DNA of 64,000 nucleotides from Ginglymostoma cirratum (Eukaryota): assembly GCA_024137785.1 (NCBI GenBank), contig JAHRHZ010000027.1, positions 164,368 through 228,367 of the forward strand, given 5' to 3'. The notes beneath the pieces were generated by a model, which did not search any database, was not told the DNA's origin, and saw only the letters and a list, made by a program, of their open reading frames with translations. Below are positions 1-64,000 of the stretch, in pieces. Within the stretch, counting starts at the first letter, position 1; every line of letters starts with the position of its first letter. Both the position numbers and the translations under genes were made by a program.

Positions 1-444
1 CAGCATCTGCAGTACCTTTTATCTCAGTCAGGGGTAATTCAGAATGAGCAACAAAAGCTGGATAACAAAGAATAAACGATAAAGAATTAACACTTTAATT
101 ATTGCAGAAATGGTTCACTTAAAAGCAAGCCACGTCGTCTGTGTACTCCGTGGAAGTGGGAGCCTCAGTTGTCTGCCTCATGGATCCTTACAGTTCAGAC
201 AATGGGAAATCACTGGCAGGTTATGTGTCTGTGGATGAGGTTTCACATTATTTCTGAAAGCTCAGAAAACGGAAACCAAGAGGGTGGAATGGAACACAGC
301 CAATATCAGCAAGCCACAGCTCCATGTGAAACTCATGGTTTTAAAAATTGGGATATCTGGTTTGTTGTTACCAGCCCAAATCTTTCACAAAATCCAGATG
401 TAACACATCACCTCTCAGATTCGGGAGATAAAGTAAGTGAGGCC

Positions 445-1283
445 ATCTATATGTGGAACCACACGAGATTGGAGAGATATTAAACGTATTCTTAGCGTCA
501 GCTTTTACTGCAGAGAAACACAAGGAGGTTAGGAAATTCGAGAAAAAACACATTGATGCCTTGCAAACAGTTCATATTGCAGAAGGGGAAGTGCTAGAAG
601 TCGAAAAACGTAAAGGCAGATAAATCTGGGAACTGATCAGTTCTATCTCAGGACATTGTGGGAAGTTAAGGAAGAAATTGTGGGACCCCTAGCAGAGATA
701 TTCGTGTCATCCACAGCCACGGCTGAGGTGCTACAGGCCTGGAGGCTGGCTAATGTTGTGCCTTAATTTGAGAAAAGATGTAAGAAGACTGGGAACTATA
801 GGCCTGTGAGTCTGGTATCAGTGGTGGGTAAATTGTTGGAGAAGGTTCTGAGAGATAGAATTTACATGCATTTAGAGAGGGAAGGATTAGGGATAGTGCA
901 TGGGAAATCGTGCCTTACAAACTTGCTGGTGTTTTTTGGAGGACGTAAACAAATCATTGATGAGGGCAGAGCAATGAACATTGTCTACATTGACAATTTT
1001 CCTCATGTTAGACGAATGAGTAAAGTTAGAATACATGGGATTCAGGATGATCCTGTAAATTAGATAAAAATTTGGCTAACAGCTGGAAACAGAGGGTGGT
1101 GTTGGAGGGTTGTGTTTCAGCCTTGTGGCTTGTGGCCAGTGGCATTTCACAGTGATTGGGATAATCTATATGATTGATTTGGATGAGAGTCAAGGAGGAA
1201 TGGTTTGTAAGTTTATGGATGACACCAAAATTGATGGCATGGTCAACAGTGGAGAAGATTATCTAAGATTAAAACGGGATCTT
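445..1283 (+). mobile_element. CR1 LINE ORF2 relic, 5' part (resumes at 4229)
   Basis: SLVSVVGKLLEKVLRDRI, GKSCLTNL, KFMDDTKI reverse transcriptase motifs; frameshifted. Confidence 0.9.
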
Positions 1284-4228
1284 AGAACAAAGAACGTAGA
1301 ACAAAGAACAGTACAGCACAGTACAGGTCCTTCGGCCCATGATGTTGTGCTGTACTTTTACCCTAAATCTAAGCTCTATCTAACCTCCACTCCTACATTA
1401 TACTATCATCCATATGCCTATCTAATAGCAGCTTAAATGCCCCTAATGAGGCCGATTCCACTACCATCTCCGGCAATGCATTGCACGCCCCTACCACACT
1501 CTGAGTAAAGAGCCTACCTCTGACGTCTCCCCTCTCTCTACCTCCACTCACTTTAAAACTATGCCCCCTCGGAATAGCTACCTCCACCCTAGGAACAATT
1601 CTCTGGCTGTCCACTCTATCTGTACCTCTGATCATTTGGTACACCTATATCAAGTCACCTCTCACCATTCGTCGTTCGAAAGAGAAAAAGCACTAGCTCT
1701 CTCAACCTTTCCGCGTAAGACCTTTCCCCCATTCCAGGCAACATCCTGGTAAATCTCCTCTGCACCTTTTCTAATGCTTCCACATCTTTCCTGAAATGAG
1801 GCAACCAGAACTGGACACAATACTCCAGATGTGGCTGAACCAGGCTTTTGTGTAGCTGGGGCATAACTTCACGGCTCTTGAAATCAATCCCTCTATTAAG
1901 GAAAGCTAACTCACCGTACGCCTTCTTAACAACTCTATCCACCTGGGTGGCAGCTTTCACGGAAGTGTGGAGATGAACCCCGAGATCTCCCTGTTCCTCC
2001 ACACTGCCAAGAATCTTTCCGTTAACCCTGCATTCAAACTTGTCCTTCCAAAATGAATCACCTCACACTTTTCAGGGTTAAACTCCATCTGCCACTTCTG
2101 AGCCCAGCTCTGCATCCTATCAATGTCCCTTTGTAACCTAGAACAGCCCTCCGCACTATCCACAACTCGACCCACCTTCATATTGTCCGCGAACACACTA
2201 ATCCACCCTTCCACTCCTATATCCAAATCATTTACAAAAATCACAAATAGAAGATGACCCAGAACAGATCCTTGTGGTACACCACTCGTAACTGAGCACC
2301 ATGTTGAATATTTTCCGTCCACTTGCAGCCAATTCTGTATCCAATCTGCCACATTTCCCCCTATCCCATGCCTCCCTACTTTCTGCATGAGCTTACTATG
2401 GGGACCCTTATCAAACACTTTACTCAAATCCATGTATACCACATCCACTGCTCTACATTCATCCACGTGTTTGGTCACCTCTTCAAAGAATTCAATAAGG
2501 TTTAGAGGTCATGAGCTACCCCTCACAAATCCATGATGACTATCACGAATCAAACTGAGCCTATCCAAGTGATCATAAATCCTATTTCTCAGAGCCCTTT
2601 CCATTAATTTGCCCACCATTGAAGTAAAACTATCTGGCCTATAATTTCCGGGGTTACCCCATTCCTTTTTTTGAACAAGGGAACGATGTTTGCCTCTCTC
2701 CAATCTTCCAGCACTATACTTGTGGACAGTGAGAATGAAAAGATCATCGCTAAAGGCCCTGCGATCTCTTCGCTCACTTCCCAAGGAATCCTTGGATAAA
2801 TCCCATAAGGTGTGGGGGCCTTATCTATCTTCAAGTTCCTCAAAATTCCTCGTACATCTTCCTTACTAACATCCAACTCCTCTAGCCTTCCAGCCTGTTT
2901 CACACTGCCCTCCCTTACAACTACGTCCCCCTCAGTTGTGAATACTGAAGAAAAGTATTCATTAAGGACCTCTCCTATCTCTTTAGGCTCTATGCACAAA
3001 TTCCCTTTACAATCCTTGATCGGCCCTATCTAACTCTGGTCATTCTCTTATTCCTCACGTACATGTAAAAAGCCTTGGAGTTTTCCTTGACCCTATCTGC
3101 CAATGTTTTCTCATGCTATAGCTCTCCTAAGCCCTTTCTTCAGCTCCTTCTTGGCTAACTTGTATCCCTCTAGAGCCTTTTCCAATCCTTGTTTCCTAAA
3201 CCTTATATAAGCATCCTTCTTCCTCTTAACTCATCATTCGACCTTTCTCGAGAACCAAGCCTCCCTCACACGACCGCATCATCCCTGCCTGTTAGGGACA
3301 AACATATCGATCACACGCAGTATGCATTCCTTAAACAATCTGCACATTTCTATAGTGCCCTTCCCTGACAGCATCCGTTCCCATTTTTTGCTTCCCAGTT
3401 CCCAATTATAATTACCCTTCCCCCAGTTATAAACCTTACCCTGCTGTATGTACCTATCCTTTTCCATGACTATTGTAAAAGTAACAGAGTTATGATCACT
3501 ACCACCAAAATGCTCCCACCAACAGGTCTAACACATGGCTGGTTCATTGCCAAGCACCAAATCCAAAGTGGCCTCTTCTCGTGTTGGTCTATCTATATAC
3601 TGTGTCAGGAATCCTTCTTGAATTCACTGGACAAACTCCGCTCCATCTACACTATTACAACTAAAAAGTTTCCAATCAATATTTGGAAAGTTGAAGTCAC
3701 TCATGACTACAACCCTGTAACTTATGCACCTTTCCAGTATCTGCTTCCCAATCTGCAACTCCACTTCTCTGCAACTATTAGAGGGTCTGTAAAAAAATAC
3801 CCCAGCAAAGTGACTGCTCCTTTCTTGTTCCTGATCTCAACCCAAACTGACTCTGTCGACGTATCATTCTTGAACTGCCTTTCAGTAGCTGCTCTATTAG
3901 CCCTGACTAGCAATGCCACTCTGCTGCCTCTTTTACCATCCTCCTTATTTCTTTTAAAGCATCTAAATTCCAGAACTTCCAACAACCATTCCTGTCCCTG
4001 AGTTACCCAAGTTTCTGTAATGGCCACAACTTCGTGGTACCAATTACTGACCCACGCTGTAAGTTAATCTGCGTTATTTCTGATACTTCTAGTGTTGAAG
4101 TATACACACTTCAAACCATCCCTGTGTTCACAATTACGCTCCATCTACTGCATTTCTTTATTAACAACCTCACTCCCTGTTGTGTCTGTTGGAAGGCTGA
4201 GTACCTCATCCCTTGGATTACAAATCCA
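1284..4228 (-). mobile_element. Younger CR1 LINE (endonuclease plus RT) nested in the older CR1
   Basis: AITETW endonuclease motif, SGVPQGSVLG, FADNMKV, LEYCVQFW; AGAACAA-type tandem tail; GATCTT direct repeat at 1278-1283 and 4229-4234. Confidence 0.92.
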
Positions 4229-5075
4229 GATCTTGATCAATTATACCAATGAACTGAGGAATGGCAAATGAAGTTTAATTTTGATAAATACGAGGTATAG
4301 GATTTTGCTGAAACAAACAAGGGCAGTGATTATACAGTTAATGGTAGGACCCTGGGAAGTGTTGTCAAACACAGAGATCTAGAGTCTCAAGTTCATAATT
4401 ATTTGAAATTTGCATCACCTGGAGACAGGGTGGTTGAGAAAGCATTTAGCACACTTGCCGACATTGGTCAGGCCATTGAGTTGGAACGTTATGTTGAGAT
4501 GGTATAGGACGTCGGTGGGGCCTCTATTGGATTACTGTGAACAGTTCTATCCACCCTGCTATAGGAAGGTTATTATAAAATTAGAGAAGGTTCACCAAAG
4601 ATTTACCAGGATGTTGCCGTGACTGGAGGTTTTGAGTTGTTAGGATAGGCTGGAAAGGCTGGGACATTTTCCAATGGAGCGTAGGAGGTTGAGGGGTGAA
4701 CTTACAGAGGTTTATAAAATCATGAGGGGTATAAATAAGGTAAATAGCAAAGGTATTTTTACCCTAGTGTGGGAGACTTCACAGTGAGAGGGCATATTTT
4801 AAAGGTAAGGTAAGGTGACAAAGATGTAAAAGGGACCTGAGAGGCAACTTTTTTCACACACTGGATGGTTCATGTGTGGAATAAAATGCCAGAGAACATG
4901 ATAGATGAAGGCACAGTTACAACATTTAAAAGACATTTCGATACGTATATGATTAGGAAATGTTGAGTGGAATAACGGCCAAACACTGGCAGGTGGGGCT
5001 AGTTTCTTTTGAGAAACTTGTTTAACATGAACATATGAAACAGAAGGCTCTATTTCTGTGCTGTCTGACCTTGTG
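4229..5075 (+). mobile_element. CR1 LINE relic, 3' part
   Basis: LDYCEQF, QRFTRMLP and CR1 3' UTR; continuous with 445-1283 by comparison to the uninterrupted stretch around 16945. Confidence 0.88.
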
Positions 5076-5164
5076 ACACTTGGATGTGACAGTGAAGGTC
5101 TTCGTATTCGGGTTTTTGATTTTTCACATGCAGTCAGTTTTATAATAATTGTTTCTTCGCAAAG

Positions 5165-5488
5165 AAAATGTCTCTTTTCCTGAACTTTAATTTTAATCAC
5201 AACCAATTATCTCATGTTCTGGGGACTCAGTGACAATGTCGTGTGAATCTGCCCGGGAATCCCTCCCCATTCACTACACATCGTCTGAGAAGGCCCCATC
5301 TCAAGATTCAAAGATCTCTGACACCAATAAACTGGATCTACATTGTCAATCCATCACACAGCAACATCATCAATATTACTGCACAGCCTCAAATACTCAG
5401 GGAGCAAAATCCAGTGAAATTGTTCATGTGTCATTTGCCAGGGGAGCAGAGAGAAGCTGTAGTGAGATGATATAAACCAGTAGCATCA
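5165..5488 (+). pseudogene. Gene A: pseudogenised C2 Ig exon, paralog of 12761-13084
   Basis: Same 324-nt length and near-identical core sequence; in-frame TAA at 5188, 5194 and 5473; core Trp TGG>TCG; AG acceptor and GTAAGT donor retained. Confidence 0.9.
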
Positions 5489-5659
5489 GTAAGTTTTTTT
5501 ACAGACACTGAGGTTGATTAATTCATTTCATGGCTATTCAAACTGTTCAATTGTTAAGTTTCTTTCATCACACGATTAACTGCACCTCATCACATTATGT
5601 CACTTTCATTTTTTAACAATTTTGAACAAAGCAATGATTCATTTTTGAAAATAGATGCT

Positions 5660-6060
5660 AGATGGAACTGGAGGAGCAGCAACTCATATTCCACCTCAGA
5701 AGCCTCCGCCCAATGGCCTAAATATGGATTTTACCAATCTCCCCAGCCCCGGCCTCATCCCATGACCAATCCTCCCTCTCATCCCCACCTCCTTGTCTTT
5801 ACAAAACCTGTCCATCTTCCCTCCTACCTATATGCCCCTCCCACATCACTGACCAATCCCCACCACTCTCTACCTGCACTCAACTATCACCATCCCACCT
5901 ACCTTCACCAGCCCCACCTCTCCTCTCTCTATTTATTTCCCAGCTCCCTTTCCCCTCCATACCATTTCTGAAGAAGGGTCCCAACCCGATATGTCAACTT
6001 TCCTGCTCCTCTGATGCTGCCTGGCCTGCTGTGTTCCTCCAGCTCCACACCGTGTTATCT
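5660..6060 (+). mobile_element. Penelope-like element 3' fragment with decayed hammerhead
   Basis: Reads LEEQQLIFHL, C-rich tract, then CTGAAGAagggtcccaacccGATATGTC and the shared terminal sequence. Confidence 0.75.
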
Positions 6061-6242
6061 TTAAATTATGTTGAAGTTATGTCACTACGACATCTCTCCA
6101 GAAAGCGGGAGTTGTCAACAAATGAATTCAACAAAATCTATTTTTCACAAAAAACCCTGAGGTTCCATTTGTGAAGAGTTCTCTCTTGGTTCTCTGTAAG
6201 TGAGACTCAGGTGAAGCCGAATATTATCTGATCCCTCAATAG

Positions 6243-6324
6243 GAAGTGAATATATTTATGAAGTCTCTTCAACAGCATTGCCAACATCGGCACCAACAAT
6301 AACACAAATATCTTTATGATCCAA
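6243..6324 (+). pseudogene. Gene A: stalk exon relic SEYIYEVSSTALPTSAPTITQISL*
   Basis: Aligns with exon 17826 and its upstream intron; Cys>Tyr; TGA at 6317; weak GTCTGT donor in phase 2. Confidence 0.7.
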
Positions 6325-7170
6325 GTCTGTCAGTAAAAAGTAGAACATTTTCATTGTCGATATTCCCATCAGCATTGATTCCAAGTGATAACATGTCATT
6401 TTGCATAAAAGTTTTCAAGAATTTCCAATTTCAGGCTATAATTTATCAGAATGGAGATGGTGCCTGATTTTATACGATGCTATCCCGTTACCTTCCTGAC
6501 TATGTTGCTGTTCATAAAATTGGAAATCTATGATCGAAAGTAACAATTTTCTGTTTGTCACCTCGCAGATTCGAGTGCAGTTTTCACCATTAAAGTTAAA
6601 TGCTTTATTATTGATCTCTGCTCATGGTGTTGTAGTTTTCAAAGCAAAGAAATGGCAGTTTTTGAACACTCAGGGCATTCTGCAGTATCACTGACAGGGA
6701 CATAACATTCTCCGTCATCTTCTCTTCCTCAGATCTGCAGAGTTACATCTTGTTCTCAAACTGAGAGGGTGAAAGGCTGTCTGGTTCCAGCTGGTTCAGA
6801 CTTGCCTGTTAGAAAGTGCAAGGAGCACTGTGGGATGATGCTATTCTGAGTTTCTTACTCACTGACTAGACCCTCACCGTTGTAATATTGTACCAGAAAT
6901 GTCCAGCTATTTAAGATATAATGATCAAGCATAACTTTATGATGTGCAATACATCATGCTCCTGAACCTTGTTTCAACTCACCTTTATCTATTGCTCATG
7001 TCATTCAGAAATTAAACTGTAGTTCAATTTCCCCACTTAACTCTCTGAGCTGTGCAACTTTACTTGGCGACAATAAACTAAGATTGTAGTGTAAACAACG
7101 GATAAATGTTTGAAACATGAAGCAGACTTGTTTCCCACAAATGGTTTTGTATTTTGTCCAGTTTGCCCAG

Positions 7171-7261
7171 TTGCGTTGTCTGGAATGTGACACACTGGGT
7201 GCTCCTCACTCTCCTGGTGATTAGTTCTGTTTCTGTCACAGTGTATATGAGAAAACATTAG
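7171..7261 (+). pseudogene. Gene A: activating-type TM exon CVVWNVTHWVLLTLLVISSVSVTVYMRKH*
   Basis: cccag acceptor (in-frame alternative at 7162), hydrophobic run, W-x3-[H]-W aligning with W-x3-R-W of gene C; TAG followed immediately by GTGAGT. Confidence 0.75.
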
Positions 7262-7319
7262 GTGAGTATCAAGGCCTTTACAAGAATAATTCTGAGTTCT
7301 CTAAGTTCTCCATCAATGA

Positions 7320-7980
7320 GATGCCCCTGGATGGAGATGTTTCCGAGGCAGAAGGCACAGTTTGAAGAGAATGGATTGACCGTTTGAGACTGAGATGAGA
7401 AGGAATTCCTTCGCTTAGAGGGTGATGATTTGTTGGAATTCTCTGCCCCAGAGAGCTCTGGAGGCTATAGCTTTGAATATACTCAAAACAGAAGTCAATA
7501 CATTTCTAGCTAAAAAAGATATTGATGGACATGGGAAGAGGTTTGTGAGAAGATTTTGAGTATGACTGGTCCTGTACCCATTGGAATCGAGAAGAATGAG
7601 AGATTAGCTTATTGAAACTTGCAAGGCATGATGGGAAAATGCAGACCGCATGTTTCCCCTTGTGGGTGAAACTTGGACCAGAGGGCATCATCACAGATGA
7701 TACATACATTTCAGTTCGAGATGAGGAGAATTTTTTTTACATTTCTGAGATTGTTGTGAATCTGTAGAATTAGTTGCCAAAGAGGATTGATGAGGCTCTG
7801 CCATTAATTACACTCAAGGCTGAGATAGACAGGTTTTTAATCAGTCAGTGAATCAAGAGTTATGGGAAAAGGTAGGAAAATGGGGCTGAGGATTATGAGA
7901 TCAGCCATGATCCAGTTGAATGGCAGAGCAGACATGATGGGCTGAATGGCGCAGTTTTGCTCCAATGTCTTATGCCTTCA
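7320..7980 (+). mobile_element. Two CR1 3' end fragments
   Basis: gagatgagaaggaattc...gtggaattctctgcc-type CR1 3' motifs occur twice. Confidence 0.7.
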
Positions 7981-8447
7981 CCTATTTCCTCTGTCACCTG
8001 ATCACCAGCACAACTACAGGGAAACGTTAACTCTCTGTGATACAATGATCTTCGACATGTACAAGCGCTGCTGATCTGTATTAGTTTCGCAGAACGTGTA
8101 CAATGGGGAAGGAGGAATTTATCACAAGTTTTCATTATTTAATTGCCATGTCCACAATTCGAATCAAAACTAACATGAAAAATAAGGCATCAGACTCTGT
8201 CTCAGTGTTTCTGATGTTTCTTTCCAGTTCCTCATTGAATCTGATGCTCTCAGCTCAACCAAAATGGAAAAGTGCAGATTCCCTGCTCCTGTGTCATTTG
8301 TTGGATATTTGCATCTTGTTTGAATATTCATGTTCTATCTCACATTGGACATTTCTGTGTGAGAAAAGAGATCTTGTCATGAAATGATTTTGGATTAATG
8401 TAATGGGAAAAGAACAAAAAACTGAAATGATCACTGTAACCACCACC

Positions 8448-8537
8448 TGCTCCTATGATGCTGCTTGACCTGCTGTGTTCATCCAGCCCCATGCTTGTTA
8501 TCTCGGATTCTCCAGCATCTGCAGTACCTTTTATCTC
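8448..8537 (+). mobile_element. Penelope-like terminal fragment
   Basis: Near-identical to 29589-29681 and 51551-51643, ending cagcatctgcagtaccttttatctc (also at 1-25). Confidence 0.8.
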
Positions 8538-9777
8538 TGATACATCTGATTACTGTTTGTTTGTGCAATGTAACATTGTAACAATGTAAAATTGCACAAG
8601 TTCAGGTCATGCAATGGTTTGTCTCAGAAGAACAGTCATTTGCAAACAGCTGAGTGCCCATCCAACAGGATGTGGCTTTGACACTGAGCAAGTCACTTTA
8701 CAGGATCCCTGACAATTTGATCAGATATTCTTCACCTTGTTCATAAGAGCTGCATTCACTGTTGCATCACGGAATCTGCTTTTTGAATCTTGTCATATTT
8801 TTCCAACTGATTCTACAGTGCCCATATCATAAGGGGCTGGGAGGTCTCTGCTCTCTATTTCTGACACTCAGACATTGGTGACCTCAAGGCAGTGGGGTTT
8901 CATCCACATTGGGGTAATAACCCCCAAATGTTTCCAAGTGTTCTACAAGTAGTTTACCCAATGTATTGTTTCTATTTCCCAGACAGAGCATTGCGATGGT
9001 CCTCACAGTTTCAGTCTCTGGGTAACATCTCCCGTGACTCTACTTCCATATTAAGCATTAAGGTGGGAGCACTGCCTTCAGCATTGTGGGTAGGGGTTAG
9101 CAGGGTTAATGAAGGGTATCAGTCCCTTTGATTTTCTCAAAGGTGAAACCCCGCATGATTCACCAGACTCACTCATCGTCAACCATGTCCTGGGAAATAC
9201 AAAGCCCCATGTTCACCAGAGGGAACCTCACCTTGGAATTGAAGCTCACTCCCAGTTACTCAATCACAGTTCACTTCTCCCAGAATTGTCTCTCCGTCAG
9301 TTGAGTTCTTTTTTCTGCCTGAAATCAGCCTTATTAATTGTTTACTGGGGTCTTGTGGAAACGGAGCAGAGAGTGTCCTTCTCCTGCACATCCAGGAGTT
9401 CAGATCCTGACACAATAATTATTCAGCCCTCACAACAGGAGGCACATTCTGCAAAAAAACACAAAATATTCAAAACAATTCTATTTTTAACTGCAGGATT
9501 AATTTTTACAAAAGAAACCTGTATTTGTCAAAAACTGTTTGTTGCAATTTTCTAACATGGGAGAATGAGCCAGTTGTCGTTCACCTGAGAATTCAGTCTA
9601 AATACTGAGCTTCAGTCACTATGATCCTGAGCATCTGGCTCTTCAACTGTCTTGATTTCAGAATCTTTTATTCATTTGATGAAAATTAGTTTAGTTCTTC
9701 TGTTAAGCATAACTGACAGGACAAAAATTTCTTCAGGCTTAAATTGCATCATCTGGCGTACTGTAGTTTCAGAAGTT

Positions 9778-9803
9778 GGCTTCCTGCACTCTCTTCCTCA
9801 TTT
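9778..9803 (-). promoter_or_regulatory. ETS/PU.1-like sites in the proximal promoter of gene B
   Basis: cttcctg and ctcttcctcattt (reverse complement AAATGAGGAAGAG) about 100-120 nt upstream of the ATG; no obvious TATA box. Motif match only. Confidence 0.4.
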
Positions 9804-9897
9804 ACATTCTTGTAGACATTGCATTACACACTTATTTCACTGTGAGAAACAAGAGCTGTGTGACTGACATCAAGAACTGGTCTTTGTGAATAACACG

Positions 9898-9934
9898 ATG
9901 TGGACTTTGCTTCTCCTCATTTGTTCCATTCCCG
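9898..9934 (+). CDS. Gene B exon 1: signal peptide MWTLLLLICSIP of a CD300/pIgR-like (MDIR-like) inhibitory receptor
   Basis: ATG in acgATG context, hydrophobic leader, G|GTGAGT donor (phase 1) joining in frame to the V exon to give ...IP-VSGA-LW, a plausible signal cleavage region. Confidence 0.85.
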
Positions 9935-11376
9935 GTGAGTGACCATCTGAGATGTTTATTCCAATAATTAATATTTATTAAAGTCTACTGTCTGGTTTAT
10001 ACAGTATAGAGATGTTTGCATATTTGGAGACATGCAAAAGCACAAAGGAACATCTTGTTGACACAGCAGGTAACATCTTTATTGCAGTGACAAATGCTGA
10101 GAGTTCGATTCTTTCTCCAGCACACTTTCCAAAGGAATGTGCATTCTCACAAAGCCAAACAGGTTCATCATCAACCTGCAAATTTTTCCAACGTGCCCAT
10201 GGCAGGGAGCGATATTGGATGAGATTCCAGGTCAGCTTTATCCAGTGCAGTGTGATACCCCTCAAAATACACAAACTGGTCTGAGGCTGGTGACCTGTTC
10301 CAGGAAGAACAAACTGCAGAAAACAGAAGCACCATGTGCTTTGACTGAGGTTCAAATGAAAAAATGTAAAAATACATGAAGAGCATCAGGAAATGTTATA
10401 TCTTCTTCTGAAAATATGATAATATCACAAGACTGTTACCAAATACTTTACAGCTGCATCATTAATTATGAATAAAATAAAGAAAAGGACAGCATGATGT
10501 TTTTTAAAGTGATTCAAACAGCATCATCAGTTGAACTGGTCCAAAGTTTTAAATGTTCAATATACACTGAAAACTGGTGAGGTAGTAAGCTGTCAATCTA
10601 AACATCTTGGGTTTGCTTTCATTTCTTTCACTGTGATGGAACAATTAATTCAATATTGTTTTGCAAGGTTGTGTCAGAAAAGAAGATGGTTTGTTTATAT
10701 TTCTCTTCCCATAAGAAGGCTATTTCCTTTCTGTCTTTAACTTGAACAAAGTTCTTTCATGTCCATCAATTATCACAATTGTAATTGGAACACTGCAATC
10801 ACATTATTGTTCAATATTGCCACTTCCCCTTCGTTTATAATGAAGCAGAGATGAACACGCAAAGTATTAAAGTTCCCAGGGCCGCAGCTCAGTGAAATAT
10901 TACAGGAAATCTTTCTGCAACAGATTGAGGCTCAAGCTCACCAATTTCATGCAGAATACTTTACAGACAGAAAACCGACGTGTGCCTCTGTGTGTTCAGC
11001 AATCCTCTTCAAGACTTCCTTTTTCAATAAGAACTCGAATTCGTGACTTCCATCAGCTTTAATTGTTCATGCATTTTCCCCCTTTCTCCTTACCTCTCAA
11101 CCACTTCATTTTATTTTAAAATCCTTTCTTTCGTTTCGGTTGAGAATTGTTTCCCACGCTATCATATCTTTTGAAGTAAAGTTTATCCAATCATCAACAG
11201 GCTGCCCCTCTTCTACACCAGGACACAATGTGGCAGCAATTTAAACATTTTCTCATGAAGTATCTCTCCAGAAAAATCAGTAAATTCCTTCTGTTATTTT
11301 ACTATCCTTGCACTGATAGCAATGTTTGATTTCAAATAATCCTGCCTTTACTGCCCTCAAGGTTCTGCACATTGAC

Positions 11377-11730
11377 CATAGATCATAGAATCCCCACAGT
11401 GTGGAAACTTGCCATTCGGCCCAACAACTCCACAACAACCCTTTGAGCAGCGTCCCAGTCCCATTCCGCTCCCCTATCCCTCTAGCCCTGCATTTCCCGT
11501 GGCTAATGCACCAAACCTACTCACCCCTGAACATTATGGGCAAATTAGCATGGCCAATCCACCGAACTTGCACATCTTTCGACTGTGGGCGGACACAGGA
11601 GCATCCAATGGTAACCCACACAGACACAAGGAGAACGTGCAAACTTCACACACGGTTGCTTGAGATTGGTAAAGGAACAGGGTCCCTGGCGCTGTGAGGC
11701 ATCAGTGCAAAACATTGAGCCACTGTGCCA
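11377..11730 (-). mobile_element. HE1-like tRNA-derived SINE in intron 1 of gene B
   Basis: Reverse strand starts tggcacagtggctcaatg...tcacagcgccagggacc and ends in a CR1-like gattctatgatctatg tail; another copy at about 18722-19055 (+). Confidence 0.82.
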
Positions 11731-12289
11731 TCTGTGATCGAGCTTCACATTTGTGAACCATCCCTTGCTGAACTTCAAATCTCTCCTTTAACTCCTTGAG
11801 GCCTCTCATAATCTTCCTGTGTCACATGTTGCATCTTCCCCTCAAGACCTGGAAATTCAGCCCCTCAGCACACCACGAGTCGACATACTCCCCTCTCCTC
11901 CCTGATTGAAACTCTCCCTCTCCGGTCAGAATAAGAACCCTTCAGCGCCCATAGCCTCCTTCACACTAATCCCCAGCCGACTCCAATCCAGGCCTGACAC
12001 TCAGACTGCTCTTCAGGAGTTACACTTCGATGGTGCCACACACGGTGGACTTAGAGCCAACATTGCTTAACACAAGCCCAATTTCAAGGCTGCCCCAAAA
12101 CTTGACCCATTGGGTATGACTGTTTAAATCATTCCCTGTGAATCTGGAACACTCAGAGGTTCTGATGAGGGTTTATATAAATTATTATCGTCATCATAAA
12201 CTAGATAGAATGTAGCTGATTACAATGTATCCATCCATGTTAAGCACTTCTTTAGAAATTTCCAAATCTCTAAAATATTTTCTCCTCAG

Positions 12290-12610
12290 TTTCAGGTGCT
12301 TTATGGGCAGAGAAAGACGTTATGGGAATTTTGGGAAGAGCGATCACAATACATTGCCACTACGAAGCACGGCGGTACCAGTCACACATTAAATATTGGT
12401 GTCGCGGATGGACTCGTCAGTGTCATGTTATAGCAACAACAAACTGGGCAAATGGGAGAATATCCATCACTGATAACAAAACACAAGGAATATTTCTTGT
12501 TTCAATGAAGAAGCTTCAATGGGGAGATGCAGGATGGTACAGCTGTGGGATTGACAAACCTGGCATTGCCACTGACCCAATGTTTAATGTAAAGCTGCAC
12601 ATCTCAGAAG
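12290..12610 (+). CDS. Gene B exon 2: V-set Ig domain, CD300/pIgR/FcmuR-like
   Basis: tctcctcag acceptor; G-x-A-I-T-I-H-C-H-Y, KYWCRGWTRQC (extra C-C' Cys pair typical of the CD300/pIgR/TREM group), RISITDN, DAGWYSC; GAAG|GTACAT donor; phase 1-1. An in-frame alternative acceptor lies 6 nt downstream. Confidence 0.93.
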
Positions 12611-12760
12611 GTACATATGTCTCACTGATATTATTTCAATTTTTATTTCTGCTGATATGTCTGATCAATACCTTATCCAAGAAACAAGATAACAAAGTGT
12701 TGGAGAGTATTTGATTTTTCGATGGCAGTCGATTTCTCAACAATTGTTTCTTTCCTACAG

Positions 12761-13084
12761 AAACTGTCTCTGTTCCTGAAATTCGATTTTTGTCACAACC
12801 AAATGTCTCATGTTCTGGGGGCTCAGTGAATATCTCCTGTGAGTCTGCCCAGGGATCCCTCCCCATTCACTACACATGGTCTGAGAAGACCCCATCTCAA
12901 GATTCAAAGATCTCTGACACCAATAAACTGGATTTAAATTGTCAATCCTTCACACAGCAAAATCATCAATATTACTGCGCAGCCTCAAATACTCAGGGAA
13001 CAAAATCCAGTGAAATTGTTCATGTGTCAGTCAACAATGTAACAGAGAAGAACTGTTGGTATACAATACACATCGACAGCATCG
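12761..13084 (+). CDS. Gene B exon 3: C2-type Ig domain (FCRL/PECAM-like)
   Basis: tttcctacag acceptor after a 150-nt intron; GGSVNISCESAQGSLPIHYTW...YYCAASN; ATCG|GTAAGT donor; 324 nt, phase 1-1. Confidence 0.92.
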
Positions 13085-15215
13085 GTAAGTGTGAAGCAAA
13101 CAATATGATTTATTTTTTATTGAATGTGTATTGAAACTGTTTGCATTTTATCTCACTCTGTAAGACTGTAATTGATAAAACGCACTCCATTTGTTTCATC
13201 GCCAGTTCTGAACAAAACCAACGGTTTGCTTTGTTCTTCAAAAATGAGCAGGTACGTAAGATATTACCCACTGCATGCATGAGCATTGTAATAACTCCAA
13301 TAATCCCCGAAAATTAAAAAACGTTTGATTGACGGACAATTTGAATTTGTCTACCAGATCAAATTATCAAATTCGGTAAGTCACTATTATGTCCAGATTT
13401 TGGGCAGATATTGGGTATAGGTTGGAAGTGAGTTGTACAAATGAAATATCTGCAAGTATTGACTGCAGGCATTTCCTGATATGATCTCCTGTTCGAGCTG
13501 TCAGAGAAGAAGCAGGTCAGCATCAAGTAGCAATGACACACATAAACTGTATTTGTAACTATCAGCAGCGGCTCATGTGGCTGCACTCTAACATTTATCA
13601 CAAACATGCTGTGTGTTCAAGTTCCCCTTTGGGGTTAAAATGCAGCTGGATACCACTGCCCAGCAGAGAGAGGGAATGCTGTGCTCTTGCAGCTGAGACA
13701 GTGTCGATGAGGTGATAAACTGAGAACCTGTTCACCCTTTGGGATAGCATCATTTGTAAACTATTTGCAGAATGGAGGCTCTCCTGGTGTCCAAGCAAGC
13801 ATTCCTTCCTCAATCAATGTTGATAAAAACAATCAGATTTTTGAGAGAATTACTTCAATTCTGTTGGCTGCATCTAAATTACCTTCTACATATTGCTGCA
13901 TTACAACTGTTTGCTACCTTCAACTCAGTACTTCATCGATAGTGAGGTATTTTGGTGTCTCCTAAGATCCTGTAAGGCACTATTTGGTTCATTAATGTCC
14001 TTTCACGAAGGAAACATGCAGCCCTTCCCAGCTCTGGTCTACATGGGACTCCAGCAATGTGCTTGATTCTTAACTGCTCTCTTCAAAAGGCCTAGAAAGC
14101 CAATCAGACAGGGGTAATTCAGCATTGGCAGCAAAAGCTGGCCAACAAAGAATAGACAATCAAACTTTAACAATGTATTTATTAAAACGCAACACTCCCA
14201 AGCCATGTTGTCTGAATACTCTGTGGAGATGTGGTACCTCATTTGTCTGTTTCATGGATCGTCAAAGATCAGCCAATGGAAAATCACTGAAAGGTTATGT
14301 GTCTGTGGATGGGGTTTCACATTATTCCTGAAACCTCAGAAAACTGACCCCAAGAGGGTAGAATTGACCACAGCCAATATCAGCAAGCGACAGCTCCATG
14401 TGAAACTCATGGTTTTAAAAAGTGGGATATCTGTGTTGTAGTTACCAGCTCAAAACCTTTAACAGAACCCAGATTTAAAGACATCAACTCTCAGATTTGG
14501 GAAAAATAGTAAAAAAATTGTCTGTGTGTGGAACCACAGAACATGGGAGAGATACTGAACCAAACTTTCATATCAGTTTTCACTGTGGATAAAAACACGG
14601 ATGCTGGGGAACTCGGGGATATAAATATTGATGTCTTGATAACAGTCCACATTGCAGAAGAGGAAGTGCTGAAGATCTTAAAAAGCACAGAGGTAAATAA
14701 ATCGCTGGGATCTGATTAAGCGTATCCCAGGATGTTGTGGGAAGTTTTAGATGAAACTGTGGGACCCTGAGCGAAGATATTTGTATCATCCGCAGTCACG
14801 GTTGAGGTTCTGAGGACTGGAGGCTGGCTAATGTTGTGCCTTTATTTAAGCAAGGCTGTGATGAGAAGCCTGGGAACTACAGACTTGTGAGCCTGACATC
14901 GGTAGTCGGTGAGTTGTTGGAGGGGATTCTGAGAGATAGGATTTATATGCAGTTGGAGAGGGAAGGACTGTTTAGGATTAATCAGCATGGCTTTGTGTGT
15001 GGGAAGTCGTGCCTTAAAAACTTCTTTGAGATTTTTGAGGATACAACCAAAATGATTGATGAGGACAGAGCAGTAGACTTTGTCTACATAGACTTTAGTA
15101 ACAAGGCTCCTCATGGTAGACAAATTTGTAAAGTTAGATCACATAGGATTGAGGGTGACCTTGCCAATTGTATACAAAATTGGCTTGACAGCAGGAGACA
15201 GAGGGTGGTTGTGGA

Positions 15216-16776
15216 GAGACAGTAAGAACTGCAGATGGTGGAGAATCTGAGATAACAAGGTGTAGAGCTGGATGAACACAGCAGGCCAAAACACATCCTA
15301 GGAGCAGGAAGGCTGACGTTTCGGGCCTAGACCCTTCTTCAGAAATGGGGGAGGGGAAGGGGGTTCTGAAATAAATAGGGAGAGAAGGGGAGGCGGATAG
15401 AAGATGGATAGAGGAGAAGATAGGTGGAGAGGAGACTCATAGATCACAGAGGCGGGAATGGAACCTGTAAAGGTGAGTGTAGGTGGGGAAGTAGGGAGGA
15501 GATAGGTCAGTCCAGGGAGGACGGATAGGTCAAAGGGGTGGGATGAGATTAGTAGGTAGGAGATGGGGGTGGGGCTTGAGGTGGGAGGAGGGGATAGGTG
15601 GGAGGAAGGACAGGTTAGGGAGGCAGGGACGAGCTGGGCTGGTTTTGGGATGCGGTAGGGAGAGGGGAGATTTTGAAGCTTGTGAAGTCCACATTGATAC
15701 CATTGGGCTGCAGGGTTGCCAGGCTGAATATGAGTTGCTGTCCCTGCAACCTTTGGGTAGCATCGTTGTGGCATTGCAGGAGGCCCAGGATGGACATGTC
15801 GTTTGAGGAATGGGAGAGGGAGTTGAAATAGTTCACGACTGGGAGGTGCAGTTGTTTAGTGCGAACCGAGAGTAGGTGTTCAGCAAAGCGGTCCCCAAGC
15901 CTCTGCTTGGTTTCCCCGATGTAAAGGAGGCCACAACGGGAACAGCGGATGCAGTATACCACATTAGCAGATGTGCAGGTCAACATCTCCTTGATGTGGA
16001 AAGTCTTCTTGGGACCTGGGATGGGGGTGATGGGGGAGGTGTAGGGGCAGGTGTAGCGCTTCCTGTAGTTGCAGGGAAAAGTGCCGGGTGTGGTGGGGCT
16101 GGAGGGGAGTGTGGAGCGGACAAGGGAGTCCCAGAGAGAGTGGTCCCTCTGGAAGGCAGATAAGGGTGGGGAGGGAAAGACGTCTTTGGTGGTGGGGTCG
16201 GATTGCAGATGGCGGAAGTGTCGGAGGATGATGCATTGGATCTGGAAGTTGGTGGGGTGGTACGTAAGGACGAGGGGGATTCTGTTTTGGTTTTTCTTGT
16301 GGGGAGGGGGTGTGAGGGATGAATTGCGGGAAATGTGGGAAATGGGTGTTCTCGACTGCTGAGGGGAGGAAGTTGCGGTCCTTGAAAAACGAGGACATCT
16401 GAGATGTACGGGAGTGGAATGCCTCATCCTGGGAGCAGATGCAGCAGAGGCGAAGGAATTGGGAATAGGGGATGGCATTTTTGCAGGAAGGTGGGTGGGA
16501 GGAGGTGTATTCTTGGTAGCTGTGGGAGTCGGTGGGCCTGAAACGAATATCGGTTTCTAGGTGGTTGCCGGAGATGGAGACAGAGAAGTCCAGGAAGGAG
16601 AAAGAGGATTAGAGATGGTCCAGGTGAACTTAAGGTTGGGGTGGAAAGTGTTGGCGAAGTGCATGAACTGTTCAAACTCCTCATGAGAGCACGAGGCAGC
16701 GCTGATGCAGTTATCAATGTAACAGAGGAAGAGGTGGGGTTTAGGGCCAGTGTAGGTACGGAAGAGGGATTGTTCC
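15216..16776 (-). mobile_element. Penelope-like element (RT C-terminus plus GIY-YIG endonuclease)
   Basis: LFLCYIDNCI (RT YxDD-like), CTSANVVYCIRCSRCGLLYIGETKQRLGDRFAEHL (GIY-YIG), terminal repeat with hammerhead core. Confidence 0.92.
15312..15345 (-). ncRNA. Minimal type I hammerhead ribozyme motif
   Basis: Minus strand tttCTGAAGAagggtctaggcccGAAACGTCagc: intact core, stem II, palindromic ACGT stem III, GUC site; stem I very short. Confidence 0.65.
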
Positions 16777-17825
16777 GTTGTTTTTTGGACTGGAGGCCTG
16801 TGACCAGTGGAGTTCCGCATGGATCAGTGTAATTTATTAAAAAAATTTGGATGAGAATTTAGGAGGCATGGTTCATAAGTTTGCGGTTGACACCAAAATT
16901 GGTGGCATAGTCAATAACTAAGAAGGTTATTGAAGATTATAAAGGGATCTTGATCAATTGCGTCAATGGGCTGAGGAGTGGCACATTGTGCTATTTCACT
17001 AAATGTGTGGTATTGCATTTTGGTAAAACAAAAAAGGGCAGGACTTATACAATTCACGGGAGGGCCCTGGGTCGTGTTGTCTTGTTGAGCTTGTACAGGA
17101 TGTTCGTGAAGCCACTTTTGAAGTACTGTTTACTGTTCTCGACACCCTGCTACAAGAGGCTTATTACTATATTGAAGTTGGTTCGGAAGAGATATACCAA
17201 GATGTTGCCAGAACAGGAGGATTTGAGTTTCACTCGGCTGGATAGGCTGGGACGTTTTCCACTGGAGTTTAGCAGGTTGAGGTGTGAACTTATAAAGGCT
17301 TCTCAAATCATGAGGGGCATAGATGAGATGAATAGCAAAGGTCTTTTCCCTCGGGTGGGAGATTTCAAATGAGAGGGAATATTTTTAAGGTGAGAGAAGA
17401 AAGATTTAAAAGGGACCCGAGGGGCAATTATTCAAACAGAGGTTAGTTCGTGTGTGGATGGGGACACAGCTAATGACGGGACAGTTACAACATTTAAAGA
17501 TGTTTGAATTAGTAGGTGAATAGAAGAGGTTTGGAGGGATATGGGCCAAATGCAGACGAGTGGGACTAGTTTCATTTGAGAGACTTAGTCAGCATGGTCG
17601 TGTTGAACCGAAGGGTCTGTTTCCGTGCTGTATGACTCAAGGACTCTATAAAATTATCAGGAGAACTAAGTCACTTATAGGTGTCACTGTGACCAGAGAA
17701 GGGGAAATGATGATATCACACAGGCTTTTCTCCAAGTAATGAGCCTCCATTTGTTCATAATGTTCTCTTAGATAATTACCAGTGAAAATGAGGTGAATCT
17801 GAACATCATTCCCTTGTTTCAACAG

Positions 17826-17946
17826 GACAAGGATATATCTGTGACATTTCTTCAACAATACCACCGACTACTACACATTCCCAAAATAAAATTACAAGTT
17901 CTTCTTTCAGTCAAAAGCAAACGTCAGAAGATGAACCCTCTGAAAG
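17826..17946 (+). CDS. Gene B exon 4: Ser/Thr-rich stalk GQGYICDISSTIPPTTTHSQNKITSSSFSQKQTSEDEPSE
   Basis: ttgtttcaacag acceptor, open in phase 1, AG|GTATGA donor in phase 2; a homologous exon and acceptor region exist at 6243. Confidence 0.82.
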
Positions 17947-18721
17947 GTATGATATTCTTTGTTTTGATTCCTTGTGCGAGATTAACAATATTGTTTAACA
18001 ATGCTGGCCAAATGAGTGAAAGTCATTTGTTATTTTGGAAATGAAAATGGTGCTGGGTTTAGATCAGGCTGTTGTGTTAGTTTCACATTGAAGGTCCAAT
18101 TGTATTTGAAAAGCACAAATGGAGAATATTGTTTCTATTTTGTTGGCCTTCAGATTGCATTGCTCATCTCCATTACTTCACCATTAAACTACATGGTGTG
18201 TGATGTACTGTGCTTGGCCAACCTACCTTGCGGCTATGTGTCCTGGAGTGACATTTCAGGATAGTTTCATTCCTGCTGGTGAAAAGGAATATTTGAGGTT
18301 TTATATCTGCACGGTGACAGATAACTTTCAGCGTTAGCCTTTCGCATCAACTTACTCGCCTGAGCTGTCGGGAATGAGCAGCAGGAACTGTGAGTGTGAT
18401 ATAAACACTGAGTAAATAATTCTTTAAAGTTACAAAGGTGATGAAGAGAAAATGACAATTAAGTGTCAGTCACAAATGGAGAATATTGGAAACGCACAGT
18501 GATTTGGTCCACATTAGCGCAGAAGTAGATTAGTGCGGAATTCTTCACAATTCTAGTCCACAGCCGAAACTAAACAAGTCTGTCTGATCATACCTTTCTC
18601 GCAACTTCTGTTTTGCACTCAGGTCTCGAGCATGTTTAGTCCATTTGTTTTTAACCAGATAATATTCTGCGGTACAAAAAGCATTGTAAGTCTATAAATT
18701 TTATTTTAGGTCATATTTTAT

Positions 18722-19055
18722 CAGTGGCCTGGTGGCTCACAGCACCAGGGACCTGCGTCTGACTCCACACTCGGGTAATTGCCTGTATGTAGTTTACACA
18801 TTCTCCCCGTGTCTGTGTGGGTTTCCTCTGTGTGCTCTGGTTTTCATCCCACAGTCCAAAAATGTGCAGGTTCGGTGGATTAGCCTTGCCAAGTTAACCA
18901 TAGATTCCAGGGATTTGTAGGCTAGTTGGATGAGCCATGGCAAAGAGGGTAAGGGGATTGCATCTGGGTGAGATGCTCTTTGGATGGTTCATGGAACTTT
19001 ATGGGCCGAATGGCCTGTTTCAACACTGTAGCGATTCTGTGATTCTATGATCTGT
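18722..19055 (+). mobile_element. HE1-like SINE (degenerate)
   Basis: ctcacagcaccagggacc...cacattctccccgtgtctgtgtgggtttcctc...gattctatgatct. Confidence 0.78.
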
Positions 19056-19244
19056 ATGTCAGTTGTGTAAATTTATGTAAATGAAGATCATCTGAATCTA
19101 ATATCCATTCTTGATACTTGTTGCTGATTTTCAATGGCCATCTGGTGCTCTTTTATTCCATTTTTACAAAGTGAAATTACCACATTTAAAAAAGGTTCAG
19201 TGGTGATACATTCACCTTCGATACCAACGGTTGTGACCTCACTT

Positions 19245-19600
19245 CCCCTTCAGAGACTTGGGCACATTATCAATGCTGAGTCTCCAGTGCAGTACTGAGA
19301 GAGTGCCGCACTGTGGTGGTACTGCCTTCCCTGTGTGATCAGTCCAGGCCCCATCTACCCCTCTCAGGGGAATGTGACAGATCTCATGGTGAAATTCATG
19401 GAAGAGCAGGGCCGTTCTCCCTGGAGACCTGGGCAAAGCCTTTCCTTTACCAATTCCAAATTACATGTTCGTTCATCTAATTATTGTTTATGGGAGCATG
19501 CTGTGAGCAAATTGGATCCCATGTTTGCCATTGCAACAGTTAATATAAATATTCCACTCCCTGCAGTACTTTTGGATGTCCTGAGGTCATAAAAGTCTTT
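19245..19600 (+). mobile_element. Deu-domain (SacSINE-like) SINE relic; similar relics at about 13660-14000, 40390-40720, 48020-48400, 51790-51925 (-) and 54935-55290
   Basis: ccagtgcagtactgagagagtgccgcactg-type core and tggatgtcctgagg-type 3' end recur across copies. Confidence 0.65.
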
Positions 19601-19679
19601 CTTAATATATTTCTTGTGTCAAATGCCCAAGAATCAATTGTGAACAAACACTGTCCCTTTTCCATTCTCTCTATCACAG

Positions 19680-19768
19680 TCTGATTTACATTGTACTCGG
19701 TGTGCTGGGGGCCATTCTGGTTGTCTTTGCTGCTTCTCTACTTTTGTACCTGAGGCAAATGAACAAGG
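19680..19768 (+). CDS. Gene B exon 5: uncharged transmembrane segment SLIYIVLGVLGAILVVFAASLLLYLRQMNK
   Basis: Pyrimidine tract plus cacag acceptor, phase 2 matching exon 4; 24-residue hydrophobic run followed by R/K; G|GTGAGT donor. Confidence 0.9.
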
Positions 19769-19964
19769 GTGAGTTTTAATTTCTCTTCAATCATTTCATT
19801 GTATCTCAATAGCTTGTAGTTGGATATGAAGAGTGTATCAGGGTTAGATCTTCTGATGGCTAGACAGCTGATATTCCGGTACAGTCAGGAGCTGCATGTG
19901 GAGACTCTGAAGATTCTCCATTGTAGCAGACACTGAAGGAATTGCCTGGAAAATTGAATGTTTG

Positions 19965-20305
19965 TTTTTATTCACTCACGGGATGAGGGCATCACTGTCT
20001 AGACAGCATTTATTGCCCATCCCTAATTTCCCAGAGGGCAGTTAAGAGTCAACCACATTGCTGTGGGTCTGGAGTCACATACAGGCCAGACCAGGTAAGG
20101 ATTGTAGTTTCCTTCCCTAAAGGGCATGAGTAAACTAGATGGGTCTTTCCCCTGACAATTGATTTATGGTTATTAATTTCAGATATTTATTGAATTCAAA
20201 TTCCACCATCTGCCATGGCAGGATTAGAACCTGGGATCCCAGAATATTATGTGGGTCTCTCGGTTAACAATCCAGTGACTATCCCACTAGGCCATCGCCT
20301 CCCCA
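19965..20305 (-). mobile_element. tRNA-derived SINE with L2-like tail; copies at about 46340-46645 (-), 57930-58295 (-) and 36975-37155 (+)
   Basis: Minus strand gggaggcgatggcctagtgg...ggttctaatcc (A/B-box-like); conserved gttaagagtcaaccacattgctgtgggtctggagtcacat in all copies. Confidence 0.8.
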
Positions 20306-20626
20306 CTAGACAATTCCTCAACACTTGGAACCATCCATTTATTTCAGAGATTTCCAATAAAATGAAGTAAAATTGTTATTCAGTGAAAGTGAGACAAATA
20401 AATACATGGTCTAACTTCTGAGTAACTATTCAACTGACCCTACCGAACTGCAGCTTCCCAAGACTCCTCACAGCCCTCACTCTCATGTTGGGAATCATGG
20501 GTGAAATGGTGATGAATGTTGTCCAGTATATAATTATGCACCCTGCAATACATGCTCAGTTTAAAGATTTTAAACATTTAACATTCCTGTTAAATTTGCT
20601 TGAATGATTGTATTTTAATGTTTCAG

Positions 20627-20679
20627 GTATATTCTGCATCACATGTCAACAAAGAGATAAGACTTTTAATGATGACCTG
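20627..20679 (+). CDS. Gene B exon 6: juxtamembrane cytoplasmic exon GIFCITCQQRDKTFNDDL
   Basis: tttcag acceptor, CTG|GTAAGG donor; its phase 1-to-0 is exactly what is needed to join the TM exon to the ITIM exon. Confidence 0.78.
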
Positions 20680-21259
20680 GTAAGGATAATAAATATTAAC
20701 TTGCTGAATATGGGTTAGAAATTTGCAGAAAAAGGATTTACAGCACAGAAATGAGCAATTCGGTCCAGCTGTTGCTCTTATGTTCCACACAAGACTTCTC
20801 CCAATTCTCTTATCTAACCCCATCAACTTCTAACTCCTGTCTTCTTCGCATGCTTATCAAGTTATCTCTCAAATATAGCAATACAACTTGACTCAACTGG
20901 AAAGAAGTAGACAATTCAGGAGAAAGGTTGTTATCTGAAAAGTGTCAAAAGGTGGAACCTATTGCCGTGAGGGGTCCATGAGGCAAATATGATAAATCCA
21001 TGTGGAAGGGCAGCTGGATAAGCACATGAGTGTGAAATGAATACCATTTGTTGATGAGAGTGGATGAAAGTGGACAGAGAAGGCTCAGTAGGAGAATTAC
21101 TGCAGTACTGGGTTGAATTGTCTATTCTGCACTGTAAATAATTTTTAATATCTTCTGACACTGTCTATTGATTAGTGATAATCATGAAATCACTTTCTCT
21201 CTGTAACAGCACAAATCACGATTCAAGTGAATCAAAAATACATTTTGTTTCAATTTTAG

Positions 21260-21571
21260 GAACTGGCATCAGTGGAAAAGAACATGGTATATGCAAACAT
21301 TAACCACATTCAAACGAACACAGCAGAAAGACAGAGAGAGAGAAGAGACAACTTGAAAAATGATGAAATCATATATTCGGCCTTGGAGTTTCAAAAGAAA
21401 TCTTCATCAGTGAGAGGTGGGCTGGCAAGGCACACAGTTGACAACTCCAACAGTGTCATCTACAGTGACCTCAATTTACCAAACCAGCCCCCAAAGGGGA
21501 ATAAGAAAGCCCCGCTACACAATACTGCTCAGGGAGCTGAAACGGTAGTTTATGCTGACATTGGATTTTAG
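21260..21571 (+). CDS. Gene B exon 7: cytoplasmic tail with four ITIM-like motifs (MVYANI, IIYSAL, VIYSDL, VVYADI) and stop
   Basis: caattttag acceptor in phase 0; ORF to TAG at 21569-21571. The seven exons sum to 1257 nt = 418 aa plus stop, with no internal stops. Confidence 0.9.
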   Translation, partial: ELASVEKNMVYANINHIQTNTAERQRERRDNLKNDEIIYSALEFQKKSSSVRGGLARHTVDNSNSVIYSDLNLPNQPPKGNKKAPLHNTAQGAETVVYADIGF

Positions 21572-21994
21572 GAAAACCATGACGAGACGTTTGTACTGCT
21601 CATTATTCCTTCTTACTTTGCAATGCAGTTATTATAAATTTCATCTATTGTAAGCTTCCCGCAAATTTACTTTGTCCAGCTCCTTCAGATTTGTTCCCTA
21701 CAATTCCAAACTGCTTCCAGTTTGTTTTCCTCAGCAAATGGAATCAATTTACCTTCAGTTCCTGAGTCCAAGTCACTTGCATAAATTCGGAAGAGTAGAA
21801 TTCTCTTGGTGTTTGGCAAGAGAAACACCAAGGTGTTTGGCAACCCAATCAGTCCCCTTTACCCCTTTTCCCAAAACTCTAACTTCTGGGTCATAGATTC
21901 CAGGTTCAAGCCCCGCTCCTGGGGCTAAATTCAAAAATCAGGCGTCATATCCCAACATGGTTCTGTGGGATACTAATAACTGTGGGATACAGAA

Positions 21995-22700
21995 CTTGTG
22001 CATTGCTAAAAAGAGACACAAACTTAAAGTTTTTGTTTCACTTTCATTAGGACTGAGCCACAAAAAAAAACAAACTTGAAAAGGGAATATCAATTTTTAC
22101 AGCCTAAGAAGAGGGTGCTAATTGTTTGGATCATGGTTGACATGGAGATGCAGCAGGAACTGTTAACCATCGATCTGAGCTGATTAAACTCAGACCAGGC
22201 AAGCATGCTCTGACTAATTAATGTTGCAATGAATAGCAGTTTGCATGATCCTCTCTCAATTATAAAGGTGAGATGTCAGGATATATTCATTTAGCGCAGA
22301 AAGGGCCCAGTGTGGGAATGTGTGTGGCTTCTTGCATGCACAAATTAATCACAATGCAAGCCCAATGGATCATCTGACATTGGTTTCTTAGCACAAACGG
22401 AACGGTTCAATAAATATTGTTCAATAGCAGAATCATGTCTAATGTTGGATGTGGCATTCTGGGATTACAGTATGGGCCAGTTAACGTGATTGGCTCACTG
22501 CTGACCTGCAGTGTTGTCTGATATAGTCAGCTAAATGTTCAGATGAACAGCCCATACACTTGGCATCTCACCCACATTAAAGCTAATATTCCACAGTATA
22601 ACTGGATTATGAGAATTGGGAAATTGAACTGTTTGGACATTATTGGATTGAAGAGGGATTGAACACGATTTCTTGAAAAATGTCAAAAGTCAAGGCAAAC
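21995..22700 (-). mobile_element. Old Penelope-like relic just downstream of gene B
   Basis: Minus strand reads NIRHDSAIEQYLL, resembling the DSAIxxHL motif of the Penelope endonuclease C-terminus; heavily decayed. Confidence 0.5.
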
Positions 22701-23292
22701 TGTTTTTTTACTGTGTACTGGAAAAATTAATAATTTTGCAAAGTAGGCAACCTAAAGCTTTTAAAAGAGATAAAAGATTGTACTTATGGCCGAAATGGTT
22801 TAACAAACTTCAAGAGAAATCCTAGGGTTTATGCTGTTGTCCTGATTTATCCCACCCAGAAAACCTCTGCTGAACTGTGGTGTCTGATCCTCTGTGTGTG
22901 TGAATTTGTGTTTGAGATTCAGAGGTTGTAGTTTTGTTGCTCGCTGTTCTGCCAATTGATAAAAGAAAAGATTTGTTTTAATAAACAAGTTATTTGTGTG
23001 TCAAAGAAATTAAAGGAAAGTCTCTTTTGTTGATAGTAACTACAATAAAGAGAAACACCTAAACCATTTTGGTGACCATATGAAATATTTATACCTTTTG
23101 ATATTATTTGCGGCACAGTGGGATTTTATTAACTGTACATTTTCCCATCAGAATTGTAACAAATGTTGCTGAGGTAAGAGGCTGCACTGCCAGACACGTG
23201 GATCATGATGGACAGGCTCCAGTGTTGGACTGGGGTGGACATAATCAGAAGGCACACAACACCAGGTTATAGTCCAACAGGTTTATTTGAAA

Positions 23293-23329
23293 TCACAAGC
23301 TTTCAGAGCACTGCTCCTTCATCAGGTGA
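23293..23329 (-). ncRNA. Minimal hammerhead ribozyme motif (second family)
   Basis: Minus strand tcacCTGATGAaggagcagtgctctGAAAGCTTgtga: stem I tcac/gtga, stem II, AGCT palindrome; inverted decayed copy adjacent at 23333-23365. Confidence 0.7.
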
Positions 23330-23672
23330 AGGCACCTGACAAAGGAGGAGTGTTCTGAAACCTATAGGCACAATCTTCTCTGCCCAGAGCAGGTAGGACT
23401 GGAGATGGGAAGTGAACTTTATTAGACAGGATGGTGGTGCCCCTAACCCAGCCACTTCCCCACCCTTGTTTGAATTTGGATCTCAGCAGGAAAGTCCAAG
23501 CTCCAACTCCAATAGTCCACCACCCGTTGAGACCCCATGTGCTCATTCAAGCTTCAAGCGCTCTTTCAGCTCCAGGCAGGACAAGAAAGAACCAGCCTAT
23601 CAGACTGGGGTTAACTCTTGTGTCATCTACCACCTGCATTTGTGTTTGTGCACTCGTGCGGGTGTATGTGAT

Positions 23673-23705
23673 TGTGTGTGTGTGTGCGTGTGTGTGTGTG
23701 TGTGA

Positions 23706-23743
<38 letters not shown>
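23673..23743. repeat. (TG)n microsatellite
   Basis: Directly visible, with a few interruptions. Confidence 0.97.
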
Positions 23744-23746
<3 letters not shown>

Positions 23747-24061
23747 CTCCAATGAGTTGTATCTTGCAGAATAAGCAAAATGTAATTTATTGCATTTCTG
23801 CAACTTTTTAAAGGTTTTTACAATAGGTTCCACATTTCTTTAAAGCCTGCTGGGAGTTAACATCGCCTTAGTTCCTAATTTACTCTCACACCAAGTCATT
23901 ATAACATCATTTTAGTCAGTGATGCTTATTACAGTCAACTAAATATTAACCCTTTCAGACCCTTCCATACCCATATACAACATTTCCCACAAGTTATTTT
24001 TTGTGTATTATTGTTATATATTTATTTATAATTACATTTAGTACCGCCCAACTCCCTCCAG

Positions 24062-24315
24062 AGGCAACAAGGTGTGGAGCTGGACGAACACAGCAGGCCA
24101 AGCAGCATCTTAGGAGCAGGAAAACTTGACGTTTCGGGCCTAGACCCTTCATCAGAAATGGGGGAGGGGAAGAGGGTTCTGAAATAAATAGGGAGAGAGG
24201 GGGAGGCGGATAGAGATGGATAGAGATGAGAGAGTTGCAGAGGGAGAGAGATTCCCTGAGGTTTGTCCGGAGGGAGGAGTGTAACTTCTTCAGGGTAGGT
24301 TACACTCCTCCCTCC
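24062..24315 (-). mobile_element. Short Penelope-derived insertion with intact hammerhead core at 24124-24159
   Basis: Minus strand atttCTGATGAagggtctaggcccGAAACGTCaagt; direct repeat ctccctccagaggc at 24052-24065 and 24308-24321. Confidence 0.82.
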
Positions 24316-25794
24316 AGAGGCTTTGACTTCACAAATTCACTTGCTGTAGAGGTTTGGTTTGTTATTCATACATGAGATGTGGGGATTGCTGGTTGGTCAG
24401 CATTTATTGCCTGTCTCTAGTTGCCCTTGAGAAGTTAGTGATGAGCTGCCTTCTTGAACCGCTGCAGTCCATGTACCATAAAGATACCCATAATGCCTTC
24501 AGGGAGGAAGTTCTAGGATTTAGACCCAGTAACACTGTTTGAATGGGGATCTGTGTGGCCAGGGGCTGCTTCATGAGCAGGTGAGAATATTACTTGGTAG
24601 GGTTGTATGCCAACAGTTCGTAGTTGTTTATCTGTGGTTAGGATCTGTTTATTTGCAATAAATAGCAAACCTTGTTAAATGCAGCAACTTGGGACATCTG
24701 TCCTATTCAAGTCTAAACAGACAGGTAATTTGGAGAATGTTTGCATATTTTGACAAAACCGCTAACTTTTGTGGTGACTCTGGGAACAGGGGTTTTGATT
24801 TTCAGTGATCTGCCTCAGCGAGGCATGAGATTTCTATCCAGAAATATGAGAATTGCTATATGTTGAACAGAAAGTGGTTGTCTTAGATTGTCTTCATTAC
24901 AATCTGGGATCCTTTACTGAACTGGATGACCTTTCATTTCATCTATTTTCTTTTGTCGAGAGCATCCACCCTGCCAGAGCAGATGCCTTTTTCTTTGTAG
25001 CATCTTGAATTTTTAGACATCGCTTATCTCTTCTTCTTTGTGTCTTCCAGGGAGTTTTGTACACTGCAACTCCAATTTGTATCAGTGGATTTTTGCTCTC
25101 AATTCACATATTTATCTGCACTGAAGCAGATAGACATTTTCCTCCAACCTTTTGATTAGTTTGGACTTTTTGTTCATCATCAATGATTCAGTTATTGTAG
25201 AAATTGTCTGCTTCCGTGCTGTACAGTTCCATGACTCTACAAATCAATTTCTTGTCTTCCTCACCTGTCTTAACTGAAGACTCCTACTTTTTGAGATGAT
25301 GTCCATTATGTTTGTGGAGAGTCTTCTTTAAAAGATGGGGAGGTCAGATATTCTACTTGACACTCTCCCTGCATAGTCACCTCAGAATCTAACATGTAAC
25401 TTTAATTTGCTGTACGTAATTGTTCATTCTGCTGTGTTGGAATATGACTCAATTCAGTCTCAGTTGTGTCAATTATCTCAAGTGGTTGCGTCTTTGTTTT
25501 CCTTATTTCTTGAACTTAGTTGGCAATTAGAATTTGAACTCCTTTCTGTGTTAGTAACAGTTGATTTATTTTGCTAAACCAGAATAATCACAGCTTTTCA
25601 TCTTTTTGACAGTACAAAACAAGCTTTTATTCCAATTTAATTAACTTTGGGGGATTCTGCTTTGTCTTTAGGTTCCACCATTATCTTATAGAGCCCCTTA
25701 AAATGCTCTCCCGGCCTTTTTTTTTTGCTTGATTTTTCCAGGCTTTGCTTTGTCCAGCTACTCCATGACATTTTGATGTTTGACCATACGGTCA

Positions 25795-28200
25795 TAGAGT
25801 CAGAGAATAATACAACATGGGAACAGGTCCTTTGGCCCAAACTGGCCCATGCTTCCCTCAGCTAGTTCCAATTGCCCACATTTAGTCCATATCCCTCTAA
25901 ACCCTTCTCATCTATGTACCTATCCAAATGTTTTGAAACGTTGCTATTGTACCTGCCTCAACCATTTTCTCCGGCAGCCCATTCCATATCGACACAACTT
26001 TCTGTGTGAAGAAATTGCCCCTCACATCCTTTATAAATCTCTCTCCTTTCTCACCTTAAACCAATAGCCTCTAGTTTTCAATTCCCTATCCATTGGAAAA
26101 AGGCTATATGCTTTCATCCTATCTATGTCCCTCAAGATTTTATACACCTCAATAAGGTCACCCCTCATTCTCCTACGTTCCAAGGAATGAAGTCCTAACC
26201 TGGCCAACCTCTCCCTATAATGCAGGACCACTAGTCCTGGAAGCATCCTAGTATGTCTTTTTTGCACACTTTCCAATTTCTTTGCACACTTTCCAGTTTA
26301 ACTATGTCTTTCCTATAACAGAGTGACCAAAACTGTACACAATATTCTAAATGCAGCCTCATCAATGACTTATACGACTATAACATAACATCCCAACTCC
26401 TATACTCAATGCCTTCTTCACCACCCTGACTACATGTGACACTGCTTTCAATGAACTATGTACTCGTACTCCTAGGTCCCTCTGTTCCACAACACTCCTC
26501 AGAACCTTACCATTTACTGTATAAGTCCTACCTCGGTTTGAATTTCAAAAATGCAAAACCTCACACATATCTGTATTGAATTGCATTTGCCAATCCTCAG
26601 CCTACTTCCCCATCTGATCAAGATCCCTCTATAATTCTTGATAACCTTCTTCACTATCAATTATACCTCTGAATTTTGTGTCATCCACAAACTTACTAAT
26701 CATGCCTTATACATTCACATCTCGATCATTTAGGTAAATAACAAATAACAAAGGTCCCAGCACCAAAACCTGTGGCCTACCACTAGTCACAGGCCTCCAA
26801 CCCGAGAAACAATTGCCAACCATCGCCCTCCGCTTCCTACAATTGAGCCAGTTTTGCATACAAATAGCGAACTCTCCCTGGGTCCCATTCAACCTAACTT
26901 TCATGACTAGCTTGCCCTGCGAGACCCTGTCAAAGGCCTTACTGAAGTCCATATGGACAACATCCACTGTCCTACCCTCATCTATCCTCTTGTTTACATC
27001 TTCAAAAAACTTTAAAAGATTTGTCAGAGTTGACTTCCTGTGCACAAATTCACGCTAACTATCCATAGTCAGACCTTGACTATCCAAATATTGGTCAATC
27101 CTGTCTCCCAGTATCCTCTCCATTAACTTGCCTACCACTGATATCAAGCTTACTGGGATGTAGTTCCCTGGCTTGTCTTTGCTACCTTTCTTAAACAATG
27201 GATCAACATTAGCCACCCTCCAGTCTTGCAGAACTTCCCCAGTGGCTAAAGATAAAGCAAAAATCCCTACAAGGGCATCTGTAATTTCTTCTCTGGCCTC
27301 CCACAATGTCCGAGGATGGATTTGATCAGACCAAGGGGATTTATCCACCTTAGTGCACTTTAAGGCTACAAACACCTCCTCTCTGGTAACATGTATGTGG
27401 TCCAAAACATCTACAATTGTTTCTCTGATTTCCTTAGCATCCATGATTCTCTCCTCAGTAAACACCAAGGAGAAATATTCATTAAAAATCTCTCCCATCT
27501 CCTGTCGCTCCACACATAGACAGCCATGCTGATCTTTAAGGGGACCTATTCTCTCCCTAGCCACCATTTTGCTCTTAATTTAGCTTTGGAATTTTTTGAG
27601 ATTACCTTTAACCTTATCTGCCGATCAATCTCATACCCTCTTTTTGCTCTTCTGATTTCCTTCTTAAGTGTGCTCCTACACTTTATATAGTCATCTAGGG
27701 ATTCTCTTGAGCCTGATAGCTTAAACCCAATGTATGCCTTCTTCTTTTCCCTGACCAGAGCCACAATATCCCTCGTCAGCCAGGGATCCCTAAACCTGCC
27801 AGCTTTTCCCTTCACTCTAACAGGGACATACTGTCCCTGGACTCTTGATATCATACTTTTAAAAGCCTCCCATTTGCCAGTTGTTCCTTTTCCTTCAAAC
27901 AGACTAAATCGACCTCTGCTAGATCCTGCCTAATGGACCCAAAATTGGCCCTGCTCCAGTTTAGCACCTTAACCTGTGGACCTGTCCTATCTTTTTCCAT
28001 AATTATGTTAAAACAAAGACAGTTATGGTCATTGGACCCAAAGTGGTCTCCAAATGACACTTCAGTCACTTGCCCAATCTTATTTCCTAAGAGGAGGTCC
28101 AGTGATGTACCGTCCCGAGTATGGTCCTCTATGTATTGATTTAGGAATCTTTCTTGGACATGTTTGACAAATTCCACCCCATCCACCATTTCAATCATTC
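25795..28200 (-). mobile_element. CR1 LINE (endonuclease end plus RT), decayed
   Basis: LDLLLGN...GSNDHN, KPGNYIPVSL, DFSKAFDRV, and a 3' tandem tail. Confidence 0.92.
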
Positions 28201-28304
28201 CATCACTTCCACTGTTTGAATGAGATTCAGGTCGGGCATTCCTTTCTGCTCAGATTAAGAATCCCTGATACAATACTGTGTTTTCTAAAGTGCGTAATAC
28301 TATA

Positions 28305-28425
28305 ATCTGATGAAGGGTCACTGGACTCGAAACATTAGCTCTGTTTTCTCTCTACAGACGATGCCAGTCCTACTTTGTTTCTCCAGCATTGTCTGTTTTT
28401 ATTTTGGATTTCCAGCATCTGCAAG
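28305..28425 (+). mobile_element. Penelope terminal fragment with hammerhead-like core (third family)
   Basis: CTGATGAagggtcactggactcGAAACATT, probable CpG decay of GAAACGTT; related fragments at about 33580, 34890 and 54080. Confidence 0.6.
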
Positions 28426-28687
28426 TTTCTATGTTTACTTTTCTAATATTTGATGTTGCCCAAGTTGAAGTGATGCTTATAGCATACTTTTAATGCTAAG
28501 TGTGAAGTCCCCTGGGCCATGTAAATTTTACTTAAGTCAGATATAGTCTGTGTTTAGGCAGCCCAAGGCTCACCGTCTCATCGGATTGTGACACTTCCTG
28601 GTATGTTTAACTTGAAATTCACGAGAATGACAAAACTGTGAGCTTGCCAGAAGATTTGGTCAGGTCACCAACATCCCCTAGGAAAAT

Positions 28688-29681
28688 GAGATAACAAGGC
28701 GTGGGGCTGGATGAACACAGCAGGCCAAGCAGCATCATAGGAGCAGGAAAACTTGACGTTTTGGGCCTAGACCCTTCATCAGAAATGGGGGAGGGGAAGA
28801 GGGTTCTGAAATAAATAGGGAGAGAGGGGGAGGTGGATAGAGGATGGATAAAGGCGAAGATAGGTGGAGAGAAGACAGACAAGTCGAAGAGGCGGGGATG
28901 GAGCCAGTAAAGGTGAGTGTAGGTGGGGGGGCTAGGGAGGAGATAGATCAGTCCAGAGAGGACGGACAGGTCAAGGGGGCGGGATGATGTTAGTAGATAG
29001 GAGATGGGGGTGGGGCTTGAGGTGGGAGGAGGGGATAGGTGAGAGGAAAAACAGGTTAGGGAGGTGGAGATGAGCTGGGCTGGTTTTGGGATGTGGTTGG
29101 GGGTGGTGAGATTTTGAAGCTTGTGAAATCCACATTGATACCATTGGGCTGCAGGGTTCCCAGGCTGAATATGATTTGCTGTTCCTGCAGCCTTCACGTG
29201 GCATCACTGTGGCATTGCAGGAGGCCAAGGATGGACATGTCATCTGAGGAATGGGAGGGGGAGTTGAAATGGTTCGCGACTGGGAGGTGCAGTTGTTTGT
29301 TGCGAACTGAGCGCAGGTGTTCTGCAAAGCGGTCCCCAAGCCTCCGCTTGGTTTCCCCGATGTAGAGGAAGCCACAACGGGTACAGCGGATGCAGTATAC
29401 CACATTGGCAGATGTGCAGGTGAACATCTGCCTGATGTGGAAAGTCTTCTTGGGGCCTAGGATTGGGGTGAGGGAGGAGGTGTGGAGGCAGGTGTAGCCT
29501 GCGGTTGCAGGGAAAAGTGCCGGGTGTGGTGGGGCTGGAGGGGAGTGTGGAGCGGACAAGGGAGTCTAGGCCCGAAACGTCAAGCTTTCCTGCTCCTATG
29601 ATGCTGCTTGGTCTGCTATGTTCATCCAGCCCCACACCTTGTTATCTCGGATTCTCCAGCATCTGCAGTTCCTTTTATCTC
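28688..29681 (-). mobile_element. Truncated Penelope-like element (GIY-YIG) with inverted terminal copy and TSD
   Basis: ANVVYCIRCTRCGFLYIGETKRRLGDRFAEHL; terminal sequence repeated in inverted orientation at 29564-29681; TSD ccctaggaaaat at 28676-28687 and 29682-29693. Confidence 0.92.
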
Positions 29682-32459
29682 CCCTAGGAAAATGTTGGGT
29701 TTGTCTTCTACAGCTGAATTATCTAACTTGTTTACCTCTTTGAATGGGAAATTCTTTGATCTTTTGCTTTGTTTTGGCTGTGTTGATCTTTGATACATTT
29801 TCTGAAGGAGATACATTGACTCGAATACCATTTAGTTCCAAATCTGGCCACTGTTTGTGCTTCTCAGTTTTTGATGCACCACAATGTTGGCAAGGACTTC
29901 TAGTAATCGTCCTAACCACTGCATTGGCTTATCATTTGTCACTTTTCTGATTGTATACATTAAGAATAGAATGAATTCCAAAGGTCTAACAATGTCAAGT
30001 TTGATCTTCTGCCCTGAAGATTGACTAGTGTTCAATTTTAATAAAGGTTCACCAGTAATGGCTATAAAGAATTGGTCCCTTATGGACTCTAACATTAAGT
30101 CACCATTGTCATACTTCTTCTCTAGTTTGTAGCAATCGTAAACAAAATCATTAATGATTCTTCTGCAGGCTGTATTCCTCTGTTAGATCACAATATTCCA
30201 AGAATTTTACCAGTTCCAAGGTGTAAAAATTGTTAAAGGCTTTCAATATCTCTGCTAATGTTTGTGTTGTTTTTCCTTTTCCCTTTTACTGAGTTATATC
30301 ATCATTGGTTGTATTCCCAAATATTTTTTCTACAGCACTGAAAAAGCCCCTTTTGTCCGTCGCATCCACGCTGGTCAGAAACAAGCATCTAACCATTCTA
30401 ATCCCATTTTCCATCACCTGGCTTACAGCTTTGGCATTGCAAGTGCACACCTAAATACTTTTTTAAATGCTGTAAGTGTTCCTGCTTCTAAAATCTTTCC
30501 AGGCAGTGAGATGCAGTTTCCCAGCATCCCCTGGGTGAAAATCTTCTTCCTCATTTCTCCTTTAAACCTTCTGTTCCTCCCTATAAATCTCTGCCCATAG
30601 TCATTGATCCCTCCATCAAGGGGAAAAATTTCTTCCTGTCTACGTTAGCTGTATCCCTCATAATTTTGTACATCTCAACCATGTGCCCTCTCAATCTCCT
30701 CTGCTGTAAGGAAAGCATCACCAGTGTTATTTCATCCTTTCGCTTATTTACAGATTATATAAATAGGCTCAACATTACAACAAAATCTGTTGGGACGAGT
30801 AAGCCTGAGGTCTGAGACACACCAGATCCTGCTTTAGTCTCTCACCTCAAGGCATCATCAAGGTGTGTGGTGCACATTGTATTCAATCAAGTACAAAGCC
30901 CTTCAACCCCATTCAGGCCCAATTCCAATATTAACTATTGAGGAAAGCTGTTGGTTTTACTGATGATGGGTAAGGTCCCTTGATCCGCTGAGAATTACAG
31001 CACACACCAGGTTCCCCATGCTCCGTACTCCCTCTCTCCATTACCCTCACCCTGAAAGACTCTACCTTTCTCCTGGATGATCCTTTGTACTGGGAGGCCT
31101 TGGGGGGGTGTCATTGTCCTTTCAACAGACATTACCTTCCTGGTGACACTGCCTGCTTCTGATTGGCCAGGAGCTCTCAACAGCTGGGGCATTCCTATCC
31201 TGGTTCCAAATTCCAGCAGAAAGCCCACCAGGAGCCAATCAGCCCCCTGAAAACTAGATAACTCGAAAGGCTTTCCCACCCTTACAGAAAGTGGGATTCT
31301 CTCCTGTAATCACTCCTATAAAACATGAACTTATTTTGAAACTGGAACATTCCTGACTCTTTGCCAGATATTTCTCAACTTTAATTGTTATGGTAGGTTC
31401 TGTTATTTTCTATGGTTGGATTTGAAACTTGTGTTTGTGGGGAGTCAATGAAGCAAATTCTTAAAAAAATTCTGAACTCTGTCTCCAGGAGTCACATGGG
31501 AACAGAATTAACTCAGGAAATTAATACATTTATTATTAAATACGAGAGATTATTTATGTCGACTTTAACATGGTTTTTAACAAAAGAAAATTCATTCTGT
31601 GTCAGGACTAGACAGGGTAAACGCAAAAAAGATGTTCCCAATGATCAGAGCATTCGCAAACAGGTCGCAGTCTAAGGATAGGACTAGGCCATTTTGTCGG
31701 GAGATCAGGAGAAATGACTTCACCCAGACAATGCTGAGCTTTTGGAATTCTCTGCTGCAGAAAGCAGCTGAGATCAAAACATTGAAAGATTTCAGGAAGG
31801 AATTAGATATTGTTCTAATGGTTAAAAGGATCTAAGGGCATGGCGAGAAAGTAGGAACAGGGGACTGAGTTGGATAATCAGCCACGATCGCATTGAATGA
31901 AGGTGCAGGCTTGAGGGGCCGAATGGCCTATTCCCACCCCTTTATTCTACATTTCTAAACAGACATTTCACTTCAGGGTGAGGTTAAAAATAACATAACA
32001 TTCACAGCTGGGGATAGAAAGGTACAAAAGCTGGTAAATTAGCACATTAGGTGAAAGGATCAGAACTGATAGCAGCTGGGAATAAGTTGTATTTCTGCTG
32101 AAGGCGTGGTTGGTGGGGTGGATCGAGGGGAGGGGATAGGTGGAGATGGAGCCTCAAGAGAGAGATATGAAAGAGAAGAGGCAGAGCGTCCTCGTCTACC
32201 ATCAGCCTCCTCCACCTAGTTGAGCTAATCATCACTTTGAACAACTTCTCCTTCAATTCCTTTCGTTTACTTGCTGCTGGAGGCGAGTACAATTTTGTCA
32301 TATAACAAAACATTTGGACAGGTACATGGATGGGATAGGTATGGAGACCAAATGCAGGAAAATGGGACTAAATTAATTTTGAAAACTGGGGGGCATGGAC
32401 AACTTAGGCCAAGGGATGTGTTTCCATGCTGGAGATCTCTACAACTCTGTGACTGTATG

Positions 32460-33700
32460 ACTGTTCAGGTCAAAGGTATGGACATGGCTGCTCACATAGG
32501 CATCAGTTATGTTGGTCTCTTTGTGGGGGACGTGGAACATTCCTTGTACAATCCTACTCCCATCAAAGCTCTTTCTCCAGTATGTCGATGATATCACCGG
32601 TGTTGCTTCCCTCTCTCATCCGGGATTTGAAACCTTGATCAACTTCACTTCAAATTTTCACCCTGTTCTCACCTTCATCTGGTCTACCTTGGACTCCTCC
32701 CTCCCCTTCCTCAACATCTCTCTTTCCATTTCTGTGGATAGTCTGGCTATCAATATCCACTATAAACCCACTGACCCCACAGTTACCTCAACTATGCATT
32801 CTCACACACTGCTTCCTCTGCAGACTTTATTCCCTTCCCTCTGTATCTCCATCTCCGTCTCTGTTCCAATGATGCCTGCTTCTAGAATGGGATCCAAGAA
32901 ATGTCCACATTCTTTTGTCAGCCCAAGGATTCTCCAGCACCATGGTTGGAAAGGCCCCCCACCCATGTCCAACACAACTTCCACACTTCTGCCTTCGCTC
33001 CTTCTCTTCCCTCCTACAACAACAATAGGGCCCCCTGCATCCTCACCAACCATCCCTCCAGCATCCACATCCAAAGGATCACACGTCACCATTTCTATCA
33101 TCTCCAATGGGATGCCACCACCAGACACATATTCCCCTCCCCTCCTTTGTCAGCTTTTCACAGGGACCATTCCCTCAAGGACAGCCTGGTCCACTCCTCC
33201 TCCACTCCCAACACCCCCACAGCACCTTCCCATGCAATCTCAGAAGGTGTAATACCTGCCCATTTATTTCCTCCCTCCTCACTAATCAAGGTGAAGCGGC
33301 GATTTACCTGCACTTCACACAATCTAGTTTACTGTATTCGCTGCTCACAATGTGGTCTCCTCTACACTGGGGAGATGAAACGCATACAGGGCAAACACTT
33401 TCAGAACGTCTGTGCTCTGTCTGACAATGACTCCAAGCTTCCGTTGCCTCCCACTTCAACACATTACAGTGTTCTCTGGCCAACGTTTCTGTCACAGACT
33501 TCTACCTCCACCCACCTCTACCACCTCCCCACCTTGCCTACAGCATCGCTACCACTTTTTCCAAGCTGCTATCAGTTCAGCTGAAGCGTCACCGGATGTG
33601 AAATATTCAGTCTGCTTTCTTCCCAAAGAAACTGCCAGACCTGTTCAGATTTGGCAGCAATTTCTGGTTTTGTTTCCGATCTCCATCATCAGCTTCTTTG
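32460..33700 (+). mobile_element. Penelope-like element relic (RT plus GIY-YIG)
   Basis: FLQYVDDI, HYKPTD, NLVYCIRCSQCGLLYTGE; frameshifted. Confidence 0.88.
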
Positions 33701-34889
33701 TTTCATTTGACTGTTTGGCGTGACTGTAATGTCTCCTTTGATAAATCCCCATTGGAGCTGGTGGCTCATCCTCTATCACTGGTAACAACGTACGCCTGTC
33801 GTGGGCATCAATTTTAAAGGTTCTTTTGGTAGTGTCCCTCCCTCTGGGATAGAAAGTTAATCTTCATAGATGTGTCTGGACAAGTTGTTTAGAAATACTT
33901 TCCTTTTTAGAAAAGAGTATTTGGGGCTGTCAGTTCAAGTTTGAGTTGGTTCAATGTAATTTGGGTCAATTGTTTTATTTATTTAAATGATAGGAAGGAG
34001 GGTTGGTGGTTGGTCTGAGTGTACGCAGCAGTTGTCTCCAGGAACATTTACCAGGCAGGTACCACCACCAGTGTAGGATCAAGGGTCAGAAATGGTCCTT
34101 CCTCGTAACTATTTTCAAAGGCCACAAGATCCTTCCAAGGTGTACATTTCCCTGGAATTCCAATGTGAAATTTTCTCCTAATTATGTATTTTGCAAATGA
34201 AATCCTTCATTTATTCTCTTGTCTGCGAGCAGGAATTTTGAATTTTATTTTGCATTGGCTGATGCTGATCTTTGCAGTTACTCCAGAGTTCTGAGGTTGT
34301 TGTATCTAGAAAAAAATTGAAGTAATTCCATTCACAAGGCCCCCAAACACTTGTGTGGATCAACCTTCAAATTGCTCAGAGACATGAGCGTCTTCAAGAT
34401 CTTACAAAATTACAATTAAGTTATCTGATACCCTGCTCCACATTGAAGAAGTTATGTACAGCTGGATTACTGCTTGCTTATTTTTAGTTAAAATAGAAAG
34501 AAATTTACATTTGTACAGGGAGAGCAGAAATTACGATATCATTTCACATGATGAAGAAGCCAAACTGTCAACCTCAACTCTTGCAACTTTGAGGCTATTT
34601 TCAATCTATTTAAAGATTTCAATGGTTTTTGAGAGACACAAATGACAAACATATCAGTGTGACACACTGACATGCAAAATGTTGGGTTGTGAAATTGAAT
34701 ATACACAGTATAGCAATTAAACCTCAGGTGGAACATTTGTGTACAGTTCTGGGCCCTGTACCTGAGGAAGGACGTGAATGCATTTTAAAGAATGCAGAAG
34801 AGGTTTATGAGAATGTTTCCAGGGATGATGAACTTGAGATGTGGGGATAGGTTGGATAAGGTGGGCTTGGACAAGGGAAGACTAAAGGG

Positions 34890-36330
34890 AGGAGAAACAG
34901 AAAAAGCCGGAGAAACTCAATGGGTCTGGCAACATCTGTGGAGAGAAGCAGAGTTAACATTTTGGGAGCAGTGTCTTATCTTCAGAACTAACGACTGGGA
35001 AAGGATTAATATATATGAAGACAAGGGGAGAAGAGTTAATGATAGGTGCAGATGGAGCCCAGAGAGAGAGAGAGAGCAGCAGCTGGGCAGACAACGGAAT
35101 GGATAAAGGTGAGTCAGGGAGAAAGAAAAGCTGCCAATGAGGACTATTAGTGGGTGAACATGGGGTGGCTGTATTGAAAGCAGCCCATGTGCTAAGGGCT
35201 GAGGACATGGGTAAAGGACATGGAAGAAGGTGCTCAGGGCCTAAAATTACTGAATTTGATGTTGAATCCTGAAGGTTGCAGGATTCCTAATTGGAAAATG
35301 AGATGCTGTTCTTCCAGTTTGCACTGAGCCTCGCTGGAGCAGGCCTGAGGCAGATATCTAGACCATTGGTATATTGAAGTGGCAGGCAACCAGAAGCTCA
35401 CAGCCATTTTTGAATGTAGATGTTCTGCAAAGTAGTCACCCAGTCTGTGCTCCATTTCACCAATATTGAGGAAACGAGCAGGGAATACAGAAACTAGATT
35501 GAGTGAAGTGCAGTTAAATTGCTGCTTTACCTGGAGGTTGTGTCTGGGGCCTTGGATAATGAGGATGGAGGAAGTAAACAGGCAGGTGGTACACCTTCCG
35601 TGATTGCGGGGGAAGATGGGTGTGTGGGAATGTTGGGAGTGGAAGAAGTGGACCAGAGTGTCCTGCAGCATGCTGACAAGTGAGGGGAGGGGAATATGTA
35701 TCTGGTGGTGGCATCCCATTGGAGGTGGCAGAAATGACGGCTAATGATCCTCTGCATGTTGGTGGGATGGTAGGTGGGAACAATGGGGACCCTATCACTG
35801 CTGTGGGAGGGAAGGTAGAGGGCTGAGGGCTGAAGAGCAGGAGATGGGTTGGACACAGCTGAGGGCCCTGTCACTATGGTGATGGGGAATCCTCTGTTGA
35901 GGAAGACAGTGTGCATTTCGGAGGCCCCTTTTGTCAAAGTTGGCCTCCTCAGGATAGATTTGAGAGAGGCAGAGAAACTGAGAGAACGGAACGGATTAGT
36001 GTCTTTACTGGAAGCAGAGTATGAGGATGTATCGGCCAGGTAACTGTGGGAGTCAGTGGGTTGATGGGGATATTAGTGGTCAGCCTATCCCCAGAAATGG
36101 AAACAAAGATCTTGAGGGAGGAAAGGGAGGAGTCTGAAGTGGACCAGGTAAGTTGAGAGCAGGGTGGAAATTAGAAGCAAAATTGGGCAAGTTTTCCAAT
36201 TCTGAATGAGATAGTGAGACAGCACTGATGATGTCATTGATGTACCGGGGAAAGAGTTGTGGCTGGAGTCCAGGGTAGGACTGGAACAAGGAATATTCTA
36301 GGTATCCCACAAAGAGACAGGCACAACTGG
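34890..36330 (-). mobile_element. Penelope-like element relic
   Basis: FPRYINDI, FLNRGFP, IGEMEHRLGDYFAEHL, KLEEQHLIFQLG. Confidence 0.86.
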
Positions 36331-37848
36331 GGCTTAGCAGGGATCCATGATTCGAAGGGAAATTTGGTAGAGGTTTCTAAAATTGTCAGGGTGGAGTCTG
36401 GACAGAAAAGCCAAGGAGAAATTGTCCCTGCTCATAAATGGATTGAGTACCAGAGGGCCCATTTTTGAAGAGTTTCCAAAAGAAGCAAATCTCATGTAAG
36501 AAGGAAGTTTTCACTCAAGTAGAAGATGGGGTATGGAATGTACTGCCTAGAAGTGTGTTGGAGGAATGTTCAACTGAGACAGCCAGAGCATGAGATGATT
36601 TTCTAATTGGAAACAATAGGGCAGAATCGTCCCAGGCCCTGAATGTCCTGGGGCTATGGTGAAAAATTTGAGAAATTTGGGTGAGATGTCCAATGAAACC
36701 CTTCTCAACATCAAGACCAAAAAGTTAAATTTCCTAAATAAGTGCAGGATGGCGAGAAGAGATTCCCATGAGTGAGTTGGTGAGGGGTGCATTATGTCTT
36801 CATTATTACTTAATCTTGCTTCACGAAATGTAGTCTCCAATTCTACCACTTATTGTATGGAAACTAGACCCTGAGAATTTCTCACATAACTGTCAGCGTG
36901 CTTATCTGATTGCCACTTACTCCTCTTGACCTCTGTCTCGGATATGCAGGTGTCAGTATCTCAGGGCATTCTCCATTGTCAGGAAAAAGCCATCTGATTC
37001 ACAAATATCCATTAGGGAAAGAAATCAGTCATCCTTACCTGGTTTAGCTTACAGGTAACTCCAGACCCACAACAATGTGGTTGATTCTGAACTGCCCTCA
37101 GGGCATTAAATGTTGACTTATTTCGTGACACCCTCATCCTGTGAATGAATTTTTAAAAATCTCACTCTCTGGGCCAGGCAAACTTGATATCATACTTGAC
37201 CACAAAATGATCTTTTGACCTTGAGTCCATGCTGTCACGAAGAAGTCCTTTCTCCAGCTCAGCAATATTGCTCGACTCTGCACCATCTCAGCTCCTCTGC
37301 TGCTACAACCCCATTACAACCAGGTGTGGAGGGGTGATTCAACTGTTCACCCTCTTCAACCTCCTTATTTATGGAGAAGTTGACAGGTTTCATTGTCTTT
37401 GGATAAAATGATAATTTCAGCAAAGGCTGTCTCTGATCTAATCATCGCTTTCATGAAACCTGACCAACCTGAGTGGCCATCTTAAATGATTACTTAGTTG
37501 ACTTTTTGAAACAATTTCAGACCATAAAAGTCCCAAGTATTAAGTTGGTTGGCAGAAATCAAAGCCGATAGTCCATATTTTATATAACTGTGACAAGCTC
37601 ATTCAAGTCTTTTTTATTTCCGGACTTGACTATTCCAATGCAGCCAATCTCCGAGGTTCTGGCTTTGTCCGAATTTGCACAAAGTTTCATTTAACCATCA
37701 CTTTTGTGCTAACTGGCCTATATAAGCTTACAGTTAAACAATGCAACAACTTTAACATTCTCATCCTTGCTTTCAAATCTCTCCAAGGCTGTATCTCCTC
37801 TTAATCATTCTCAGTTTCTCTCACTCAGCAAAACCTCCAATTTCTGGC

Positions 37849-38019
37849 AGAGATAGTAGGAACTGCCGATGCTGGAGTCTGAGATAGCAAGATGTGGAGC
37901 TGGAGGAACACAGTAGGCCAGGCAGCATCAGAGGGTCCAGACCCGAAACGTCAGCTTTCCTGCTCCTCTGATGCTGCCTGGCCTGCTGTGTTCATCCAGC
38001 TCTACACCTTGTTATGTCT
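37849..38019. mobile_element. Fold-back Penelope-terminus mini-element
   Basis: Inverted arms about 37881-37933 and 37966-38018 around a partial hammerhead (cccGAAACGTC); TSD aatttctggc at 37839-37848 and 38020-38029. Confidence 0.8.
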
Positions 38020-38929
38020 AATTTCTGGCCTCTTGTACCTTTCTCACTGTCACATGGACATGGGCTCCAAGGACCCTCCCAGGGCAAAACAAAGAAATGT
38101 AGAAAATCAGAGTGTGTGTAGGCCATTCAGCCCTTTGAACCAGCTGCGCCATTCAATATGGTTGATCATCCAACTCAGTATCCTGTTCCCATTTTCACAC
38201 CAAACCATTTGATCTTTTTAGCCCTAAGAACTATACTTAACTCCTTCATGAAAACATTCACTGTTTTAGCTTTCATGGCAAAGAATTCCACATGCTCACC
38301 ATTCTCTGGGTGAGGACATTTCTCCTCGTCCTAAATGGCCGACCCCATGTCCTTGGGGTGTTATTCATGGTTTTGGAATTCCCAGTGATCGGGAACATCC
38401 TTCCTGTGTTTACCCCTGTCTAGTCCTGTTAGAATTTTATAGATTCCTATGAGATCCATCCCTTCCCCATGCAATTCTCCTAAACTCCAGTGAATTTTGA
38501 AAAGTCAAGTAAATTTCTATCCCTCTCACCAGGACCCAGGTCACATCTCATTCTGGACCTTGAAGCGGAATCGACTTTTCTCTCTGTGTTTATTTTATTT
38601 CACTGCCCACCCCAGTCTTTGACCAGTTCTCACAGTCAAGTGCATTCTGCCATGGCTTTGCCAGCACCCAGATGTACCCCTTTCATGCCAATCGATTTAT
38701 AAGACCCTGAGGACAGAATCGGATAGGGATTAGTTACGTGAATGGGTCAAAATTCAGCAGATGGAGTTTAACATGGATAAGTCTGAGGTTTTTCATTTTG
38801 GCTGGAAGAATAAAAAGGTAACTTATTACTTAAATAGACAGAATTTTCAAAATGTTTCAGTGCAGAGGGATCTCGGCCTCTTCATGCAGAAGTCACAGAA
38901 ACCCAGCATCCAAATACAACAAGTGATAA

Positions 38930-39495
38930 TGAGGTCTTGTGGGGCTCTTTTGGAATCTCGAGTCCACATTCCAGCAGTAACTACAGTGGCTTGCTGCCCC
39001 AGATCCTGAAGAAAATGTTAACCGTTTGGCCAAGGCTTGGCCTTTATTTTGGGTTTTGCTGTCGCTGACCCAGAGTCCCCCTGTTCAGGATATGTTGTGA
39101 GTGAGTCTCAAGTGGTGTTTCCCAAGCTCAGTCAGCCTGGTGAGGCACTCCACTTCATTTGGCATATCCTGTAGCTCAAACTCCACTTGCTGCTTTTTCT
39201 AATGACAAAGCCTGTTTAAAGTCCAGTTGGGCTTCAGCTGGTAGGCGCTTTTGCACGGTTACATCATTAATCCCACTCATTAATCCCGGTATCCCATCAC
39301 CAGGTCACCCTTTATTTACACGTGCATAGTATTACTCTGGATCAGCTTCGGAGCCAGCTCTCAGACTGAGCAGAACCTCTGACAGTCCTGTTTATATCCG
39401 ACAGCCAGGGCTCCCTTATTGGGCCATGCTAACAGCCTCAATCAGGGAACTCGTATTCTATGAGGTCCACCTGGCTGACCTTGTTACAATCACTA
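38930..39495 (-). mobile_element. Gypsy-like LTR retrotransposon relic (LTR plus gag fragment)
   Basis: Minus strand LTR-like stretch with CCAAT, TATAAA and AATAAA (about 39495-39287), followed by GINDVTVQKRLPAEAQLDFKQA, a gag-like motif. Confidence 0.7.
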
Positions 39496-41404
39496 AAGCT
39501 TATTTTATGAGGAGAGATTGAGCAGATTTGGTTATAATCACTAGAGTTTAGAAGAATAAGAGGAGATCTAACTGAGGCATATGAGATACAGAGAAGGCAG
39601 AGGGAGGACATGATTGGGATGTACCAGGAGCATGGATAGGATGGATAGGAAGCAGCTGTTCCTCTTAGCTGAAGGGTCAGTAATGAAAGGTGTAATTTTA
39701 AGATGAAGGGCAGGAGATTTAGACGGGATTTGAAGAAAACGTTTTTCACCTGTCGGATGACAGGAATTTTGAATGCATTGCTCGGGAAGGTAGTTGAGGT
39801 ATGAAAGCTCACAACCTTTAAACAGCACTTGAAGGAACATTTGAAGTGTCATAACATTCAGGGTTATGGGCCTAGTGCAGAAAGTGGGGTAAGTGTAGAT
39901 TGGGAATGGCTTGTTTTGTTTCTTTTTAGTCAGCGCAGACTTGATAGACCAAAGGGCCTCTTTATATGCAGAGTAGATGTTTCCTCTTGTAGACGAAACT
40001 AGAATGAGAATTCATAATTTTAGGCTAAAAAATGGCAGATTTAAAACAGAGATGAGGCCGAATTACATTTCTCAAAGGGTCATGAAGCTGTGGAATTCAC
40101 TACTCCAGAGTTCGGTGGATGCCAGGACACCAAATAAATTTATGGAAGAAATAGGCAGATTTTTAATAAGTAATGTGTTGAAGGGATATGAGGAGTGGGC
40201 AAGAAAGTGGAGTCAACCATGATCATATTAAATGGCAGAATGATCTGGAGGGGCTGAATGGCCTACTCCTGCTCCTTACTCTTATGTTTCAGGGTATTGG
40301 TGCCAATGGACCTGCCCCATGCAACACTGCACCGTTGGCTCAGACTCTCAGCCAGCGTATCCTGAAGGAGTAGGGTGAGCTGTTCTATTCTCAGTTGGTA
40401 TTCCCAATGCAGGACTGAGGAGCTGCTGCCATGTTGGATGGAGGTGTAATGTTTCAGATAAAGCATCAAACTGAGAACTTGCCTCCCATTTCATGTGGAA
40501 TAGCAAGACCCCATGGCACCATTTGAAGGGAGAGCATGGGTTTTCTTCTGCTATCCTAACCAATATTTATTCCCCAGCCAATATCATTAAAACAAATGGC
40601 ATGGCCATTAACACATTGCTATTTTCTGTGGTGCACAAGTTGCCTGCTCAATTGAGAACATGATATCAGGAACAGCATTTTGTTAACACAACAAAAGCTA
40701 TGAAGCACTTTGGGACTTCCCCACTATCAGACCCTGTGCATGATGTATCTGTAAGCTTTTTACATATAATGCCATATCCAGGTAAAAGCTTGATCCAGCC
40801 CAACAACCTACTGAATTACATTAAACTACACGAGTGATTGAAGAAGGATCATACAATAAACTCATCAAGGAACGATATGACACAAGGAAACTGTTCAGAA
40901 CTGAGGGCTCATTGCACTATTCAAAGTACAGACTTTCAGCAAAGGCATGAATTTGAGGCTCATACACTCTGTCTTCATAGATGAAGGCAAAGCCGAGAAA
41001 CGGGGAAACATAGGTGCAGGAGTAGACAATTCGACTCCTCAAGCCTGCTTTGCCATTCAATACGATCGTGGCTGATCATCGAACTCAGTACTCTAATCTC
41101 ACCCTCCCAAATATCACTTGATCCCGACAACCACAAGAGCCCGTATCTAACTTTTTGTTGGAAACATTCAATGTTTTGGCCTCAACCACTTTCTGTGTTA
41201 GTGAACTGATCAGGCTCATCACTCTCTGGATGAAGAAATTTCTCCTCATCTCAGCCCTAAAAGGTTTATCCTTTATCCTTAAACTATGATCCTTGGTTCT
41301 GGACTTCTCCACCATTAGGAATATCATTCCTATATCTACCCTGTCCAGCCCTGTTAGAATCTGATAGGTTTCTGTGAGATTCTCCTCAGAATAATCTGCT
41401 TTTG

Positions 41405-42110
41405 CTCGTAAAGTGGATAACCTCACAATTATCCACATTATACTGCATCTTGCATGCATTACCATCGACCAGAAACTCAAGTGGGCTTTCCGCACAAACA
41501 CAATCGCTTCAGGAACAGGTCAGAGGCGAACAATACCACAGCAAGTAATTCACTTCCTGACTCCCCAGAGCCTCTCTGCCATCAACAAGGCACAAGTCAG
41601 GAGTGTGATGGAATACTCCCCACTTGCCTGGATGAATGGAGCTCCAATAATGGTCAAGAAGTTTAACACCATCCAGAACAAAGCAGCCCAGTTGATTGGC
41701 ACCGCATCAACAAAATTCTATTCCCTCCATCACTGACACAGTATCGCAGCAGTGACCTATCTGCAAGATGCAGTGTCGAATTTCACCAAAATTGCTTCAA
41801 TAGCCGCTTCCAAACCCAAGACCACTTCCATCTCGAAGGACAAAGGCAGCAGATAGCTGGGAACACCACCACCTGCAAGTTCCCCTCCAAGCCACTCACC
41901 ATCCTGACTTGGAAATATAGCGTCATTCAATCACTATCACTGGGGAAAAGCCCTGCAATTCAATCCCGAAGGGCATTGTGGGTCAAGCCACAGCACATGG
42001 GCTGCAGTGGTTCAAGTTGGCAGCTCACAACCACCTTCTCAAGGGCAACTAGGGCCAGAACATAAACGCTGGCCAAGCTAACGACACCCATGTCCCACAA
42101 GTGAATAAAC
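41405..42110 (+). mobile_element. L2-like LINE 3' fragment
   Basis: ITIDQKLKW...KAQVRSVMEYSPLAWM...IQNKAAQLI RT C-terminus and 3' tail ending gtgaataaa. Confidence 0.8.
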
Positions 42111-42608
42111 AGTGTTTGCCCATTCACTCTGTCTGTCTAAATCACTCTGCAACACCTCTCCATCCTCCTCACAGCTCACCCTTCCACCCAGCTTTTGTCA
42201 TCTGCAAATTTTGAGATATTACATTTAGATTCTTAAACTAAATCATTAACATCTATTGTGAGTAGTGGGGGTCCTAATACCAATCCCTACGGCATCCACT
42301 AGTCCTGCCTGACACTTTGAAAAAGACTCACTTATTCCTACTTTTTGTTTCCTGTCTGTTAACTAATGTTGTATGTGTCTCAATACACTCCTCCCAATCT
42401 TATGCATTTTAATTTTATATGTTAATTTTACACATTACACATCCAATGGGGGAGTTCTTCCTCATACCCTCCGTGCTACAGCATGTATTGCAGTGTTTTC
42501 TACTTTAAAATACATTTGTCAAACAGTTTCTATTTTGCGCAAGGGCTCACAGTTGAATGATTTTGAGGGAAAATAGTGTAGAATTAGTAAATGAAGCAGT
42601 GCTGTGAG

Positions 42609-42745
42609 TAAACGATTTCTGACAAAGGGTCCCAATCCGATAGGTCAGTTTTCCTGCTCATCCGATGCTGCCTGGCCTGTTCTGTTCCTCCAGCTCCACA
42701 CTGTATTATCTCTGACTCCAGCATCGGAAGTTCTTCCTATCTCTG
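42609..42745 (+). mobile_element. Solo Penelope terminal repeat, decayed
   Basis: CTGACAAagggtcccaatccGATAGGTC relic; TSD agtgctgtgag at 42598-42608 and 42746-42756. Confidence 0.72.
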
Positions 42746-44599
42746 AGTGCTGTGAGCAGGATGGGAAGGTCTGTCCCAGGTTTAATGAAACAAATGTGCC
42801 CTCTAGAGGCTGACAAATGTCCCAAATTTTACAGTCTATTTTTATATTGCAAACTCTCCGTTCCCAGCAACATCATGGTCAATCTTTTCAGAGCCCTCTC
42901 CAGTTTAATAATATCTTTTCTATATCAGGGCGGCCAGAACTGCACACAACACGCCAGAAGAGATCTCACCAATGTTCTGTACAACCTCAACATGACGTCC
43001 CAATTCCTCATTATATATATTTCGTAACATGTTATCATCTGCAAACTTTGATGATTTGTCCTATGTACCCATGTCCAGGTCATTTATAAAGAATATTATC
43101 AAATACTTCTCTTCAGTCTAAAAAATGATCAACCTCCATTACTTGAGTGTCGCTGAAAGTAGGCACAATTTGTTCAAGATTTTCATTTTGCACCCATCTG
43201 GGCAATTTGCAAGAATTTCTCATTTAAAAGGGAGAAGCATTTTTACTCTATAGTAGAGAGTGGATAGAATAGACAGTATAAAATGTTATTTCCCTTTAAG
43301 TACGTATTTCTTGCAAATTGTCCTCATGATTGCAACACTAAAAATCTTCAACAAAATGTATCTTCTTTCATTCACCATTACTCTCCCTTTCCTCTATTCT
43401 AAGCCACATCCTCGTTGCCATTTTTCCTTTATTTCCATGAGCTCCAAATTTGCAAATAAGTCAATTCTGTGGTACTTTCCCAAAAGTGTTTTGAATGACC
43501 ACAGGCACAGCATTAACTCTTTCCTCTCATCTCCCATTTCTTTTAATTCACCAACAGAACTCAAACACGCGAGTTGAACATGATTTGTCCTTAACAAACC
43601 CATACTAGTCTTTATTTATTAATCCACATCTTTACCCTCAAATGTCAAGTAACTTCATCCCAGAGAGTTTTATTTAAATTTCCTCATTACTGGCATGAGT
43701 CAGACTGAACTGTATGTTTATCCCTCCATTCCTCCTCACGGACCTGCTGCCTCAGGAAGGAAATGCCGTACATAATAAACAGAAATCTCCGTTTCTAAAA
43801 TTAACACAACAACCTTGCTCCTAATTAATTCCATTTTGTTAAAATGACCTGTAGATCTCCTGTGGTATTATTTATAAGGAAGTCCAAGGCCTGTGCTCCT
43901 GTTTCAAGTGAATATTGAAGCCTTGCCCGGTTTGTTGAATGATTTCCTAAATTTGACTCCTTGATTCAGCCATTGGTACAATATGCAGTCCGTTAACTCA
44001 CTGCCAAATGAATCAGAAAGCAAACAAGAATCCTACAAGACCACAAAAGTAAAAACAGCTTCTGTCCTAACGAGCCACTACTTTCACTCAACTGGAAGCA
44101 TTTGATTGGCAAATTTCTTCTGCTATATTTTGGGGAAAAATGTGCAGGCAGGGAAAGAACATTTCTGATGGAACTTCAACATGTACCCTCCACCTCCCCT
44201 AATTCTGATCTCATCCAAGCCCAGACACCTCCTGTCGAAAGCAGTTTCAGACGTACAATACATGTGCCCCAATATAATTGTTCAGGAGGCTTTGACTGTG
44301 ACCCGTTACTTCAACAACTGTATTTGATGATGGAAAAAGAAATCTAAAAGTAAGAAAATGAAAAGAGAATTGTTTTACATATTCCATGGCCTCTCTATGG
44401 CACCATCATAAACCACCTACACACCCTGTCCTGACCGTCTGAGTAAGGAGGACAACCAAGCTGCAGGGAGATGGGGCTGATAGCATTCATACTCGGGTCA
44501 GGCCTAAGGTGACAGAATTTCCAATCCATTGAATTTCTGCCCCACTGTCCAGTTAAAATGAGAAATCTTTACTTCAAAATCCCTCTTTGCAGAGGGATG

Positions 44600-45310
44600 G
44601 GTATTGGCATGCATGAATCACAGAAAGATATTATTCAGGTACATCAGGTAATGAAGATGCAAATGGAGCTTTGACATTTATTGCTAAAAGAATGAAGCAT
44701 ATGATCAGGGAAGTGCTATTTGCAAAGTTTCACAAACATATGTGAGACCACATCTGGAGTACTGCAGGCAGGTTTTGTCTCTGTTACTTGTGGAAGGAAG
44801 TAGTTGCATTGGAGGCAATTCAGAGAAGGTTTGTTTGATTAATCCCAGAGATGAAAGGCATTTCTTATGAAGAGAGATTGAGCACTGTTGGCCTATTCTT
44901 GCTAACGTTTAGAAGATGAGCGGAGATCTAATTGATGTATATAAGATGCGAGAGGAAATTGACAAAGTAGACACAAAACAGATATTCTCCCTTGTGGGGC
45001 AATCTGGAATGAAAGGTCATAGTTTTAGGCTGAGGGGTGACAGATATAAAACAGAGACGAAAAGAAATTACTTCCTTCAAAGGGTCATGAATTTGTTGAA
45101 TTCACTACCCCAGAGTCTGATAGATACTGGGACACTGAATAAACTTAAGGAAGAGAAACTGATTTTTCATTAGTAATGGCCAACAAGGTTAGAAAGTGCA
45201 GGTGGGAAAATGGAATTGAGGCTGAGGTGAGATCAAACATTAACCACAGTCAAATGGTGGAGCAGGTTCAAGAGACTGAATTGCCGCTTCCTGCTCTTTG
45301 TTCTTGTGAT
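44600..45310 (+). mobile_element. CR1 3' fragment; others at about 30330-30720 (-), 31595-31955, 38095-38500 (-), 39500-40290, 41005-41390 (-), 42855-43720 (-), 45975-46335 and 58800-59035
   Basis: RPHLEYC, GDLIDVYK and CR1 3' UTR motifs. Confidence 0.78.
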
Positions 45311-46726
45311 CATCTGTTTACATAGTGTTTGTATCTTCTATTACATCTATTTGTGTTTCCTATTGCTTATTATTTTCATAATAGGCAGAAGGTCTTTAAA
45401 CACACTGATGGAAGATCATGAGATCGAGTACGGCTCAGGCTCTCAAAAGGATAACACATGGTACTTACTGTAGAATAGAAAGGCCGAAAGTGACTTTTGG
45501 CATTTTCCAAAAAAACTGTTCAGCTGTTAAAGCAAAGATAATAAGATTTCGAGTATAAATTATTGCAATCTTTCCCTTTCAGTCAAATACAATCAGTTCA
45601 TATGAAACTGCCTTTGCTGGCTTCCATGAGGATTAAACATAGTTTAGACAAAAGGAAGTTTTGAAATTATTTTGTATATTTCCTTTGGTTTTATTTTTCT
45701 GTGTGGCGCCTGAAGCAATGAGAGGAGTTAAAGATGCATTTACAGGTCAAAAGGAAATGGTTGCAATTTGTCACACCAAAATAAACATCACAGAGTCAAC
45801 ATTCCACTCCCAACTATCCATTGTCACAGTTTCAAAATCGAGCTCCCCATTTGGACCAGGTAGAGGACACTTGCATCCATCAGTATGCACTGCACTGTCC
45901 CAGTCCAATGACATGCCACTTAATTTACAAGGCCAATATATTTGATGAACTGCTGCTTGTGAGAGGGTGGAAAAGTATGATCGAGGTTTATAAAATCATG
46001 AAGGGTATAGGTAGGGTTAATTATTTTCCCTAGAATGGGAGATTCCAAAACTAGGGGCCATATTTCTAAGGTGAGAGGAGTGAGATTTAAAAAAGACATG
46101 GGAGACAAATGTTTTACACAAAGGGTGGTTCGTGTGTGGAATGAACTTCCTGACGAAATGCTGGATGTGGGTGCAATTACAATGTTTAAAAGACACTTAG
46201 ATAACTACATGAATAGGAAAGGTTGGAGGGAATGTGAGCCAGGAGCAAGCAGGTAGGACTAGTTTAGTTTGGGATTATGGTCGGCATGGACTGGTTGGAC
46301 CGAAGGGTCTGTTTCCATGCTGTATGACTCTATGAGGAAATCACTAGCTGGGCAGCATTTGTTGTCCATCCCTATTTTTCCCAAGGACAGGTTAAGAGTC
46401 TACCACATTGCTGTGGGTCTGAAGTCACATGTAGGCCAGATCAGGTAAGGATAGCAATTTCCTTCCTTAAGGACGTTAGTGAACCAAATGGATTTTTCCA
46501 ACAATCGACAAGGGATTCATCATCATCACTCGACTCCAAATTCCAGTTTTTTTTCTAAATGAATTCAAGTCTCACCATCTGCTGTGGTGGTATTCGAAAC
46601 TGGGAACCCGAGGATATTACCTGGGTCTCTGGATTATTAGTCTAGTTACTTCTTTCATCATTTATCATTGGTTAGTGAAACATTTACTATAAACATTTTC
46701 TTAAAACAATAGCTTTTGTTTCACAG

Positions 46727-47700
46727 TGTTACAAAATTGGGAAGAGTACTTGTGGATTGGGAGGCAGGTAGATAGAATTTGGTGTATGTAAAATGCTAGG
46801 GGGGGAAAGCATTGTGTAGTCCATTTAAAAGATGATGTGCTTTTTCTATGCTGAGAGATTTAAAATGGATGTCTGTGAGCAGCAGCTTGAAAATTTACAA
46901 GTTGCAGAGAGCACCTGAATTGAAACATTTGAATCAAAGGGCTGTACAGTTCACAGGCCAAGAAGTGGTTTTTCCACCAAGACAACAAGTTTTGAATTTA
47001 GCCAATAAATTTGAACCAGGCACTTAGATTCCAGAAACCAATTCAATTTAAATTTGACATTTTGACAACGTAGGAACAATCCCAGTGTAAGAAATATTGA
47101 TATGTGATCAAGGGTTTAAAAGAAGGGGGCAGTTGGACAAAACCCCAGAGAACTAACTGCCATCCACCAGAGCTCACAGCCCTCAGCTTTCAAGAGAGAA
47201 TTGTTGGCTCCCCCAGCCTCATCTATGTCTTAGAGAAAGCACCATCTAAATAACGAAGGTACCCACAACACAAGTTAATATTCCTGACAGAAGAACCAAC
47301 GGAGAAGGCATAGAACTTTCCAGAAGACACTCCACCTGGCTGCAATTTTGAGAGACTAAATTCTGTTCTTTTTATTCTGTGTAAGTGGGACTTGTATTTA
47401 TTGGAACAGCATATCATCAGAATCTTGTTTTATTCGGGAATGTTTAGTAGTTAGAAAGGGTTTATTTGGTTTGTTAATTGTTCAGTTAATTTGTTCACTG
47501 TTCAAGTTAGATAAATAAATTGTTACTTGTTGAATGTGAAGTGAGTGTCAGGGATCTGTTTTCATTAACCACTAGATGTTGCTGTCAAGCAGGTTCAACC
47601 ACTTTGCACACTCCTTTCACACATTATAGGGAATGGTGCTCCTCTTTGTGTGTTTTGGTTTTAGTTCTCGAGGAGGGGAGTCAACTTTCACTTTATAACA
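46727..47700 (+). mobile_element. Solo LTR, 974 bp
   Basis: TGTTA...TAACA inverted termini, perfect 5-bp TSD CACAG (46722-46726 and 47701-47705), TATA-like tttaaaa at about 47115 and AATAAA at about 47514. Confidence 0.85.
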
Positions 47701-50700
47701 CACAGGAGGAGGTGATCATGTGATGCCAAGTTTGGATATCTAGTCAATTGCTTCCTAAAAAGCTGAGAGAGGAAATTAGCTGTAACTTGCATCTCTTGAT
47801 CTGAGCAGGAAAGTTGGCACAATTTGTCCATTGCATAGACCGCAAGGGCACAACTCAGATCAACATTTGCCCATGCCCTGATCAGATTTCATTGCGAGAT
47901 ATCACTACCCTGGAGAAAGTACCAGCTAGTATCATCAAGAAGATGTCCCCAAGCCCAGCACTGAACTCCCACTTTGGAATGCATAAAGAACTCTCAATAC
48001 TTTGATTTCACAACACCCTTCAGGGCTCCAAGTTCCACTTCAGGGCTTGAGGACAGAAGTCAGGCCTGACACCCCAATGCAGTGCTGAGGATGCGCTACT
48101 CTGTTAGAGGCCCCATCTTTCCAATGAGACATTAAACCAAAGTCCCATCTTCCCAGTCAAGTGTATGGGAAAGGTCCCATGGTCTTGTTGACAGAAACGT
48201 AGGGGAGTTATCTCCAGAATCCTCAATATTTGTCAATATTTGTCCCTCAGCATCACACAAAAAGAATACAAATTACCTGGTGATTATTTCATAGTTTTTT
48301 TTCATAGCAGTTTTCAAATTACATAGTAAATCCATTTCCATTACTTTCCAATAGTGACTACACACCACTGTCTATACAAGGGCTTTGGTACATCCAATAG
48401 TTCATAAATAGAAACTTTCCATTTGGAAGATTCCTCAAAATTTCCTCTGCCACTTTCTCCCCATTTGTATGATTATTTAACAATACCATTCTTCATGTAT
48501 TTAACCAGTTGCTTCATGCAAATTCGTTTTTTCCTCTCCTCACCCATTTAGGATCAGGAGCAGATATGCACAAGATTGATTTTAAAAAAAGTAAGCAGAC
48601 ATTTCCAAAAATAATAGTAAAGGCAAAAGAAAAGGACATCAGTCATGGTGCAAGAAACATCGATTATAGCGCAATGGAATGGCATCAGTTGCTACAAATG
48701 GTCAGATTTTGAAATGCACTGCCTATTGAGCTAATGGGTACAGATACAAAAGTAGTTTTCAAAAGAGAATTCGATAAATGTTTGAAGGAGGAAAATAATT
48801 GCAGGGTTAAGTGAAAAATCAGAGGCGTGGAATCCACTAGAACTAGCAGAAACCAGATGGGCTGAATCACCTCCTTCTACCCTGTAGAATTTGTTTTATG
48901 TTGGAGGGCTCTGAGTTTGCTTCCCTGAAGGGACCTCAAGTACCCAGCCTTTCTTCCCACACTTCTTCCAGAATAAGGCAAGTCGTGTAAGTAATCACAG
49001 ATGCTCACTGATACACTCGGACTATTTCCATTATTTTAATCACATTTGTTCTTCCATATTTTGGCTGATCTTTCTTCTGATTTGTTGTGTGTCCATTGCG
49101 AATTGTATTGTGAAACATCAGTTGCATAAGGCACCGGTTGATAATTAAACTTCTGCAAACAATTTATTGCTTAGTCCTTGAATACAATGTCTTTTATTTT
49201 GTAAGTTTCACAATCTTTACTTTTCATTAACTTCTCATGTGATTTAAAACTATTTTCATTCCTTCCTATCATGTTGGATCGAGCAATAATTTTTTTTTTT
49301 AAATTCTGGATACTGATATTTTTCTCATTCCTTTTTCCAGCAAGAACAGACAGTGTGTCTTCTTCTCAAATTATTAGTGATGTATTTGCGACACGATTGC
49401 TTTCATACTGAAAAGCTAAAGTTGGCACAGACTTACCAGATCACAGGGCTGTTTGCTCATTGAAGAGAGATAGCTGCTGGTGGTTTAACCAGAGGCCACC
49501 ACTCCTCAGGCAAGGGGAGAGGTTGAGAAGGAGAGTCTTTCATGGTTACCTCTCACTGTACAGGAATTGAGCTCATCCTGCCTGGTATCACACTGCATCT
49601 TAAACCAGCCTTCCAGCCAACTGAACTAACCAATCCCACTTTCACAGCACTTAAGAAGAAGGACAATTGTTTTAAGGAGTTTAATATTCCTTACATGAAC
49701 TAATTCTCTGCATACTGTTGTTACTAGCCAGGCTTGCACTTATTAGTCATTTTAGTTGTACTTGACAAGGCCACAGTTGACCTTATTCCTGGAGTGTTGT
49801 AGCCCCTGAAGGGAGGGAGTTTCCAGATCTTTGACCAAGGGTCAATGAAGGGACAACAACTCACGTACCTGTTGTGTGACCTGGAGTAGAACATAAAGAC
49901 AGGGCATTCCTATGAATTTTACCCTCTCGGAGTTGGAATTCTCAAGTTTGAGAGATCCGATTGTTTTCCGCAGCACTCCTGACCCATGCCATTTTTCTTT
50001 AGCATTTCTGCAGATCATGTTTTGTGTGCAAATTGTGGTAAGACTGGCTTTCCCATTTTAAATCAAGGATGAAAATCAGATTTCCTCCCCAACACTGTTT
50101 TGTCTGGTGGCCCAGGGGTTTGAAAATATATTCAAAGCACACCAGGTACAAGGATTTGTGTAGAAACTGGAAAGTCTGGTGGGAAGTCAGGAATATTCCA
50201 AAATGTAAGTGTAAAGCCAGTTTTGTAATACATGTGTTTTTTTTTAATACAGTAAATCACCATAAAGGTCTGTCCTTTCATGGTGAATTGACCCTTCCAG
50301 CTTGTGCATTTGTTGCACACATCGCAATGTTTTTCCAATGTAGAAAGCATCATGATACATTGCAAAGCATTACATAACTTCCTGTCAGCCTGTGCTGTCA
50401 TTCTTTCTGCTGTGATATGAATCGCTCTGTGATCTAAAACAAAAACTGGTGTTCTCACTTGAGAGAAAGCTGACCATTGATTACCTTACATTGATTGACA
50501 GGAGCACTGTTTCGCAACTGAACTGAGCACTTTCTGTTTCTTTACTCGAGAGCAGTCTGTTATTTGGGCAGCTGAAACCATTATTAATACCTAAATAAGT
50601 TTCAAGTTTAAATAAATTTCAGCACAGTGCGTACCCCATTCATCTGGAAATGAACAACATTGTTTCCTAACAGATTATTACTTAATGCAGTTCCTGGCTT

Positions 50701-50939
50701 GTGAACATAATCTGACAAAATTATAGCGTGTTACTGGAAAGTGTTTCCTCATGTGGCTGAATTGCAGGAACTGGAGGACAGTACCCAGTACATACAGTGG
50801 TGTGGAGGTGCCAGTGTTGGTCTGCGTTCCCATGATGATGGCCTCAACCGTGATGTTGGGTTCATGTCACGCTCTGTGTGACCCCACTACATTGTTCTGC
50901 ATCTGTGAAATCTTCCTTACTGTCCTGCTTTGACAGCAT

Positions 50940-51395
50940 CACCTTGATAAAGCATTATGATCTCTTGACCTTAATTAGTTTGTACAGTTTTGAAATACTT
51001 ATTACTTTGCTTAGACCCTCGCCATGTGACTCTTCTACCTGTCATGTTATTCCACTCATTTAGTTTGTCTCCAGCACCACCTTATTTAAAGTTTTTGTAA
51101 TTATCTCTCTGCCTCATTTAATCGGATCTAAGGTCATCCCTTTGCTGGTTATTCAGCTGTTGACACTTTACTCATCATCAGACTTTCTTAGTCACCTGCA
51201 GAGACTTATTATCTGACACTCCACTCGCACCAGTTGTATGATCTTTTGATCTCTCTGCCCTTGATCTCTCTGTGTATGAACTCTGTGTCTGTGTGCTCTT
51301 CGCTCTAACTGCACCTGACAAAGGGGCTGCACTCAGACAGCTTGTGATTTCAAATAAATCTGTTGGACTGTAACAGTGTCGCGTGACATCTGACC
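50940..51395 (+). mobile_element. Penelope-like 3' UTR relic (same family as 23220-23365)
   Basis: cacCTGACAAaggggctgcactcaGACAGCTTgtgatttcaaataaa matches the reverse complement of 23230-23329. Confidence 0.7.
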
Positions 51396-51408
51396 TTGTA
51401 CATACAGA

Positions 51409-51643
51409 GTGTGGGGCTGGATGAACACAGCAGGCCAAGCAGCATCATAGGAGCAGGAAAGCTTGACGTTTCGGGCCTAGACCCTTCATCAGAAATCATT
51501 TCCGATGAAGGATTTCTGGTGAAGGGTCTAGGCCTGAAACGTCAAGCTTTCCTGCTCCTATGATGCTGCTTGGCCTGCTGTATTCATCCAGCCCCACACC
51601 TTGTTATCTCGGATTCTCCAGCATCTGCAGTACCTTTTATCTC
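51409..51643. mobile_element. Palindromic double-hammerhead mini-element
   Basis: About 88-bp inverted arms (51409-51496 and 51511-51598); intact hammerhead on minus (51465-51492), mutated on plus (CTGGTGA at 51516); TSD ttgtacatacagagtg at 51396-51411 and 51644-51659. Confidence 0.88.
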
Positions 51644-51926
51644 TTGTACATACAGAGTGACTGGTTATGACGGTATATGGAAGGCCATAGAGTGACATGG
51701 GTACTCTGAGAGAGATGGTGGTGCACAGGCATAGACGCTGCTCTTCCACACAAGAGAGTAATGGAAACTTCTTTTTTACTCACCAAAGTAGGCAGTTGGG
51801 TGCTTCATTTTAACACCTCATGTGAAAGTTGTCACCTCCAGCAGTGCAGCACTCCTTCACTATTGCACCATATTCATAACCTTTTAACTGGAACCTTATG
51901 ATTTCGGGACACTGGGACCCTGACTG

Positions 51927-51957
51927 ACACACAAACACACACACACACACACACACA
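51927..51957. repeat. (AC)n microsatellite
   Basis: Directly visible. Confidence 0.9.
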
Positions 51958-54715
51958 TAATTTTCAGATTTTTGAACACAGTCTGGCATCTGTTCAGAAG
52001 AAGTAGGGATGGACAATAGGTGTGGCCATTCAGATATTAACTATATTTTCAAGAAAATGTTCTCACATTTCGATATTTTAAACTTCAGTCTGTAATGCAC
52101 GATCTCACACACTCTGAACTGGATTCTCGAGCGACCCAAACTAATGCTTCAAGGTCATGGGCTTGACTATCTGTATAGAATAGTTACTGTAGTAAACATC
52201 TGTTTGATTCTTCAATACCACAACATCCATCTCCAGTGCCTTGTGTAGTCAGGGATAATCTGAGCATCAGGTAAAATAACCTGCTGGATATCAAATCACA
52301 TCAACCCCCACCTGCTCCTGGGCAATAAGAGTTGGGCTATAAATACTGGCCCAGTCAGCTCTGACCATATCCATGAATGGTTAACCGAGAAAAAAATCAA
52401 AGGTGAAGATTCCTTGAGAATAAGCTGTTGAACTTGTTTTTCATTGGACGCAATTAAGGTTTCTATTTAAATCTATTTCACCTGGACAAATTGCTCAGTT
52501 ATTTTGTCAAAATAGTTGATGGCAGCGTAATAGTAGCTGAAGGTTGCTGTGATCTCAAGGAGAAATCAGTATTAGCAAAAGCTGTAACTTATTACCAGAA
52601 ATGAAAGAATTGGGGAAGTGCTAAATATCATTATTTATCATAATTTCTGGCAGTGACAAGTGGGATTTATGTAACTTTTTTAATATTGCAAAGCCTTCCC
52701 AGATGTTTGATAGAAGTACAGACAGCCAAAGCCTGATACTGGACCACACAAAGAGATATTAGCACAGGCAATCGGAAAGCAGGATTAAAGATGAGGTATT
52801 GCGGAGATTCGTGATAGAGGACAGAAGTGGAAGTGAGCAGATTTAGGAAGGAAATCTGGAGCTGAGAACCTAAAACTGCAGATTTTGGACCTGAGTGACC
52901 TGCGCAGCAGAAAAAAAAGTTAGGGGAAACATTGCACCTCCCCACCCACTATCCCTATCTGACCACCTGCCCATATCAGTTTACCAGTTCGAGAGGGCAA
53001 CTCTTTCTCAGCCCACCTTTCGCCGAACAAATTGCAGTCCGGTAGGAATGAAGACAATGAGTGCGCATTAAGGGCCTGAAATTGACAGCCATCTTTCCCA
53101 TCCTGAGCTGACATCCTAAGAAGGCATCAAGGGATGGGTACTTCCAAGTTGCCAAAGTGCCTGAATATCAAGCAATCCCACCCACTTCCCCATCACTCCT
53201 GAGGAAACAGATACACCATCTACAAACCCAAACTCTAACAATCTCAGAAACTTCATTACTACAACAGAATCAAGACAGAATAGTCAAATGCTTTGAAAGC
53301 CACCTTTATTAGTGATGATTTGATGCGTGAGTAGAGTATTGAGAATGTCAACAGGAGCGATTTGCATTTGTATAGCACCTTCCACACACTACAAAGGTCC
53401 CAGGTTATTTTTGATTGAAAAATATACCTTATTCATAACGAAACTGTTTGTACATACACAGGTACTAAAGCAATTCTGTACAGACTTTACACCATCAAGT
53501 AAAACAAACTTCAGAATCTGACATTTGCTGCATTTGCAAAAGCCAAAGGTATTTCTTACTTATGCAGGACGCTACTTACATACATTTGAGGCAATGATAG
53601 GGTCTGACACCTGAACAAATCTTCATTATATTTTGGCAGAAAAGACCTGAGACGGTCCCAAGATGTTTCACAGAAGCATTATCGAACCACATAAGGAGAT
53701 ATTAATGACAAGTCTGCTGGTAATGAAATCAGTCTCCACTTGAAACAATCCGCCATAAGGTCAATTAGACTGTTGCAAGCAATGGATTATTAAAACCGAA
53801 TAGATGATTAAAGTCCATTTCCAAATTAGACTCTCCTGCAGTTGTGACTGAAAGGCAACAGATGGCAACAAATTCTTCACAGAACGATTTAGAAACCAAA
53901 CAAAATGCACTGGAGTAGAAACTGGCTCATGTGATCTATGAGTCGGATTTCTCAATCCTACATGAGGCCAAGCCCTGAGCAGATTTGGGTCTTGACGCTC
54001 ATTTTCATTAGAGTGGAAAACTGTAGCCACTAGTGCACATCTCTTCGTGATTCACTGGTGAAGGCTGTGGAAAACAATCATACCAGACTCAAAACATTAA
54101 CTCTCGTTCTGTCCACCAGATGTTGCCGGGTCTGCTGAGTTTCTCCAGCACTTTCCAAATGTGTTCAACAAATATCAGGCTGCCGGAACAGAGGTAACCA
54201 CCTTCCAGTTACCCACATTACAGTTGCATTGAAGAGAAGATGGAGCAGCGATAGAGAGGGGCTACACCCACTTTCAGCACCCCTGCTCTTTTAAATCCCC
54301 CTTGAAAAGTACATTGTTTAATTTCATGGTTCATTCACAAGACAAGTGTTTCAGGTTAATGATGGGAGCGGCTGATTAGCACATTCGGCCAACTCTTGGA
54401 AACAGGATATTGGCATTCCATTGATATTAACTTGCTGCTTGATTTGATGAAGCAGCCAAAAATCAGCCTTCTCCAAATTACTTCCACTTTACCACACTTG
54501 CAAAAACAGTCAGAAAAAATACCCGTAAAAACATTTAAGACCAACGTAATTCATCTTGTCACTAGTTCCTCCTCATTCCTTAAAATATACTTCCTGTAAA
54601 CTTAAACAGAAAGAAACTTGAATCACCATTCTGCTTCCAGTCACATTCCTCAGTAACGTTGAGCGAAGTAATAAAGCAGGAACAATTCAATAATTTTCTT
54701 TGTGGCATTTAATAT

Positions 54716-54755
54716 ATGGATTTTGCATTCCATCTCTTCATGATGTCCTTCTCAA
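54716..54755 (+). pseudogene. Gene C: probable leader exon MDFAFHLFMMSFS
   Basis: ATG, hydrophobic leader, phase-1 donor A|GCGAGT (GC donor or mutated GTGAGT); joins the V exon as ...FS-ISGAIL; ETS-like acttcctg at about 54589. Confidence 0.55.
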
Positions 54756-56995
54756 GCGAGTGAAGACATTGCATTAAACTTTTCTGTGGAAATTATATTT
54801 GTGTGTGTTAGTCCAAACTTTAGAGAAACATGAATTGTTTGTGAGATTTCTTTCAGAACTGTTGCCTAATTATGTTTGGGATCCTTGCCATCCAATCATC
54901 CTGTAGCAAGTCCGGTTTGCAGAACACCCATTAGTTCTGGCTCAGTTGTGGAACAGTCGCCTTGGTATCCAAAACGTTAACTTCAGGAGACTTCAGCACT
55001 GAGTCCAAGGTTAACACTCCAGTTTAGGACTGATGGCTGAGACACCCGTACCTCTCTTCTCTAGTACATGGAAGAGGTATCATGTTGTTTACTTGAAGGA
55101 GATCAGAGGGATGATCTGGCCAATATTTCTTTCAATCCCTTAAAAACAAATTATTTAATTGACAGCTTACTGTGCACAAATTGGTCGAGGTATTTGTTTC
55201 TTACAATATGACAGTGTCTATACGTCCAGCATATTTTACAGGTTATAAAGCATTCTGAAGTCATTTAAGGTGCTATATAAATGCAGCCTTTCCTTATCTT
55301 TTTATCATTAGCCCAACAGCTCTTGGCAGTCTCTTAGCATCCCAGGCAGTCTCACCTCCCCCTTTCAGCCCCAGAGTATGTATTTAGCCTCTGTCAAACA
55401 GTTCAACACGATGGTTAAAGTGTGAAAAATCAAGGGCTGACCATTACCCTGTGAGTTCCACTCCTCTGCAGCAAGTCCACTTGAGCATTCTGTCCACTTA
55501 CCCACTCCTCACCTTTCAATATACTTTCAATTGCAATAATCTGATTTTAAAGAGCTATTGGGGGAAATGAAAGAGGTGTCACACTGTGTATTGTCCTCAG
55601 GTGATTTTTTTGTGCCTTGACTCACACTACGGATTATGAAGGAAACTTCTTTCATTTAGGATGAAGCAAAGCAGACTTACATCGAGCATGTGCAGTAAAG
55701 AGGGATGTTTAGAAAATCACCCTCTTGTAAAAACTCAGATACAACCTGATTGAGTACGTTGTGTCAAACCAACGTTGAAACCATCAAAAGTTTTGCGGTT
55801 TTCTGGCAGAATTGATGTGGTAGCAGGCAAGAGCAGTAGTTCTCTATATCACAGTAAGCCAGATTCTTCAGACAGGATGAGTGCTCTGTCATAGCATGTT
55901 GATTTATTTACTGCAGCTCCTTCTCATTCTTTTCTACAAATTGGAATGAGAGGAAAGTTTTTTTTTTAACTTGTGGTCATCTGATTAGTACCTGATTAGC
56001 AGAATTAAGCTTTCAGATTTTCTGGCGACTTCCTGAGTTGAAGGTTATAATGATCTGAATGATGTGGGCTCTGGCCAAATTAGGTGACAATTACAGCAAG
56101 ATCCACCTCAAAGTCGAGATCATCTCGCTCCATGGACATCTGGGTGGCCAACGATTTGCTCTCAACAAAAGAAAAAGAAATCCATGGTGTTATACAGTAC
56201 AGGCCAATGTACCAAACCAAAATACATCTGTTCAGATATTTGTAGGGACCTTTCTCATCAACATTTTATGTAACTCATTGAACATGTGATATGTAAGAAT
56301 TTCGCTCCTTGTCACATTTTATGATTTACTTTAAACATTAAGGCTGATCCTGCAAGAGTTGTGTTTTAGGAAAGTTCTGAAGATCAAACTGAATTGATAC
56401 TTCAAGTTGGCTATGGGTCAGCTCTACTCCTAATTTGCAAAGGCAACTCTTCGGACTTTGAATAGACGCACGTGTGTCAAGGTGAGAAACAATTGCACAG
56501 ATGTTGATTTTCTCATGAATTTTCTTATCTGATCACTGTTATCTGCTCCTATGTTCTACGTTTCTATGTGCAGGGGATATTTTCCCCTCATTTCACTCTG
56601 AAAAGGCTAATCCACGTTGTGAAAAAATTACCATCCAGCAGAAATAGTTTCCCTTTACCAAATGCCTTTAAAATATTGACAATTTGAAGGACCACAATGT
56701 GCCTATCTGTACAATCCCAGCCTGTAATGAAGCCCCTGGAGCTGATAGTTCTAAGGGCAGCAAGGTTCCAGTACAGAATGCTTTCTGCACAGCTTTGCAA
56801 GATGCACCGAGCACAGAAGTCCATCAGGTGCCTGTACACCATTAGAATGATCAAAGTAGGAGATTAGCTTGAAGAGTCTCAATGTACATTTTTAAATGTT
56901 AAATGTTTGAAATTCACACTCCACTGTTCATCTGTTGCAGTGATTTACTTTATTGAGTTTTAAAGCATATTGTGTCATAATTTCACACGAAACAG

Positions 56996-57361
56996 TTTCA
57001 GGTGCCATATTAACTGGACCAGCTGTCATAAATGGATCGGTGGGACAATCAGTTACTATCAGGTGTAAATACAACAAATATTACAGAACTTCTCCAAAGT
57101 ACTGGTGCAAAGGTGACAACAGGGAAGACTGTGTCATTCTAATCGAAACCCAAGGCCCGAGGAAGACAAATTCTGGTGGAAGAATAACCATAGCAGTCGA
57201 CAATGATGCAGGAGAATTCTTTGTCACGATGGAACGCTGAACAAAAAATAACCAAGAGTTGTACTGGTGTGGAATTGCAAGGTTTTTGTGGGACCTGTTA
57301 AGTCCTGTGGACTGTACATTAGTGATGGACAGACTTTCACCTCCTGGGATCCTCCCTGAAG
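56996..57361 (+). pseudogene. Gene C: CD300/pIgR-like V exon with premature TGA
   Basis: cag|TTTCAGGTGC start shared with gene B; GQSVTIRCKY, KYWCKGDNREDC, RITI; TGA at 57238-57240, after which the same frame continues TKNNQELYWCGIA (DxG decayed). The 3' end is uncertain: phase-1 GTAGGA donor after 57361, or a lost donor near 57327. Confidence 0.85.
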
Positions 57362-58605
57362 GTAGGATGTGAATAATTTCCAGTTTTCAGTGGGCAGTTG
57401 GAATCCTGGTTAGCCAGCAGAACAACAAAAGATAACATTGAGCTAAGTCTAATGGGGTGTCTCGATTCCCACCCAGGGCAGGCTGGGAATCCTATGAAGC
57501 ACAAAAACTGCTGTCTCATAGCAATCCAGTAGCCGATTGGACATTAATTGGCTGAATCCGTGTTCCTAGCTTCTGATTGGCTGGATTTCTCTGAGGGAAA
57601 TCTTCCTGTCTTTGAGGCATGGAAGTCCTATCTTCAGTTTATGGTTTCTCACTTGGACCAAGCCATTCAGCATAGGAGTGGGTGTTGGGTAAGGGAATTT
57701 AAAAGGTTATGGTAGGGTTTAGGGGTTAAATTAGAGCAGGGATTGGGGTCAAACTCACAGCAGGAGCCCTCTGATAGGCACAGAGCACCCAACATTGAGG
57801 CCACCCTCTCCACCTTGCAGCAGCTGGAGCAAGAAAATATGTCAGACTGAGCATTTGGCAAGAGTCTACCCCAGTACAGGATTGAATCCCAGCGGCTGCA
57901 GGATGGTACCCTTAAGGTTTGTTTTATATTCATTCATGGGATGAGAACGTCACTGGCTGGGCCAGCATTTATTGGTCCCTAATTGCCCTGAGGGGAGTTA
58001 AGAGTCAACCACATTGGTGTGGGTCTGGAGTCTCATGTCAGCTAGACAAGGTAAAGATGGCTGTATCCTTCCCTAAAGGACATTAATGAGTGAGATGGGC
58101 TTTTTCCTGAAAATCAGCAATGTTTTCATGGTCATCCACTCTTGATTCCCAATTTCATTTATTGAATTCAAATTCCACCATCTGCCAGAGCAGGATTTTT
58201 ACCCTGGTCTCCATAACATTATTTGGGTCTCTGGGTTCATAGTCTAATAGTCTGAATAGTCGAATAGTCTAGCAATAATACCACTTGGCCACCAGTTCCC
58301 TGTGGGGCATGAGTTGCCCAGAACTCATGGGCATCAATTGGCCGAGCTGTGGGTCAGCAGGTTTCATAAAGATGCAGGGGGCAGGACAGCGTAGGTGGGC
58401 AGCAGATGTTGGATTTGATGTACCCTCTCACTTTTAAATATGTCAGCATTAAATTCAACCTAAAATACCTCATATTCATAATAACTCTGTTCCATCAAAT
58501 TTTCCTTCTTTTTCAGTTCCAAGTCTCTGATAACTCAGACTGTCATGTATAACAATTTTATGGTAATATGATCCAATAAAAAATAATTTACACAATTTTG
58601 AACAG

Positions 58606-58654
58606 ATGTGAAGGTACGTCTTGTAGGTTCGCCTTCAGAGGAGGAAATGCTGAG
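58606..58654 (+). pseudogene. Gene C: candidate short stalk exon DVKVRLVGSPSEEEML
   Basis: aacag acceptor, AG|GTAAAT donor; phase 1-to-2 bridges the V and TM exons. Confidence 0.5.
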
Positions 58655-60611
58655 GTAAATGTCATACTTACCTAAACCTGGTCCTTTCTGAACATTTGTC
58701 TGCAGCTTTGTGATCATGCGAGAGACGGGACTCAATGGGAATTTGTGAGCATTGTGCCATGGCTGAAATATAATCGCTATGAGCAATGATGGGGAGGCTA
58801 TGGTCATTGCATTGGAACCAAGAAGGCTGAAGGATGGTTTAATTGAGGCACACAAAATTATGTGGGTCTCGAGCAGAGTCAATTGGGCAATCAAACTTTC
58901 CTGAGCAGTGTGATTGATAAGCAGGGGCCATAGGGTACAGTGTTTGGTAGAAGGTTGAAAGTGGAGATGGGGAATGCATGGTAAGGATCTGAAAGTCACT
59001 GCTCAAAGGGCTAGTTGAGCCAAAAACCCTCTCTGGTGTCCGACTAGTCAGAGATGGGAGATGGTTTGGGAGATGCATGTCAGGACTCTATTGGTAACTA
59101 ATGCACAAAGTGTTCAGGAAGTTTACATTAGTGAAGGACAGATTTTTACCTCCTGGGACCCTCCCTGAGCATTTCTGATGCTGAGCTCAAGGTGGAAACT
59201 TGGGATGGATATATGAAGCCTGCCATTTTATTTTGGTTGAATACCTGGCCAAACTGATCAGCAGTCAGTGACACCCATCTGAGCATCACAACTGGACCCA
59301 CATGATCACCCCCACCGCATGACGACAACCTCACCCCCACCCAACATCCCAACTACCCGCAGACCTGAGACCTGGAAGGGATTGTATTTTATACAGACAT
59401 ATTTGCAATATTGAACTCGCAGCCTGCTTCACATTTAGTTGGTCACTTCATGCACTCAGATGCCCAATACATCAGTTCACAGTTGCAGATGTATAAATTA
59501 CATATTTGTACTTCACTATCCTTTAGCTGGGCAAAATCATCAAATCAGGGCATTTGCAAAAATTTCCAGAGCATCAATTGGATCTCTGATTGATTTTAGT
59601 TGAAGAGTTGGACGTGGATTCTCATGAGATTCCCAATGTCTTGTCATAGCTTTGATGGTAGTTTAGAAAAATCCCCACCGAAATGTTACAAACAGCCAAG
59701 ACAGTTGGAGATCAGCTTACCATGGATTGAAATTTCACATCAGCCATTCATTACTTAGAATGATGGAGAGAAATGAAAATTTGACAGGCCCAGCAGTCAG
59801 AGGTTATCTAGCCTCAATGAAATTTTAATCCATTACATTTCTCAGAAAGCCAACAGGTTCTCATCTAATATTAGTTTTTACAACTTCCATTGTCCCACTT
59901 ACAACACTAATCCTAATACTGGCCAGGCATGTATGGCAGTGTTCCAGCCCATCCCGTCTGTTTCTTACTCACGGACTAAGGTTAAAATTACCCCCACTGT
60001 ATTTTCATTATCAATATGTACTTCATTTAAAACCCAACACCTAGCAGCATTCATTTATAATATCGGTTGAGTGCTTAAGTCAAAACATAAAAATACATTT
60101 TGTTAAGAACAAAAACCAAAATCCTGTATATGACTGCATCTGTGGATAAAACAGTTATTATCATCTCAGGTTATTATGCATCTATATCAGAAACATAGCT
60201 ACTATTTCTGTTACTGCCGAGGGACATGTTTCCTCAGTCTCCATTTCACTTTCACTTGTATCAAGTCTTTTTCAAAGCAAAGGTGGTTTGCAGAAGCTGA
60301 TCCATGTGCAATGCTATCATTACATTATGATGATTATTGAAAAAGAAACGATATTCTCCACTGTATCGCTCTTGGCACATGCAACTCGGGGAATCGTGTC
60401 TTTCCAACTTGACATTTGCTGTTGCTCACTTTAATGGATAGAATGCTATGGGTCAAAGTGTGTAAAAATGCCAGTTGATCCAGGAGAACAGAAGCAGAAA
60501 TGTTTGTGATTATCCACTGTATGTGCAGCCAAACAAATCATAGATCCAAGCTAACTCTATGGGTTCTGAAACCTATTTTGATAGAAATAATTTTGTCTTC
60601 TATCTATCTAG

Positions 60612-60708
60612 GCGAAATTCTCTGTACTGTTATATATGGAGCATTTTACGTTGGGTATTCTTTGCCATTCTCCTCATCTGGACCATTTTACTCAAATTGA
60701 AAATATAG
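60612..60708 (+). pseudogene. Gene C: activating-type TM exon RNSLYCYIWSILRWVFFAILLIWTILLKLKI*
   Basis: ttctatctatctag acceptor in phase 2; TM with Arg (CGT at 60649); 4-residue tail; GTAAGT donor at 60723, 14 nt after the stop. Confidence 0.82.
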
Positions 60709-61204
60709 TTGATGAAATATTGGTAAGTTGTTGACTTTAATAGTTTCTGGTTATCTAAGGTTAAATAAAAAATAATTGGAAGAATTCTCTATACTCATTA
60801 TAAATATTTTAAAAGAGATAATGTAACCATGCGAACATCATATTTCTGAAATCAGCATTCATCTTACTCAAAGAATATTACCAGAAAAGATATTTTATTG
60901 ATCCAGTTTTCAAAGCTTAATCGTAGATACATTTATTTCATTAACCTCCTAAATGTAAAGTACTTTATATTCAGATTATTAAACAGATGAATATTTTACA
61001 AAAGCAGAATGATAATTCCAGAACATACATTTCAAGATGTCCCAAAATACAATGGAGGAGTTCTTACTTTAATATAAAGTGTGCGGGCAGCTGGTTAAAA
61101 TGTCTAAAATTGATGATGTATTATGAAAATGAGAGCAGCCCACAAACTTGTGCATTGACTTCAGCTCAAATTCCTCTGCACAGAAGATCTCCTGGGGATA
61201 GAGA

Positions 61205-62550
61205 GGGTGATAAGGTCTCCTTCTACATGACTGCACTACTTACCCCCATAAACACCCCCCTTGCTAAGGAAACACTAACCTCGCTACTAGACGGTCCAGG
61301 GATATAGACACCTGGCAACACCAACACCATCAGCAAAGATGGCACCGTCAAACTACTGGATCTGTGCCTCACAAACCACTTCACCTTCAATGGCAAGGTA
61401 TACAGACAAATCATCGGAATACCCATGGGATCACTGATATCAGGATTAATAGAGTAAGCGTCATGCAAATACTGGAATGGACAGCAGTTCACACCATACA
61501 ACTAAAACAATGGATCCGTTATATGGATGACACCTTTGTCATTATCGAATGCTCTAAACTGGAAGAAACTAATCTACTCATAAACAACATCCTCACCGGC
61601 ATAAATTTCACCTGGGAAGAGGAGAACAACTACAGTCTCCCTTCCTGAACGTGATGCTCAAATGTAAGGCCAACAGTGATCTCCCGACCAGCATACACAG
61701 GAAGGTCACCCATATGAATCAGGTACTCAACTACAATAGCTATCATCCCAATACCCACAAACGGAGCTGCATCAAAACACTGTACAAGCGAGCTGCAACA
61801 CCCTGCAGCACCCCGATGCTATGCAAAGCTGAGGAAGAACACCTATACAGCGCCTTTAGAAACAAAGGTTACCCAAGAAGCATCGTCCTTCCATACCTAC
61901 AAAACAGACCACAACAGGAAGACACAACACATCCAGAGACACTAGTCACCCTACTATACATTAAGGACATTTCTGAGATGACCACCAGATTACTGCGCCC
62001 TGAGGAATCATGGTAGCCCACAAACTGATAGCTACACTTGAACAGCTACTGACGAGAATAACGAATCTAACAACCACAGCTAACAGAACCAACGTTATTT
62101 ACAAGATCCCATGCAAAAACTGTCAAAAACATTACATAGGGCAGACCAGAAGGAAACGAGAGATTAGGATTCACAAAAAACCAACTAGCTCCCAAGAGAC
62201 ATGGCCAACTATCACTCATTTCAATACACATGGACAAAGAGGAACGCCAAATCAAATAGGTCCTCGTAACTATCCTGGGACAAGCCATCCAAAGACATGC
62301 ACGAGAATTCCTGGAGGCCTGGCACTCAAACCAGAACTCCATTAATAAACATGTAGAGCTGGACCCCATACACCAACCACAAAGAAACAAACCCGGAAAT
62401 GATGCCACCCACCCCAGCGAATGGAGACACATAAATAACAAGCGGGACAGAACACAAACGCTTTACTGGAGGCACACTGACAATGTCACCTGGTACGGTG
62501 ACAAAACATCTGCCAACAAACTTACCAGCTCAGTAAGCAAGTCGACATCT
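61205..62550 (+). mobile_element. Penelope-like element, distinct family (RT plus GIY-YIG), decayed
   Basis: FTFNGKVYRQIIGIPMGS, WIRYMDDTFV, NVIYKIPCKNCQKHYIGQT; 3' hammerhead relic CTGACAAtgtcacc-tggtac-ggtgacAAAACATC at 62477-62510. Confidence 0.9.
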
Positions 62551-64000
62551 GCAGGGTGATAACACTAATACACAAAGACCTCACTATCACTTTGTCATTT
62601 CTGAGTGTCACTGCATTTAGAAAGGTGTCCTGAGTTTTGTGAAACTTACCAAGGAAAACAGGCTGTGACGACAATGAAATTTGAGGGACTGAACATCTGA
62701 TAGGTTAGAAATTCTTAAAATGCTGAAATCTTACAACTATTTCCTTGCCCAAGTAAACATTTTTATTCAAAGTCCCATTCTGGGAATGTGTTTTTATTGT
62801 GTTAGTAGGAGGGGGTCATGAAGTCAGCATGGACAGAGTGTGAAGAATGTGAGAGTTAGAGAGGCTGGAAGGGTTGGGTTGTAGGATTTTTAAATATATT
62901 TTGTAGTTTATTTTTTAAACTTAAGCACAGTGCCAACAGTGTCAGGACAAGCTGCAGATCAAGATGTCCTACCTCGGGACAAATGCAATGATCATTCACA
63001 CGTGTCAATGCGGAAATCAGATCCTACATGGATTTCCTCTGGGTGCTCTGTTTTCCTCCTACAGTCCAATGATCTGCAGGCTAGGTGGATTGGCCATGAT
63101 GAATTGCTGAAATGCCCATCTGTACAAACAGACAGCAAGAGTTTCTATAGCTATTTTCAAAGGAAAAGAATAAGCAAAGTGAGTGTTGGTCTTCTCGATG
63201 GTGAGACTGCAGAGTTAGAAGTACATTGTTGCTCAGAGCTCACCTTATGAAATTATCAGAAATGTCAAATCTGAGAGTGAAATCGGATTTGATAACTTCT
63301 TTTTCACTTTAGTTCATGCAGTGTTTAGTCTTTGAAAGATAGTCACGAAAGGTTACTGGACTTTCAAAAGAACAGAACAAATATTTATTACACAAAAGAT
63401 GAAATTTAAAAAAAAGGCAGCCTATCCAGGTAAACAGTTTAGCAGAATTTTAAAACACTCAACAAAGCAAAGTTTCCCACTGTTTCCCAACACTACCAAT
63501 TTACAGAGATTCAAGTTCAGAGAAATTATCCCTTTATATAAAACATTGATGTTCTTTCATCTTTCTTGACTGACGATTCCTTGTTTCTTTCCTGTGAACA
63601 GTGTGAATGTTTTACATGAATATTCACAAAACTGACAGCTTAATTTTTTTCTATTTTCTAACCAGTCTTTCCCGATTTGGAATGTTTACAATCTACTATT
63701 TTGCTGAGGTGAATTGTTCAGCGACTGCTCTGAAAAATAATGTTCCAGGAGAGAAAATATACTTGCGTCTAAACCCAGCAATGACGTCACAGAACTGAGC
63801 AAAGACTTATCGACAGTGTTTATAAACCTGTAATAAAACAGCACAGTGTAAACACTTTTCTAATGACATACAACGAAGGGGTTAGAGGCACTTGCTATCT
63901 GACTAAGGCTAGTATAGGGTCAGTGTTTCACAGGGATACTGACTTTCATTTTATTTTAAAGAGAAACCTTCGCAGAAGTATCCAGAAAGAATGGATAACT

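Follow-up and report, generated by a model that had tools for sequence, protein, structure and literature searches.

An intact inhibitory-type gene between two disabled activating-type genes in a probable shark MDIR-type receptor cluster

Introduction

What kind of receptor system is laid out in this locus, and does the survival of one inhibitory-type gene beside two broken activating-type ones reflect a fast turnover of activators? The window, a stretch of 64,000 nucleotides from Ginglymostoma cirratum, holds three genes that we call A, B and C. In the KIR, LILR, Ly49 and PIR clusters, intact and pseudogenised members adjoin, introns are rich in repeats, and near-identical ectodomain exons occur in partners of opposite sign. 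The window resembles these clusters in its dead members lying beside an intact one, its similar ectodomain exons in partner genes and its repeat-rich introns, but differs from them in domain types and lineage. The original prediction read A, B and C as one cluster, a paired system in which CD300-like V domains were coupled to FcR-gamma and activators were rapidly replaced. Here the exons of the three genes, their lesions and their relatives in other cartilaginous fish are set out, and the readings of the locus are weighed against them.

Results

Homology searches were made with exons queried singly and with broken exons as separate pieces, and exon lengths and phases were in part worked out by eye. 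No flanking non-receptor gene was found in the window, and the region from 21.6 to 54.7 kb yielded no further Ig exons, only retroelement ORFs.

Gene B has seven exons (9898-21571, 418 codons), with GT-AG borders throughout, consistent phases and no stop codon. They are as follows.

9898..9934, + strand: leader exon, MWTLLLLICSIP, phase 1
12290..12610, + strand: V exon of CD300/pIgR type, 321 nt, phase 1-1 (Pfam V-set, E 7e-9; sequence reading)
12761..13084, + strand: C2-type Ig exon, 324 nt, phase 1-1 (Pfam Ig_3 and Ig_C17orf99; sequence reading)
17826..17946, + strand: stalk exon, 121 nt, phase 1 to 2 (matched by P0006 and P0010 in tblastn; sequence reading)
19680..19768, + strand: uncharged anchor exon, phase 2 to 1 (hydropathy scan, tblastn with P0006; sequence reading)
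20627..20679, + strand: first cytoplasmic exon
21260..21571, + strand: terminal exon, carrying the stop codon; over 103 aa it is 77% identical to the P0006 tail (E 3e-45, tblastn; sequence reading)

The PDB matches of the V exon are pIgR and CD300 domains, the last exon encodes three canonical ITIMs (IIYSAL, VIYSDL and VVYADI) and one near-ITIM (MVYANI), and the C. plagiosum protein P0006 (414 aa) is collinear with gene B. Judged from its sequence, the gene would be expressed as a working inhibitory receptor made of V, C2, stalk, uncharged anchor and ITIM tail, and this tail would recruit SH2 phosphatases.

Upstream of gene B lie the remains of gene A, of which three exons are recognizable.

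5165..5488, + strand: C2-type Ig pseudo-exon, 324 nt (matches gene B and shark proteins in tblastn; sequence reading)
6243..6339, + strand: stalk pseudo-exon, 97 nt, phase 1 to 2 (tblastn to the P0007/P0009 stalk; sequence reading)
7171..7261, + strand: anchor exon, ..CVVWNVTHWVLL..MRKH, with TAG at 7259-61 followed by a GT donor (sequence reading and tblastn)

The C2 pseudo-exon equals the C2 exon of gene B (12761-13084) in length and aligns with it at about 83-90% DNA identity; the homology between the two genes starts 54 nt before the exon, abutting a repeat. It contains TAA at 5188-90, 5194-96 and 5473-75, and its fold Trp codon is changed from TGG to TCG. In the stalk pseudo-exon there is a TGA at 6317-19, and Tyr stands where relatives have the stalk Cys. 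The anchor reads ..WNVTHW.., with His (CAC, 7193-95) at the position of the Arg in intact relatives. In total, gene A carries four in-frame stops and has lost fold Trp, stalk Cys and anchor Arg. No V exon of gene A was found within the 5.1 kb that the window holds upstream (1-5164; V-like ORFs and tblastn). Intact V-C2-stalk relatives exist in Hemiscyllium and Chiloscyllium (P0007, P0009, P0011 and P0012), with the anchor motif WDVIRW and the ending ..WDVIRWVLFTLLVI..TRKH; in rays the versions of these proteins terminate in ..WKVGRW... The anchor exon of gene A shares 20 of 29 residues with the Chiloscyllium P0009 C-terminus (E 8e-12). Gene A would thus be an old, decayed remnant of the activating counterpart of gene B, a receptor presumably built of the same V-C2-stalk ectodomain followed by an Arg anchor and a tail of five residues.

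Gene C lies at the far end of the window and is of a different design.

54716..54759, + strand: coding part of the leader exon, MDFAFHLFMMSFS.. (pattern search, sequence reading and orthologue leaders in the alignment)
56996..57361, + strand: V exon of CD300/pIgR type, containing the TGA at 57238-40 and a 44-nt replacement
58606..58654, + strand: mini stalk exon between V and anchor exons, 49 nt, phase 1 to 2 (sequence reading)
59124..59168, + strand: intronic source copy of a 45-nt stretch, 41 of 45 positions identical to the end of the V exon
60612..60722, + strand: anchor exon, ..YCYIWSILRWVFFAILL..KLKI (sequence reading)

The in-frame TGA of the V exon (57238-57240) falls on a conserved Leu codon, and at 57312-57355 an in-frame stretch of 44 nt replaces 11 nt in the last beta strand. 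As the sole GT donor of the leader leaves 44 nt (phase 2) where the V exon requires phase 1, the leader probably carries a 4-nt surplus, that is, a frameshift; the cDNA-like contig of the relatives has a ..CAG end before 56996. The anchor, ..WSILRW.., has its Arg codon (CGT) at 60649-51 and is followed by the tail KLKI, a TAG at 60706-08 and a GT donor at 60723 that leads to a 3'UTR exon. Its exon matches the C-terminus of Heterodontus P0202 in 23 of 31 residues (E 1e-14), and orthologues carry a peptide matching the 49-nt mini exon. Gene C would have been disabled recently in this assembly by the Leu-to-stop change; it carries the templated 44-nt replacement and the probable 4-nt leader frameshift as well.

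We rejected a decayed second V exon ahead of 59124, as the similarity there is limited to the 45-nt stretch. The V exons of genes B and C begin, at 12290 and 56996, 6 nt upstream of a first-look estimate.

These structures bear out the original prediction in much of its detail: gene B was said to be intact, gene A to have a W-x3-H-W anchor with stops in its C2 and stalk exons, and gene C to combine an Arg anchor and a 4-residue tail with a TGA in the V exon, and all of this was found at or near where it had been placed. The 44-nt replacement and the probable leader frameshift of gene C had escaped notice, as had the missing V exon of gene A.

HMMER searches returned single-V proteins of 170-175 aa with the stalk, anchor and tail of gene C in Mustelus, Heterodontus, Heptranchias, Hemitrygon, Mobula and Narcine. 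At the position of the TGA every one of these proteins has Leu, and at that of the 44-nt replacement SPVxLKVxE. Gene C appears to be the local copy of a separate family conserved across sharks and rays, with a plan of about 173 aa (leader, single V, 16-residue stalk, W-x3-R-W anchor and KLKI tail). By its sequences this family looks conserved, low in copy number and not expanding.

The exon order of gene C is supported by a transcript-like contig of 1003 nt in which V exon, 49-nt mini exon and anchor exon are joined at GT..AG borders; it extends 384 nt past the anchor exon and represents a copy 97.5% alike to gene C. The joint from 58652/4 to 60610/2 is present in three RNA-like runs and absent from a DNA run. 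Direct splicing from V to anchor was rejected, for phase 1 then meets phase 2 and a non-membrane frame results; the basking-shark isoform X2 (P0204) is exactly the frame-shifted product of skipping the mini exon. A Pro/Thr-rich ORF at 59283-59411, a candidate for the gene C stalk, goes unused in the spliced contig.

Discussion

The window would be part of a shark MDIR or CD300/pIgR-like receptor cluster evolving by gene birth and death. It is probable, in our judgement, that in such a cluster gene B is a working inhibitory receptor, gene A an old remnant and gene C a recently broken copy of a conserved family. This is the explanation that best accommodates the exon structure, homology, lesions and splicing observed here; the timing of the gene A and gene C losses we infer. 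The three genes do not form a single trio, for A and B share the V-C2 architecture and C belongs to a separate single-V family. The idea of a paired system held in part: activating-type genes (Arg anchor, minimal tail) accompany a gene with an ITIM tail, CD300/pIgR-like V domains are shared, and both activating-type copies are disabled. It is not new, however, for the MDIR of skate were known.

As far as the description in PMC3031540 goes, the MDIR of the clearnose skate (Cannon et al., 2006, Immunogenetics 58:362) form multigene activating and inhibitory families with CD300-like V domains. By that description the window genes resemble them in coming from a cartilaginous fish, in being multigene, in adding other Ig domains to V domains of the CD300/TREM/pIgR type and in occurring with both signs (PMC3031540). 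The comparison is one of descriptions, taken from PMC3031540, and particular MDIR genes may be orthologues. In phmmer searches of the PDB, the V domains matched pIgR with E of 1e-33 to 1e-54, CD300F/CLM-1 with 1e-14 to 1e-21 and TREM2 with 1e-6, in addition to Pfam V-set. The architecture is modular, with V and C2 in gene B and V-C2-C2 (P0012) or a single V (P0202) in relatives, and forms with a charged anchor and short tail are found along with ITIM forms. The single-V family of gene C, of roughly 173 aa, could be one of the MDIRs already described or a family apart from them.

The likeness to mammalian CD300 lies in a single V domain with an extra disulfide and in ITIM-tailed and charged-anchor members within one cluster. 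CD300F/CLM-1 and CD300A are the best solved single-domain structure matches of the shark V domains, NCBI labels the shark proteins 'CMRF35-like molecule', and a direct reading finds the second disulfide (YWC...C) in the single V of gene C and its orthologues. Genes A and B depart from CD300 by an added FcRL-like C2 domain, which places them outside the single-domain rule. Mammalian activating CD300s have Lys or Glu in the anchor. The shark anchors have neither a mid-anchor Lys, as used with DAP12, nor a Glu, but an Arg close to the outer end.

An alternative for gene C is that the gene is kept in the species, the TGA copy being a null allele or diverged duplicate with an intact expressed version alongside. 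All four public runs (every contig that covers 57239) give T at this position, hence TTA (Leu) in place of the TGA of the window. The intact version shows splicing, with depth far greater over exons than over introns. Some low-depth contigs of the same runs match the window at 100% identity, and for three intronic stretches (58678-58922, 59976-60126 and 60016-60166) the runs of one organism, organism A, contain 91-97%-alike contigs along with 100%-alike ones, as expected if one organism has both versions. This hints at one species holding both the TGA and the TTA versions. Against it, the diverged letters are largely common to two differently labelled organisms, and the intact copy could be no more than a sister-species orthologue; on its sequence, it may be an allele, a paralogue or an orthologue of the gene C in the window. 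Since no reads of the window's own V exon were seen in the four runs, the gene C lesions, TGA included, are documented by the assembly only. An assembly error is a less likely source of the TGA copy than a null allele or a diverged duplicate, and sequencing error is disfavoured by three separate lesions in a single copy. On balance we regard the retention of gene C in the species as possible, though doubtful.

The adaptor has to be considered next. We propose that the anchor Arg of intact members most likely docks a small ITAM-bearing adaptor dimer via the membrane Asp of the adaptor; both the docking and the identity of the adaptor we infer. Receptors associated with FcR-gamma have as their signature a minimal tail and an anchor that carries Arg at its N-terminal end (PMC2413239, PMC4536121). 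In the NxxR receptors (LILRA2, PIR-A, NCR1, GPVI, OSCAR, Fc-alpha-R and Xenopus XFL TM1) a separate anchor exon is joined to varied ectodomain types (PMC2413239, PMC4536121). The shark anchor exon likewise is separate and attached to different ectodomain types, and, as in these receptors, the Arg falls within the N-terminal third of the anchor and the tail is a few residues long and free of Tyr motifs. The intact shark relatives differ in that their ectodomains are of V type rather than C2-only, and in lacking the strict NxxR motif, for which they have DxxR or SxxR between two Trp. The residue three before the Arg is Asp in the A type and Ser, Arg or Asn-less variants in the C type; only the dead gene A has Asn there, and in it the Arg is His.

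A dedicated shark system whose CD300-like V domains use FcR-gamma in particular for signalling, with activators that turn over fast and inhibitory genes that persist, would account for the 4-5-residue tail and for an Arg in the outer third of the anchor, as in FcR-gamma partners (PMC2413239), and for a window with both activating-type copies dead and the inhibitory one intact. However, the gene C family has kept nearly the same length, and a conserved sequence, in sharks and rays alike, which is the reverse of fast turnover, and the copies nearest to gene C in the public reads retain the Leu codon, so the rapid replacement of activators first suggested does not fit this gene. A 2014 survey did not find the FcR-gamma gene in cartilaginous fish (PMC4016189), and this negative survey was all that our literature search for shark FcR-gamma or DAP12 returned. 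The Arg anchor could also couple in the manner of DAP12. FcR-gamma coupling as derived from the position of the Arg appears overstated, and we judge such a dedicated system unlikely, more so than the retention of gene C in the species.

The W-x3-R-W anchor exon, common to two ectodomain architectures and to sharks and rays, might be the cartilaginous-fish homologue of the tetrapod NxxR module that docks FcR-gamma, a suggestion we offer tentatively and with more doubt than belief. An ESM Atlas query with the anchor part of P0202 gave no usable match.

A reading of the two anchor exons (7171 and 60612) as chance ORFs or as parts of other genes, activating-type genes being absent, has almost no probability and is refuted. 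In its favour, they have no DNA similarity elsewhere in the window, and they enter in phase 2 where Ig exons leave in phase 1. Against it, stalk exons of 97, 121 and 49 nt close this gap, both match C-termini of intact shark proteins (E 8e-12 for gene A and 1e-14 for gene C), and the spliced contig joins V, mini and anchor exons. The original prediction had staked its case on these exons being spliced to Ig exons in intact paralogues, and in intact genes of sharks and rays both are so joined, according to annotated proteins and the RNA-like contig.

Returning to the birth-and-death reading, dead activating partners beside intact inhibitory ones are its expected result, and the understanding of paired receptors is unchanged. 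What the window provides is precise exon structures for three genes of a shark CD300/pIgR-like, MDIR-type cluster, and the finding that across elasmobranchs two ectodomain designs draw on a single type of Arg-bearing anchor exon. A small and conserved activating receptor with one V domain also comes to light. Its copy in the window seems to have been broken recently and, should the break prove fixed in the species, would amount to a natural knockout. Were the anchor exon a true homologue of the NxxR module, the portable activating module and an FcR-gamma-like partner would date to the jawed-vertebrate ancestor, contrary to the published account in which the gamma chain first appears with bony fish. 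The window makes it testable whether the conserved anchor Arg of cartilaginous fish works with an ITAM adaptor, and with which one.

Gene content of the window

The window is vertebrate DNA with a G+C content of 39-46%, CpG depletion and an absence of N runs, and retroelement ORFs are abundant across it. Four Ig exons were found, all on the + strand, two of V type (~12290 and ~56996) and two of C2 type (~5165 and ~12761), and a search of stop-to-stop ORFs together with tblastn using these exons themselves revealed no further Ig exons in the window. Pfam assigned the V exons to V-set and the C2 exons to Ig_3/Ig_C17orf99; in PDB sequence searches, the V domains grouped with pIgR and CD300 (CLM-1, CMRF35-H), TREM2 and NKp44 being more distant.

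Reverse-transcriptase-like ORF blocks lie in both orientations at 767-5069, 14806-17400, 26034-29684, 32500-36376 and 61268-62556, and LINE/CR1-type and other retroelement blocks occupy most of the space between the three receptor genes, A, B and C. The repeat at 4600-5069, just upstream of the gene A C2 exon, is 75% identical to 17191-17636 in the C2-stalk intron of gene B and 67-69% identical to copies at 45983-46328 and 25890-26253, a pattern that suggests related copies from one retroelement family, not a single insertion held in common. A very high-copy short repeat in the first intron of gene C (57914-58237; also at 19957-20265, 46332-46582 and 36975-37105) has a word depth in the read sets 10^4-10^5 times that of its flanks and many internal deletion variants. 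The long (TG/CA)n microsatellite at 23620-23790 is the source of spurious ORFs, rich in Cys/Val or in His/Thr, on both strands.

The inhibitory-type gene B

Gene B was modeled by mapping shark proteins on the window and reading the exon borders directly.

Exons of gene B, from protein mapping and border reading
9898-9934, + strand, leader exon
12290-12610, + strand, V exon
12761-13084, + strand, C2 exon
17826-17946, + strand, stalk exon
19680-19768, + strand, uncharged anchor (transmembrane) exon
20627-20679, + strand, first cytoplasmic exon
21260-21568, + strand, last exon, stop at 21569-71

With GT-AG at every border of its seven exons, coherent phases (1, 1, 1, 2, 1, 0) and 418 codons in total, gene B is intact, as the original prediction had it. 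It is collinear with the Chiloscyllium plagiosum protein P0006 (414 aa), and its tail contains three canonical ITIMs and one near-ITIM. When the stalk donor is left unused, the frame continues for 17 codons (17947-17997, ..YDILCFDSLCEINNIV) and then stops; the C-terminus of the whale-shark model P0010 (284 aa) is exactly this read-through peptide, a match that could reflect either soluble isoforms conserved between sharks or an annotation artefact.

The remnant gene A

The C2 exon of gene A (5165-5488) has exactly the length of the gene B C2 exon and 83-90% DNA identity with it, and the homology between both genes begins only 54 nt ahead of this exon, adjoining a repeat; no V exon of gene A was found in the 5.1 kb upstream within the window. 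Gene A had been proposed to be disabled, and the lesions agree with this: three TAA codons in the C2 exon, where the fold tryptophan is also gone, a TGA in the stalk exon (6243-6339), and His in the anchor exon (7171-7261) at the position of Arg in intact proteins. The stalk matches that of P0007, an intact relative, and of the Chiloscyllium protein P0009, with Tyr replacing the stalk Cys, and the anchor is identical to the P0009 C-terminus in 20 of 29 residues (E 8e-12). Hemiscyllium ocellatum and Chiloscyllium plagiosum have annotated intact A-type proteins (V, C2, stalk, ..WDVIRW.. anchor and ..RKH tail end), and Mobula and Hemitrygon have ray versions (..WKVGRW..); their presence in sharks and rays indicates that the B type has a real and old activating partner. 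Judged by its sequence, gene A is what is left of an activating V-C2 receptor that decayed long ago; the local copy is dead.

In the intact A-type anchors of P0007, P0009 and P0012, an Asp lies three residues before the Arg (WDVIRW), so that each anchor has opposite charges separated by a single helical turn; the two may cancel each other or may both contribute to adaptor docking.

The single-V gene C

The V exon of gene C (56996-57361) is only ~33% identical to that of gene B. Used as the query of a full HMMER search, the first piece of this exon matched short single-V proteins in sharks and rays.

Relatives of gene C
Mustelus asterias, 173 aa, 60% identical
Heterodontus francisci, 174 aa
Heptranchias perlo, 175 aa
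Hemitrygon akajei, 173 aa
Mobula hypostoma, 173 aa
Narcine bancroftii, 171 aa

In the alignment of gene C with its orthologues, all relatives follow a common plan, namely an MDF.F leader start, one V domain ending in SPVxLKVxE, a 16-residue stalk, an ..IWSILRW.FFAILL.. anchor and a KLKI or KLKM tail. The anchor exon of gene C is identical to the Heterodontus C-terminus in 23 of 31 residues (E 1e-14). By these sequence comparisons, gene C is assigned to a conserved family distinct from the A/B type. Single-V counterparts with an ITIM tail occur in skates and Heptranchias (P0133, P0195, P0207), and none was found in the window.

The TGA that the original prediction placed in the V exon is present at 57238-40, at a position that is Leu in all eight aligned orthologues. 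Position 57239 is T, giving TTA, in every contig of the four public read sets compared with the window, and no read of the window's own version of the V exon was seen in these four runs. In addition, 44 nt (57312-57355) stand in frame in place of the relatives' 11-nt exon end, so that ..SPVELNVAE becomes ..SPVDCTLVMDRLSPPGILPE; the insert is identical in 41 of 45 positions to intronic 59124-59168, itself also found in relatives, so the replacement looks templated. In the leader (ATG at 54716, MDFAFHLFMMSFS), the only GT donor comes after 44 nt, whereas phase 1 would require 40 nt; at the junction the contig of the relatives terminates in ..CAG, and the leader in the window thus seems to carry 4 nt too many and to be frameshifted. 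The mini exon also begins differently, with Asp-Val in the window versus a conserved Gly. Taken together, the lesions argue for genuine decay of this copy and not for a base-calling slip.

The V-exon contig from the runs is 97.5% identical to the window, the introns mostly 91-97%, and among these runs those of one organism also contain low-depth contigs 100% identical to a window intron. There are two candidate origins for the intact TTA version, namely an allele or duplicate within the same species and the orthologue from a sister species, and under either origin the loss of gene C is recent. Because a long distance separates the stop from the last junction downstream of it, nonsense-mediated decay would be expected to target the transcript of the window copy.

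Splicing of the anchor exons

The Ig exons exit in phase 1 and both Arg/His anchor exons, of genes A and C, enter in phase 2, a mismatch resolved by phase-shifting stalk exons of 121 nt (B), 97 nt (A) and 49 nt (C). A 1003-nt contig, from three runs that we call RNA-like for their exon depth far above intron depth, contains 56993-57311, then the mini exon to 58652/4 joined to 60610/2-60722, and 384 nt beyond. The mini exon-anchor joint has GT..AG ends, is absent from the DNA-like run, and in the frame of the contig the mini exon continues directly into the Arg anchor. The refuting case set for the original prediction, in which no intact paralogue joins these anchor exons to Ig exons, therefore does not apply.

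Direct joining of the gene C V exon to the anchor exon, skipping the mini exon, gives a non-membrane tail (frame over 60612-60697, GEILCTVIYGAF..), and the basking-shark isoform X2 (P0204) carries the equivalent tail; skipping may be a real route to a soluble or non-anchored form.

Discussion

Architecture, homology and lesions were read directly in this work, whereas for function we infer that gene B would inhibit via phosphatases recruited by its ITIMs, and that in intact A-type and C-type receptors the anchor Arg would dock onto the Asp in the membrane part of an ITAM adaptor dimer. FcR-gamma partners are characterised by a minimal tail and by an Arg at the outer anchor end, and in Xenopus an NxxR anchor exon is attached to several ectodomain families, with FcR-gamma association demonstrated (PMC2413239, PMC4536121). 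The shark anchors have DxxR or SxxR between two Trp and so depart from the strict NxxR motif of these partners. FcR-gamma, pIgR and FcRL were not found in cartilaginous fish in a 2014 survey (PMC4016189); the survey predates good genomes, and its negatives for pIgR and FcRL are contradicted by the abundant pIgR-like and FcRL-like domains here.

Cartilaginous fish already have a described group of paired CD300-like receptors, the modular domain immune-type receptors, MDIR (Cannon 2006, summarised in PMC3031540), and 'CMRF35-like molecule' is the name under which NCBI pipelines predict the intact relatives. One intact inhibitory gene beside two dead activating-type genes is an expected outcome of birth-and-death evolution. 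Mildly new are the use of a single anchor exon type by two ectodomain designs across elasmobranchs, and a single-V Arg-anchor receptor that is strongly conserved, yet freshly disabled in the window copy.

Follow-up and report, generated by a model that had tools for sequence, protein, structure and literature searches.

A seven-exon nurse-shark gene that probably encodes an inhibitory receptor of the modular domain immune-type receptor family

CD300 proteins carry a single Ig domain, pIgR has two to five V-type domains with neither a C2 domain nor an ITIM and a tail with transcytosis signals, and FCRLs carry ITIM tails and are without a CD300-type V domain. A further receptor, MDIR2, is known from the skate Rostroraja/Raja eglanteria (Cannon et al. 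2006, as cited in PMC3031540). MDIR is short for ‘modular domain immune-type receptor’ (PMC3031540) and not for ‘mixed-domain’, as an earlier note on the DNA studied here had wrongly expanded it. MDIRs are encoded by a multigene family that includes inhibitory as well as activating members, and their ectodomains are composed of CD300/pIgR/TREM-like and FcR-homologue-like Ig modules (PMC3031540); in the literature that we searched no function of MDIRs was found. In bony fish, the diverse immunoglobulin domain-containing proteins, or DICPs, have D1-D2 or D1a-D2a-D1b-D2b ectodomains with four conserved cysteines per domain, occur as ITIM and Arg-TM forms in clustered multigene families, and are listed from teleosts, holosteans and coelacanth only (10.1101/2021.06.11.448072). 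Compared by description only (10.1101/2021.06.11.448072), this architecture parallels the V-C2 and V-C2-V-C2 forms of MDIRs.

We analyzed a window of 64 000 nt from Ginglymostoma cirratum, the whole stretch presented above, and found a seven-exon gene on the + strand within positions 9898-21571. Judging from its sequence, the gene is very probably intact and codes for a type I transmembrane receptor with an inhibitory role, an MDIR2-type member of the MDIR family of cartilaginous fishes; LOC122563080 of the bamboo shark Chiloscyllium plagiosum is most likely its orthologue.

Exon structure and closest relatives

The exons were read directly from the sequence (exon boundaries are marked by a slash below). 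The gene opens with exon 1 (9898-9934), which supplies the start codon and the greater part of the signal peptide (MWTLLLLICSIP plus 1 nt), leaves in phase 1 and is followed by the donor G/GTGAGT. The end of the signal peptide (VSG) and a CD300/pIgR-type V domain are encoded by exon 2, which begins at 12290 or 12296, ends at 12610 and has the donor G/GTACAT. Its start is a tandem acceptor, ctcctcAG/TTTCAG/GTGCT, and use of the site at 12296, 6 nt downstream, drops Val-Ser; the coding sequence comes to 1254 nt (418 aa) if the acceptor at 12290 is used and to 1248 nt (416 aa) if the one at 12296 is. Exon 3 (12761-13084; acceptor cctacAG/, donor G/GTAAGT) codes for a C2-set Ig domain and the membrane-proximal NCWYTIHIDSI. 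The stalk, in which a Ser/Thr-rich run comes after a conserved G.Y.C motif, lies in exon 4 (17826-17946; acceptor caacAG/, donor AG/GTATGA; phase 1 in, 2 out), which ranked top in the splice and phase enumeration of candidates and onto which the stalks of the family members P0199, P0019 and P0002 map by tblastn. Exon 5 (19680-19768; acceptor cacAG/, donor G/GTGAGT; phase 2 in, 1 out) encodes the transmembrane helix LIYIVLGVLGAILVVFAASLLLYL followed by RQMNK. The juxtamembrane cytoplasmic segment GIFCITCQQRDKTFNDDL is assigned to exon 6 (20627-20679; phase 1 in, 0 out), a candidate from splice enumeration with a strong polypyrimidine tract, the acceptor tttcAG/ and the donor CTG/GTAAGG, and exon 7 (21260-21571; acceptor tttAG/) holds the 103-aa cytoplasmic tail with four tyrosine motifs and a TAG stop. 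All 12 splice sites are canonical, the exon phases (1, 1, 1, 2, 1, 0) match, the codons split by introns specify Val or Gly, Glu, Gly, Ser and Gly, and internal stops are absent from every exon. Seven GT-AG exons joined in consistent phases into a stop-free protein of 418 aa had been claimed before, and the sequence agrees, with the 416-aa form as an additional alternative; it is also correct that the list of open reading frames displays just three of the seven exons.

The predicted gene model far exceeds chance, because all seven exons are matched in order by the 414-aa bamboo-shark protein LOC122563080 (P0199) in tblastn. The E-values were 1.7e-105 for V plus C2, 2.8e-45 for the tail, 1e-9 for the transmembrane segment, 0.002 for the stalk, 0.007 for exon 6 and 0.015 for the signal peptide. 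The identity amounts to 79% in the V domain, 81% in the C2 domain, 81% in the transmembrane segment and 77% in the tail; exon 1 is 85% identical to residues 1-13 of P0199 and also matched by the leaders of family members, and exon 6, aligned in our alignment A1 like the stalk of exon 4, is about 65-67% identical to residues 294-310. From these pairwise identities and the exon order we infer that P0199, itself a computational gene model annotated as ‘uncharacterized protein’, is the likely orthologue. The two differ in that the P0199 leader corresponds to the downstream-acceptor form without Val-Ser, and in that its motif 4 (DVYADI) is non-canonical at -2, whereas motif 1 is the non-canonical one in the nurse-shark gene. 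No proteins from the nurse shark itself were found among the matches of the full-length searches.

Skate MDIR2 (P0212, 416 aa) is collinear with the shark gene, and in the pairwise comparison the similarity extends over the ectodomain (V domain 55%, 2e-40; C2 domain 55%, 1e-35), the transmembrane segment (52%) and the tail (1e-7). Both proteins have a leader, a CD300/pIgR-like V domain, a C2 domain, a Ser/Thr stalk with a C.Y...Y.C motif, an uncharged transmembrane segment and a tyrosine tail. The tail of MDIR2 is just 29% identical, however, with motif 1 lost (AARVNL) and an insertion between motifs 2 and 3. In addition to the types of its V and C2 domains, the ITIM tail, the uncharged transmembrane segment and the collinearity with MDIR2 speak for the locus as a shark MDIR-like receptor, and for these reasons the earlier note was right to read it so.

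Immunoglobulin domains, transmembrane helix and tail

The V exon matches the Pfam V-set model (2.6e-9). In the PDB no single domain matches it better than that of CD300f/CLM-1 (2.8e-14, 56.5 bits), and pIgR reaches 3e-37 when summed over its five domains, of which D5 is best (41.7 bits) and D1 scores 28-33 bits; weaker matches were obtained with TREM2, FcmuR (4e-5) and NKp44. The domain further has the F-strand motif DAGWYSCG and, as second-disulfide motif, a Cx6C (YWCRGWTRQC), which is typical of CD300, TREM and pIgR V domains. The CD300/pIgR type proposed earlier for this domain is thus borne out by the CD300f and pIgR matches together with the Cx6C motif.

For the C2 exon the outcome was divided. 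It has five family-conserved cysteines, and 9 of 9 invariant family residues are kept in the family alignment. Against Pfam PF17736 (Ig_C17orf99), a model that FCRL5 domains match strongly too, it scored 29.7 bits at a gathering cut-off of 26, and Ig_3 was also matched. Among the solved structures of the PDB, FCRL5 comes nearest in sequence (1.6e-27 summed; 23.6 bits for the best single domain), at an identity to FCRL domains of just about 25-30%, and in the ESM Atlas the domain adjoins the C17orf99-Ig and FCRL2 clusters. Its AlphaFold2 model has a C2-set fold (pLDDT 92), and in structure searches CD22, CEACAM, NTB-A and FCRLA lie within about one Z unit, the C2 domains of CD22, CEACAM and NTB-A ranking equal to or above FCRL. 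Since these searches do not separate the domain from the C2 domains of CD22 and CEACAM, ‘FCRL-type’ appears to be the best label by sequence, yet a soft one: the earlier assignment holds for the sequence matches to FCRL5 and PF17736 and not for structure, where CD22 and CEACAM are equally near. A CD300f/pIgR-like V domain combined with a C2 domain that has FCRL5 as best match and passes PF17736 corresponds to the ectodomain modules of MDIRs.

The helix LIYIVLGVLGAILVVFAASLLLYL of exon 5 has no charged residue, is 70-86% identical to shark homologues and is the sole strongly hydrophobic 19-residue stretch between exons 3 and 7 in all + strand frames. Four tyrosines are found in the tail, 28-30 residues apart. 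With (S/I/V/L)xYxx(I/V/L) as ITIM consensus, motif 2 (IIYSAL, 21368-21385), motif 3 (VIYSDL, 21455-21472) and motif 4 (VVYADI, 21545-21562, 2 residues before the C terminus) are canonical, which confirms three of the four ITIMs previously counted; motif 1 (MVYANI, 21284-21301) is only ITIM-like, having Met and not S/I/V/L at -2, and reads LVYANI or IVYANV in orthologues. All four lie on the + strand, and in alignment A1 the tyrosine motifs occupy conserved positions across sharks, skates, sawfish and elephant shark: I(T/M)YAA(L/V) is found at the position of motif 2 in sharks, skates and chimaera, the position of motif 3 is conserved family-wide and motif 4 has the family form xxYA(T/S)(V/I). 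At least one cytoplasmic ITIM and an uncharged transmembrane segment, the sequence features of an ITIM receptor, are therefore both present.

With CD300a and CD300f (CLM-1) the receptor shares the closest single V domain, a Cx6-7C second disulfide, a mucin-like stalk, an uncharged transmembrane segment and a multi-ITIM tail, and by analogy these two may serve as the best model of how it works. Its V type and Cx6C motif are those of CD300 proteins, but strictly speaking it falls outside the CD300 proteins because an extra C2 domain sits between the V domain and the stalk. pIgR and FcmuR have a V domain of the same type, and the combination of one V domain, one C2 domain and an ITIM tail sets the receptor apart from pIgR. 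FCRL5/FCRL and the C17orf99/IL-40 Ig domain (PF17736) are nearest to the C2 exon by sequence; the N-terminal CD300/pIgR-type V domain places the protein outside the FCRLs and classical FcRs, which have FcR-type C2 domains only.

Proposed function and alternative readings

Taking CD300a, CD300f and other ITIM receptors as a guide, the V domain at the tip would bind a ligand on another cell or particle. The ITIM tyrosines would then be phosphorylated by Src-family kinases and, as phosphotyrosines, may recruit SH2 phosphatases (SHP-1/SHP-2, possibly SHIP), which in turn would damp the signals of activating receptors, probably including the Arg-transmembrane paralogues of the same gene cluster. 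By analogy with CD300f, the closest single-domain relative, the ligand seems somewhat more likely to be a lipid, or another self or altered-self molecule, than an immunoglobulin. The protein could instead be an immunoglobulin (Fc or polymeric-Ig) receptor that recognises shark IgM, IgW or IgNAR through its V domain and exerts FcgammaRIIB-like negative feedback through its ITIM tail. The matches of the V domain to D5 and D1 of pIgR and to FcmuR fit such a role, and the nearest solved sequence relative of the C2 domain is an Fc-receptor-like protein. We nevertheless consider an immunoglobulin ligand unlikely: CD300f, a lipid-binding inhibitory receptor, scores higher than any single pIgR domain, pIgR consists of V-type domains only and has no ITIM, and in structure the C2 domain has generic neighbours.

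Regarding the state of the gene, the window also contains a decayed family C2 exon (5170-5487), which has three stops and has lost an invariant Trp, and a V-like family exon with a stop, so gene death seems to be common here. Retroelement debris occupies 14836-17372 in intron 3, where a LINE-type RT fragment on the + strand (Pfam RVT_1, 14836-15222) is split by another element, on the - strand, whose endonuclease is of the GIY-YIG (Penelope-like) type (15618-16478); none of this is receptor-coding, and between 14001 and 18000 the G+C content (0.46) and GC skew (+0.30 to +0.39) are raised. A silent or recently dead copy, with a frame still open but without expression or without the splicing modelled here, would be in keeping with such a fast birth-and-death array, with the 2.5 kb of insertions and with our search of a 5.8-billion-protein collection, in which no protein fragment matching the tail was found. 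It is nonetheless a rather improbable reading, as an open frame of 418 codons over seven exons would be unexpected after long neutral decay: every exon is open, every splice site canonical, each invariant residue of the C2 domain kept and three ITIMs intact, and even exons 4-6, which are short and evolve fast, can still be recognised by comparison with the orthologue.

That the main product is a soluble or otherwise different isoform with the stalk and transmembrane exons skipped is very unlikely, even though the tandem acceptor of exon 2 indicates some splice flexibility and a Chiloscyllium punctatum model (P0209, 346 aa) joins C2 to exon 6/7 without stalk or transmembrane segment, because P0209 is possibly an annotation error, skipping exons 4 and 5 keeps the frame but leaves the ITIM tail extracellular, which makes little functional sense, and most homologues, including P0199, P0188, P0174, P0019 and MDIR2, have the full layout.

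Distribution and age of the V-C2 module

Returning to the reading as an MDIR-family inhibitory receptor, we found the same architecture predicted in more than 15 cartilaginous-fish genomes. The V-plus-C2 module is present in sharks, rays, skates and chimaera, relatives with a V-C2 pair are known from gar, paddlefish, teleosts, coelacanth and amphibians as well, and linked V and C2 domains were observed in about 35 representative clusters (clustered at 50% identity), many family members being named ‘pIgR-like’ by NCBI. The family comprises ITIM forms (including P0199, P0019 and P0212) and charged, Arg-TM forms (including P0002 and P0020), and relics of its exons lie in the window, as expected of a multigene family. 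The V-plus-C2 ‘chimera’ is therefore an old module and not a new fusion, and the novelty, which the earlier note would have given up on a match to a characterised receptor, is largely removed because skate MDIR2 and the predictions from the cartilaginous-fish genomes share the architecture. Its family was initially reported from skate, in 2006, and members are already among the gene predictions for many shark and ray genomes.

Proteins of gar, paddlefish, Arapaima, Umbra, coelacanth, salamander and caecilian have the V-then-C2 order in common with the shark gene. They further agree with it in the EEPVS.P-type linker, in the cysteines conserved in C2 and in the C.Y...Y.C motif next to the membrane, and with the activating shark forms they share the transmembrane motif W-x-x-(I/V/L)-R-W. 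We tentatively suggest, as a possibility more doubtful than probable, that the V-C2 unit is one arm of a paired receptor lineage which is as old as the jawed vertebrates and has no single name. If this were true, the skate MDIRs would form one family with these unnamed proteins of bony vertebrates, and possibly with the DICPs of teleosts, and mammalian CD300 genes could be derivatives that have lost the C2 domain.

Gene structure and homologues in cartilaginous fish

The ORF list contains three long exons with open frames on the + strand, one V-like (12322–12714), one C2-like (12790–13134) and one, rich in tyrosine, that ends at 21571, in agreement with the earlier note, which had seen only three of seven exons of the receptor gene (9898–21571, + strand) in that track. 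We checked the frames for each exon and ran the searches with individual exons or database homologues, not with a joined protein. Exon 1 begins with the ATG at 9898, encodes MWTLLLLICSIP and ends at the donor G/GTGAGT at 9934/9935. Exon 2 (V domain) starts at 12290 or 12296 behind a tandem acceptor (ctcctcAG/TTTCAG/GTGCT) and runs to 12610 with the donor GTACAT, followed by exon 3 (C2 domain, 12761–13084; acceptor cctacAG/, donor G/GTAAGT). An exon 3 donor at 13037 (AAT/GTAACA) was rejected, as its phase is wrong and the conserved NC.Y segment would be lost. By scanning hydrophobicity in all three + frames we found a single transmembrane-like stretch between 13085 and 21300. The transmembrane (TM) exon 5 (19680–19768, cacAG/ to G/GTGAGT) is entered in phase 2 and left in phase 1, and exon 7 (tail, 21260–21571) starts in phase 0 after tttAG/ and ends with the stop TAG.

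From the phases of the C2, TM and tail exons it follows that C2 and TM must be linked by one exon (phase 1 to 2) and TM and tail by another (phase 1 to 0). For these exons 4 and 6 we enumerated AG...GT intervals, requiring an open frame and reasonable splice signals, and obtained 17826–17946 and 20627–20679 (both + strand), the latter among a few alternatives. The exon 6 candidate 21210–21226 (17 nt) was discarded because the remaining intron would be only 33 nt, and 20042–20094 and 19988–20094 because they have no counterpart in homologues. Both exons were settled by the closest homologue overall, Chiloscyllium plagiosum LOC122563080 (P0199, 414 aa), whose residues 1–13, 7–225, 222–263, 262–294, 294–310 and 312–414 map in order onto the seven exons in tblastn, with E-values of 1.7e-105 for V plus C2, 2.8e-45 for the tail and, as the weakest, 0.015 for the 12-residue leader. 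Exon 4 encodes a G.Y.C motif and then a Ser/Thr-rich stalk, exon 6 encodes GIFCITCQQRDKTFNDDL. The identity to P0199 amounts to 79% for V, 81% for C2, 81% for TM, 67% for exon 6 and 77% for the tail. Judged by sequence, the exon structure of the receptor gene is more than chance, and with canonical splice sites, open frames and the collinear P0199 match the seven-exon structure claimed before is confirmed.

With the acceptor at 12290 the exons total 1254 nt (418 aa), and with that at 12296 they total 1248 nt (416 aa), so the 418 aa stated previously is the length with the upstream exon 2 acceptor. The two sites of the tandem acceptor (12288–12296, + strand; AG/TTTCAG/G) lie 6 nt apart, and use of the upstream site gives an extra Val-Ser in the leader, restoring the ..PVSGALW.. 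sequence found in most homologues. Orthologue models vary at this position: VS is present in P0209, a Chiloscyllium punctatum model of 346 aa, and absent from P0199. In P0209 stalk and TM are missing and exon 6/7 sequence follows directly on the C2 domain; either the annotation is wrong or the model represents an isoform with skipped exons.

With the C2 exon alone, HMMER returned 505 matches among 1.84 billion representative proteins, 23 of them below 1e-30, and the best were proteins that also bear the V domain. The homologues were named by word-indexed searches using homologue proteins as queries. These yielded gene predictions from Chiloscyllium, Hemiscyllium, Rhincodon, Stegostoma, Scyliorhinus, Carcharodon, Cetorhinus, Mustelus, Heterodontus, Heptranchias, several rays and skates, Pristis and Callorhinchus, variously annotated as ‘pIgR-like’, ‘Fc receptor-like protein 5’, ‘CMRF35-like molecule’ or ‘uncharacterized’; the skate cDNA products ‘Modular domain immune-type receptor’ 2, 3 and 5 are also among the matches. 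No Ginglymostoma cirratum protein was listed in the full-length searches with homologues, and no transcript-derived protein fragment in the protein collection matched the tail exon. RNA runs of this shark are on record.

Decayed exons of the family elsewhere in the window (5170–5487 and 56998–57330) raise the question of whether the receptor gene is itself a silent copy, but its frame, splice sites and invariant residues are intact, which speaks against prolonged decay, and we regard a silent copy as quite improbable compared with an intact gene. The decayed C2 exon copy (5170–5487, + strand) is 71% identical to exon 3, contains three in-frame stops and shows a Ser replacing the invariant Trp (HYTSSEK); given its position upstream of exon 1 and beside LINE fragments, it is a relic of another family gene. 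The CD300/pIgR-type V-like exon (56998–57330, + strand; KYWC-x7-C, ..LYWCG) is 31% identical to exon 2 and carries one in-frame stop in the E–F region. In intron 3 a + strand LINE reverse transcriptase fragment is split by a - strand GIY-YIG endonuclease element of Penelope-like type (14836–17372), and the same CxRCxxxYIGET-type signature occurs in three more ORFs, 28619–29635 (-), 32901–33584 (+) and 35234–35937 (-), so that the element is abundant in the window. No non-Ig gene usable for synteny was found in the window.

Domain identities and family membership

The V exon matches Pfam V-set at 2.6e-9. Among solved structures its top single-domain match is CD300f/CLM-1 (56.5 bits, 2.8e-14), followed by CD300a, TREM2, TIM-4, FcmuR and NKp44, and pIgR reaches 3e-37 summed over five domains, with D5 as the best single domain (41.7 bits). 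The second cysteine pair reads YWC-x6-C, and a Cx6-7C motif is common to CD300, TREM and pIgR (10.1101/2022.04.21.489081). Taken together, these matches and the cysteine pair bear out the CD300/pIgR-type label given to this domain by the earlier note.

For the C2 exon the top Pfam model is PF17736 (Ig_C17orf99) with 29.7 bits against a cut-off of 26 bits, and Ig_3 is next. Hyena FCRL5 matches PF17736 with 171 bits over four stretches, whereas in a CD22-like fish protein no stretch is individually significant, and thus PF17736 behaves as an FCRL-type C2 model. The closest sequence relative in the PDB is FCRL5 (1.6e-27 summed; 23.6 bits and ~30% identity for a single domain), other matches being FCRL4 (0.003) and CD22 d6–d7 (0.06), and in the ESM Atlas the exon adjoins C17orf99-Ig, FCRL2 and CD22-like clusters. 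The AlphaFold2 model of the domain, computed from an alignment of 40 family sequences, has high confidence (pLDDT 92.2). Its neighbours in VIA-align are CD22 d3 (Z 9.0), NTB-A (8.7), CEACAM6 (8.6), FCRLA (7.6) and FcgammaRI (7.4), with similar results in Foldseek; these are generic C2-set domains, and neither method separates FCRL from CD22 and CEACAM. As sequence favours FCRL5 but the structural neighbours are generic, ‘FCRL-type’ is the best available sequence label for the C2 domain, not an exclusive one, and the previous assignment holds in this weaker form. PF17736 takes its name from human C17orf99 (IL-40). Given the strong matches of FCRL5 domains to this model and the above-cut-off match of the shark C2 exon, the Ig domain of IL-40 looks FCRL-like.

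The MDIRs of skate (modular domain immune-type receptors) reportedly combine domains like those of CMRF35-like molecules, pIgR, TREMs, NKp44 and FcR homologues, and the abstract of Cannon et al. 2006 is said to place ITIMs in MDIR2 and MDIR3. The receptor is collinear with skate MDIR2 (P0212, 416 aa), with 55% identity in V (2e-40), 55% in C2 (1e-35) and 29% in the tail (1e-7), and each MDIR feature tested was found in the gene. For the MDIR family, PMC3031540 cites Cannon et al. 2006. Strict membership failed for the other named families: compared to CD300 the receptor has an additional C2 domain, compared to pIgR it lacks tandem V domains and has ITIMs, and compared to FCRL it bears a V domain. 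On sequence grounds, the receptor is an MDIR2-type member of the MDIR family, and its former description as a shark MDIR-like receptor proved apt.

Membrane anchor, tail and proposed function

The TM helix LIYIVLGVLGAILVVFAASLLLYL contains no charged residue. The tail carries the motifs MVYANI, IIYSAL, VIYSDL and VVYADI with tyrosine spacings of 28, 29 and 30 residues, and the last three fit (S/I/V/L)xYxx(I/V/L). At -2, motif 1 shows Met instead of the Leu or Ile of orthologues, so that of the four ITIMs counted earlier three stand by consensus and MVYANI deviates. The four tyrosine-motif positions align among sharks, skates, sawfish and elephant shark; motif 1 is lost in skates.

By analogy with CD300a/CD300f and other ITIM receptors, the membrane-distal V domain would bind ligand, Src-family kinases would phosphorylate the ITIM tyrosines and SHP-1/SHP-2 (or SHIP) would dock on the phosphorylated tail; the tyrosine spacing of ~29 residues suits tandem SH2 engagement. 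The outcome would be a damping of activating receptors, with Arg-TM paralogues of the same family as plausible targets, e.g. P0002, whose TM reads VWDVIRWVLF. Lipid binding is known for both CD300 proteins and the DICPs (diverse immunoglobulin domain-containing proteins) of bony fish. Since, in addition, no single-domain relative is nearer than CD300f, our first guess would be that the ligand is a lipid or altered self, and our second that it is immunoglobulin. The literature searched named neither a ligand nor a signalling partner for any MDIR.

The V-C2 module beyond cartilaginous fish

The C2 exon also gave single-stretch matches of ~57 bits (E ~1e-10 for the whole library) from seven bony vertebrates: coelacanth (P0106), paddlefish (P0114), Pleurodeles (P0115/P0268), Umbra (P0117), Arapaima (P0119), the caecilian Rhinatrema (P0130) and gar (P0254). 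These scores far exceed that of any single FCRL domain. The proteins combine a V domain of CD300 type, a linker of EEPVS.P type, C2, the stalk motif C.Y...Y.C and a TM containing Arg (W-x-x-(I/V/L)-R-W), all of which they share with the activating shark forms. As the same module with its stalk motif extends from sharks to amphibians, the V-C2 ‘chimera’ is, on present sequences, an old module.

The TM motif W-x-x-(I/V/L)-R-W-x-L was noted in P0002, P0020, P0106, P0114, P0117, P0119, P0130, P0254, P0268 and P0243; it is common to activating-type relatives from sharks to amphibians and also occurs in a sturgeon protein having V domains only, and it may mark the use of a common signalling adaptor. 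DICPs, compared with the bony-vertebrate V-C2 proteins by published description only, have D1-D2 or D1a-D2a-D1b-D2b domains, occur with either ITIMs or an Arg-TM and have been reported in teleosts, holosteans and coelacanth (10.1101/2021.06.11.448072). No DICP name occurred among the cluster members or Atlas clusters. In bowfin the DICPs show linkage to the MHC.

As one more intact inhibitory member the receptor gene changes little, because the family was already described from skate cDNAs in 2006 and is visible across annotated cartilaginous-fish genomes. Because the copy is clean, its exon model complete and its orthologue clear, the gene is a reasonable choice for functional work on MDIRs. 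The occurrence of the V-C2 module and its stalk motif from sharks to amphibians bears on the origin of CD300, pIgR and DICP-type receptors.
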